A DNA stretch of 64,000 nucleotides from Amoebophrya sp. A120. Lineage: Eukaryota > Protista > Dinoflagellata. The position numbers and the translations under genes were made by a program. This document shows positions 1 through 64,000 of this stretch, piece after piece. A model generated the notes under the pieces. The model made no database searches and was not told where the DNA came from. It worked only from the letters and a program-made list of their open reading frames with translations. Each line of letters opens with the position of its first letter. The first letter of the stretch is position 1. Location: positions 1,378,094 to 1,442,093 of the forward strand of contig CAJINV010000010.1 in the NCBI GenBank assembly GCA_905178155.1. Direction: 5' to 3'.

Positions 1-200
1 CCTAAGGGCTCCTTAGGAGCTTCCTAAGGAGCTCCTTAGCAGCTCCCTTAAGCGAGAACGCCTTAAGCGAGCCCGCCTTAAGGCGTACCTTCTTAAGCGA
101 GGACGCCTTAAGATAATTTTGCTTAAGGCTTTTCCTTAGCAAGCCCTCTTAAGGGACAACTTCCGTAAGGAAGCTTCCTTAGGGGCTCCCTTAGGAGTGA
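1..200. repeat. Array of short palindromic CCTAAGG/CCTTAGG/CTTAAG motifs, truncated by the window edge
   Basis: The motif recurs every 10-20 bp throughout 1-196. Confidence 0.75.
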
Positions 201-474
201 AAAAACCTTTGCCACTATTATTATATTATGCTCCTGTGTAGATGAATGGACATCATACCAGCGGACAACCTCTCCACCTCTTACACAGAAAGAAAAAAAT
301 TACCTCGATAGAATAAAGACAGCATGCGGCGCTTCAGATCATCGACCATGTTGTAGTAGTTCTTTTTAGGAGAGAGCACAAACTTCTGCGCCAAAAGTCG
401 ATAAAGCGGAAGCCTCTCTGAACCATGCAGACTTCTTCTCTTTTTCAGCCCCAGATCGATGACATCAGATTTGC

Positions 475-3400
475 ATGGCACAAAACTCTTCATCTCCAGA
501 GCTGCAAGTGCAAGGACAACCTGTGCTACTCCCTGGAGACGAACAACCCCAAGACCGAGATGAACAAGAGCAACATCATGACCGCGCGGCACAAGAACAA
601 CTCCACCCAGGACGAGGAGAGCAGGTCGTCGAGATGGGTTTTTTTTCCGGAGCGGGAGCTGCACACGGTCGCGGTACAACGAGGACTTTTGGGAAATATG
701 ACCAGGAACAAGATGCACCCGAGGGATCGCGGAGAAATCCAAATCCTCGTGCCAGAGAAGGAAGAAATACTGAACGAGGCGTCGCTGTACTACCGCAGGA
801 GGACGAGGACCAAAAATCTTCAACCGCTGCACTTGCACGATTTCTGAACATTGTGCCAACACATCTACCGACTGGAGGCTCTGGTAGCCCGCGCAGCAGC
901 GCCGGCGAATTAGATCATGATCGTCTCGAAGGCTCTCGTCAAAGTGGAGACGTCGAGTCCATCTCTCCTCCCGGTTCGCCGAAATGGAACGCAGAAATTT
1001 CGCCGGATATGGGAGTGTCAGGATCGAAATCGACAAAATCGAAAAAATTGCAATGCATAAAATGTAGAGCGCGCTGCATGGCCTGTGTTGGGGAGCAAGC
1101 AAATGAACCTGTTTAGGGGTTCACGGCCTTTCGATTGCAAGCCTGTTTGGGGGAAGGCGATGTGCTGCCAGAGCAGCATCACAAGAGCAGTCTCCTTTCC
1201 CCGAACAGCATGACAGACTGGATTTTTGTGCTCCTAAAATTTGTCATGCGCCGCTGGGAAACAGAGGCTCCAACTGGTATCGATTTTATGCATCACAAGT
1301 TTCATTTCGATTTTGTCGATTTCGATCCTGACACATCTATACCGGACCTGCAGCGGGTATTGTGGGGCATGATGGACAGCGATGAAGATCCCGATCCGGG
1401 TATTGAGAGGAAAAATCCTTCCTCCCCATATCAAAAGGCAATTTCTGATGCTGGATTTGTGTACACAATTGCAGAGAGGCATTGCGGGCAGATCGCCAAG
1501 CTAGGTAGGGGCGTATGGGTCTAGTTGCTCAGCATGGCAAACGGCTCCCCTTTAGGCCCAACAGCGTGGCCAATCGCTTCCATAATGTGGCGGAAGCTTC
1601 TGCCCTTGTCTCCTTGCAAGACAGCTGCGATTTGTGGCCTCAAATCAGCAGCGCAAATTTTCGGAAACATGCCTTTTCAATATGGGGAGGGGGGATTTTT
1701 CCTCTCAATACCGGGGTTCTTGCTGCCCCTTGGGCTGATCCGCGAGGAATCTCCCGGCCCCGGGGGGTCGGACATGCCGTATGTTTTTGAAATGGATACA
1801 TCTTTTGAAGAAGGCCGCGAGGCAACCGCGTCGGGACATAGCCCAGGAGATGATGAACTACAAGCAGGTGGAACAACTAGTACTACACCATCGGGTGAAC
1901 TACAACAAGAACTTCTACAGGCTGAGCACAAGAAGAGCTCGCCGTTTCTTCAGACTGGTCCACCGACGACGTCCTCACCGGCCCACGTTTACAAGGATTT
2001 GCAATCTGCAAAAGCCGCAGAAAAAGAAATGATGTTCCAGCACCGCGACCATGCGGCTGAAGTAGAGGCACAAGAAGCTCGCGCCGCCGTGTTGGCACAA
2101 CGGCGCGGGGATCTGCACATAACAATAGAAAAGCAGTACTGCAGCAACTAGAAACAGTTCGAAGAGGCTTGGTTGAAGAGCTGGAGCGTGCTTTTTTTGG
2201 GGCTGGTTGTTCCCGGAAGTGCAGCCAACGCGCTAACGCCGCGCGATGATGGCAAGCAGCTTGATGGCAACAAAGTACAAAAACAAAAAGGAAGAGCACG
2301 CGTAGCCAGGAACATAAAATGAATAAGAAAAAGCGGCCAGCAGAGCGACCGGCCCACCAACTGCAGCCCAACGCCTAGTGCGCCAGATCCGGCCGGCCTC
2401 TGTAGTGCCAAAAGCCGGGTCAGGTAGAGGTAGATAAGGGCACGCGCTTCCGCTTGGTGCGCCTCACGGTAGGCGTGCCGTCTACCTTCTAGGAAATGGA
2501 AAGCAGACCCGCGCCGGGCGGCCTCCCCTCCTGCTACTTCAGCTACCCAGCAAGCGCGGGCAGCTAGGGCGAGAACGCCAGCGAACCTTTGCGGCCCGCA
2601 AGTAGGTTTTTGTTTTTAGGTGCGACTCCTGGCCGCCGCGTTGGTACTCGTCGTAGCAGGTGGCCGCCCGGCGTGGAAAGAAAACGCTACAACCTGTCGA
2701 AGGCACCTGCGCCGCTGCAACGACGTAACCTCTGCGGCGGCTCACATCTGTTGCCTTCGCATCAGCCCGCCGCTGTGCGCCGAGAGTTTCTCTTGCGTAT
2801 GGTCTTGGGCTTGTTGTGTGCATGCTTTTCCATCCGGGTTGCCCTTCGGCGAGGCTTGGCCCGATATCCTGCAGCAAGCAGCAGGACCACGCAGCTGCTG
2901 GTGGTTGCCTCCCAACAAATCTAAGTAAGAGGCACGCCTGCCAGTGGTGTTTTTGGGTTAGTTTTACTCTCGGCACCGGCGGCCACGCCTCACAGCATGG
3001 AGGCAACAGCCATGCGGCTGGTTGTTTCTGATGTGTTAGCCCCAGCCCCACCGCGGTTGGTTCGTTGATTCTGTGCTCCCGGTATTGGGCTTCCTAGGCA
3101 AGCACCAGGGGCAACAGGAACAGACCGGCCGGGTAGCTGCAGCTGATTAGTGTGAGAAACGATAAAAAAGCCTTTTGGCTGTCGAACTGTAGGTGCTCGC
3201 TATAGGCGGAAGCTGTAGAGCTTAGGCTCTAGAGCATCACCAAACAGCTGTAGAGATTTAGCTCTAGAGATTGAGCTCTACAGGATTTCGAGCTCTAGAG
3301 GCGTTCGCCCTGATCCTTATCAACCTTTTTTCGCAGTAGCGAGCGTGGTGATTCAAAAAAAAATATTAGAAAAAAAAAGGTCATCTCTAGAGATTTGATC

Positions 3401-6400
3401 CTTCTTGGCCCAGGTTTGAGCCTAGTCTGCACCACAGCAGCATGCAGATTTCAAAAATAAAGCAAGTAGCCTTCTTTGAGCCTTTTTCGCTTTCAGGTTT
3501 GACCCTAGTTGCTGCAAGTACTATAGTTCTCTTGGCACCACGACCATGCGGCTGAAGTAGAGGCACAAGAAGCTCGTCAGCCGTATGGAGTTCTCAAATG
3601 TTACATTCTCAACTGTTACATGAATTTGTAATGCAAGACTGGCAAAAGTGAAAGGAGGAAGATTGCGCCTTTTGCATTACAAGTTTGGCGCAGATTTAGG
3701 TGCGGCGTAGCCCTTCGCAAATTTGTCATGCAGAGCAGCTTGATCCTGAGGATGATGATCGTGCTTTTGCATGGCAAATTCATGCAACAGTTGAGAATGT
3801 AACGTTTGAGAACGCCATAAGCCGTCCTACCACGAAAAGAATCTGAGAGTTCCAACACCGATGGTGCCAGCCTACGGAGGACTTCTACATGAGCTCCTGT
3901 ACGAGGAGAATGTACCGTTTTTTCGTTTGGAAGAGCACTCAGATGTTCTTCCGGTGGAAGAAGGACCACTACAAAGCGACGATGTTCATCCGCCAAGAAA
4001 GGCAAAGCATGACACGAGCAGGACCACTTCTCGGGCAAGTCAACATTCTGAAGGGCCGCGGCCACGGGCGGGCTCAGTATCTTCATCTGCCGCGACCGGA
4101 TCCTCTATGGCATTCTCAAACGTTACATTCTCAACTGTTACACGATTTGTCATGCAAAAAGAACATGAGCCGCCAGACGATCAAGCTGCTTCGCAAGACA
4201 CATTACCGAAGGGCTAAACAGCATCTAAATCTGTGCCAAATTTGTGATGCAAGACTTGCAACCCTGCCCCTTTCCCTATTGCTGTTTTTGCATCACAAAT
4301 TCGTGTAACAATTGAGAATGTAACGTTTGAGAACGCCATATCCTCGGTGGGCGGAGTAGGTCTTGCTCGTCCCACTACTCCTACTTGTACCGCTGAGTTG
4401 TACAACCATCAACGTCGGAGCGGCAGCAAGAGCATGAGCCGAGGCAGCAGTATCTTCAACGCCGCTTCAGCCCAGGCGTCCCCTTTGCGGACCGCCACGA
4501 AAACCCCGTCCCCACAGCTTCAGTACGCAGCCATGATGAGCCGCGCCACGAGTAGTGGTCACTTGGGCTTCGTTATTCCAGAAGCTGCCAAAGTTATGAA
4601 CTCCCCGCCAAATAACTTGGGGTCCGGCCCCTCCGGCAGAACTTCACCATTGCACGTGCTGCGGCAAACGGCGATGACGTCTTCGATTGAAATCGGTGGG
4701 CGGGAAAGTCCTCCGCCAGCTTTTTCTTGTACACAGGAAGAAGCTGCAAAAACTGATCGTCAACTTCAGGCCGTCGAGCTGGATGAAACAGAAACATCTT
4801 CGCGTGAGGAGAAGAATGTGAATGGAAATACAAGGCGCGTTTGTGTTGAAGAACAAACACTCGAGGACCATCATGAGCAAGAGGAGCAGGAGCGGATCCT
4901 GCTTCCGCAGCCGGATGATGTTGATATGAGCCATCTTCATGGTGAAGAACAAAAAGATGTTGAACAAGAAGTTTATAATTTTCCCGCCCCGGTGGCAGTG
5001 TCGCCGCAGCTACTGCAGGCGTGTGGACAAGCTGCAGCAGATCATCCTGGAGTTGGGGGGGCAGCTTCTGGAGAAGTAGAACTTGAGATCGAGAGAGTGG
5101 CCAGTCCTGAGCTAGCCGACGGTGCCTACACCAATTTAACCAGCCGCACCAACACGCCGCTGCAGCTTTTTGCGAACACCAATCAGCAGGACAACAACTC
5201 ATTTGCAGCTGGTGGATCTGATTATTATAGCACGAACGTATCCTGTGGAGGTGGTGGTGAACATACGCCGAAACATGATCATCAGCGTCAGCAATTATCC
5301 TCATTTTGTTCCCAGGACGAGAAGAAGGCGGTTTCTTGTACTAGTGCGCCGATCGCGGAAGGCAAGATGAAAATGCACGTCGGTGGCTCGTCCTCTTCGT
5401 CGTCGGCATCTTGCTTCCGCACCGGGGTCGCAGCAGCACGAGCTGGACCAGGTGGTATTCAAGAAGAGAAGTTGTCACCACTTCCGGCCACTCCGACTAC
5501 TTCCCCACGCTACGCTTTTGACCGAGCGAACTCGGGAGAGGGAAGCGTGGAGGAAAACTACAAGAACGATAATTCCGATCTGCCGCCCACAGTCGACCTC
5601 GACCAGTTCTGTTGTAATCCAGCTGATGCTTCTACTAGTGAACAGCATGGTGATGTTCTGCGTCATCTTCGTCTTGACCAGCGTCAAAATCATGAAGAAC
5701 CGCATAAGAAGCCGCTGCTTTATCGCGATCGCCGGAGCTCCTCCTGCACCACTGGTGGCGCTCCTGGGGTTGTTCTTCCACTCTCGGCTGGGGCCGCTGC
5801 ACCGTCGTCCTCTTCGCATTGTACTATTCAGGAGCGTCAACACATGGTGCAGCAACAGCCGGTTCCAGCGCGAAGCGTGCCGCCGATTCATGATTTGTTT
5901 GAGGATGTTGACCACGAAGATGGTGAACAAGATCAACAATACCATGCATACAACAGCTATCGGTGCGGGACCCCTCCTCAGACTCCTTACCCCATTACCG
6001 CGTTCGACGCGCACACGACATTTTTCCGCGCGCCCTTGTCTTCCAGCTCTTCCAAACACTCGGAATCCGCCCTTTCGCTCCCGTCGGACTGCAGACCGAG
6101 CCCGTCGGTGTTGTCGGCCCCGGACCCATCTTTTTTCAGCGACATGCAGCACAACACCTACCCCGCTAGGCGGATTAGTTCCGCGCCGGCGCTGTCCGCT
6201 TTAGCCAGCAGACGCAACAAGCGCGACTTGCCGGGCTTGCAGATAATTTTCCGGCAGAGAAGCGGTACGGGCTCTGTTTCCCCCTCGTGCTCTCCGACTC
6301 CTCTTTCCGCGGCGACGTTGCCCGGTGCAGGAGCTTCCGGGCGACAGGGTGGACAACATCCTGTCGTGAACAAAAACATGCATCACGATGCTAAAGCTCA

Positions 6401-8639
6401 TCCAGTTTCAGAAGCCGCTTGTTCTGTCGTGCCTTCTCATGTCGCTGCTGCTGATCATCTTGTTCCAGGAGGAGTCGTGTTGCCCCTCGGCACAACAATC
6501 GGAAAACAAGAAGAGCAAGGAGCTGCAAAAATCAGCTTTTTGGAGTCGTTAGCTGCACGCGGACCATCAGCTACTTCGTATGCGGGCGGAGCGATCGGCG
6601 AGGATCATCGTGAACATCCCCAGGAACTACAGCAGAGTGATGCAAGCTACCCTGCTTCTCACGGGACGATGTCGAGCACCAGACCTTTTTTGACTGGGAG
6701 ATCCGCTGCACCCTGGCCCTGCAGTCAGGATTGGACGAACTACGGAAAGGCAAACGCGCTTTTGCAATTCCAACGCGGAAATCGTGTTGAACAACATCAG
6801 ACGGAAAGCACACGCGTCGAACAATATCACCAGCCAACAACCGCTCCTGGCATTAAAAATCAGATGCAAGAAGAACACCAGCAGGCACTGCACCACCTCG
6901 AGCTGCAACAGCAGCAACGTCCAACACATGTTGGCGCGTATTACGTCGGAGGAGGTAGTAGTGTGCCATATAATTACAACAACGGAGGAGGAGCACCACC
7001 TCCACCTGCTGGTGCGCCAACTACATCATCTTCGCACGACGTTCTATACCAAGCGCTTCAATTTCAACAACACATCGCACAGCCCCCACCAGCCCTGGTC
7101 GTGCGCAACAAGCCGTCCTGGACTTCTGCGGTCCAGTTACCGGGAGCGGACCTGCCGTTGCGGCAGATCACCGAAGTCGATGAGAAGTTAGAACGGCAAG
7201 AATCCGACGCAGGTACAGTAGTGTCGGTCCTGACGACGTCAAAAGCCTCCTCTGGTGGCCGTCGGGCGGGCGCTGGTGGAGGACCTTCTGGGGAAGTAGA
7301 AACCCTTATTTCTGGAGAGCGGTCGCCGGTCAGTTCCCCGGAGGTTGAAAGTTCGCCGTCGCTGCCCTCACCAGTCCTTCCGCAGGAATATGGATATGTC
7401 AGGATCGAAATCGACCAAATCGAAAAATTTGTGATGCATAAAATGTAGGGCACTGAAGGCCTGTATTGGGGAGCAAGCAAATGAGGCCGATTGTAAGCCT
7501 GTTTAGGGGCATGCAATGTGCTGCCAGAGTAGCATGACAGGAGCAGCCTTCTTTGCCCAAACAGAATGACAGACTCGATGTGGGTGCCCCCGAAATTTGT
7601 CATGTGCCACTTGAAAACTGGGGCTCCAACTGACGTCGATTTTGTGCATCACAAGTTTTTCGATTTTGTCAATTTCGATTCTGACACTTCCATAAGGAAG
7701 AGGATGTTGATATGGCGGGCTCTGAAACTGCGCCGCATAGTATGTTGACACGGGGGGCACAACGAGGACCAAGAGGTCCTCGGACGAGGGCGATGAATGT
7801 GACTCTGCTACCTATTGAGGCTGTGGGCGGTAGTAGCAAGAATGAAACTACTAGCTCAGCAGGATCACGTGGCGCCGCCACCAATTCTTCTGGAGCAGAA
7901 AAAGTGCATTCAGCAACGAGATTGAATGCCGCGACAGCCCCAAATTCAACAGCTTTTCGTTGTAACAAAGTTCAAGCTTTTATGGACACACTCAACGGCA
8001 TCGTCGTGCGGAACCCACCTTACGTACATCCGAAAGTGACCATGGCCGAGCGACGAGCGGTAGTGGTGCAGCGAAGGGCAGAAGAGGAGGACCGGAAGCG
8101 GAAGGAGCTATTTGAACAGCTGAAACACAACACACTGAGAAATCCGGCGATAATTAATGCGAATATCCTGTGCAAAAGTATCGTATTCGTATAAATGCAA
8201 GCCTTGCATTACAAATCTTTGTCTTAAGGTAAATCCGCATTACAAATTTCATTTCTCATGCTGAGAAAATTTGTAATGCATTTCTACGAGTGCGATACTT
8301 TTGCAATTCATAGCGAATTTCCTGGACCAATCTCCGGAGAGCGTGCTCGAATATCAAATGTAAAAATGTCTGGGTCGGTCTGGAAGAATGCATGTTTGTC
8401 ATGCTTGTCTGGCATGACTCTTAAATCTGTCATGCACGTTACCCAAGAGCCCCACTTTTCTGTCATGCAAAAACGCAGTTTGTCATGCAGAATAGGCATC
8501 ATATAGAAGCTCAGAAACTTGTCATGCTGAGCCAGCACCTGTGGCCTCCTCATGATACGCCACCCAGCATCACAAGTTTCCAGACCCAGACACTTTTACA
8601 ATCCATATCGAAGATTTAGACGCCATTGACGCTGCCTAA
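475..8639 (+). CDS. Gene 1: large low-complexity (S/Q/A/P-rich) hypothetical protein, interrupted by 7 short TIR elements and one 1.5-kb insert
   Basis: ORFs 475, 1135, 1525, 3861, 4347 and 7712 join in frame after removing each element +5 nt and 2082-3576 (EISPD|LQRV, DPG|FLLP, EAR|QP|SYHE, TGSS|VGG, PQE|EDVDMAG, NAN|FLDQ, VLE|DLDAIDAA*). Stop at 8637-8639. The start is uncertain, and it could be two genes if 2082-3576 is not removed. Confidence 0.7.
1008..1341. mobile_element. TIR intron-like element, family A
   Basis: TAT..ATA, TIR GTGTCAGGATCGAAATCGACAAAATCGAAA, TSD CCGGA/CCGGA. Confidence 0.95.
1401..1710. mobile_element. TIR intron-like element, family E
   Basis: TIR TATTGAGAGGAAAAATCC, TSD CCGGG/CCGGG. 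Confidence 0.95.
2123..3534. mobile_element. Large TIR element between two copies of a 42-bp direct duplication (2040-2081 and 3535-3576)
   Basis: Imperfect IR CAATAGAAAAGCAGTACTGCAGCAACTAG (2123-2151) versus 3505-3534. The repeat has 1 mismatch. Internal AGAGCTCT/CTCTAGAG array at 3210-3390. Confidence 0.7.
3584..3819. mobile_element. TIR intron-like element, family B
   Basis: TIR TATGG.GTTCTCAAA.GTTACATTCTCAACTGTT, TSD AGCCG/AGCCG. Confidence 0.95.
4106..4340. mobile_element. TIR intron-like element, family B (opposite orientation to 3584)
   Basis: Same TIR, reverse-complement core, TSD TCCTC/TCCTC. Confidence 0.95.
7389..7694. mobile_element. TIR intron-like element, family A
   Basis: TSD AGGAA/AGGAA; homologous to 1008-1341. 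Confidence 0.95.
8164..8312. mobile_element. TIR intron-like element, family C
   Basis: TATNNNNTGCAAAAGTATCG ends, TSD GCGAA/GCGAA. Confidence 0.95.
8352..8607. mobile_element. TIR intron-like element, family H
   Basis: TATNNNNTGTAAAA.TGTCTGGGTC ends, TSD TCGAA/TCGAA. Confidence 0.95.
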
Positions 8640-8948
8640 GCCTGGGACAAGATGAACCTATTGAGTCCGTCGTGGTGTCATGCTGGAAATGATTTGTCTT
8701 TGCCCTGCAGTGATCTTCATCTCCGCTAAATCCTATACCCTGGATCGCACATCACAGGGAACGCAACCTCGCACGCTCATCACATAAACGAGCTACAGTC
8801 GACGTGTTGATGTTGCGCGGAGTTCTGTCTTGTTGTCATTTTTTCCCATGTCGCATCACAAAGTTTGGGAGAACGACGATATATCACGCTTACCTAGTAC
8901 TCAAGTGCGGTTGGTGGTCACTATGTCGATCAGAAAGATGTAGAGTAG

Positions 8949-11900
8949 ATGCAGAGGCTTGTATATTTTCATCCCGTTCTTGTTGTTCATGTTCATCACG
9001 ACCCCGTGTCGCTGACTCTCAGACAGTTCTTCCATTTTCATAATTCAGACGAAAGCCTTCGTACCAGCTTCCAACGCAGCGTGAGCGAGACCATCGGGCA
9101 TCAAGCTGACAGTATGGCAAGCCTGGGAAACCAGCGACAGCAGAACCAAGTTGCAACCCGGATGTCGGCGCTCCACAAGTTTCGCGCAGTGATGAGCGTC
9201 CTTCCGAGCCTAATGAACGATTTGGCGGCGCGGTGGGTGGTTCCTAGTCTCGGACAGAAGAACATGATTAAAAAGAGCAGTGGTCTGATCATGAAGCGGG
9301 GAGGTGGTGCAGCTTCAGCTAGTGCTAGTGTGGGCATCAACATTCCTAAAAGCAGCACTGCTGGCACTGTGCGTCGACCACACTTGGAGGCCACACAGGA
9401 GGAGGAAAGCGAAGAGGAAGATGATGCAGCAGGTGCTGTTCATGCAGATAACGCAAAAGACGCATTTAGCACTGATGTTGGCCTTGACCCTGGTACTAGT
9501 GCTGGTGACACCGGGTCGCTCATAGGCACGGAAGCGGCTGCGATGTCGACTGCAGCAGAGGATCGTGGTGAGGAGGGCCAAAAACTATTTCCGGGTCGTG
9601 CCACGAATCAGCGGTCGCCAGCTGCTGGAGTCCACCGACGCACTTCTAGAGCGGTTGGGCCGGGAGAGGCGATTGAGCTGGACGATGACCCAGTTCATTT
9701 CTTGGGGCGAGAACAAGAAAAAGCTCATGATCCAGACAACGAGTTAGTACCAGAGCAAGTGCAAGGGCAACAAGAACCGCACGGTGAAGTACATCAAGAT
9801 CAGGATGGGCTTTCCTCGACATCCTGCTCCCTTTGCGGGCAAGAGCACCATCAGGACTCGCACGAGCAGCCCTCCGCGCTGCATAAAATGCTGGACGTCG
9901 CAATCAACCAGGTTCTGCAGAACTACGTTGTTTACCCACTTGTCCGGGGGCTCGACACGGTGGAGGAAAAAATCATCGAGCACAGCAGGCGGTCCAGCGC
10001 GCAGAACAGCCCGAGCCTTTCGTTTCAGCACCAAGCGCCCTCGTTTTTCATGCGAACTACTAGTGCGGAGGAGGACCACATCAACTCGGGGACTAATGAT
10101 GGAAAGGATGAAGACGGTGTTGCGCACGGAGCTCCTGAGCGAGATCTTCAGCACATAATGCCTACTGCTTCTACTAGCGCAGCCGCCGGAGGACCACCAA
10201 CATCATCAAATGTTGTCCCAGCAAACGCGCAACAATCGCAGAGCCTGTTGCAATTGAAGATCAACCGCAACAAATCTGCTCCAGCAGGACTGAATCAATT
10301 GGGAAAGAGGACATTAAACGATGGCACTAGTGGGTGTAGTCCTGAGCAGCAGTCGAGCTGCGGTGCGAGCAACCTGAACGACCCGACGGAGACTTCTGAC
10401 TCTGCCACGGTGACATCCGAGCTGACGGCCGGCGTACCTGACCTGGCGCCGGATGACCCTTTGCTACAGGCTTTAGGAGCTGCTTCTCGGCAGGAGCTGC
10501 AACTCGCAGGTGGAGGTGGAAATTCGCATCATCATCAGCTCGTACAACGAGGAAATGGACATCAGCAACCTGCTCCGGCGACACCGTCGAACTCATCAAC
10601 CCGTGGGGCTACCACGTTGATGTCCAGTATGAATCTGAGCACGGTTCTTGGCCCGCGGCTCTCCGCTTTACTGACCATGTTCGTGGAAGCCGACGCGGCG
10701 GACGGTCTGGAGCTGCAGCGCTCCCGCCAGGAAACCGAAGACCGTATGCGCGAGATGCTCTACGCCGGAGTGCGCCGGTGTGGGCTTTTACCCTCGGTGG
10801 AACATCAACCAGAGAAAGACGGCAAGAATTTGGGCCAGGTCCCGGTCGCGCGGAGACAAAGCGAGCCGGGGAATATGGGTAGCGCCTTGCGGATATCAAA
10901 TGTAAAGATGTCTGGGTCTGGAAACTTGTGATGCTGAGTGGCGTAGCATGAGGAGGCCACAAGTGCTGGCTCAGCATGACAAATTTCTGAGCTTGTAGGT
11001 GTTGCCTATTCTGCATGACAAATTGCGTCTCCCCATGACAGAAAAATGCGGCTCTCTGGCAACGTGCATGACAGATTTAATAGTCATGCCAGACAAGCAT
11101 GACAAACATGCATTCTTCCAGGAGACCCAGACACTTTTACATTTGATAGCGGAAGCAAGAAGGTGAACACATGGTGAATCAGAAACAGCTGTTACAGCAG
11201 AGCGGACGCGGGTCGTCTTCTTGTGCGGATGTACTAGAACAAACGGCTTCAAGATCATCATCTTCAAATCAACTTGAACGAAGGGCCAGCACGGGTACCT
11301 CCGCAGCGAGCCATTTGGCGTCTAGCGTACCAAAATCGTCGCTGACCACGCTTCCAGGCGGAGCAGGAGCGAGCAAACCTCCACTTCTGCTGCACCGGGA
11401 GGACAATTCCAGAGACCTGCGAACTACAAACAAGGATAGCGCCGGCTCTGTGGGAGCAGGTGGCTCGGTTGATGCCAGAACATCAAGTTCTAGTGGCAAG
11501 GACGGCACGGCAGGAGCAGGGTCATCTACTTCAGCAATCCCGTTGTACGAGCAGCAAGGTCGTGCTGCTGCAAACAACGGTGGGAAAGGGAATCATGCTG
11601 GAATATTAGATGAGTCTGACTCATTCCCCTCAAACTATGATGCCGATCTGCTGTTTCTCCCGGCCTCCCGATACAAGCTAAGTTTGCCCGTGATTCGCAA
11701 GATGCTCCTCACGATGCACGCCCTGCACCGACGGGCGCACCTTTGTCATGACGACTTTTCCCCGAACTCTTTTCGGATTGACAGCGAAGGAAATCCGATG
11801 CTAATCTCGCTCGAAAGCGCCAAGAAAATTGAGGTATGATAGAAAAGATCATAGTAGCGGCTTTTCAACATTTTCTTTTTCGGGTCTGGAGAGTCAGTGC

Positions 11901-23234: not shown

Positions 23235-26200
23235 TTGATCATTTCACTTCTAGCAGCTATCTTTACGGTCATGAAGGGCGAAACAGATACAACCGGAAGT
23301 GACAGGCCCAGGACATCGGGGGCGCAGCAGGAACAACAGACTCCGTTCACGTCAACGTCCTTTGCACATGCTGTTCCGATGTGCCTCGATCCGACGGGCC
23401 ACGGCCGCGCGACGGGTGCGCTGTCCCCCTGTGTTGAGCAGGAACAACTACAGCGGCCAAGACCATCAGTACTACAGCATGTACTAGCGCCGTCGGCCGG
23501 TAATACTGACGGACAACTTGGCAGGGACCAAGAGCTCGTGCCGCCCGCAGGTGATCAAGAACAAAATGAAGAAGCAGACAATATTGACGATATTATCGAC
23601 GAACTCGATAGAAGTGGCTCGGAGGTGGAAAGTGGAGACCCCTTGGACTACCTCCCGCTGGATAACTTGTTTGACGACACGTCGGCCATCGTGAATCAGA
23701 TGCAGCAATACCATTACGACTCGAGCGCCGCGATTACCCCGACCGTGGATTTGGGGTTTTATGGCGTCCGCTTTCCGCCGGTGCAGATTCCGGACTTTGG
23801 CGATCAGGGCCTGTCGAATATGGAATCCGATGTGGACATATCAACGGAAAAATGAAGTCTTTCCACGTACAATAAACGGTCTAGTGGTTGCTGCACTTCT
23901 TCACAATCACAGATTGCAGCTATGCTTAGCGCGCCTGCTCCTGCCGCTATGCAATACAAATTTGTTTACTAGGGTGATGTACGACCACTTAGTTTCTGCA
24001 TGCATCACGAAAATGAATTCCATTTATACGGCGTGTAGCTACATCACTTTTTCCTGTCTTATAAGGCTCCGAAGCGGAGCGCCAGGTTTTGGACCCACAC
24101 CCGTCTTCCCCTTCTTCTATCACAGGAAAAAGTGTTCACGTTAACGGAATTTGTGATGCAGCGATGCATCACAAAACGTGTCAGAGTTTGTCATGCATAA
24201 CATGCATATTAGACTACATTTGTGATGCATGACCGTAATCTGTGAAAACCGTTCACGTTAAAACGTTTTCTTGTGATATCTTCTCTCACTGACTCACCAT
24301 CTCCCCTTAGCGAGGGCGACGAAAGTGCCGTGCAGGTTTCGGTCGCCGTGCAGCAGAGAAGTCCCGCTGGTGTCAGAGGTTCTTCTACAACCTCCCACAG
24401 GAGTCACAACACGCCTCATGATCATCTCCGCGAGCAGCCGCTTGAGGACCCGACGAGAACCAGTCAGCGGAACTTTTTGGTTCCAGGAAACACGTTTCTG
24501 TCGTTGGCCACTGAACAAGGGAGATGGGGCATTTTACGGACCGAAAATCGATTTCAAGGTATCATGACAATTTGTTCGTCTTTGTTCTACAAGTGTTTTT
24601 GGTTTTCTTCTTACGCGGCTGCATGACAGAAGCATAGCCCGCTGCTCATTCCGGCGTCAGCCTCAGCACCAGAACGAAGATGAGTTGTAGCCTCAGCAAT
24701 GATGCAATTTTACGATTGTGAATTCCTATTTTTACCTCAGGTCAAAGACGCGATCGGGCGTCAGCACCAGTGTGCGACGATGCAATTGGATTTCCTCTTC
24801 CCGATGCGGTTCAACCTGCAGTTCCGCACGCAGGCGGACGAACAGAAGGAAGCCGAGGCTGCAAATGCGGAAGGAGAACAAGAAAAGGGAGCAGCTGCAG
24901 CTGCTCCGAAGGAAAACAAGGAGAACAAAAAAGAGAAAAAACAAGCCGCTGCTGCTGCTGCCGCACGTCCGCGGATGATGGACGGAAGAGAAGTGGAAGA
25001 GAAGGAACCGCGAGCGTCTGCTACGTCTGCGGACGGGGGTGCAGCGGCGGAGGCGGGAAAATCTGCGGCGGACAAGGAGAAGGAAAAAGAACAGAGGATG
25101 GAAGCGGTTGGGCTGGAAGGTGTGCTGAAACCCGGTCACGAACGGCCGGTTATGATCCACCGTGCCATTCTGGGGTCCGTGGAGATGATGCAGCTGCAAC
25201 AAGCGACGTCGTGGAGATGTTGCGCTCTATGGTGCGTATCAAAGGAGCAAGTGAATCACTTTCAAAAGAATCATAGGGCCGAAAAAAAAAAAAATTCGGA
25301 GCGTCCCCAACTGCCGTAGCGCCTGCAGCTTTTTTCCCCGCGCCAAACACAGCTGGTCGGTAGATTGCAGTGGGCGAATGCTTGGGAAGGCTGCGACCAA
25401 AGGCCCCAGGCGTCGCATTTTGGTAAGGAGAGGACTGCGAGATGTAGCGCGCAGAAGATGCCATAGAGGATACCCCAAGACCAGCCCCAAAGCACCATAC
25501 CATGGTGCATAATGCTACCCCGCATGGTGCTACTGGCGCATTATTCTTACTCTTTCCTTACTCTACTGTTACCAAGTGGCGGAAGTGGAACAGTGGAGGT
25601 GTAATCACTTGAGATGCTCAGCCTGTTTCAGACGAAAAAAAAGTCAAACCCACTTGATATCTGCTTGGGTGATTTGACGCGAAAAAGACGTCTTTCGGGC
25701 ATCAATTTGATGCCAAAAGTCGCGACTTTTTGCAGGGGTGATTCAAGCAGATACTAAGCGGGACGAGTCAAATGAATCATAGGGCTAACTGATAGCTACA
25801 AAACGCAAGGTGATTACACCTCTTTTTTTGCTTCGAAAAAGATGAACTTTTGGCAAAAATTGACCTTTTTTCAGAAAATGCGACACCCTCGAGACGCTAC
25901 GCCCGACGGTATGGAGGTGTAATCACTTCAGTTTTGTGGTGCCGCTTTTCCTATCTTTAGCAATGGGCTTTTGCTTGGTATTTTGGGTTGTGAATGCTTC
26001 CCCCGAGTTGTTTGCGAGCTATTCAGGCGCGATGGCCCCAGCATCCACCTATGGCCATTGCGTTCGTCCCCCGTAGCCACCAACCAAATAGCGCAAACCT
26101 TATCGAGAAAGGCGCGACTTTCCTGAGAAGCGTCGCTGTGTCTCAGGTTACTTGGTTGCATATGTTGGGCGCTACCTTATGCGTGCGAGCCTGGCCATGC

Positions 26201-28313
26201 ACTGCGGTACTTGGAAAAATTTTTTTTTCCGTATGGTGATTCATTTGTACTGTGATTCATTTGCCCCTGTGATAGTTGCAGATGCAGCTCCAACAAGCGA
26301 CGTCGTGGAGATGTTGCGCTCTCTGGTGCGGGGAAACGATTTTGTGCATGGGTACGATGATCGTGAAGAGGACGAGGGTGATCGTGTTTTTGTCGACGAC
26401 AACAGCAAGAAAAACACAGCTTCGAGTCATCAGCAGCGTCCTCTCAAGTCGTCGTGTGGTCCTCGCAGCTGCACCGAGATGAAGGGTCTTCTGAAAAATA
26501 AATCTTCAGGAATGAGAACACCGCCCGGCGAGGTGGACTACAACAAGAAGCAACAAGATTCATCTGCCACTACTTATCCGAGAACAGGTGCCGGCGGAAC
26601 ATCAACCAGCCAAGGGGGCCTTGTGTCTTTTCTGCAAAAGGAGGCCGTTGGGGTAAAAACAAGTGAGCACGGCATGAAGATCTCAGGCCAAACCAGTGGA
26701 CGAGGTGAGCAACCGCAAGAGCAGTTCTTTTTGTTCCATCACGAAGATGAACGTCGGTCTTTGACCAAATGTTCTTTTTCCTCTCTCACTTCATCTTGTT
26801 CTGCTCACGGACTAAATATGAAGGCAGATGATGAAATCAACGGTGCAGCTGGCTCTTGTTACAAACGTACCACTACGCAGAGTACCACCGCTACGCTACC
26901 GGGTGGCATCGATGAGGAAGGGCGTTCGTTCTCTTGGTCGTCCTCGGATCTTTCCCCTTCGCGGCCTCTGACTGGTGGATTTTCACCTTCCCTGAGTTCT
27001 GCTCGCCAGGGTCTGGAGCATAATCGCGGCAGTACTGCGGTTGGTGAAATAGGAGTAGTCAAGGGCAACGACCAGAACCAGCCGAGTGGTGGTCGAGCGC
27101 TTGTTCTGTCTCCACCAAGAATACGCAATGCAGTTATGTCATCTTGGTCTGGAGGAAGATTGCGAGGTTTGTCATGCATGTTTTGAATGATCCATGATGT
27201 CTGTGATGTTGCATGAGCCGGAATCACATATTAGCTGAAGGCTTTGTGATGCCACCTCTTCCGCATGAGAAATGACCTCGCCGCGTAGCGTCAACTGGAG
27301 TTTTCTTGCTGGTCATGCAATACAAGTTTTTTTAGCATCCAGAGGCAGCATCACAAGTTTGGAATCTTCCAAACGACCCAGACGTAGTTGCATTTGATAA
27401 CTAACTCGAGGAGCTCCTCAACTTCCGGGAAGTAGTACTAGTAGAAGAAGAACTTCGACGCATCGTGACTATGTGCTTCTCCTACCTGACGACCATGCCC
27501 TCTTGCGCTCGACACGGAACGGCAGCGCGCTGATACTAAACGACCGTCAACTACTACAACAGGAACAGAATGATCTCCTCGTTCAAAATGTCGTGACAGC
27601 AGAAGCCGGACCGGCTCCTCCTGTAGAAGTTTCGACGGCCGTTATCGTCGTTACGATTATCCACAGAAAAAAACCCATCCCCATCCAATTTGTTTATGCA
27701 AAACACGTTGTATCAAGTGATGAGTTTGTCATGCAAAAAATGGATGTGGATGGTTTTTTTTCTGTGGATAACGATTATGCTCCTTTCATTACTTCTCTCC
27801 GTTTGCGTCGGGGTGCTGTTCTTCTGCCGCAAAGCGTGCATATTTCGTAGCGCCGGGCGTAGTCGTGGCTCCGGAGGTGCGCAAAAGGTAAAGGGAATAA
27901 GAAACGACCACGTTGAAAATAAAGCGTCAACGTCACGGATTTTTAAATCATCGGTGATGATGAAGGAAGAAGACCAAAAGAACATCAACGTTGTAAATAA
28001 AAATCGCCGAACTACAACGTCCATCACAACAAGTATGCGGAGGAGCGGTGCGACAGCTGGTGCAGCTCTGTCCAGAAGATTCTCAAAGCCACTTTTGCTC
28101 GCACCAGCTGATGCGCCACCGCCGAAAAGAAGTGTGGTGAATCTTGTTCGCGACGATCGAAAAACAACGTGCGATGCGGATGCGGCCGCTTGTTCCCCTT
28201 GCTCCCCTGCTCTCGAGGAGATTCAGACGGAGGATGAGGGCGAATATCTACCTCGTGCTCTTACTTTCGGGGCGCTGGGAAGACGGACCCACAACGATAG
28301 CGACGTCGTGTGA
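23235..28313 (+). CDS. Gene 3: chimeric low-complexity membrane protein (hydrophobic N-terminal segment, C-terminal TM helix)
   Basis: Exons 23235-23838, 24069-24117, 24284-24558, 24741-25236, 26331-27121, 27405-27657 and 27776-28313 join without stops. The TM helix AVIVVTI|MLLSLLLSVCVGVLFFC forms only after removing 27658-27775. The start codon is uncertain. Confidence 0.6.
23839..24063. mobile_element. Degenerate TIR intron-like element
   Basis: TATCAACGGAAAAATGAAGT versus the reverse complement of the right end TATAAGACAGGAAAAAGTGATGT. The TSD has decayed (GGACA/AGGCT), but +5 removal restores the frame. Confidence 0.6.
24118..24278. mobile_element. TIR intron-like element
   Basis: TATCACA.GAAAA ends, TSD TCTTC/TCTTC. 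Confidence 0.9.
24505..25184 (+). pseudogene. Threonyl-tRNA synthetase catalytic-domain fragment (two partial exons plus GT-AG intron 24559-24740), embedded in gene 3
   Basis: WPLNKGDGAFYGPKIDFK|VKDAIGRQHQCATMQLDF..RFNL...RPVMIHRAILGSVE are hallmark ThrRS motifs. Similarity stops abruptly on both sides, and no other ThrRS exons are in the window. Confidence 0.85.
25237..26274. mobile_element. 1038-bp TAT..ATA TIR element flanked by a 50-bp direct duplication (25187-25236 and 26281-26330)
   Basis: TIR TATCAAAGGAGCAAGTGAATCAC versus TATCACAGGGGCAAATGAATCAC. Many internal GTGATT(C/A)/(G/T)AATCAC motifs. The duplication has 2 mismatches. Confidence 0.85.
27122..27399. mobile_element. TIR intron-like element, family H (diverged, TAC start)
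   Basis: Core homologous to 62439-62698; TSD AAGAA/ACTAA; +5 removal restores the frame. Confidence 0.75.
27658..27770. mobile_element. TIR intron-like element, family F
   Basis: TATCCACAGAAAAAAA.CCATCC.CATCCA ends, TSD ACGAT/ACGAT. Confidence 0.95.
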
Positions 28314-30787
28314 GGAGCAGCAGCCAGAGATTCTGGAAGAAGCATTTCTGATGTGACAAGAAATGTAATTAGAATTATGTAATCTTTATTCCAGCTCTAT
28401 TTTTCCATTCGCGTACACCGCTGGAGATAAAAGAGCAGTTAGCTGCCACAAGGACGACCAGCAAGGTCAGAATAATTTTGACCATAATTGACCTTAGCCA
28501 CAAGGAGTACCAAGGTTCGACCAGTTTTGATCAGTGGACTTCCCTAATATGTGCTCTCTTTTGCGCTTTTTTCTTATCAATAAATTACGGGTAGTGTTTC
28601 TGATTATGATTTCGACACACCTTTATTTTCTTTTCGTAAAACTTTCGATCTGTAGTGTTGGCAGTGCAAACATGGCAGAACAATAGCTATAACATCTTTA
28701 TTTTAGGAATTAGGCCCTTCGGAAGTTACGCGAGAAGCAACGACTGCCACCTTTACCTTTAGAGCAAGTCACAAAATCGAGCGCTCCGCATCTACCGCAC
28801 GCTTATCGCACTCACTGGCGAGAGGTCAGTCGAAGCATGCAGGTGATGATGCCGGGGCGTTGTCTTCTGATTTTGTGACTTTATTTTGCAAGAAAAAACA
28901 ACACGAAAACATCTAGAGATAACCAAACTTCTTCGACATTATACATAAGAAACTTTTAATTAAAAGAAGATATTTCAATTTGATAGTGGGGGAAATAGAT
29001 TGAGTTGACATCATTTTTTTCTTTCAAGTCGCATGTACCTGTACGATTAAGGCACGTAACATAGGTGTGTTATCGAAAAATTGCCGCTTTGTCATTCTCA
29101 GAGCACCTGCAAGATCTTTTGAAAAAAAAGATTTGCGCTCTTCTCTTCCGGTCCATGAGGGCCTGGGCTATATCCCGATGGTGTGGCTCACTGGTCTAGT
29201 GATTTTTAACGTCTTTTAATATCTCGTATTTTTACAACTCATTCTACATTCTTCTTCAAATTTAATTATTTCAATGCTATGCTATTTTCACTAAGGAACG
29301 AGGCACGAATCTTCAATATTGTGGTCGCAACGTATGTCGATCATTCTTCTCCCTCCGTCTGGTGGGGAAAATGGCTTATGGGCTTTGGTTTTCCCTTCGG
29401 TGGAGTTTTTTTTTGGTTTGCTTTATACTTACGAGATTTGAACTATTTATTTTTCACAGGAGATGCAAGCATATTATCGAAGACCATAGTATTGGTAGTG
29501 TGGTTTCATTTATCAACTTCTTTTTCGTGCTTCTGATCTCCGCCCTTTGGCTCTCCGGGTGATTTCATAGTCAATCATATTATATTGCTGCACATTCCTC
29601 GATTTTTTTTTTTGTGTTTGGTCACTTTGTCGTGTATCTCAGGAATTTTTCTTTTCAATATGTATGCATTTGCCATAGTTGTTCCGTCTACTTTTTTCGC
29701 CCTCATGCTCAGACTCAACCCGAGGTGGATTCTCTGTGGTTAAGTAGTGTGGCCTGTCGCGAGTTCTCTTCATGCCGGGCGTTTGAAGAATGTGTGGACC
29801 GAACAAGTAGACGCTTCAGATGGACTCTTGTAGTTGCCTACGTTAGTTTGACTTTGTGACGCAAAAGAAACGCCTTGTTCAGTTTGAAGATGTGAAAATG
29901 AGAACATGAAGATGTAGATGATGAAGCTGTGTAAACCTAAACATGAAAGTACTTTTTACACACGACGCCCCTACGTCGTCTTGTTGTTAGTACCTGTGTA
30001 GATGTGCTGCCTACTTAGCTATTTTCCCGTCCTATAAGAAGAACTTCCTCTCGCACACTATTTGTCTCATCCGGAGGGAAAATGGAAATTCTTCCGACTA
30101 GTTTTATTTTTTCTTTCTGTTTAAAACAAACGATTACTGCAGCCGTACGGGTTATTTCACTTTATTCCACCTTTTTCGCTTTTATTATCGACTTGGTGCA
30201 GAGATTGGGTTTTTTCCGATTCTGGTAGTTACGTCTGACAAAAGCAAAAAACAAAAACTTGATAAAGGTACAATTACAACTATGACTTTTTTTAGGAGCA
30301 AACAGCTCGTCAAAGACATTTCTTTCATAGATGAATTTCTTGGAAAAACAACATAATGGAATAGCGGGCTATTGAATTGTCTTGTCTGTGCTTGACGCCA
30401 GACGAAGTGCGGACCTGTTCAAGGGACGTGTGCTGGGACACAGTAAACGCGTGGATGTAGAATGTTTTGGGGTCTTTATTTTCGTTTTTTCTTTGTGCTT
30501 CATGATGAAATTCTTTTTCATGACTTGTTGTCTTGTTTTGTGCTGCGGTGAGTTTCTCTCGTCCGGTTTTTGGTTGGTTTCGCTTTTTGTCTGTTGCTTC
30601 TTTTCTACTTACTCGGATGCACTTACTCGGATGCGATGACGATGAGAGAGTCAGTAGGTGTTCTCCCAAGATCCCGTGGTTGAAGATCGGAGGTATGCTT
30701 CAGCTTATCTGAGATACGAATATTGACCAGGAGCGACTCTCGCACCAGCAATGTCAATGTTGGGCCGATGTTGACAAGAAAAGAACC

Positions 30788-33700
30788 ATGTTGAAAAACC
30801 TCGTTCGTCTGTGGCGTGCCTCGGACCACGCAGGCCTCACATCAGATACAGGAGACAGAAGACTGAGACAACCGCCATACGAGCCTGGTGTAGTTCCTGC
30901 TAGTACAACAACTTTTCGCGACAGAAGTGGTGAAAAAGCCACAAGCAGTAGTAGTGCAGACGATGTAGAAGCGGGGCTGGTAGAATCACAGCCGGTTTTC
31001 CCCCCACGACGACCTCCCTATTCTACGGTCCCGGAACACGCACTTTTGGACCAGTCCACTGGAACGCCTTCGTCTACTGCTGAGTCTGAACCTTCCCTGC
31101 CGTCGCTTGCATGGGGGGCTCGTGACGATGAACTACAAGGAAGCATATTAAACTACTCAAGCGGGAGCGGCAAACAAGACGAACCGCTGATAGTACGAGG
31201 GCAGCTGTCGACTCAGGAAGAGCTCGACGTGCCACCGCTTCCAAAAATCCTAGTTGGAGATCAGGGCCGCGGGGGAAAGCAGCGCAGTACGCAAGAACTA
31301 CAGAGAAACCTTGCGGACGAACCTTCAAAACCGCCAGTAATTCCACCCGGATCTGGATCTTCCCGGACTGCCCGCTCGTTGGAACGGGAAGAACTACTGC
31401 TGGAGGAAGAGAGGATTAGGAACAATGGGCCAGCTTATCATGTCGGCGACGACGTGCGTGAGGAACTGGACGAACAAGAAAAGAATCAGGATTACTACCT
31501 GCAAGAACCACAACCAGATCCGATCATCAACATCGACCACTACTCCAAGCTTTTCCAGGATGAAAAGCAAGTCGTCAGAGAACTTCGGAACGAACTCTGG
31601 CTCCACGACAAGGACGAGCCGTTTATGAAGTACAAAAGTCAAGGTTTCCAAGAAAAAGTCCACGATCCGGGAGGTGATAGAACAATTACAGATCATGGCG
31701 GGGTACAACTAGAGCAGGGGGCCGCAGGTTTATCCTCGCCCACCAGTCGGCTGAAGCTGATTAGCGAGGAGGACGAGATGGACCACGACCGGGACCGCCA
31801 GTCATCCAGTACAACTTCCGTGAACAAACATCAAGTGCGGCAGCGCACGGGTATCCAAGTTCACTTGCTGGAGGACGAGGAGCGGCAAATGCGAAACCAA
31901 ACTGACGGAGACGTCGGCGGGGCGGACAATTATACACCCGGCGGAATTGTAAACCGTGGCTCCTACAATGGCAGAACTGCTACTTCTGTGCGAGTAGCAG
32001 GCGGTTTAAGCAGTAGTTCATCTCCCAAAACTACTGCGGGTCCCAACTATCGTCGCGGGAAAGCTTTTGTTCAGAATTTAAACCTGAAAGCCTCGGGTGG
32101 ACAAAAACTCTGGGCCTCGGTGAAGGAGATTGTTTCGAACCAATTTCACTTTTCCCCACCCGTGATTTTCCAGCGAAATATGGACTACTGGCGGTACGAA
32201 TCGAATCCGGTGTATGTTTATGCTTTACAAAACTATCGTACTAGTATAAATCGCATGACAAATTTTCTCAGTATGAGAGATAAAATCTGTAATGCAGATT
32301 TGACTTGAGAAAGAAATTTGTAATGCATGAATACGATTACTACTAGTACGATAATTTTGCACAGGATAATGTTCTCATGCCGGACGAGAGCTACATGCCG
32401 TTGTGGCGGGTCGGGGCCGGGTATGACGGTGCACAACTACTCCTCCTCCTGTCCCTCATTTGTCATGCAAAAAACCAAGTCCGCGTCGTCCTTTTAAGTA
32501 CTGTCTGCATGGCAAATTTTCGATTTGGGGCCTCAAAGACTACCTGTCCTTGTGCAGATTTGTGATGCGAAAGGCACACTCCGCGCGTCGCTTGTGTTGC
32601 TGTTCATGCAATACAAATAAGGGGGAAGGGCAGTTGTGTACTCTCATATCGGAATTCCCGGCTTCTGGAAGGACGATATGCTTATGTGGGACAGTTCCTC
32701 CACTTTGGAAGCCGCCGCGAACAACATCAATCGTCACTTTTTCTCCTCGAGCTGGGCGATGGAAAATCTGAACAGCGTTTCCAGCACCGACACCTACTCG
32801 AAGTCCTTTTTCAAGTGCCGAATTGCCTTTTGCGAGTATTGGCGCCACCGAGGGTTCCACGAGTGCGTGGTATTGCCGATCGAAGGGCAGGAAAGCTACT
32901 GCCCGTTTTCGGTGAGTACGGAAGAAGAGGACATAAATAACGCTGTGGACGATCGAAATTATGACGAGAAGACGAGTGGGAGTGCAGCAACACGTTCGAC
33001 AGCAGCGGCTACGGGCTCATCTCCTGCTAGTACACGACCTCGACCAGCAAGTAGAACAAAAGACGAAGTCAACACTCTAAGCACCGACATCGACACGATC
33101 CGGGCGAAAGCGGTGGCGAGCGCGCGAAAAGTCTGGATCAAAGACATGTGTCCCAATATCGCCCCCGCGCAAAGCAGGCCGAAGCCGAAGAGCACAAAAG
33201 CTATGAGCAGTGCTGTGGTTGGTGGAAGTCGAACATCTTCGCAAGAACTACCAGGGACAGAAGCAAATGCTGCTAGTAGTGCCGCTGCTTCCAGAACACC
33301 ATCAAAGACACGACAACTACACCATGAGCATCCGCACACAACTGGTACAACGCAGTTCCGCAACTACGACCCGCGACCCGACATCCGCGGGAAACTTTTC
33401 TGCGAGCAGGATACGGGCGAAACTTGCTACGACGACGGTTTCTTCGGCGCTAAAGCGATGCATTTACCGAGCCGGTGTCTGTGGTTCCACGCGAAATGTC
33501 GGAATAACAGATGTGTGTGTCCGAGTAACAAGTGCTTTGTACACGGGCGGTGCGTGGACGTGAACGTAAAGGGAAATCAGGAACGAGGAGGAGGCCGGAG
33601 TAAGACAACTCGCAGTGGCAATTACGGTGGCCGCTCAGTTGTATCAACGAATAGAGGGGGCACGAACGCGCAAAACTTAGCTGCAGTCGTGGCACCACAT

Positions 33701-36700
33701 ACTACTCGTTCCTCCTCCCCCTCTGCATTCACGCTCGACCGAAAGAACCCTGGAACGGAAGTGTGCTTGAATAGCAGCACCGCACCGTCTTGCAAAGTGG
33801 GCTCCTGGAAGGGTTTCGTTTACCGAAATAGACTGCACTTGACAGTCCTGCGCCCGGTGGTGGACATTTTCTCACCTCCTGGTGGGAAAAACACGCGGTC
33901 ACTAGCTTCTTCGACGGCACACAAGGAGAAGAAAAAACATAGTCGGGACGAAACGAAGATAAGGAACAAGCATGGGGAGCAACACCGTTTTATGAAAAGG
34001 CTGCCAGATTCCGCGTTCGACGTGATATGGAAGCGTCAGGATCGAAATCGTCAAAGTTGAAGTAGTTTGCGATGCATAAAATGCAACGCAGAAATTGCCT
34101 CTATTGCAGAGGACGCAAGGGATGCAGATTGTAAGCCTGTTTAGGGGCAGAAATTGAGCTGCTAAAGTAGCATGACAAAAGGCGTCTTCCGTGCCCAAAC
34201 AGCATTACAAACTGGATTTGAGTTCTACCCAAATTTGTCATGCGCCGCTTGAAAACTAGGCGCCAACTGGTATCCGTTTTATGCATCACGAACCATTTCA
34301 ACTCTGACGATTTCGATCCTGACACTGACTCCCATACGTGATCGAATGCGAGTACAACCTTTTCCAATGCGACATCAACAAATGGTATCCACAGTAAATT
34401 TCCCGCACACGTACAAATGCGGTCTCTGCATGACAAAACTTGGCTCCTATCCTAGTTTAGCATGACAAGTTTTACGCTCCAAATTGGTGAAATTTGTGAT
34501 GCATCTTGTACATGTGCGGGAGATTTGTCTTGCATAAATGGAAGGGGTTTCTCCACGACACAGGAATCATCTGCGACTACACGTTTTCGCGCGCTAGGAG
34601 ACTTGCGGAAGGGGTAGATCCGGAGAAAGCAATTGATACCACCGGCCACGACACTTTGAATGTCATCGCAGAAGATTCTGACAGTAAAACCCCCGTCGCG
34701 GCAGAGCCGCCGTTCGACATCCGCCGGGCGTGTCCGGATATCAAGATGAAAGACAAATCACTACTTCAGAACGCACAGGTCGTTGTTGAGGATATTAAGG
34801 AGGAAATTCAGGACTTTGCCGAGGAAGTGGAGGGCGCTTGGGAGAACGTAGTGGAGCTATGCAATGCAAATGCGCTACATCTACTACAATCCGCATATAC
34901 AAATGTTGGCAAGTGATGTTGTTGAAAAAATGAGGCTGCATTTTGTAATGTTTTGTGAGGTAAAAGGATGGAATTTGTATATGCAGTATTGCAATTACAA
35001 CAATACAAGCGCAGCTTTTGCAGTGGATAGGCGCAAACGCGTACTCACATCGTCCAGCCGATCCACTCAATGCCCGGGAACACACTCAGGCTGCTGGGAA
35101 ACCCGCAAAACAAGTTGAACCACCTGTACCGGTACAACGCTGGCAGTGGGAAACTCGAAGAGACGGATGAGAGTTTGATAGGAACAAGTCAGGGCAGCAG
35201 TACAAGTTCAGCTGTGTTGTCCGGAGGAGGTTTGTCATCTGAAAGGAGGTCTGGCACGGTTCAGCCAACTGCGTCGAACAGCTTGATCAATAAATCGTCC
35301 AGCCGGAACAGCATGCTGTCCTCCCCGTCGTTAGCAGATGTCGTTCTGGAGGTCAGCGCGAGGTCAAAGGCAACCAAAATCACGTTTGATGAGGGCCGCG
35401 GGGACGGTGGGAGCGAACTGAATGCTGATGCACCAAATCGAAAGCAACAAACTACATCGCAAGGCCTCCGCGGCGCACTGGAGAACACAAATGAAGACCA
35501 GGCCTCCTCTTCTTCGACAACCGCTTCTGTGACACCGTACCCAATCGAGATACAACTCATCCATGACTACCGTGCTCGGTCAAACTTCAAAGATTCTAAC
35601 GAACCGGAGGCCCCGAAGCCCAAGTACAACAAAGTTTTCCTCTCTTTCGGGCTGGATTGGGGCTACGGACAGGCACAGGGGATCAAATCCTGGGGCGCGG
35701 GCGGCCCGGCCAGAACCGTTTATGACACTTGCAGCATATCAAAAGTAAAAATGTCTGGGTCTGGAAAAGTGTAGACTTGTCATGCAGATTTTCCATGAGC
35801 CATGAGGTCGGGAATGCGGGACTTAGCATGACAGACTCTGCGAGGTCTCTGCCATGCCTATCCTGCATGAGAAACCCCCCTCCAACTTGGTCAAAATTGT
35901 ACAGCTTTTGGCACTCATGCAACACAGATTTTCGCATGCTTCAGATTTACCATGACAAGTTGGAATCTTCCAGACCCAGACATTTTTACATTTGATACAG
36001 CAAGCAGAAGTGCGACTGGCACTGTTTGAAAGATAACAGCTGCAGCTTCAAGTGCTGCGAGAACGATTTGTTCCGCCAGGTGGAGTTTCTACGGGTGGAA
36101 GGCACAAACGTATGCAATACAAATTTCCCGTACATGTACAAAATACATCGCAAATTTCACCAATTTGGAGCGTTGTATGTAAAACTTGTCATGCTATAAT
36201 GGGGATGGAAGCCAAGTTTTGTCATGCAGAGACCGCATTTGTACGTGTACGGGAAATTTCCTGTGGATAAAACGAGTACGAAACCTACGAAATCGTGTGC
36301 CGGGGCGCGGGCTACATAGACCCCATGGTGGAATTTGACGGCGCACTGTCTCAGTACAAGCAGAAGTGGCAGAACGAGGTGCTAACGATTTTGAAATTGT
36401 GCACGATCCCGGGCGTTTCCGCCTTGGCGGCGAAAGTCGGATTGATCATCACGCCCTGGGTCTGGTTCGCGGTTGGCATCGTCTGGTCCTTCTCTGACTG
36501 GGTCTTAGCGCACCGCCAGCAGGACAAGTTTCACGTATCCTGTGCAAAAGTATCGCACTCGTATTGCAGTCACGCATTACAAATTTTTTTCTTCAGGTAA
36601 ATCAGCATTACAATATTTTTATTTCTCATGCTGAGGAAATTTGTAATGCATTTGTTTTGTATGAGTACGCGTGCGATACTTTTGCAATGCATATCACGAG

Positions 36701-38445
36701 TGGATTAGCGATTTCCGGATTAAGGATTGGCACGGCACGGGGCTGATAGAAGACGGAATCCTAATCCACAGTACGAAAGAGTTACTGGAATACCCGTCGC
36801 ACTGCCTGTGCAAATTCATGTTTGGCTTCGTCTACGTGTTTCTTCCCAGTTTCATAACCAACGTCGCGGCACTGCTCGGAACGGAGCTGCTCCAGGGGGT
36901 GTTGGGCAAAGGCGCCACGGATTCCGCGAGACAGGCGTGGGAAAGTACGGACTTGGCCGTGAAATTTCAGGAGAACGTGTACTCGTTCCAGAGCTTCATC
37001 TGGAAATACCTCGGGCAGTGGCTGCATCTGGTCGGGAGTTACTTGTTAACCGGAGACCCGAACTCGCAGTACGCACCTGGATGGGTGCAGTTCATCATTG
37101 ATAACTTGAGGGAGCCCAACGCGGCGTTTGGAGGATTGATGTGGCAACTGATATCCACAGACAAAAAACCATCCGCATCCAATTTGTGCATGACAAACTG
37201 ACCCTAGATCTCCTGCGTCCGAAGCTGCTTGCGGCGACGGTGCAAAGGTTTTTGATGTGGTGCAGTCGGGTATGCATGACAAACACAGGAGGTGACGCAT
37301 GTTTTGCATGACAGATTGGATGGGGATGGGTCTTTTTTTGTGGATAACTGACCAATGCGATCGGATATTACCCGAACATGAAACTCATCGCAGTGTTGTA
37401 TCCACAGTAAATTTCCCGTACACGTACAACTACAAATGCAGTCTCTGCATGACAAAACTTGGCTTCAGTCCTAGTCTAGCATGACAAGTTGCGCACTGCA
37501 AGTTAGCGAAATTTGTCTTGCATTTTGTACATGTACGCGATATTTACATTGCATACGTTGCAAAACGCAGTCATGAAGCTCCTCCTCTCCACTGGGATGT
37601 GTCAGAAGCCGTCGAAGCTATCGGAGTCAATTTCCGCGAAATTAGCCAGGTCAATCACGAGCATGAACGAGCAAAACAGTTTGCGGAATAATTTGGGAAA
37701 CAGCTCCGCGCCGGTCTGGGACAATCACTTCAATTTCGACACAGGAACTTCCGCAAATATTAACTCGCAGCCAGGTACAATCAACCGAAGTTTTGGCGGA
37801 AGTCTCCCCAACTCCATGCGGAATCAAGACTCGCTAGCAAGGCATGACAGATTGCACGTGTATTCTGGTGGAAATAGTCATGAGCAGCATCAACAACTAC
37901 ATACCGGGACGGCTACAACCTCAACCGCAACATCTGACAGCAGCAGACCAGCGAACGGCAAAGTTAAGGATCAACATGATCACAACTACGACGATTATAG
38001 CTCCGTCCACTACAATACCTACAAACGAGACAACGACCGAGATTTGGGGATGGATGCGCAGGCTGTGATGCGGGAAATCCAACTCACGGTGGACCAAAAA
38101 CTGAAACCGCTTGTGCAGGATGACACGTTTGCGCAGAAAGCGCAGGAGCTCGCAATGGAAGAGATCCAACAAACTGGCGGGAAGGGCTTGTATTACCAGG
38201 CGAACCCCGCGGTGCGGGAGAGGAGGGCGGAGATTTTGAAGTTGTTGGGAAAGGGGGAGGAGGTTGCTGTGAGCGACATTCTTGGCGGTGGGAAAAGGAC
38301 GTCGACCAGTGACGCGTTTTTTTTTCCGCCTCGGCCCTCTAGTAATTCAGACGGACGAGGGGGGAGGAGAAATCCCCAGGGACAACAGCATGGCGTGAGA
38401 TCGTCGCCGCCTGCTGGCTCCTCGGAAGAACTCATTTCAATTTGA
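30788..38445 (+). CDS. Gene 4: large protein with Cys-rich modules and several hydrophobic/TM segments; all 10 introns are TIR elements
   Basis: ORFs 30788, 32377, 32636, 34506, 35070, 36295, 36671 and 37513 join in frame after removing 10 elements +5 nt each. Cys-rich segments CLWFHAKCRNNRCVCPSNKCFVHGRCV and CSKQKCDWHCLKDNSCSFKCC; hydrophobic segments GLIITPWVWFAVGIVWSF and FMFGFVYVFLPSFITNVAALL. Confidence 0.8.
32219..32368. mobile_element. TIR intron-like element, family C
   Basis: TSD ATGTT/ATGTT. Confidence 0.92.
32422..32648. mobile_element. TIR intron-like element, family D
   Basis: TSD CCGGG/TCGGA; homologous to 12886-13106. Confidence 0.85.
34026..34336. mobile_element. TIR intron-like element, family A
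   Basis: TSD CGTGA/CGTGA. Confidence 0.95.
34386..34536. mobile_element. TIR intron-like element, family G
   Basis: TATCCACAGTAAATTTCCCG start, TSD AATGG/AATGG. Confidence 0.95.
34858..35029. mobile_element. TIR intron-like element (singleton)
   Basis: TATGCAATGCAAA / TTTTGCAGTGGATA ends, TSD GGAGC/GGCGC. Confidence 0.85.
35737..35997. mobile_element. TIR intron-like element, family H
   Basis: TSD CAGCA/CAGCA. Confidence 0.95.
36111..36269. mobile_element. TIR intron-like element, family G (inverted)
   Basis: TSD AAACG/AAACG; reverse complement of 34386-34536. Confidence 0.95.
36536..36693. mobile_element. TIR intron-like element, family C
   Basis: TSD TCACG/TCACG. Confidence 0.95.
37152..37346. 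mobile_element. TIR intron-like element, family F (long core)
   Basis: TSD ACTGA/ACTGA. Confidence 0.95.
37399..37555. mobile_element. TIR intron-like element, family G
   Basis: TSD TGTTG/CGTTG. Confidence 0.92.
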
Positions 38446-41400
38446 CAATGTAATCATAATATGAGGAATGGAAAAGACAAATGCAGTTGCTGAAATAGAA
38501 ATCAACAACTCATGATCTATCACAGGGACAGCAAGATCCTTCGTGGATGATGTCAAAAATGAATTCCAACTTCTACGAGTAGTAGCTGCGTTGAGTATTA
38601 TTTTTCTTCTTCTTCGGACTAACAGGTCCTGGCTCTCCTGCAACAGTGAGGTCGATTGTTGTCCTCACCCAGGTTGGCAGCAGGGCCAGAGATCACATAG
38701 ATGATGTTTCTATGGTTTTGATTCTGTGAAAATGTACTAATAAATCGATCAGCACCAGCTTGCTTATGTTCTTGTAGAAGTGCTGCAGCAATTTTTCATC
38801 AAGCGCTTACTTACGTTCTTCGCTAACATGGCTATTTGTGCCCTAGTAACCTCTTTAAACTCAGCGGGTGCCATATTTTGTTTCTGCAGAACCAGGAGCA
38901 GTCTTGACAATAATCATTTTACTTCTGGATCTTCCCGCCATTTTACTTTAGACAATACAGCAAACCGCCTCTGAAATCCTTTGCCGCTACTTACACCGGA
39001 GCTCTAGCTGTAACTTTTGGCAGAATAACTGGAAACAAGAAAGCTCCAGTCTTGTCGTTGTCTGATAGAAAATCAAATGTCTTTTATTCGGATGTAAGTA
39101 TAAGTAACAAAGCGAATGCGTCTCTGAAGATCGAGGCTGACTGCCTATGATGTCTGCAAATGAATATACGCAAAACGTAGGAAAATACGCATTTCTTGCA
39201 GATGTTGACGATTTGCGCTCGCACGCGCACGAAGGTGATGTCGGCGAAGTGGCGGGTAAGTGTGTTCTCATTTTTGCTGCCCCCGGCAAGGGGAAGGGCG
39301 GCAAGTCTGCAATCGGGAGAGAGAAGGGACGCACAGCAGATGCGCAGCTCGTGGAAAAGTCCGAGCCCACGTCCTCGCGCAGCGTTCAGCCGGTAGTAGA
39401 CCCGGAGCCGCGCAAACCAACGCGACAAAGTGCGAAGCATGAGGCTGGCCCGCCTCCATCTCCAGCGCCTGCCCCATGAGGATGGCGCCCCGGGGCGGGT
39501 GTTGGGCTCGGCCGTGGAGATCCGGACACAACTACAAGAAAAGGCGGGCGCGGTGGGTTCCGGCAACATGGCCAGGGCGCCCCCCCTCGGCGCCACGGCG
39601 GCCGTCGCGGCCGAGGAAGTATGAAAGGAGGGGCGACAGAAGTGGCCGGGCTGTCGCGAACCAGATCCGCCTCGCTTAGCAGGATTAGCCCGGTGCGAAG
39701 GGTTTCGCCAGTGCCTGAGCTGCCGCCGCGCCAGTCACCTGGAGGGTGCAGGTTGGCAATCCATCGGGCTGGCCGGTTGAGCGGGGGGGAACCGGTGGCC
39801 CGGCGCAACAGGCGTGGCCCCCGCGGGAAGTGCCGCCCGATGGCCCGGCGCTTGGGCGCCCTTCTCTCGGGCGGCGGCGGCAAGATCCGATCGGACAGCG
39901 CGACCGCGATCCAGTGTCTCAGGCAGGCCTGAAGCAGCGCCATGCCTTCGGCTATACTTGCCGCGCACTGCAGCGGTGCGCCTGCGCGCCTAGCTTGCGA
40001 AAGTTTCTTTCCGCATGGCCCGCGGGCCGCCCGACCGCCCCCGGGCCGCTGGCCCTTTCTTTGGGCCGCTAGCTTCTTGGCCGCCCGTGTTTGGCGGGGC
40101 GCCTGCCTGCCTCGGCTGGCCCGCCGCCAAAAAGGGGCAGGGGGGGGGGGCGTCCCGCCTTCCTTGGGCATTGTATTTTCCCCGGCCTTGTTTGTGTGGT
40201 GTATTGTATGTGTACCTCTGTCGGCCCGGGGGAGGGTGGGGGGCGCTCGCCGGCCTGGCCGTTGCCAGCCGCGCGCCCGACCGTCCGTGCTTGGCGTGCG
40301 TCCGCGGCGCGCCGCGGCGAAGTTCGGATCGATGTATGCGCGCCGCCTGGCCGCGTAGTGACGCGCGCCACGCTCCCATTCCCGGGCCGGCCAATAAGTA
40401 GGCCCGTATTGGTGGCCAGTTGTTCGCAGTTAGCATTCTTTGCAGCAACGAACGAATTTTCTTTAAGTGCAGGTCTCCTTCTGTCGCCGTCCTCTCTGGC
40501 TCTGTGTCGATGTGATCCTCAGTCTCGCTCTGTTGCGATTGTGTGAAAGGCGCAATCTTTAGAGGCAGGCTGAGGTAGGTAGAAGGAGAAGCAGTCGTCG
40601 TGGGGTGTTCGATGAATGTGTCGCCACGCTGCAGTTTCTGACATAGCCGACAGTCGTGTTGTGGATGTGTCGCCGGTTAGATACAAAAGTCGGTGCTCGG
40701 CCACACACTTCGTCGCTTGAAAGAATCGGCGAGGTAAGAGAAGCGGAGATGAATAATTTTAATTCGTGGAGGTGGATCGGCTCTTTGTGTAGGCTCGAGA
40801 TTGCGAACAGAGCGTGTGTGAGTGAACGCGATACCCGTGTGCTGACCTCGTCTCGTGACTCTACTCGCGTAGTGAAGAGCATTTTGCTTGCTGCTTCTGG
40901 GACCGAGTGCTATGCCTATGTCGAGTTGCTGACGTTCTAAGCCATAACTAAGATTACGAGAGAGATTGCGTGGCCGCGTTGTGGATGGAGCGAGTTCAAA
41001 CAAATTAACCATGCAACAACTTTGCTAGAAAGCACCACCGAGAGAGACACTACATTGTACCTTCTTCAAGCTTGCAAGGCGACCTTGTTCTGGGCGACGG
41101 TTGCTGCCGGAGGTTCTTTAGTCTATTTCCAGCAACTCGCAGTCGCACGCGACGGCAACCACGTCGCTGTGCAGCCGCATTCACGAACTGGTTTTTGAGC
41201 AACCCCCTCCTCGCGCACTGAACGTGCAAGCAGCGCTTCGACCGAAACCTGAGACTTTTCCACGCGGCGCCCGGGACGCTAGGGCGAGCAGCAGTGCAGC
41301 CGGTAGGAGTGAAGTAAAAACCGTTCTTGTCGAGGTATTCTTTCGACGCTCCTAGTACGGCTTCGCGGCGGCTGCGAATCAAATACCCCTCCGATTCTGC

Positions 41401-42118
41401 TACGGATCGTCAACTCCGCCCGCCTGTGTTGGTATAACGACGCTGCAACTCGCGCTCGCCCACTGAGGACGACTAATTTGCGTTATTTCCCAAGTTCCAG
41501 TCAGACCCGGCCACTCTCTGTCCAAGCAGGAGTAGAACTTCCTCGCGTACTACACGGCCGGGCACGTTGTCGCTACGATTGCTGGTACTTCTCGGACGAC
41601 GCCGGGATTTGCCTCGGAGTAGAGCAACGGCAGGCAGAAAAGCTGCAACACCGCATTCGCCCAAAACACTAGCGGCGATTTTGGACGGCGAGAAAATAAG
41701 ACGGTCGACGAGGAACAAATCTGGCCGTCGAGCAAGAAATCCGTTTCCGTCGCAAGAGCGCGACGACGACGTAAACCACCTACAACTTCCGTCGAAGAGT
41801 AGACCAGTGGAAGCAGCTGCTACTGCTGTTTCTCCGTACAGCTTGTGATCCTTCGTCGCGTCAACGCAATAAAGAAACCACTGGAGTTCGGCGTGGTCTA
41901 CTATCCGTCTACTACGCACAACAGCAGCATTGGCGCTCCTACGACTGCTGGTTTTAGCTGGCGCTTAAGGTACGACAACCACGGACACAGCTACAGACAT
42001 AACAGCGACTACTTTGTCTACTGAATAGAAAACACGTGCTCAGCCACCTCGTAAAGCCGGTACGGAGAGGACGATCCAGCGGGTGTAGCAGCGGGTCCGA
42101 GTAGAACTAGTACGAACC

Positions 42119-43951
42119 ATGGCCGCGCAAATGTCAACCCGCGCCCTGCGCGCGGAGTTTCTGCAGACCGGACACAAGGAATCCCTACCGGATTTCCTCA
42201 GAATACTTGAGGAGAACCTGGGCGAGACCAACCCACCAGCACCGCCACACAGAACAGAATTCGTGCGGTTCTCACAAGGGCTTTTTTCCCACGGTATAAG
42301 GTTAGTTTGAAGAAGATGGGCATATGAGTGTAAATATGTTGCTTCTTTTTTCGTCATGCTGCAATGAAAAGAGCGATGAAAATCACCAGCAAAAAATCTG
42401 TCATGCATAAACGGCATTCCAAGGTGAACTCCTCCCATCACAAGTTTTCGTCGCGGCTCTGGAGATGGCAAATGACGAAAAATTGAACGGGCAAGGCATG
42501 GAATTTTCAAAAACCTGCTTGCTGGCGAGGGATGACTTTGTGTTGGCGTATTGAGTTACATGTGATGCTTTGTATTGCATAGCAATATACGACCACTTTT
42601 ATTGTCATGTCAGCCAGACTATCGGATATTGTAATTGTTGATTATTCGGAATCCAAGTCCAACACATCCTGTCACACATTATCAGGTGGAAGCCACTCCT
42701 GCCGAAGATAAGGATGTTTATCGCAAAAGAAACCACGAGTATACCCGGGGATCTAGCCAGAAACTTCATCGACGCCTGGTTTACCTGGGAAAACATATGG
42801 CTCACGGAAAGGGAGTATTGCTTTCGTTTTGACATAGTGCATTCTGCATTTACAAGATGTAGCTGTACTAGTACTTTGGCATGCATAACAAACAAGTCTT
42901 CGTCAGCATCACTAGAATTACGATTTCTTATGAACACGACCTTGCTCTATCAGGGACCACGCTGTGGAGGCGCTGCAGCCCCTGGCCAAGGCGATTCTGA
43001 GTCTCGGGCCCTTTCTCGAGTCAAGGAGAAAGGAGAAACTGCACCCGCATCCGAGAGTGCTGGCGCAGAGGGTACAGTAGGTTTGAGTTTTTTGAATTGC
43101 AGGTGATATTAGTTCCGCGGCAATCATAATTGACTTTTTCATGCAATTTTCCTTTTCCAGCACAACACGGAGGAAAAATTTTACTCGAAAACGATCGCAC
43201 ACACCTTCTTCAGGAAATCTCCTACCGGTCACTTATCGGATTCCTGCAGAGCTTATCCGTGCTTTCAACCCAGTGCCTGTCCAGCTTGAGCCGGGAACCC
43301 GCTCCGGATCCGAGATTGTTTCTGCTCATGGATTACCTCCTCGCGAAGTCAAACCACCCACCACCAGAAGGGTACTTATAATAGCCGGAGCAGCGTGAGT
43401 GTGCAACTTTGTCTTGTATCACTTTCACGACTGGCATGAAGCGATTCGCTTCGTTTTGCACTGGACGCATAAACGAACAAAATGCAAACCCTCATACAAT
43501 AAAACAGCACCTTCTGTGTCCAGGGAATGGCAGAAACACCGGACATTCACTTCGTAGACAACGGGTCAAATATCAAGCTGTCCTCCTACGCTTTCCGCTT
43601 TGAAGAGGAGAAGGGCACGGTACATGACGGCAGTCGTTTTTTTTTATAAAAAAAATGATGCCGCCGCATAATTTTTGATTTTGTCATGCGTGCTGCGCAT
43701 TCTTGTAGGAATTTGTCGTGCACAAAACCGAAGCCAAAGTTCAAAAAAAAACACAGCTGAACCGCGCCACCGACTTGCTGTCCAGCTTCGAAGCGGTGAT
43801 AAACGTCCTGCAAGGCATACAGTCTGCGGACCTGATGCGGTTGAACCCTGCTTTAGACCAGCACCCAAGCTTGACCGACACTATGCTGCACTTTGAAAAG
43901 ACGTTCAAGAAGAGCAAGAGGGTGTTTCTGGAACCGGACAATCTGGTGTAG
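42119..43951 (+). CDS. Gene 5: hypothetical protein with 5 canonical GT-AG introns
   Basis: Exons 42119-42300, 42686-42814, 42954-43071, 43214-43371, 43508-43619 and 43757-43951 join in frame into a globular-looking sequence. An upstream exon is possible. Confidence 0.65.
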
Positions 43952-45076
43952 CGAGTGAGGTGGGATGAAGCAGAGGAGGATGGGGAAAAGAATCCTGTAA
44001 AGTGTATGACAACATCTTCAATCTTCACAAAGGTTTTAAACCAATATAGACTCGAGACCGTCAAGACAAGACCAAGACAACTGAGAAAGTAACTATTTGT
44101 AATCATCAAAGTAGCCGGAGGTTATTTGCTCTGGCAAAACCACACGAGACGCGCCACGTCTCGTGAACTGAATGACAAACGCGGAATGGCTCAACATTCT
44201 GGTATACTTGAATTTGGTAGCAAACGAACTGACGCAACTGATACTGAGGAACTGACCTTGTAAAAAGAATAAAACGCGAGGAAAATAATTCTTGACGCTG
44301 CTGGCGGTCAAAAACAAAATCGGAGTGCTGCCAGCTGTCGCGCAGCGACTCCTATGTATACTTTCTGATCACGTGGCTTTGCCCTGTAGTGCACCTGCTT
44401 ACAGGTGGTGGTCTGAAAGCGAAAGAGCGCGCGGTAGCATCTTCTGCATCATGCTCGGAAGGAAAAAGAAAAAGAATCGACGCACTGTGGGAAGATCTGT
44501 ACAAGAGCGCTCCGCCTACGTTTAGTGCGACGCTCCTTCCTTAAGATTACTAGACTCGGATGATCATCTCAAATACAACGACAACTCACTCGAAGTAGTT
44601 GTGTTTCAAGATCAGGAGCAATGGATCGATCCTGTTCAAGCGAAAATAAAAATTCAGATCCAAAAGCAAGATCTTGAGGTCCTCGACGAGAACAGCGAAG
44701 AGATCTTGACAAACTGAAACCTTGTGCTGATGCCACCTGTGATCACGACGGACTCAATCCTGCTCGTTTCCGAGAAGATTCGATCTTCACTAGCCTTCTA
44801 CTCGCATTTTATCATTCATGATTTCCAGGCAGCATTCGTGCTACGACGAAGATCGCAGACCGTTTGCTCCAACATTGATTACGTTTTTTTTTCGCAAGAC
44901 TGTAAATAACATTCTAACCCTAGTGCTGTACTACCGTTGCCGACGGCAGTTTGATCGTTGTTTGGCGAACTCCAACTCAGCACACTTCAATTTATACTTT
45001 TTCGTTTTCCGTCGACATCGTTTAATTCTTGCTTCGCAGCATCTGACCCCACGACAACCCAAAGCGCTCCTCCAAA

Positions 45077-45945
45077 ATGGGCAAGTGCAAAACCGACCTT
45101 CATCAGCACCTGACCGGTGCCGTCAACTGGAGCTACGATGACAAGCAGGACCGATATTTCGCGAAGGGGGAGCCCACGTGGGATCTGGAAAAGCGAATCA
45201 CCAAGGGCGAGAAGCAGGGAGCGCTGCCCAGTTCCAGTGTCGAGGAATTTCGAAAGAAGGATGCGAAGTATATGAACTTATTCCGTTTTTGTCATGCCGA
45301 TCTTGGTACACAGCACTGCACCCACGTAGACCTCCCGAGAGTGGAAAGATCGTGCTTGACAACTAAAAAAACTTGTCATGCGAAAAACGAAGGAACTAGA
45401 TTTTTGATTGTCTTGTTCTTTCATCATCAAACTTATCGCCTCAAAACAGGAAAGCGGAAGACCGATTGCAGAGGCTAGCGAAGATGCAGGAAGAAGAGGG
45501 TGTGAAGCCGGAAAAAGAACAAGAATCAACATCAGAGAAGGTCGTTGAATCAACGCCAGCACCGGCTAAGAAGGAAGCTGAAGCTGAAACTGCGGTGAAA
45601 TCAACGTCAACGCCAGCAACCGAAGAGCCAGGCTTGGTCGTGGAGAAGAAGAAGAAGGAAAAGAAGGAAAAGCGGGAGGTAAATACATCACATACAATTG
45701 ATTTGTAAAGAACAGAAGCTGTACGGTGTAGATGTACCATTTGCTCCTGTAAATGATCAACAACTTCTTGAATTATACGCATCAGAAACTTGCTGTAGTT
45801 TGACCTTTTGCATCACAAATTTTACCGTTTTGTCATCAAATGAAAACAGAAATCCGGTGATGAGGAAGCTCCAGCCGCGGCAGAACCAGCGACCGAAAGC
45901 GGCGAGCCCGCAAAGAAGAAAAAGAAGAAGGAAAAGAAAGAATAA
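45077..45945 (+). CDS. Gene 6: small K/E-rich protein with a KKE-type basic tail (possibly nuclear/nucleolar)
   Basis: Exons 45077-45267, 45450-45678 and 45850-45945 with GT-AG introns; ends PAKKKKKKEKKE*. Confidence 0.75.
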
Positions 45946-46702
45946 ATTGCCTGACGGCACTCAAATTTGTTCATGTTTGACATTGGGAAACGGAAACAAA
46001 ACGCTACTCAGATTGGATTCGAACATGCACTATCCTTTTGACGCGGAATTACGAATTTGCACGTGATGAACAACAGTGGTCGATTTCCACTCATCAAACC
46101 AGCACCGGAGGACATCTCATGCTCATTTGGCACCTCCTTGTCGAATGCGAAAAGGATGACGAAACGACACACAGGTGTTCTTCGCCTAATGAAGAAATAT
46201 GAATAAATCGCAAGATATTTTTGAGCCGAGCACTACTTCTATCGTGATCTAAATTGTCGTAATCGTGCTCGTCATTTCGGAACAAACAAGGGGTCGATCG
46301 TGATCGTGATTTTTCGTTTTTGCAACAGTAGTGTCGTTATTTTCGTCTTGTTGATGTTGAAGAAGAAGATCGCTTGAAGATGTTTTGCGAAGGAAGTTTT
46401 CTTGTATATTTCGTTTGCGCTGCTCGTCACAAGAACTTCGTTGGGCCACGAAGAATATCTGAATTGTCGCATACGACTCGTGGATCATATTTTTCAAACT
46501 CGTGTGTGAGTAACTCCTCTTTATCCGGACATTCACGACGTCTCTTTGGTGGAGATTTCTGCTCTCTAACTTCTATGATCTTGATCGTCATCGTCTGGTC
46601 CTCATTTTTTTAGCTGCGGGAACTCGACGAAGAGGAGCTTTTTTTGTACAATGAAAAGTTTCAAACGAAAATAAATTTCCACAACTCCATAAAAGCGCGA
46701 AA

Positions 46703-49700
46703 ATGCCGAAAAAGGAACGGGAAGTTCGCGACGCCCGCATGGGCTACATCGAGGTGGATATCCACCTAAAAAAACCCATCCCCATCCAATTTGTCATGCA
46801 AAATATACATCAGAAGCAGTGTTTATCATGCGAAAAATGAATGGGGATGGGAATGGGTTTTTTTCTGTGGATACTAGATGAGGCTGTGCTAGCCCCGGAG
46901 GACAAGCAGAAACTGGAGCACTATTCCGAGGACATCCTGGCCATGCTGCACCGAAATGACCCGAAAGACCCGAAAACTTTAAGTCTCTTCGGGATCCACT
47001 TCTCCAGGCACTTCTACCGGGACTTCGCGTTCTGCTTCATGCACAACACGCGTACTTATAATTGTTACAGCTCAGATTGTTGTAGTTGTTAACCACTTTC
47101 TTCAACAAATTTCGTTTGTCAGTTTAGCTCGAACAACTACAAGTGAGCAGCCGTGTTTTTGAGGTTGACCTGCTTCAATAGCACCAGCAGTGTGACGATG
47201 ATGAACTTTCTTCGAAAAATATTATAAACCCGTCTACTCAGGTATCCGCAAGCTCCAGCTGGAGAAGTGCAACATCAATGACGTTGCTTGTGTATCCTGC
47301 GCAAAAGAAGTACCGCATGACTCGCACGACTATCTGTAATAGCAATCTGACATGAATAAAAAATTTTGTAAATCTGTATCTGCCCTACAACTACCCGAAT
47401 ACGCATGAAAATGTAAAGAAGTAAATGCTTTATTGCGGAGATGTAGATACTTTCGCGCATTCCATATTGCGAACGACTGGGCTTTATGCTCCGTGAAAAC
47501 CAGGCGGTCCAGGTGCTCTCGCTGAACGAGAACCACATTAAGTCGGTCGGCTGCGGGTTTATCGCACGACTAATGGACAAGGGGTACGGCTCGCAGTCGA
47601 AGTGTGAGCTGACGCATCTGTTCCTGAACCGCAATCATATCGGGCCGGTCGGGGCGAAGTCGCTCGCCATAACCTTGGCGCACAACACCTACCTGCAGTG
47701 CTTAGAAGTCCGGGAAAACTGCATCGATGACTGGGGACTGGGGTGGCTGTGCATGGGTAAGTGAAAAAAGCTTGATAAACTATTTTCTGAAGTAGAGTTT
47801 GACCACGACAAACACAAATACTCCCTCATGCTAAATCAAGATCAACAGTGCGCATTATATCTTGTTTCTCGTGCATTTCTCTCATAATTTTGGTCTTTTG
47901 TTCTCGCAGCGTGTCATTGTGGCAGTGGCTGCGACAATGCCGAAGAAGATGCCCGTGTCTGTCATATTCATTATTAGGTCTGAAATCCAACACCACCCTC
48001 CGGCAACTGGACCTGCAGTCCAATCCGATCGGCGAAAACGGGCGACATATGGATTGCAAAAGTGTCTGGGCCTGGAAGGTTGGAACTTGTAACGCTCGCT
48101 TTCCATACGTAGGAAAGTTGTCATGCTTGGTTGCATTCGGAACTGTGTCCATCATCCACATTTTAGCATCACAAGTTTCCACTTCCAGACCCAGACATAT
48201 TTGCAATTGATACGACACGAGCTGGACGGCTTGAGACACGCAACCGGGAGAGATATCGAAGTGGAGGATCCGATTATCGGCGAAGAATCCCTGAAATTTA
48301 TGTCCTTCGAATACGTCGAAATTCTGCCCCACATGGTGAAGAACGAATCTTCGAGACAAGATCTCCGAAGCTCCAGATCCTCTACTAGAGTCCCATCGCA
48401 TGGATCCAGGTCAAAATCGGGTAGTAGATCCCGACCGACTAGCGCCAGGTCGAGACCGTTATCCGCGCAGTCGTCGAGGAGTGTGACGCTGAATAGCAAC
48501 GGAGTGCCGATTCGGTCTGACGGAAGTTTAGTCAAGGTATAATACGGCGTCTGGGATTTTCCATTTTCTCATGTTGCGTGCTTGATATGAAAAAAGGTAA
48601 TAAAGGATGAATGTGCTAACTATCATGCAGCTGCTGTTGCCTAGGATTTGCTACTCCACTGTAGTTTATTCTTATTCCAAAAACTGCTACTTACATACAT
48701 CAGTCCCAGTCCAAGCGGTCGAAATCGCAGGCGAAGATAAAGAACAAGCTTGGTGCGGTCTATTTCCCCGCGGCTACCAACATGCTGAAGAAATCAAAGG
48801 CGAATAAAGGATCTCCAAGCAAATCCTCATCATCGCGGGCACTTACGCCGAAAAGTCGGACTAGTTCATCTTCTTCCTCCGGCCTCCCCATGCTCATCCC
48901 CGAGACAGAACAGCGACTAGTAGTGCAAATCACGAAATTTGACACTCTCCAGAAGCGTTACAGTTTGGGTAACGGGGAGTCGTACCGACCAACGTTGGCG
49001 GAGATTCGACAGCGAGGATTGACCCCGACGAGAAACAGTTCTCGGCCAAGCACGGGGAATGGCAGAGGTTCGAACCTCACCGGCATGCTGCAAAACGCGG
49101 CTGCCATGAACCGGGCGAGTAGTAGTGGCACGTCGTCACCGAGTAGGAGGAAAAAAGACATCTACAAGCAAGATACGAAGAAGCTCGCGGAATTGGCTTT
49201 GGCGCTGGAGAAATCGCTGCCGCCAGTGATGTCGAAACATCTCCCACCCGCGTACTACGCACCGGATCTGGAATTGGCGGTGCACCCGAGGCCGGGGTCG
49301 GTGTTGCTGCAAGAAATGGACCTGGACGCGGAAAACCAAACGGAATCCATGTCCAGTCCGAGAAGATTGGTGATGGGCGAACGGCGGGAGAGACAACAAT
49401 CCCCGGAAAAGATGGTGGAGGCGAGGAAGAAGTTGCTATCGCCGAAACACAGGAAATTCGCGGAAGACCACTTTGCGCAGAAAGGACAGTATAAATAAAA
49501 CTACTGCGTTGGTGTTTTACTTTGATTTTTGACATGCGACATACTAGACCATTGTTATTCTAAGCTGCATTGAAGATTTGCAATTGAGAAATAGGAACGC
49601 AGCACACCGCTACTGTCCGTCCTATAAGTACTTGCTTTCGCATGGCATCGAAGTAGCACTTTTTTTATCAACAAAATAAACCAGCTTCCGCAAGTCCTAC

Positions 49701-52700
49701 CGGCACCGGTATTCCCCCGAATACGACTTCATGGGTTCCGTCACGCATCACGAGCTCTTTGACAAAATCGCCGCTCGGGCCCAGGCGCAGGAGGACGCAA
49801 AGCTCGCAGTGCAGATGGCGTATGCGAGCGGTGAGATGGACAAACCGGCACTGAAATTGACAAACGGGCCAACGGCGTCTGACAACGTGATCGAATACAT
49901 GTTGAGCAAAAAGCCGAGTAAGGAAACAGACGACGCACGGATGACGGTGCAAGGAGACGAGACGGTCAGTGCGGCGTTGGAACAGGTAGGATATTGCTTG
50001 TATGGGTAGCAGTACTCTTGGTGGGTTTTTTTACTGACTGACAGGCCCCCGATACTTCCATGGTACTAACTTTTGCCTGAGCAGTATGAATTGCTGTTGC
50101 ATCTAACTTTGCAAAATTGAAATTCAATATTGTGGTGCACATTACAATGAAACAACACAGCAACGCGACGCCGAGCGTTTGCAGCGGGAAGCGAGGACGT
50201 TGGCCGAGGAAATTGAGGAATTTGCGGACGATTTTGAAGAAGAAGACGTTTCCTTTGAGCAGCAAATCGAACAGGTGGGAAAGGACGCCGATGAAACTAC
50301 ACGCGATCTCGATATTGATCTACCATTAGAAGGAGCACCAGAAGCAGAAGATCAACATCCACCCGCAGCTACTTCTGCAGAGCAAGAACTCGAAGGCGAG
50401 GACGCGACCTCCGAACAGAAAACCAACTTTGTCCGTTTCGCCACCGGGAATAATAACACAACCACGTTGGAGGAAGAGCAGCAAGAATCCGAAGTTGGGC
50501 ACCAGCCGTCTCAGCACCAGAGCTCGGAACTGTCCGACGTGAACGACCGAGTTACTGGGAGGCGGATAACGGATACCTCTTCTGACGAATTCGCCAGGCC
50601 CGCGGAGTGGAGTCTGCGTGACCCGGCCGGCAATAAACCGAGGTCACCGAAAGACGATGCGGACGGGGGTAGTTCGTCGCCGAAACGAGGCAAGAGGAAC
50701 AAGAACTTTCGGAAGAAGAGGAGCAAGAGCGGTTCTCCGTCCCATTTGAACTCATCGGACGGCGATGTGGAAGATTTGGCGATTGACGAGGATGAAAGTC
50801 CAAGCAAGGCTGGTGGAGTTGTGGCAGAAGCTGCAGCGTCGTCTTCTTCGCAGTCGGGTGTAGCTGTACTTGCGCAGCAAACAACAGAGCTGAAGGAAGA
50901 AGCAGTTGCTGCAGCAACGACTGTGGATGCGCCTGGTGCTTCGGGACAGGGCGCAGTGGTGGAAGATGCTTCTGCAGCTCCGGTGGAGATGAAACTGAAA
51001 GCAGAGGAAACATCAGTGGTAGAGAAGCCATCTACTGATACTGCAACCGCACCAGCAGGAGCAGTGCCCGAACAAGAACCAGTTGAGCAACCAGCCACCA
51101 ATTCTCCCGACGACGAGCTTCCCCAGCAGCGGATCGCGCAGGAGGTCGCGGAAATCCAGCTGCTCTACGGCGCGGAGAGAATCAGCGAATTTTCCGCCGG
51201 CTCGCAGAGCAAGAACACTTCGGAGGCTGGCGACCAGACGGCGAGGTTGTTGGAGGCGGGAGTCCGGGACCACGTGAGCAGCAGCGGTTCTAGCGATGCG
51301 GCGAAAAGCAAAAACATCGATGCCAGTGAAGCACCAACGTTGAACGCGGTGCCGGAAGGGACGGTAGCGTCGTCAGCATATCAAATGCAAAAATGTCTGG
51401 GTCTGGAAGAATGCAAGTTTGTCATGCTTGTCTGGCATGACTCGAGGTCGAGAATCTCTGTTGCATAGGCACGAAAAGGCCCTCTTACCTGTCATGCAAA
51501 AACGCAGCTTGCCATGCCGAATACGTAAGGCATGGCAGCCAAGAAACAAATTTGTCATGCATAGCTGCGTACTGCAGTGCGTCTAGCATTCACTTTTAGC
51601 ATTACAAGTTTCCAGACCAAGACATATTTGCAATCCATACAGCAAGAGAGATCGCAACTGTTGTCCTCGACAACGACAATGAGCAGATTCTGGGAGAAGA
51701 CAGCACACCCGCGGTCGGAGGTGGGGAGAGTGAAGTAGTTGTACCAGCAGGAGCAGAAGCTGTACAACAGGAACCTCCGGAAATAGTACCATCAAAACAA
51801 GAAGGCGATGAAGCTGCAGGAGCACCTACAACTTCAGCAAATGTAGTCGACGACGCCCTGAACCTCGACAACAACGCCCCCTCCCAAACCCTGGAGATCG
51901 AGGCCGAGCACCAAGAGCAGGTCGACAGCCGGAGTACGGTGTCGTCGAAAGCGAAAAGCAACCTCCTGCCCGAGGAGGAGTCGCAGTCACAAATGCAGGA
52001 CGAATCGGTGGTATGCATTACAAAAGCATCGCACTAGTACGAAATGCAATACAAACTTTCTCGTCAGCATGCCAAATGAAATTTGTGATGCGGGTCTCCC
52101 TTAAGAAAGGAATTTGTAATGCTAATGCATGATTGCAATTACTACAACGAGTGTGATACTTTTGCAGAGCATAGTTGGTAAACACAAACAACTTCGAGGT
52201 CGACGGAGGCTCTCTCGCGATATCCACAGTAAATTTCCTGTACACGTACAAATGCAGTCTCTGCATGACAAAACTACTCGCCTTCAATCCTAGTCCAGCA
52301 TGACAAGTTGGACTCTGCAAGGTAGCGAAATTTGTCATGCATTTTGTACATGTACAGGAAATTTACATTGCATACGCGACCTACGACTTACACAACGAAC
52401 AGGGCTCGAACGCACCGGGCAGTAACGCCCCGGGAGAGGTGGCTTTTGTGCCAGGAGGTTCCGCAACAACCGGGGCCGCTGCTCCAGAACCGATTTTTGA
52501 GGACGAAAGTCAGCCGTTTTCTCATCCAGTAGCCGGTGTAGATGAATTAGAGAACAAAGAAGAAACCAAGAACAACTTTATTTCCTCCTCAACGAAGCAG
52601 ACCCATAATTTCCTCCTCTCCGATGCTTCGGCGTCCGCCACGCCCATCCAGCCCCCGACGTTCCGGGAAACGCTATCCTATGTAGAAACTCTCCCCACAG

Positions 52701-53131
52701 CACCGTAGTTGTCATGCAGGTTTGCAATAACAGGAACATTTGTAATGCGCACCTACTACATGAGAGGAATTTACAATCGTGTTTTGGCACTTGTAATGCT
52801 GTAAACAGGATGAGGCGATGAGCTTGCGATGCGACTGTCCTTGCCAACCTGCACTAAACTACAAAGACGAACTTGTCATGCATGGCTACCAAAACTCCTG
52901 GGTTTGTGTTGCCGAGTTCGCAACTTGACTATGGGGTGGGGTCGCTTTTACCAAAGATAAACGATCACAAACAGTTCTTCCGCGCGGGAGAAGGAGATGG
53001 AGGCACTGCGGGCGCGCGACGACGCCGCGGAAAAAGCGGATATTGAGGAAGAAAAGCAGAAAGCGCTGCGGTTGCGGGAGGAATTGGGGCTGGACTCCTC
53101 CGATTTGAGCGGGAGTCAGATGTCGGTATGA
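46703..53131 (+). CDS. Gene 7: N-terminal RNI-like leucine-rich-repeat protein with a long acidic low-complexity C-terminus
   Basis: LRRs IRKLQLEKCNINDVAC, VQVLSLNENHIKSVG, LTHLFLNRNHIGPVGAKSLA, LQCLEVRENCIDDWG and LRQLDLQSNPIGENG. Seven TIR elements plus 5 GT-AG introns (47052-47241, 47757-47977, 48537-48703, 49489-49684, 49986-50160) give one ORF ending SQMSV*. Confidence 0.8.
46759..46873. mobile_element. TIR intron-like element, family F
   Basis: TSD GTGGA/CTAGA; homologous to 27658-27770. Confidence 0.9.
47293..47466. mobile_element. TIR intron-like element, diverged family C
   Basis: TATCCTGCGCAAAAG / CTTTCGCGCATTCCATA ends, TSD TTGTG/TTGCG; splits an LRR. Confidence 0.85.
48048..48212. 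mobile_element. TIR intron-like element, family H (short)
   Basis: TSD CGACA/CGACA. Confidence 0.95.
51379..51639. mobile_element. TIR intron-like element, family H
   Basis: TSD CAGCA/CAGCA. Confidence 0.95.
52012..52173. mobile_element. TIR intron-like element, family C
   Basis: TSD GGTGG/GTTGG. Confidence 0.9.
52221..52374. mobile_element. TIR intron-like element, family G
   Basis: TSD CGCGA/CGCGA. Confidence 0.95.
52674..52959. mobile_element. TIR intron-like element (diverged singleton)
   Basis: Imperfect IR, TSD AACGC/AACGA; removal extends the ORF to the stop at 53129-53131. Confidence 0.8.
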
Positions 53132-55498
53132 GAAGGGTTAGGGCTGTGGGGGTTGCCGAATTTTGGTGTTCTTGCAAAATGTTATCACACAATAATGACT
53201 ATAGGTAGCAGGTGTTTAATTATTGGTAGCAGTTTCACAATAGCAGAAACAAGTAGCTGTCAGCCTCAGCTACGCTTTCAGAGCAAAATCGTTTTATTGT
53301 ATTGACTTGAATCAGATTTAAGTTCGTCTTTTATGTTTGTTTGGATTTCACAGTTAGGTTCACAACTTTTCACAGATTTGTAAACGTAAACTACACTCGT
53401 ACGGGGCTATTGACGTATCAGAAGGACACCAGCGTCCAAGAAAAGTCCTACCTTCTATTCGAAGAATTTTTCAGTTTGAGCAGCAGATTGAGATTTTACA
53501 CTAGCAGAAGAAGCATCGACGTCATTGCTCTTGACGATTCCGATGCGTGGTACAGGATTTGTGTTTGTCAGACCTTTGCTTGAACAACTTTATACACATC
53601 GAATTTGTTTCGCTGATTTGAGCATTGTAATCTTGTTGAGCAGTAACTTTGTCTTTGAAACTTGAAATACAAATGTTGGCAGTTGGAATAAAGGTATTCT
53701 TGTTGTGTATGATTTTTACAGTATTCTTGTTGATATCAAGCTCTGATGTATATTGATTTCATGTCTTGCACCAAGCGAAGTGCTGGCCGCTTCGGTCTTG
53801 TTGGAATTGGAAAGGGCCGTCAACTTTCGCACAGTAGATGCAGTACTTCTACAACCAGAGCCCGAAAAATATTAAGGATTGTACTCACACATTTGGGTCG
53901 TTTCAAATAGAATTTTCATACTTAATTTTTTTTCGCTTCAAGGGTTTTGGCCATCCCGAGTTCTGGCATCCGTTAGTTGTTCTTCACGCCAGCGAGTGCA
54001 ACAAAGAACTTTTTGCAGCGAAGTGACAGATAGTATAGTAATCTGGAACAGAATTGAGAGAGGATGAGCGGCCATTCATTGAAAATCTGATGGAGTCTGT
54101 GAGCTGAGGGCGCCATAAGTGCTAGCATCAATACCACTCACGCCATCCTGTGACGTCTCAGATCTGTGATCTCGCCGAGCGTGGCGCGCCTTGGTTCGTT
54201 GTCTATCTTAATCTTTGGCGCTTTGGCGTGCCTTTTCGTTGGAGGTGCCTGCGCAGGGCGGTCGGTAGATGCCGGGGGCCACTTGGTGGGAGCATGCAGC
54301 GCGCCAGCATTTCGAAGGTGCGCGCTCTGTGGAGGCTGTTTCCTCCCCCTGTGTTCGTTTTCGTCTGGGCGCGGCGCCATTGATTCACTGGCGCCGCCGG
54401 CCGGGCGTGCCTGCGAGACAGACGGCCGACGCGGCGTGGCTTCTCGATGCCAATGCAAATAATGAGGAAGGAGCCGGCGGCCACCCGTCCCGCTGCTCGC
54501 CCTCGCCTGCGCTGCCGCGGCGCGCGCCGCCATAGTTCCGCGGATGATCGGCAGCCGGTGGCGCGCCCTCCGTGTTTCTTTCTTGTAATCCATGACCGCG
54601 CTGGCCCGGCGCTCTTCGTGCCCCGCCCAGGAATCCCCAGGCAGAACACGCAGGCGGCGACCGGTCGCCGTCCGGGTGGGTGGCCCGCCGGCCCTCCGCC
54701 TTGTATGTTAGTTTTGCCTCCCTTCGCAGTCGGTAGATGGGCGCACAGCTTCGCGTGGTGCGCAACCTATTCCGCGCTCAGGTCGGCCTGGGGCGACGCC
54801 CGCCCCTCGTGGGGGGGGGCGGGCGCTGTTTTCCCGTGGTTGCTCCGTGTGGTTCCGCGCCGAAAAGGGGCGCGCGGCTGGTGGAATGTGTGGAACCAGT
54901 GGTCGCGGCGACGCGTAGCAATGTTCAGTGAGTTGTGTGGCAGTTCTCATGTGGTCACGTGTTGCCAGCGTAAGGGCACATAGCAGGAGGCGCGCGCGCG
55001 CCGCAGATCGCATCGAAGGTCTGGCGGCCGGGTTGTGGTTAGGTGCGCCGATCCATTGTTCTGCAGTGGCCCGTCCCCAATTCCAAAAGTAGAGCGACAC
55101 TGCGTCGTGGCTATCATCCCGTGATCTGTGGCGGTCTACCGCTCCGTGACTTCTAGCTACCATCAGATCTGACTGTGAGAGTGTGGAGGGTAGGACGAAC
55201 ATGCTGCTAAGTGTCCGGCAGTCGGTGTTGGGCGGTTCTTTCTGATGATTGAGGTCAGCCGCCTCGTCGTGTTTGGGCCTCTAACCTGAGGGCCGTTTGT
55301 GTAGCTTAATGCATTGAAGAAAGCCAGCTGCGCAGGTGCAGGACCCTGACCACAGGCGCGCAAGGATGTCCTGTAGCCGCTGCCGCTTCCATTAGACTGA
55401 TATCTTACCTTCACGATCAAGATCATCTTCACCCTGGCTCATTGACTCGTCTTACCCGGAAACAAAAGACGCCGCGGGCCCTTGCCCCGCGGCCCACA

Positions 55499-56281
55499 AT
55501 GCCATCGCGTTTCTCAGCTCTGATCGGCGGGGTGACAGTGCTTAGTTCTGTCCCACAGATGTTGCTAACATTGCTGCTTCACGACCTTTTGGCCCACACA
55601 ACAACCGCATCAGCACTTACACTTTCTTCTAAAAACGCCATCGACGTAAAACGATCCGAATCCCGAGCGCCACCGAAAAACAGCGCCGACACGGAGGCCA
55701 GGAAACGCCTCTTCAAGGAGCCGGGCGAGGAAGGCCAGGAGGATCTCACCGCCAACAGCAAGTACGACTACGCCGCGTCGATGCCGCACGTACCCAACTG
55801 CGACTGCGTGTCGGATTGTTACGCGATGTTGCCTATGAAATGCAAAAGCATCGCACTAAGTAGTGGAAAGCGCATGACAAATTCCCACAGCATGAATACA
55901 AATGGAATTTGTAATGCGGATTTACGTCGTTAAGAAGGAGATTTGTAATGCATGACTGCGACTACTACGAGCACGATACTTTTGCACAGGATACTGCCTC
56001 CCGGAATGCCGGACATCGCCTCGTCCTACGCCTGCCAGAGCGGGGAGCACTACCCGGACCACGATGTTGCAGAGGGGGCGAAGTCGGGGCCGTTTGAGGA
56101 GATGAGTCTCTGCGCCATGTTGGTCAGCGAACGGCTCGGCACGGAACATCTGACCTCCATGGGCCAGTTCTGCGCAACGCACTGCAAGCCGCCGGATAAC
56201 CACTGCGGGGTGGACGGGGTGCATTGCGACTTGGGAGATCGCTGCGTGGATTTGAAGCCGGCCAGCGCGGGGAAGAAGTGA
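55499..56281 (+). CDS. Gene 8: small Cys-rich, possibly secreted protein
   Basis: Hydrophobic N-terminus; CDCVSDC..C..C..C..C..C..C..C spacing. ORFs 55442 and 55952 join (AMLP|PGMP) after removing 55834-55998. Confidence 0.7.
55834..55993. mobile_element. TIR intron-like element, family C
   Basis: TSD TTGCC/CTGCC. Confidence 0.9.
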
Positions 56282-58172
56282 TCGGTTTGGGGTGGGGCAT
56301 TTGCGGGAAGGTGGAATGGCGGAATCGATATGCCTAATTGGAGTTGCATTTTTCGTTGACCAGCAGCAGGCATAGTCGCTGTTGACTGTCGGAAATAGAC
56401 GCTCCTTAATGGTGATGATGATGATGATGTGAGTTCGAATTTCTTTTTTCCAGCACAACCAAAAGCAATGCCATGCTGCTCAAAAGCTTGAACGATAGAA
56501 GGTCGAAATTAAGTCGACTAGCACCGGGTTTGAAATAAAGCACCAGTTTGTCGCAAGTTCAGAGATACGTCGTGTAGTTTCACGAAAGATCTGCACGAGA
56601 ACCGAGTTGAAGGAATCGTGGCAGTTGAGTGTTGTCGACCGCGTCGAGGAAAGCGTTCTTGAGGCCTTTAGTGATTGTGATTGAGGAGGAGGAGAACTAG
56701 GATCAGCAGCCACAAGTCATCTGGAAAGGTACTTACAGAGTCTATCCGTGAAGAGGTGGTCTTTCTTGTATGAGCCAGCTCTACTTGCAGGTGAAAAAGA
56801 AAAACATGATCAGTTCTTCTAAATTAAAAAGTACTATCGATTGTTTTGTAGTTCGTTCACCGCACCTTTAGAAGAAAGCTGTTCTCGTATGGGTATGCAG
56901 AAAATTCTCCCGTAGGGAACGAAAGAGTGCACTCAGCCGTGAGTTTCGGCATTAAGATTATCACTATGCCGGACAATCCAGCCGACGAGGCAGCGGGTAG
57001 AGCGCGCGGGGCGGCCGCGTCTTCGACCGCGGCCGGCGGGCAAGTCGCATTAATTCACTTGTTGCTGATGCGACTCCTCCGGCCGCCGCTCCGAAGCACA
57101 AGAGCCCCGGGGCCGGATTCTTCGACCCCGAGACGAAGCGCCGCAGACATGGCCATGCCGGCGGATGTGTATCATGCATGGACACGGGCGGCCAGGCCCG
57201 CGCGCACTGTGGGCGCGTGCGCGATCACGATCAGCATTTTCGCGAAACACCGAAGCGGCGGAGCAACTGTGGAGCAAGGCGAACAAACTGCGTTACCCGG
57301 CGCGGATGGGCCCGAGTGCATGAGCCCAGCACACCAAACCCCGGCCGGGGTGAACAAGCCCGCTCCAGGAAGTGTGGCGCCCCGGTCCCCCCCGCGCCGC
57401 GTGCTTTCTTCGTGTGCGCCGCGGCGCTGCGCCGGGCGGGCGGGTCGTTTTCTCTCATATGCTAGATCGATTGGGCAGGGCGCGCGCGGGTGGTCATTGC
57501 GACGCAATCTGCCGGCCCCCTTCGGCGCCAAGCGGCGCCCTTTCGCGCGGAGAAGCCCTCGCGGGCGCCAGCCCCTTACGGCGCTGTGCGGGCCTAGCAA
57601 GCCGCGTCGGCAGGCCGGCGCGGCCGCGCGCGCCCGCGTCTCACTCTATTTCGTGGGCCCTCGTCGCCGTTGTTTTCATTTACTTACACCGCAGAGCGGC
57701 CTTCGGGTGGGATTGCGCCTGGTTGCCGGTGGTTCGTTAAGGAAAACGGGCGAGCGTGACGCCCCAACTCCTCAAAAGATAAAGAAATGAGTTCAGTTCA
57801 GGTAGAGTGAGGGAGAGGTGGCGTTGATGAAGAGTCGAAAAAGAACTCACTGAGAAACCAGTCTCCATTTCTAGAAAGGCCACTGCGCACATCAATATGG
57901 AGCTAGGGAGCCGATCCTTGTTTCCCCGAGAGTCGACCTTCGTGACTGAATGTTTCACAATATTATAAAACTAGAAACGCAAACGGCGAGGCAGAATTAC
58001 AGATGAAACATGAGCAAGATGAGTTTCTGTGTGTCTTCACTTGAAGAAAATCTAGCAGTAGCGCTCGTACTAGCCGTCAGAATAGCTTTGAAATTCACAC
58101 ACTCCTCGTGGTCCTCGTCCGCCAAGTAACAAAGACGTCCCTTGGCGCCCAACAGCACCCACCAAAAGCAAC

Positions 58173-59119
58173 ATGTTCTCCGCCCTGTTCGGTTCCTCCA
58201 AGCCTCCCCGCGCGACGTCCGACAACCCCGACCCGCCGGTCAGCAAGGGGTTTTTCGGGACGCACTACGGCCCCCGGGAGAAATTCACGAAAGCGGAGAT
58301 CAAGAAACTGAACCGGCACTACGCGAAGCGCATCAACAAACGGGATCTGTCCTACCAGGAATTCGTCAACCTCCCGGATTGGAACCAAAATCCGTTAGTT
58401 CCCCGGGCCTTGGAGGTTTTGAACAAGGACGTGCGGAATTCCACCGATTTGTCGAAATCGCCGCTGCTACACCTATATGCAGTTCAAAAGTATCGTACTA
58501 GGTGTAGTACAAGTACAACTTGCATGACAAGTTTTCTGAATACAGAAGAAGAGCCAAAGAAATTAGTCATGCACATTCGAGTTGTCAGAAAGCAGATCTG
58601 TCATGCAGTGGTGCAATCACTACGATCGAGTGCGGTGTTTTTGCAATGCATAACCTGCAGGATTTCATCAACGTCTACGAAAAGTTAAGAAACTACCAGA
58701 CGCAGGAAGACAAAATGAAATTCGCCTTTCAGTTGCTGGACTACGATGAGGACGGAGGTACTTGTTTCTACTTCTACGTTATTGTTATGTCGGAACGCAG
58801 GACCACATCAAGCAGTTAGTGTCATGCAGATTGTAAATCGTAATCAGATGGATGACACCTGCACTCTAGTATCATGCGTCGTCTTCTTTCTAGTACCACT
58901 TTATTCTGCTCAACACATCACAATCATAAATCAGGTATCAGCGAGTCCGATCTGACTCATTTCTACGTCTCCGTGACCGGTCTCTCCGAGGACGCAGCAC
59001 GGTACCACGCGCGAGATTTGTTGGACGGGCGGAGTTTCTTGTCCGAAGATGACTTCAACGCGAGCATACCGCTGATTCAGTTCTGCGCCAGGTTTGATTT
59101 ACCGCAGCCGGCGGGATGA
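58173..59119 (+). CDS. Gene 9: calcineurin-B-like EF-hand protein
   Basis: FTKAEIKKLNRHY..LSYQEFVNLPDWNQNPLVPR and EDKMKFAFQLLDYDEDG|GISESDL (EF-hand). One TIR element (58476-58652) and one GT-AG intron (58758-58934). Confidence 0.85.
58476..58652. mobile_element. TIR intron-like element, family C
   Basis: TSD ACCTA/ACCTG; removal restores the calcineurin-B-like sequence LHL|QDFINVY. Confidence 0.9.
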
Positions 59120-61688
59120 TTTTCTACAGCGGGGAAATGGAGGGAAGCGAAACAGAAGAGGAACAAACTCCAGTCGGGAGGAGGAAGCTAGTACTTAACC
59201 GCATTATAACCAGTCGGGATGTTGGAAACCGCGGCGAGAAAGGTGGAGGCCAGAGGACGGCCTCCCGAATCCAGTACTGCCAGCAGGTACAGGGGGTGAT
59301 GAACTCCAGCGAACAGTATTCCTCCGTTTTATTTCGAGTGGAGAAATTGAAACTACAACTACAAAACTACAACTTACGGATGAACGAGGAACCCGAGCCG
59401 CGTTGTAGCAACTCGAGCTTGAAGGTCTACCAGGGCGGCGGGTGGAAATGCAACGAGACTGAGGAAGCCCGACACGAAGCTGGCGTCGAGAGGACGGGTG
59501 AACTGGCGAGACGATGCGGAGAAAAAAACCGGCCGCGCAACGAGGATCACCAAAGGGGGGAGGAGTTTGTGGCGGGGTAGGAGTTCTTGTTGAAGAAGTA
59601 TTATACTGCATCGTAGAGCTGCACGAGGTGATGGGAACTGTCACGACGGTTTCCGTTGAATAAGTACAAATATACTAAAAGTTGATGACAAACGAGTGCT
59701 GACAGGATACAGAATGGGATGGCAAGGAACTGTTTCTGTGTGCACAGTGAACTCTTTTTGCTTTGAAAACATATAGACGAGTTTGGTGAGGGGCTGGACC
59801 AGTCCGTGACAACTTGACAAAAAGTTAGTTCTCCACGGTCGTGGTGACGACCGTGTCATATTTTGTTGCGGGAGAGAAATGCTTTTTATTTGTGGCCAAG
59901 CAAGGAGCGAGAGTGAGAGATGAGGAGCTACGTGCTTATTTGTGGCCAAGCGAGAGTGGAGTACGTAGGCAACTCGGTTTCGAGCGAACGCGCCAACAAG
60001 ATTGCAATGTGCTCAGCAGGACAGCGCCCGAGAGATGCGCTGGAGGTGCAGCCGGCCGGGGTCATTTGAATGGCCCCACAGAGCCACGCCCGCCGCCTGG
60101 CATTCTGGTGGGAGCCAAAAGGCCAGCGAAGGCTTTCCGGGTTAGGGCGCGGCGGGCCGGTTGCCGAGTTTAGTAGGCCACCGCGCGGGGGTATTCTTGC
60201 AGTGGCTAACGGCGCCCCCAATTCCTGTTGCCCCCTTCGGGTTGCTGTAGTGTGTGGCAGGCGGGCATGTGCGTTGGGTTTCGCCAGTACCTGCGGCCAA
60301 TGCATGGGCCGGCGCACACGAACGCAATGGCGCACCGGAACGGCGCTGGGGAGGGGAGCGCATAAGAGGGGGCCCCGGGATACAGAGGGAGGCCGGCGAG
60401 GTGGCATCAGATTGATGAGCTTGGCGCCCCGCCGCGCCCGCGGCCGCGCGGGGTTGGTTCAGACAGCCTTTCTCGTCGGCGGGCCCACCAGGAAGAGGGC
60501 GCGGCCGCCTTCTCCTCTCGCTCACCCCCGGCCCTTTCTGATGCGGACGATGTTGGAGAGGGGGCCGGGCCCGGGTCGCGTCCGTCCCAATTCATTGGCA
60601 GCCCGATGCATTTCCAAGGCGATCGCGAGGCGGCCCGCCCTTTTTCGTCCGTAGTGCCTTAGCCACGCGGCCAAGCCAGAGGCTTGGGCCTGGTGGTGTT
60701 GTCCTGCGTGCCCCGGCCCTTGCAGCGGTTGCGCCCTTTGTTTGGCGTCGCGGCCCGGTTCGATGGTCTGCCGCGCCTTTGGCCGCAAACCCTGCCTTTC
60801 TTGATTGCCGGCGGGCCGGCCCCATTCATTGTTAGTTTGGGCCGCTGTCTGGTCGGCCCGCAGACCGCCGCGCCGGCCATTGCCGGGCGGCCGGCCCGCC
60901 CGCGCGTTCGTGTATTTGTTATTTGTGGCGCAGGCAGCACGCAGGCAGAGAAAGACTCAGCCGGCGCCTATACCTGCAAGCCGGCTCGGTGCTGCCCGCA
61001 CGCCGCGGCCGGCCGGGGCCCTGATGCCCCCCTCCCCCATGCATTCGCTTGGCACCCGCCCCAGCCCGGTTGGTCCGCAATCCTTGGCGGTGTTGTTCGG
61101 CGCCACAAATAAGAGGCTTGTGCTAGTTTTTTAAATTGATGTTCTCGAGAGATGAGCTGACGCAGGACATCTTCCTTTCTGGTGACGCTGATGAACAGTA
61201 GTGGCAGCTCAAATCCAACGAAAAGCAGCTTCCGTTGACCGGTCGAGCAACCACTAGTATGGAGAGAGATTCTAGTCGCAGCTAGCGGTTTATTTGAACT
61301 TGTTGCGTGAGGCTTCCGCCTCGCGTAGAGTATCCAACGAGACGAGCAGCAGACTAACTGTAACGGAGCATGAATCGATGAGTTGATTGCTGGGCAGGAG
61401 AGTTTTTTGTTGATATGGCTGTGGCTTCTGTAAAAATCGGAGAGAGTCATGAGAGTGTCGTTTCGAGAGGTCGCGATATTGCTGAGAGAATCATTTTTGG
61501 CCCATCAACAACAGCAAGCCCGTACCTCCCGAGCGGCAGAACAATAGGCGTGCTTTGGACTTGCTCAGAGGGAAAAGGCTTCGAATAAGTATTTGGATCA
61601 TTTACAATTTGGTTTACCTAGCCGCAAGTACTCGTAGTACTTCGTCGTGACAAGAAGGTGGAAGTATAAAATCACCAGCATTTTCAAG

Positions 61689-63466
61689 ATGGCCGCCACT
61701 TCCTCCAGTAGCAACCCCACGGTCATCCCGGCAGCCCTCGCCCCGGGCATGACCCTGAATCCCGGCGCCACGACCGGGCCCCAGCAGACACTCCCCGCGA
61801 ACGCGACACTGGAACAAGCAACCGCTCTGATCCCAGCAGCCGGCGCCACAACCGACCAGCAGCTTCAGACCTACAAAATCCAGCCCGACGGACGGAACCC
61901 ACTGATATCCTGTGCAACTAGAGTATATTATCGTGCGCATTTGCTACTGCAAGAACACGGCAACACAAATTCAAATCTTTATTCCGGGTTGTAGTACCTC
62001 TACCTCTTCCACCATTTGCAACTGCATCACATTTACGACCTTCTGTTTTCTTCTCAGTGAAAGTTGTGACTCAATTCTTACTTCTACGCCCGATGCTAGT
62101 ACTCTTTAGCAATGCATACTTGGAGTGTTTCGCGCATTTCCAGAAACACGGGAAGTTCGGGATTTTGGAACCAATAGAGAAGAACCGAACCTCGGCCTGG
62201 GAACCGTTTGTCGACGCGATTCTGCAGCTATCGAGGGAAAGAAATAGAGTTATCGTACTTGTAGTACTGGTGGCTGTCATGCATGACAAAAAATCTTATG
62301 CGTGTGCTCGTGCTGTCATATTTTGCATGGAGTCTTTCAACATTACTTGTTGAGAAGGCTCAGAAGATCACTGCGAAGATGAGCCTTTACGTACGTACGA
62401 TGCCAGTTTTCCGATGCATATGAGCAGGGCGAAAACGATATCAAATGCAAATATGTCTGAGTTGTCTGGAAGGGTGCAACGTCTGTCATGCACATTTTAC
62501 CTGACTCCTGATGTCTGTGATGCATGCCCTAGCATCACAGATTTTATGAGGGCTTCCTGCTGCCTATACCGCATGAGAAATGCCCTCCCGCCGTGGCAAA
62601 AACTGAACCTCTTTTGCTGTTCATGCAATACAGATTTTTGTAGTTTCCAGAGTCAGCATCTTCACAAGTTCTAGACCCAGACATATTTGCAATGCATAAA
62701 CGACATGAAGCTGGTCACGTCAAAGGACAAGGACGGGGCGGCCTACGTGAGTCCGGAGGGGAAAGAAATGACAGCAAACGAGTACTGGCGGCAGAAAAAA
62801 TACGACGAGTGCATGTTTAAATTTGAAGACGACGCGTATAACTTCGCCAAACAACGCTACAAACTGGAACTTCTCCGGTTGAACCGCGGCCACGACAGCA
62901 TGGACGGTGGAGCGCTGTGGTTGGGCAGAGCATTGATTTGCAAGGACACGGTATATGCTACTGTAGTAGTTGTTTCGTGTTGATTTCTCAGCGTATTGTG
63001 TTTGTCGTTTGATGTAGTAATAGCGAATATATTGAGTTTTTTCATTCTTTGTAGCTTACACGCATAAAGTTGTTCGTAGGCATCACGCACAAGCGCAACT
63101 TTTGCTCTGAAAAGGAGCTGATTTTACATGTTTTATGATGCAGTTTCTTGATACAAGTGTGATTTCTGAAAATTTACATTTCTGCAAAATGTCGTTTATT
63201 TTCCCATATGCATCAAAACGCAGGTATGGCTCGCGTTGTGGGGCAAATCCATGAATCGGTTCACCGTGGTGTTGGATACGCTGCGACAGCGAAACGTGTT
63301 CTGTGACACGCGGATGGAGTATCGACCCCCGGTGGTGCTGCCGAGGCCCTTCATGCAGCTGACGCTGAACCACACCGAGCGACCCGAGGTCTTGAAAGAA
63401 TTGGTGAATTTTGCGCTGAACGGGTTGCCAATACACGTCGTGGACCTGCGGGACGGTTACAACTGA
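61689..63466 (+). CDS. Gene 10: hypothetical protein
   Basis: ORFs 61647, 62057, 62687 and 63236 join via elements 61906-62118 and 62439-62698, a degenerate one at about 62229-62393, and a GT-AG intron 62951-63223. Confidence 0.65.
61906..62118. mobile_element. TIR intron-like element, diverged family C
   Basis: TATCCTGTGCAA / TAGCAATGCATA ends. The TSD has decayed (ACTGA/CTTGG), but +5 removal restores the frame. Confidence 0.7.
62439..62698. mobile_element. TIR intron-like element, family H
   Basis: TSD AACGA/AACGA. Confidence 0.95.
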
Positions 63467-64000
63467 AGAAAAGTTTGTTAACATTCGCGAATAGAGTAAG
63501 CATTAGCCACATGATGCTGTTCTGTTTCGGTTTGCTTTATGGAAGATTGATGTAGAACAAGCGAGCTCTACTTTGTGGTTTCTGTTACTCCACCTTGTAC
63601 GAACTACCTCATTGAACTTTCGAACTACTACTAGAGAATACAATAGCTGTCCTGTGACGTACACGTATCTCTACTTTATTTTATCAAGCTTCGTCCGACG
63701 TATAATCCACCTCGTTTTTACCTTCTTCTCTCGAACTTGTGATTTCCCCTTTTACCGCTTCGTCCTGTGAGGAATACGTAAATTGCTGCACTCACCACAA
63801 AGCAGACGTATTTTATGTGCCGGATGTGGACGAGAGCGAGAGCCGGAGAGCTGCGACTGCGAGAATCCTGAGTTTACCAACTTTATTCTTCTTACTAAAC
63901 TACCCAGAAAAATTATCGTGCCTGTCGCCCCTCGCTCTCGTGCTCTCTGTGATACAGAACTGATGTCATGTATAAGTACTACCCGATATTACAGTTCAAC

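Follow-up and report, generated by a model that had tools for sequence, protein, structure and literature searches.

How can genes be translated when their exons are interrupted over and over by inverted-repeat elements without GT-AG ends, and what takes these elements out? In the window, the whole 64,000-nucleotide stretch of Amoebophrya sp. A120 contig CAJINV010000010.1 analysed here, we recovered all 38 elements that a first-pass annotation had described as TAT..ATA inserts of 113-334 bp with one TAC start. Each is bounded by terminal inverted repeats and flanked by a 5-bp repeat, and TAT begins 75 of the 76 element ends, the sole exception being the TAC at 27122. The flanking 5-mers, rightly described before as exact or decayed, are identical at 5/5 positions in 22 elements, 4/5 in 11, 3/5 in 4 and 2/5 in 1, and AAA occupies end positions 11-13 in 52 of the 76 ends. 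With the inverted-repeat score as the sole selection, 30 pairs were obtained, 21 with an exact 5-bp repeat, whereas none of 10 dinucleotide shuffles put through the same selection yielded a pair. Flanking repeats that are exact over 3, 4, 6, 7 or 8 bp were found in 0 of 39 candidates. The 39th candidate (23948-24063) was dropped and an AT-rich one (28624-28972) rejected, both with a flanking repeat of 0/5. Clustering at 50% coverage placed 30 of the 38 elements in 7 multi-member groups and left 8 singletons. Family members lie in both orientations within plus-strand genes, and summed sequence depth is very high over the elements, which are repeated in the genome. Rfam gave 0 matches.

The window elements are the introner elements of Amoebophrya sp. 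A120 that have already been published, and the system is known. The first pass had pointed to a likeness with introners reported in Amoebophrya, which is correct, yet these are the published A120 elements themselves, because three window exons match protein records deposited under the name Amoebophrya sp. A120 with 100% identity and the ends carry the published motif. Farhat et al. (2021; PMC7789003) describe A120 introners with TAT + 7 nt + AAA, 3-5 nt direct repeats and a hairpin, count 29,850 such repeated introns and 1,954 families with no transposase, report junction reads at element plus 5 nt genome-wide for most elements, and give an identical repeat layout for 15% of canonical A120 introns. 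With these introners the window elements share the organism, the TAT-N7-AAA ends, the direct repeats, the hairpin, repetition, non-GT-AG removal, GT-AG introns in the same gene and the lack of a transposase, and there is no difference of kind; in the window every repeat spans 5 nt (33/38 with 4/5 or better identity) and abuts TAT..ATA. Both the A120 elements and their removal are on record.

The elements resemble several other systems. MITE-derived introns of Fritillaria borealis likewise combine TIRs and TSDs with non-GT-AG ends and are removed by an adapted U2 spliceosome (PMC11282704), but they have prevalent end pairs (AG-AC, AG-AT), whereas the window elements have no common end dinucleotide. 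Euglenid nonconventional introns share a terminal stem, slidable direct repeats, a MITE-like origin and coexistence with GT-AG introns (PMC12501133; PMC11282704), but have CAG/CTG motifs and a circular product, whereas the window elements end in TAT..ATA and lack CAG/CTG end pairing. IS3EU/GingerRoot DNA transposons also have TA..TA termini, but their TSD is usually 6 bp (PMC10045372), as against 5 bp and no linked transposase here; identity with them was rejected on TSD length, a 6-bp TSD occurring in 0/39 window candidates and 0/304 metagenome elements. An integrase-like TIR element has been reported among A120 introners (PMC12130899).

Being short, multi-copy and bounded by TIRs and a TSD of fixed length, the elements look like MITEs, and the MITE-like origin proposed at first pass is strengthened by the metagenome, where 239 of 304 elements have an exact 5-bp repeat. 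They are non-coding inserts, likely non-autonomous DNA transposons, and lie in exons between 5-bp duplications. A transposase reading frame bounded by the same TIRs, which the first pass had proposed looking for, was found neither in the window nor in 163 metagenome loci. Pfam scans of 31 window frames and 3 L021 frames turned up neither a transposase nor an integrase, one 1104-bp element had no Pfam match in the 3 frames scanned, and viral contigs gave 0 matches to one element end pattern. The 163 metagenome loci had no match to the window outside the elements.

The length of element plus 5 nt is not divisible by 3 in 27/38 elements, a recount that equals the earlier figure. Removal of element plus 5 nt joins open reading frames of 1913, 1301, 932 and 713 codons across 10, 5, 5 and 4 elements, respectively. 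Compared with +3 or +4, it produced the longest frame for 35 of the 39 candidates (34 among the 38 kept), neighbouring elements having been removed with +5, a bias towards that outcome. The same test was weaker in the metagenome (+5 alone best in 110/199, +3 in 44, +4 in 41), perhaps owing to undetected neighbouring introns. Database proteins P0001-P0004 lack all 26 covered elements as element plus 5 nt (2 only as summed length) and agree residue for residue with the predicted joins at 26/26 junctions, which supports the earlier claim of exact removal without GT-AG boundaries.

The four genes lie on the plus strand. P0004 (9162-16122; kinase-like, 1729 aa) holds one GT-AG intron (11834-12035) and 6 elements, at 10894-11148 (flanks GCGGA/GCGGA), 12273-12431 (AACAG/AGCAG), 12515-12789 (AGCGG/AGTGG), 12886-13106 (GGCTT/GTCTT), 13179-13489 (TTTCT/TTTCT) and 15484-15804 (CTGGA/ATGGA). 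The coding part of P0001 (30788-38442; 1888 aa, no Pfam family) has no intron other than its 10 elements, at 32219-32368 (ATGTT/ATGTT), 32422-32648 (CCGGG/TCGGA), 34026-34336 (CGTGA/CGTGA), 34386-34536 (AATGG/AATGG), 34858-35029 (GGAGC/GGCGC), 35737-35997 (CAGCA/CAGCA), 36111-36269 (AAACG/AAACG), 36536-36693 (TCACG/TCACG), 37152-37346 (ACTGA/ACTGA) and 37399-37555 (TGTTG/CGTTG). The LRR protein P0003 (46703-53128; 1375 aa) has 5 GT-AG introns and 7 elements, at 46759-46873 (GTGGA/CTAGA), 47293-47466 (decayed; TTGTG/TTGCG), 48048-48212 (CGACA/CGACA), 51379-51639 (CAGCA/CAGCA), 52012-52173 (GGTGG/GTTGG), 52221-52374 (CGCGA/CGCGA) and 52674-52959 (AACGC/AACGA). P0002 (61689-63463; 274 aa) has one GT-AG intron and 3 elements, at 61906-62118 (decayed; ACTGA/CTTGG), 62229-62420 (decayed; GCAGC/TGAGC) and 62439-62698 (AACGA/AACGA). 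Outside these genes lie elements at 1008-1341 (CCGGA/CCGGA), 1401-1710 (CCGGG/CCGGG), 3584-3819 (AGCCG/AGCCG), 4106-4340 (TCCTC/TCCTC), 7389-7694 (AGGAA/AGGAA), 8164-8312 (GCGAA/GCGAA), 8352-8607 (TCGAA/TCGAA), 24118-24278 (TCTTC/TCTTC), 27122-27399 (the TAC start; AAGAA/ACTAA), 27658-27770 (ACGAT/ACGAT), 55834-55993 (TTGCC/CTGCC) and 58476-58652 (ACCTA/ACCTG). Kinase, LRR and EF-hand domains had been named at first pass; Pfam matched the LRR in P0003, matched the kinase weakly (27.3 bits, where the cut-off is 31.7; for one exon 23.8, where it is 23.1) and did not match an EF-hand.

Evidence closer to the transcript agrees where it applies. RNA-like contig pieces stop at 10893 and 11149, both edges of the first P0004 element, and others begin at 15806, which fits retention of the upstream C at 15484-15804; the RNA status of runs X3, X5, X7 and X8 is a tool guess, the joined letters were not displayed, and this read-level evidence covers 2/38 elements, or 2 of the 13 compared. 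An RNA-like X3 contig also ends at 11831, by the GT-AG intron. Raw RNA reads of X9 aligned partly, on element ends, and were uninformative on junctions, and no junction of interest was among the best 15 of 1151 joints, where element copies from other loci took the places. Taken jointly, the identity with A120 introners and removal at the RNA level seem to us nearly certain.

Where the cut falls can be read from the imperfect repeats. Among the 26 covered junctions 13 have imperfect repeats, 11 of them informative, and the sole common cut lies after repeat base 3 or 4, a register taken from gene models built on transcript alignments, not from reads: the models require a cut after base 3 or later at 12515 and after base 4 or earlier at 52674 and 61906, and the single covered base-4 mismatch, at 47293, is silent. 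The modest novelty of this study is that imperfect repeats appear to point to one fixed register, whereas the Fig. 3 legend in Farhat et al. (PMC7789003) calls the splice sites variable or unknown. A GT-AG register lies inside the repeat in 1/38 elements (52012) and three others offer GC-AG or GA-AG; the database proteins leave GT-AG at 52012, GC-AG at 12886 and GA-AG at 34858 unused, so that of U2-type ends the one GT-AG and one GC-AG register among the 38 are both ruled out. U12-type ends do not characterize the set, AT-AC being available in 1/38. The earlier statement that the duplications share no GT or AG thus stands in that there is no common end dinucleotide, but not for 52012 and the three GC-AG/GA-AG registers. 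In 183 strand-called metagenome elements the duplication has no base preference beyond that of the flanks and no trace of selection for G+1 or AG, which runs counter to a spliceosome; a G or purine enrichment that the window shows at repeat bases 4-5 was gone in these 183 elements.

We favour removal from pre-mRNA by a relaxed U2-type spliceosome that is guided by the hairpin and has ceased to read either the initial G or the terminal AG, with a probability of roughly 0.55. A transposase from elsewhere would insert the elements through a 5-nt staggered cut; the ends would pair as a hairpin and bring the exons together in either orientation; cuts would fall in a fixed register, most likely 1 base before TAT and 4 after ATA, so that sequence worth one duplication would remain in the mRNA; and the TAT end would replace donor positions +2 to +4 (N-TAT versus GTAT). 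Of the GT-AG introns mapped in the window 7/7 start GTA and 4/7 GTAT, and a cut after base 4 would give N-TAT donors resembling these minus the G, although TAT may be merely a transposase end signal. In Farhat et al. (PMC7789003), T is second in all nine commonest non-canonical A120 pairs (Table S4), A25 introns start TT, and A25 repeats begin TTA plus two purines, which, judged by sequence, might be read as GTAAG minus its G. The hairpin z is below -2 in 33/38 elements; predicted pairing is lowest at end positions 4-9 (0.38-0.63, versus 0.82-0.84 at positions 10-13), and therefore the extreme ends may fray. TAT is predicted to be paired in 27/38 elements, which would conceal a donor and speak against a spliceosome. 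Farhat et al. (PMC7789003) report a near-complete spliceosome, absent minor snRNAs and a U1 snRNA undetected in A120, the last again counter to spliceosomal removal.

The excision pathway had been called dedicated at first pass; a relaxed spliceosome accounts for the data no less well. Such a dedicated route could be a separate, non-spliceosomal endonuclease and ligase that recognise the terminal stem and cut at fixed distances, and we regard these separate enzymes as a serious but less probable explanation. They would account for cut sites without base preference in the 183 elements, for strong hairpins and tolerance of both orientations, for why canonical-looking registers at 12886, 34858 and 52012 go unused, and for the undetected U1 (Farhat et al., PMC7789003), and a similar pathway has been suggested for euglenid nonconventional introns, which are released as circles (PMC11282704). 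However, no candidate enzyme was identified, in A120 as in A25 the likely register gives N-TA, which resembles a donor, and hairpins are decayed in 5/38 elements (z above -2), yet those at 34858, 47293 and 62229, and also 52674, are absent from the models. Splicing at nearby cryptic GT/AG sites or edited ends, or host genes that are pseudogenes, is very improbable: a frame-keeping GT-AG pair does lie within ~20 nt of 32/38 elements, and Farhat et al. (PMC7789003) found possible editing at 2-4% of intron boundaries. However, the proteins match the element-plus-5 join at 26/26 junctions, the one GT-AG register in a repeat is ruled out by its model, and RNA-like pieces end exactly at predicted joints. 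Excision from DNA in some life stage, as with the internal eliminated sequences of ciliates, is more improbable still: the transposon-like ends and the guessed RNA status of X3 and X5 would suit it, but DNA-like contigs of ~45-fold depth extend from flanking exons into elements, and the same X3 contig also ends at a GT-AG intron, though rare empty DNA forms may exist beyond the best 15 of 1151 joints.

For the mode of excision, imperfect 5-bp duplications offer a cheap handle, as they disclose the cut position. If one register held genome-wide, it would give a rule by which A120 introns could be annotated by the tens of thousands, and would tell a new excision enzyme apart from a relaxed spliceosome. 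Tentatively, and at somewhat less than even odds, we propose that the Amoebophrya spliceosome disregards the dinucleotides at both intron ends and gauges its cuts from the end of the transposon, that every A120 element is cut 1 base before TAT and 4 after ATA, and that the introner ends of A120 (N-TAT) and those, unrelated, of A25 (TTA-RR) each contribute T+2 and A+3, the core of a GTA donor. If this is true, imperfect duplications would allow a genome-wide test with existing RNA data, and any transposon with such ends would make a perfect intron wherever in an exon it landed and whichever way round.

The TAT..ATA inverted-repeat elements are real, precisely removed and already known, being the introner elements described for A120 by Farhat et al. 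(2021; PMC7789003), who report repeats of the form TAT + 7 nt + AAA, direct repeats of 3-5 nt and RNA support, and neither a U1 snRNA nor a transposase in A120. Scanning for TAT..ATA pairs whose ends are complementary gave 31 candidates and relaxed scans eight more; one of these 39, 23948-24063, was excluded for absence of the flanking repeat, leaving 38 elements (113-334 bp), the number counted in the first-pass annotation. The left end of the excluded candidate equals a known element over 16 bases with no matching right end, and it is a truncated or decayed element. Beside it and element 24118 lies a weak tRNA-synt_2b match (Pfam, E 0.0035; 24286-25316), whose pieces, which we take to resemble threonyl-tRNA synthetase, may be a partial copy. 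Palindromic CCTTAAGG-like short repeats also occur in a run at 1-200.

TAT begins 75 of the 76 element ends, and the flanking 5-mers match fully in 22/38 elements and at four of five bases in 11/38. When pairs were selected by inverted-repeat score alone, 21 of 30 carried an exact 5-bp repeat, and the same selection on 10 shuffles yielded 0 pairs; no exact flanking repeat of 3, 4, 6, 7 or 8 bases was found among the elements tested. Clustering gave seven multi-member groups, with both orientations among their members, and eight singletons. A single end pattern retrieved 166 metagenome stretches, 163 of them used as loci (a sample biased to the family searched), in which inverted-repeat score alone identified 304 distinct elements, 239 with an exact 5-bp repeat; identity with the window elements reached 96%. 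The motif TTTGT[CG]ATGCA is common to the elements (76 of 91 window matches lie inside a 35-element list) and is present in 261/286 metagenome elements across otherwise unrelated families, often 30-50 nt from an element end in both samples; it is possibly a transposase site. No transposase was found in the window or the 163 loci. Locus L021 holds a 1104-bp TAT..ATA element (105-1208) with an exact 5-bp repeat, internal repeats and no Pfam match in three frames.

Removed length (element+5 nt) is not a multiple of 3 in 27/38 elements, and its deletion joins frames of 1913, 1301, 932 and 713 codons. Proteins named Amoebophrya sp. A120 match three exons at 100% identity, and P0004 is identical to a fourth. 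When proteins were mapped back to the window, all 26 elements covered by P0001-P0004, which are gene models and not reads, were absent as element+5 nt, 62229 and 62439 being counted only as a summed 462 nt; the same mapping showed seven ordinary GT-AG introns. The exact removal claimed in the first-pass annotation is borne out by 26/26 model junctions and long joined frames; among its host domains, Pfam recovered the LRR, matched the kinase weakly and gave no EF-hand. The A120 models were derived from transcript alignments, according to the methods text of Farhat et al. (PMC7789003). The P0002 model retains an 18-nt micro-exon (62421-62438) between two elements. Removal at +5 beats +3 and +4 in 35/39 candidates in a frame test where neighbours were themselves deleted at +5, a caveat to this figure, and the test is weaker in metagenome elements (110/199).

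Contigs were compared over bases 1-17000, which hold 13 elements. In runs X3 and X5, which are RNA-like (one sample, whose RNA status is a guess), pieces end at 10893 and begin at 11149 and 15806, with extra letters beyond, at the positions predicted by element+5 removal; this support covers 2 of 13 elements and draws on 24 of 20,771 pieces, joined letters not included. One piece also ends at 11831, by the GT-AG intron 11834-12035, whose ends are slidable by two bases. The break at 15806 and not 15805 implies that the upstream C of CTGGA/ATGGA is retained. Over the elements, depth exceeds unique depth by a factor of hundreds to thousands, which indicates many related copies and implies no copy number. 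RNA-like contigs of 5.4-5.6 kb (depth ~42, versus 5-12 over upstream exons) cover the last exon of the kinase gene from 15806 and extend past its stop at 16122 to 17000, the end of the region compared.

A 36-bp in-frame direct repeat (2046-2081 and 3541-3576; 42 bp at 98%) flanks a 1495-nt stretch, omission of which fuses the frame at 463 with that at 3527 to give 1606 codons. It has diverged copies in X1, X3 and X5 and no Pfam match in the four frames scanned, and could represent a second and longer class of insert or intron.

Anatomy, host, removed length and free terminal bases are established. Predicted hairpins have z below -2 in 33/38 elements; TAT is predicted paired in 27/38, with pairing weakest at positions 4-9. 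A transposase would insert the element with a 5-nt stagger, the hairpin would draw the flanking exons together, and cutting would occur at a fixed register. Among 13 imperfect repeats covered by proteins, 11 of them informative, cuts after base 0, 1, 2, 3, 4 and 5 of the repeat fitted 4, 8, 11, 13, 13 and 11 junctions, base 3 or base 4 alone being compatible with all 13. By our own arithmetic, uniform random cutting has a ~2.5% chance of passing all 11 informative cases, so that this evidence is modest. The models exclude the available after-base-1 registers in 3/3 cases (GT-AG at 52012, GC-AG at 12886, GA-AG at 34858).

We favor excision by a relaxed U2-type spliceosome, at a probability of roughly 0.55. 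A cut after base 4 gives an intron start of N-TAT, and the canonical donors mapped start with GTA in 7/7 and with GTAT in 4/7. In the spliceosome, U6 makes contact with the U at donor position +2 and the A at +3. In Table S4 of Farhat et al. (PMC7789003), T is second in all nine commonest non-canonical A120 pairs, and the same source gives TT starts for introns of the A25 genome, with repeats of TTA + two purines. Excision by a separate nuclease and ligase is a less probable alternative; in 183 strand-called metagenome elements the repeats have the base composition of their flanks, giving no hint that G+1 or AG is selected for, nor was the base bias of the window repeats reproduced there. The literature searched, whose coverage leaves out most subscription papers, yielded no paper resolving the excision machinery; it included excerpts of PMC12130899, PMC9860276, PMC12005148, PMC10045372, PMC12501133 and PMC11282704, and listed the preprint 10.1101/2020.10.14.339549. 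Use of cryptic splice sites, or pseudogene hosts, appears very improbable. Least probable of all is excision from DNA; over bases 1-17000 of the DNA-like run X1, unique contigs enter the elements from the flanking exons.

The cut register may already be displayed in Fig. 3 or Figs S19-S25 of Farhat et al. As a lead it is testable, and it is the part of interest beyond the known introner system of Amoebophrya.

Follow-up and report, generated by a model that had tools for sequence, protein, structure and literature searches.

Evidence that introner elements of Amoebophrya A120 are removed from transcripts in either orientation

Genes in a 64,000-nucleotide stretch of the Amoebophrya sp. A120 genome (hereafter the window) are interrupted by short elements with inverted ends, and these elements are almost certainly removed at the RNA level, in a process that is guided by their ends and accepts either orientation. 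As a full account, we lean toward two-way introners that are retained in the genome and removed from pre-mRNA, together with one copy of their target duplication, by a modified spliceosome; taken on its own, the role of the spliceosome as the removal machine is evenly poised. The elements and the puzzle of their removal were already published in 2021, and what is added here is that either orientation works, that the junction bases are free, and that the cut is seemingly fixed and polar. In practical terms, removal of the element plus 5 nt offers gene finders a usable rule in the Amoebophrya lineage.

Inverted element pairs in the window

The initial annotation described five families (B, H, A, C and G) as reverse-complement pairs. 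All ten of these elements were recovered in a scan of the window, each with TAT...ATA inverted ends, and the 5-bp direct repeat is perfect in nine of them, the element at 12273 carrying one mismatch. These elements, their relatives and their host genes are as follows (X3, X5, X7 and X8 denote transcript-like runs, and P0001 is a public protein that its source names Amoebophrya sp. A120).

3527..16125, + strand: host gene 1, a frame of ~3,070 codons that includes a kinase-like stretch and is interrupted by 11 TAT elements and 2 further introns; start unplaced
3584..3819: family B introner, 236 bp; perfect 5-bp target duplication; removal predicted from frame
4106..4340: family B introner, reversed relative to 3584, 235 bp; perfect 5-bp duplication; removal predicted from frame; in place in genomic run
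7389..7694: family A introner, oriented like 1008 and 34026, 306 bp; frame of 1127/174 codons across the junction
8164..8312: family C introner, 149 bp; joint skips 154 (149+5) in X3, one contig, depth 3.6
8352..8607: family H introner, 256 bp; joint skips 261 (256+5) in X3, one contig, 27-letter side
8636..9046, + strand: 411-nt non-canonical intron; joint 8634>9046 in X3, one contig, 27-letter side; in-frame model; fold z 0.5
10894..11148: family H introner, reversed relative to 8352, 255 bp; joint skips 260 (255+5) in X3, X7
11834..12035, + strand: canonical GT-AG intron serving as control; missing from the X3 contig that also lacks the 10894 element
12273..12431: family C introner, reversed relative to 8164, 159 bp; duplication mismatch at position 2; joint skips 164 in X3, X7, X8
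12515..12789: H-related introner, 275 bp; duplication mismatch at position 3; joint skips 280 in X3, X5, X8
12886..13106: introner, family of 32422, 221 bp; duplication mismatch at position 2; joint skips 226 in X3, X5, X7
13179..13489: family A introner, reversed relative to 7389, 311 bp; joint skips 316 in X3, X5
15484..15804: introner, family of 1401, 321 bp; duplication mismatch at position 1; joint skips 326 in X3, X5, X8
18407..19049, + strand: degenerate non-coding element; three alternative joints, 18406>19050, 18414>19050 and 18429>19027
30788..38446, + strand: host gene 2, 1888-aa protein identical to P0001; 10 introners including 32422, 34858, 35737, 37152 and 37399
32219..32368: family C introner, reversed relative to 8164 and 36536; junction matches P0001
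34026..34336: family A introner, oriented like 7389; junction matches P0001
34386..34536: family G introner, 151 bp; junction matches P0001
36111..36269: family G introner, reversed relative to 34386, 37399 and 52221, 159 bp; junction matches P0001
36536..36693: family C introner, oriented like 8164; junction matches P0001

The two family B copies lie 286 bp apart. Pair identities, computed on interiors from which the symmetric ends had been trimmed, were 0.53 forward and 0.73 reversed for B, 0.54 and 0.87 for H, 0.52 and 0.71 for A, 0.52 and 0.71 for C, and 0.45 and 0.80 for G. Since the trimmed interiors align better reversed, the pairs are true inversions rather than an effect of the inverted ends, and the proposed pairing is borne out for all five families.

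The scan returned 34 end pairs, which resolve to 31 distinct elements once three nested or cross pairs are dropped, as compared with 0–1 per shuffle in 10 shuffles. TAT at both ends was a selection criterion for the set of 33 window elements; within this set, A occupies positions 11–13 in 24, 27 and 31 left ends and in 26, 27 and 30 right ends, and the 5-bp repeat is perfect in 22. Among 95 further copies a perfect 5-bp repeat flanks 83, the corresponding counts for lengths of 3, 4, 6, 7 and 8 being 1, 1, 0, 0 and 0. The H-family end occurs at 131 loci in one public assembly, none of which overlaps the unique flanks of the window. The elements are short (113–334 bp), contain stops in all three + frames in 29 of 35 cases, and formed an end-to-end hairpin in each of the 13 intact copies that were folded (z of −3.8 to −12.2, with 11–19 pairs within the first 20 nt); an Rfam search gave 0 matches. 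They are thus short non-coding inserts with inverted ends and a target duplication of fixed length, as in a non-autonomous TIR DNA transposon (MITE).

This element class is already known, the window elements being the published non-autonomous introners of A120. As reported in Farhat 2021 (PMC7789003), A120 introners have inverted ends that start with TAT, followed by seven variable bases and at least three As, and are flanked by direct repeats of 3–5 nt; they form families and hairpins and show RNA-supported non-canonical junctions, with the removal mechanism left unresolved by its authors. The window elements share the TAT ends and A-run, the direct repeat, the family structure, the non-GT-AG removal and the A120 genome, in which the window lies given that its spliced host gene 2 is A120 protein P0001, and nothing separates the two sets in kind. 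The relevant portions of that paper do not discuss insertion orientation and call the splice sites variable with respect to the hairpin, whereas removal in both orientations is shown here and the evidence favors a single polar register. No partner transposase was found in A120 according to the same source (PMC7789003), and an integrase-like family has been reported in the literature as a candidate partner.

Removal from transcripts and the register of the cut

Transcript-like contigs skip exactly the element plus 5 nt at eight of the 11 elements examined, including families C and H in both orientations, which upholds the earlier claim of orientation-independent removal. Joints at 3584, 4106 and 7389, where contig cover is thin, are absent among those listed, which weighs neither for nor against removal there. 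All transcript-like runs derive from one sample of one study and their RNA label is an automatic guess; the joints are those of contigs rather than reads, those at 8164, 8352 and 8636 each lying on single contigs at a depth of 3.6. One element-lacking contig terminates in untemplated As, and one also skips a GT-AG intron. The raw-read run X9 gave only partial matches, on repeats, in 3 of 30 bins, and none on unique sequence.

Reading frames point to the same rule. When the element plus 5 nt is taken out, the + strand opens into frames of 1913 codons (spanning 10 elements), 1301 codons (spanning five) and 932 codons (spanning five), and removal of the element plus 3, 4, 6 or 7 nt does not restore them. 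For host gene 2, the resulting model agrees with P0001 at 1888 of 1888 residues and 10 of 10 junctions. In host gene 1, one exon matches Pfam PK_Tyr_Ser-Thr (E 3e-05), and public protein searches, themselves weak, found no annotated protein; here the 8636..9046 intron, which starts with C-TAAG, lacks an end-to-end hairpin and is likely a decayed introner, links two long frames into one gene. The rule had been extended to every pair by the initial annotation, and it holds at different levels. Specifically, reads support it for the reversed A element and for families C and H whichever way they face; for G in both orientations and the forward A element the basis is the frame plus the annotated protein; and for B it comes down to the frame and the target duplication, the frame test being weak at 3584, with just 19 open codons upstream.

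Strong hairpins combined with short flanking repeats are a classic setting for template switching, and the skips, as contig data, could reflect a reverse transcriptase jumping the hairpin at the 5-bp repeat in genes that are really broken. Nonetheless, removal restores frames of 1913 and ~3,070 codons over 10 and 13 interruptions, stops fill all three + frames of most elements, and the joints remain precise even at elements whose repeat is imperfect or missing. Such an artefact is accordingly exceedingly improbable.

Excision from DNA before transcription in the manner of a ciliate IES, with transcripts made from empty-site templates, had also been put forward, and transposon-like ends with exact loss of one duplication are in principle compatible with a transposase reaction. 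In the genomic run X1, however, the elements are in place: contigs pass unbroken from exon into element at single-copy depth (41.5–45.3), with at least 31 letters on both sides at the left ends of 7389, 12886 and 15484 and at the right ends of 12515 and 13179, and the 8636–9046 intron is contained whole. Were an empty-site allele abundant, these contigs should be broken up by it. X1 is a single run that says nothing of other life stages and may be the source sample of the window's assembly; its contigs lose rare variants, and the joints seen in it are the 15 listed, beside 1135 further joint rows. Also counting against this route are the spliced, A-tailed appearance of element-lacking contigs and the retained duplication letters described below, and dinoflagellates are not known to have a separate germline nucleus from which elements could be restored. 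Prior excision is hence very improbable, and the absence from expressed DNA that marks a ciliate IES is not seen in X1, one run in which rare variants are invisible.

With respect to the cut itself, removal is polar relative to the transcript. The upstream copy of the duplication is retained at positions 1–3 in all four informative read joints, and the retained letters track transcript direction in these four and in three of three annotated joints. Mismatches within the duplication permit cuts after positions 3–5, and the duplication-free joints favor position 4, with an N-TA start in three of four and an ATA+4 end in three of four, one joint departing from each pattern; the alternative joints of the 18407..19049 element served to bound this register. 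These data likely place the 5′ cut one nucleotide ahead of TAT and the 3′ cut four nucleotides past ATA. A search with one exon of a gene at 49.7–53.1 kb, bearing on register 4 versus 5 at 52674, returned no match.

Conventional splice sites for each orientation, the condition under which orientation-independent removal was to be abandoned, were sought and rejected. GT-AG is absent at every equivalent cut of the eight read-supported joints, and same-length shifts to GT/GC-AG are available in no more than 4 of 33 elements and at offsets that disagree with one another; the GT/GC start and AG end of a canonical U2 intron are thus not features of these elements. Junction bases are unconstrained in 93 further H-family copies, where the predicted first intron base is A in 27, C in 22, G in 29 and T in 15, and where, in the inferred register, just eight copies end in AG and three combine GT with AG. 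Window elements had suggested that the intron begins with a purine, a rule that was dropped because this larger set does not bear it out. The 93 copies divide 50:43 by orientation, which, along with the inverted interiors, the joints and the end structure, supports the suggestion that recognition operates through symmetric termini.

Candidate machinery

The modified spliceosome that we lean toward would read signals held in these ends. A transposase would insert the element in either direction and, each end being the reverse complement of the other, the intron in the transcript would always start N-UAU[G/C] and end on a U-run followed by AUA and four further bases. N-UAU would replace the organism's usual GUA(U) donor with its first base relaxed, the end-to-end hairpin would bring the 3′ cut near so that no AG is needed, and cleavage would occur at the 1-nt and 4-nt offsets given above. 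Canonical donors in the window fit such a scheme, reading GTA in 15 of 15 and GTAT in 7 of 15, as against 4.5% of window GTs. Counting the other way, this set was hand-picked with one read-supported member, and a donor-blind model with visible errors, from one of two automatic intron callers that were both partly wrong, placed A at +3 in 11 of 16 and T at +4 in 6 of 16. The skipping of the hairpin-less 8636 intron and the alternative donors of the 18407..19049 element likewise count for the spliceosome, as does the two-way action of spliceosomal introners in other algae. Nearly all spliceosome proteins are present in the account of Farhat 2021, with snRNP27 given as undetected, and 15% of A120 canonical introns share the same repeat layout; A25 ends start with TTA and two purines, and the main A120 non-canonical ends are all N-T (PMC7789003). 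Loss of SNRNP27K reportedly accompanies a +4 U donor preference.

Other observations count against the spliceosome. The donor-like bases are buried in strong hairpins, and the freedom at +1, −2 and −1 would be very unusual for spliceosome catalysis. Right arms inspected by eye revealed no branch-point motif shared across families, the 1/4 offset resembles the 3/5–6 offset of Euglena, and U1 snRNA is reported as undetected in Farhat 2021 (PMC7789003).

The rival reading has these elements taken out of RNA by a dedicated non-spliceosomal nuclease and ligase. This system would recognize the terminal stem together with the paired TAT/ATA triplet, cleave with a stagger, 1 nt ahead of the triplet and 4 nt beyond it, much as in Euglena, and free circles or linear RNA. 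The unconstrained junction bases of the 93 copies, the strong hairpins in 13 of 13 intact elements and the undetected U1 (PMC7789003) all favor it, and precedents exist in the Euglena code, an inverted triplet with unequal spacers whose introns reportedly leave as circles, and in the RNase III and ligase route proposed in the literature for diplonemids. Set against it are the skipping, on one contig, of the hairpin-less 8636..9046 intron, the fit of N-TAT to the local canonical donor, the two of three joints of the 18407..19049 element that fall outside the strong stem, and a purine bias at the downstream exon start that, at 25 of 33 window elements, weakens to 56 of 93 among the further copies. 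We consider this nuclease and ligase a serious contender at somewhat less than even chances. Slightly less probable again is the broader proposition that A120 possesses a second, non-spliceosomal splicing system that removes any insert with these ends either way and whose code, N1-TAT...ATA-N4, has an evolutionary origin separate from that of the Euglena code but shares its staggered geometry; if true, it would make transposon insertion into exons almost free. The question of how tens of thousands of introns are spliced without GT-AG is in this way narrowed to two mechanisms.

Comparison with known systems

Ciliate IES are transposon-derived inserts that are removed exactly, with one copy of a flanking repeat, as are the window elements. 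IES, however, have TA boundaries and are lost from somatic DNA; the window elements remain present in the genomic run, and their 5-bp duplications are variable.

The introner-like elements of Polarella glacialis and Aureococcus anophagefferens act as introns in either orientation (Roy et al., 10.1101/2020.10.14.339549). They and the window elements alike are inverted-repeat transposons with target duplications that serve as two-way introns, but the former bring along or recruit splice sites of the G[TCA] and AG type and the latter need neither. As symmetric introners are known to behave so, two-way removal alone will not surprise specialists, and the original deduction of a non-spliceosomal process from it does not follow, with a nuclease and ligase still a live rival.

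Euglenid nonconventional introns follow the code N3-CDG...CH'G-N5-6, and the authors of the work on the Euglena offset favor non-spliceosomal factors (PMC12501133, PMC6221363); a review describes the release of these introns as circles (PMC11282704). In common with the window elements, they have terminal base-pairing, an inverted triplet with unequal spacers, direct repeats and a suspected MITE origin. A purine opening the downstream exon, also listed among euglenid traits, is seen in 25 of 33 window elements and 56 of 93 further copies. The window elements have the hairpin that joins the ends but terminate in TAT/ATA rather than the euglenid signature: the triplet is CDG/CH'G with spacers of 3 and 5–6 in euglenids and TAT/ATA with inferred spacers of 1 and 4 here, in unrelated lineages.

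Inverted elements and reading frames

A scan of the window for TAT...ATA end pairs returned 34, or 31 distinct elements once three nested or cross pairs were removed, compared with 0–1 pairs in each of 10 shuffled controls. Statistics are based on these plus elements 32422 and 34026 (named by start position), 33 in all; a perfect 5-bp repeat flanks 22 of them. A profile scan supplied two extra elements, 47293 and 52674. As inverted ends match in either direction, opposed pairs were compared by their interiors alone, and all five align better reversed than forward.

Interior identity of opposed pairs in + strand genes
3584 and 4106, family B: forward 0.53, reverse 0.73
8352 and 10894, family H: forward 0.54, reverse 0.87
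7389 and 13179, family A: forward 0.52, reverse 0.71
8164 and 12273, family C: forward 0.52, reverse 0.71
34386 and 36111, family G: forward 0.45, reverse 0.80

Removal of each element plus one 5-bp duplication copy (the element+5 rule) opens + strand frames of 1913, 1301 and 932 codons over 10, 5 and 5 elements, and long + strand frames were not obtained at other offsets. A codon model whose training set consisted of other genes also chose the +5 frame for the exons flanking both B elements. An exon search returned a single protein, P0001 (source name Amoebophrya sp. A120), which equals the element+5 model at 1888/1888 residues and 10/10 junctions, and whose gene holds G and C elements in both orientations. 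As an annotation of the same DNA, P0001 is only partly independent evidence.

Six sites hold older elements whose ends or duplications have decayed; at the first four, removal by the same rule leaves the frames open.

61906-62118
62229-62420
47293-47466
52674-52959
27122-27399
23948-24061

The ends and duplications suggest that a transposase would insert the elements. Elements (7.5 kb) contain 105 copies of the octamer TGT[ACG][AT]TGC, a candidate transposase-binding repeat, compared with three copies in exons (22 kb) and eight (7 sense, 1 antisense) in canonical introns (2.5 kb). Some of these introns may be converted old elements.

Other features of the window
1-200: short palindromic units in a degenerate tandem array with periods of 11-23
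24744-25184: weak, sub-threshold match to PF00587, the class II tRNA synthetase core (E 0.0038)
46703-49497: leucine-rich-repeat gene (LRR_6, E 5e-11), canonical introns and elements
58173-59120: small gene, EF-hand-like motif by eye, canonical introns and elements
39400-40400, 54200-55100, 57000-57700, 60000-61100: GC-rich intergenic stretches unlike adjacent genes

Judged by sequence, 24744-25184 is possibly a synthetase fragment followed by apparently non-coding DNA. The two exons of the 58173-59120 gene gave no Pfam match, and the GC-rich stretches, which resemble 2300-3100, are perhaps another repeat class. A coding segment of ~45 nt near 2041 recurs near 3538 with its frame unchanged, and between the two copies lie ~1.45 kb of GC-rich, multi-copy DNA (2038-3583 region; depth 246-323 vs ~50 in X1, a run taken as genomic). 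This insert may split host gene 1 (3527-16125, +), whose 5' part would then be the frame with elements 1008 and 1401.

Transcript joints and cut register

Four transcript-like contig runs from one sample of one study (X3, X5, X7 and X8; their RNA label is the tool's guess) were placed on 3300-23299 at 99% likeness. Thirteen joints are listed there, and the eight at TAT elements all skip exactly the element length+5.

8164 (C)
8352 (H)
10894 (H reversed)
12273 (C reversed)
12515
12886
13179 (A reversed)
15484

Elements 3584, 4106 and 7389 lie inside the covered region without a listed joint. A single X3 contig lacks both element 10894 and the GT-AG intron 11834-12035, another contig ends at 21841 in nine untemplated As, and none of the four runs covers 21976-22642; the contigs thus behave as spliced RNA. 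Artefactual joints are scarcely credible in our estimate. Joints 8164, 8352 and 8636 each come from one contig of depth 3.6, in two cases with sides of 27 letters (a whole micro-exon), and splicing efficiency cannot be derived from contig data. The initial annotation had proposed reverse-complementary pairs removed by one +5 rule; the inverted interiors, open frames, P0001 and these joints bear this out, with partial confirmation in transcripts, where C and H are skipped by length+5 each way.

X3 and X5 contigs continue 5.7 kb beyond the host gene 1 stop (16126-21841) to the A-tail. This stretch, whose longest open frame is 172 codons, may represent an exceptionally long 3' untranslated region, a contig being no proof of one transcript; a ~55-nt repeat lies at ~18377 and ~19076.

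With respect to register, GT-AG is absent at any equivalent cut from all read-supported element joints. Mismatched duplication copies show which letter survives in the transcript: it is the upstream one in 4/4 joints (position 1 at 15484, position 2 at 12273 and 12886, position 3 at 12515). P0001 likewise has the upstream letter at 32422, 37399 and 34858, sites at which its downstream counterpart would alter the residue. At element joints the cut may follow position 3, 4 or 5; four joints that lack an intact duplication restrict these options. Specifically, 8634>9046 allows position 3 or 4, the second giving a C-TAAG start and an end 4 nt past ATA; 18429>19027 (30-letter sides; X7, X8) unambiguously starts one base ahead of TATC; and at 18406>19050 both motifs fit at one of three shifts. 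Counter-cases are a start at 18414 without TA and an end at 19026 that is not 4 nt past ATA; ATA is present at 1-2% of positions and TA at 4-6%. In element 46759-46873 the downstream copy has diverged at 2/5 positions and carries AG precisely where the 3' cut is predicted, perhaps an intermediate on the way to a canonical acceptor. From the mismatched-duplication joints, the duplication-free joints and this AG, we infer that cleavage occurs 1 nt ahead of TAT and 4 nt beyond ATA, whichever way the element faces, in a register that is polar with respect to the transcript.

Genomic DNA and copies beyond the window

The kind of X1 is not on record, and it was taken as genomic from its even depth across exons and introns. 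Its contigs pass from element interior through exon to the next element at depth 41.5-45.3 with no differences.

X1 contigs spanning elements and exons
4314-7445
7668-8190
8580-10922
11125-12297
12557-12931
13451-15541

Five element borders are bridged with at least 31 letters on each side; if an empty-site allele were abundant, contigs should break there. Excision from DNA, as initially suggested, is therefore unsupported in this run, which may be the window's own source, drops rare variants and lists a minority of its joints. It is in our view very improbable, rare or stage-specific excision being compatible with these data.

A metagenome collection was scanned with one H-family end (36/64 parts covered), yielding 131 loci; the 80 listed are all in one assembly, with identity to window copies of up to 96%. 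Both ends were located for 95 loci, 83 with a perfect 5-bp duplication, and 93 were analysed after removal of two with fewer than 3/5 duplication matches. Relative to the coding strand as inferred, orientations split 50:43 (p 0.53), with 31:21 (p 0.21, n=52) where strand margins were larger. The strand caller was correct for 14/14 window elements outside its training genes, at margins above those of most loci, and miscalls would shift the ratio towards even. In the predicted register, the first intron base was A27 C22 G29 T15, with AG ends in 8/93 and GT together with AG in 3/93.

Removal machinery and known systems

The element system itself is already known. In the available parts of Farhat et al. 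2021 (PMC7789003), A120 elements have inverted repeats starting with TAT, seven variable bases and an A-run, with direct repeats of 3-5 nt; 65% of 66,565 RNA-supported introns are non-canonical, U1 is undetected and the removal mechanism is left open. Those parts of text and supplement gave no match for 'strand', and 'orientation', among the matches listed, concerns gene order; the literature searched, which included few subscription papers and was partly available, yielded no statement on orientation or fixed register of Amoebophrya elements. Figures 3, S19 and S23 and Table S7 may already display the register, and Table S4 has N-T starts consistent with it. Further sources, also available in part, are PMC12005148, PMC12130899, PMC9860276, PMC13326754, PMC12621601, PMC11453091 and PMC6221363. 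Our contribution is a sharper splicing code for this unsolved mechanism.

Folding joins the two ends in all 13 intact elements examined (z -3.8 to -12.2, 15 shuffles). Since the ends are mutually reverse complementary, a transcript meets the same end signals and hairpin in either orientation, which explains two-way removal without fixing the machine. Removal by a modified spliceosome is, in our estimate, an even prospect. Local canonical donors (hand-picked, one read-supported) read GTA in 15/15 and GTAT in 7/15, a donor-blind model gives 11/16 and 6/16, and the 411-nt intron at 8636-9046 is skipped without a hairpin (z 0.5). Ends in the second strain, A25, start with TTA and two purines (PMC7789003, in part). 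The same source leaves snRNP27 undetected, a loss that accompanies +4 U donors in yeasts (PMC10581693, in part). A dedicated nuclease and ligase is a tentative but serious candidate: junction bases are free, inspection revealed no branch motif in common, and the signals are buried in the stem. The initial annotation took two-way removal to imply either such a reaction or DNA-level excision; the nuclease reading is possible and not implied, as spliceosomal introners of Polarella and, second-hand, Aureococcus also work both ways (bioRxiv 10.1101/2020.10.14.339549, in part). For the nuclease and ligase, a parallel is Euglena, where the code is an inverted triplet with unequal spacers (PMC12501133) and introns are released as circles (PMC11282704).
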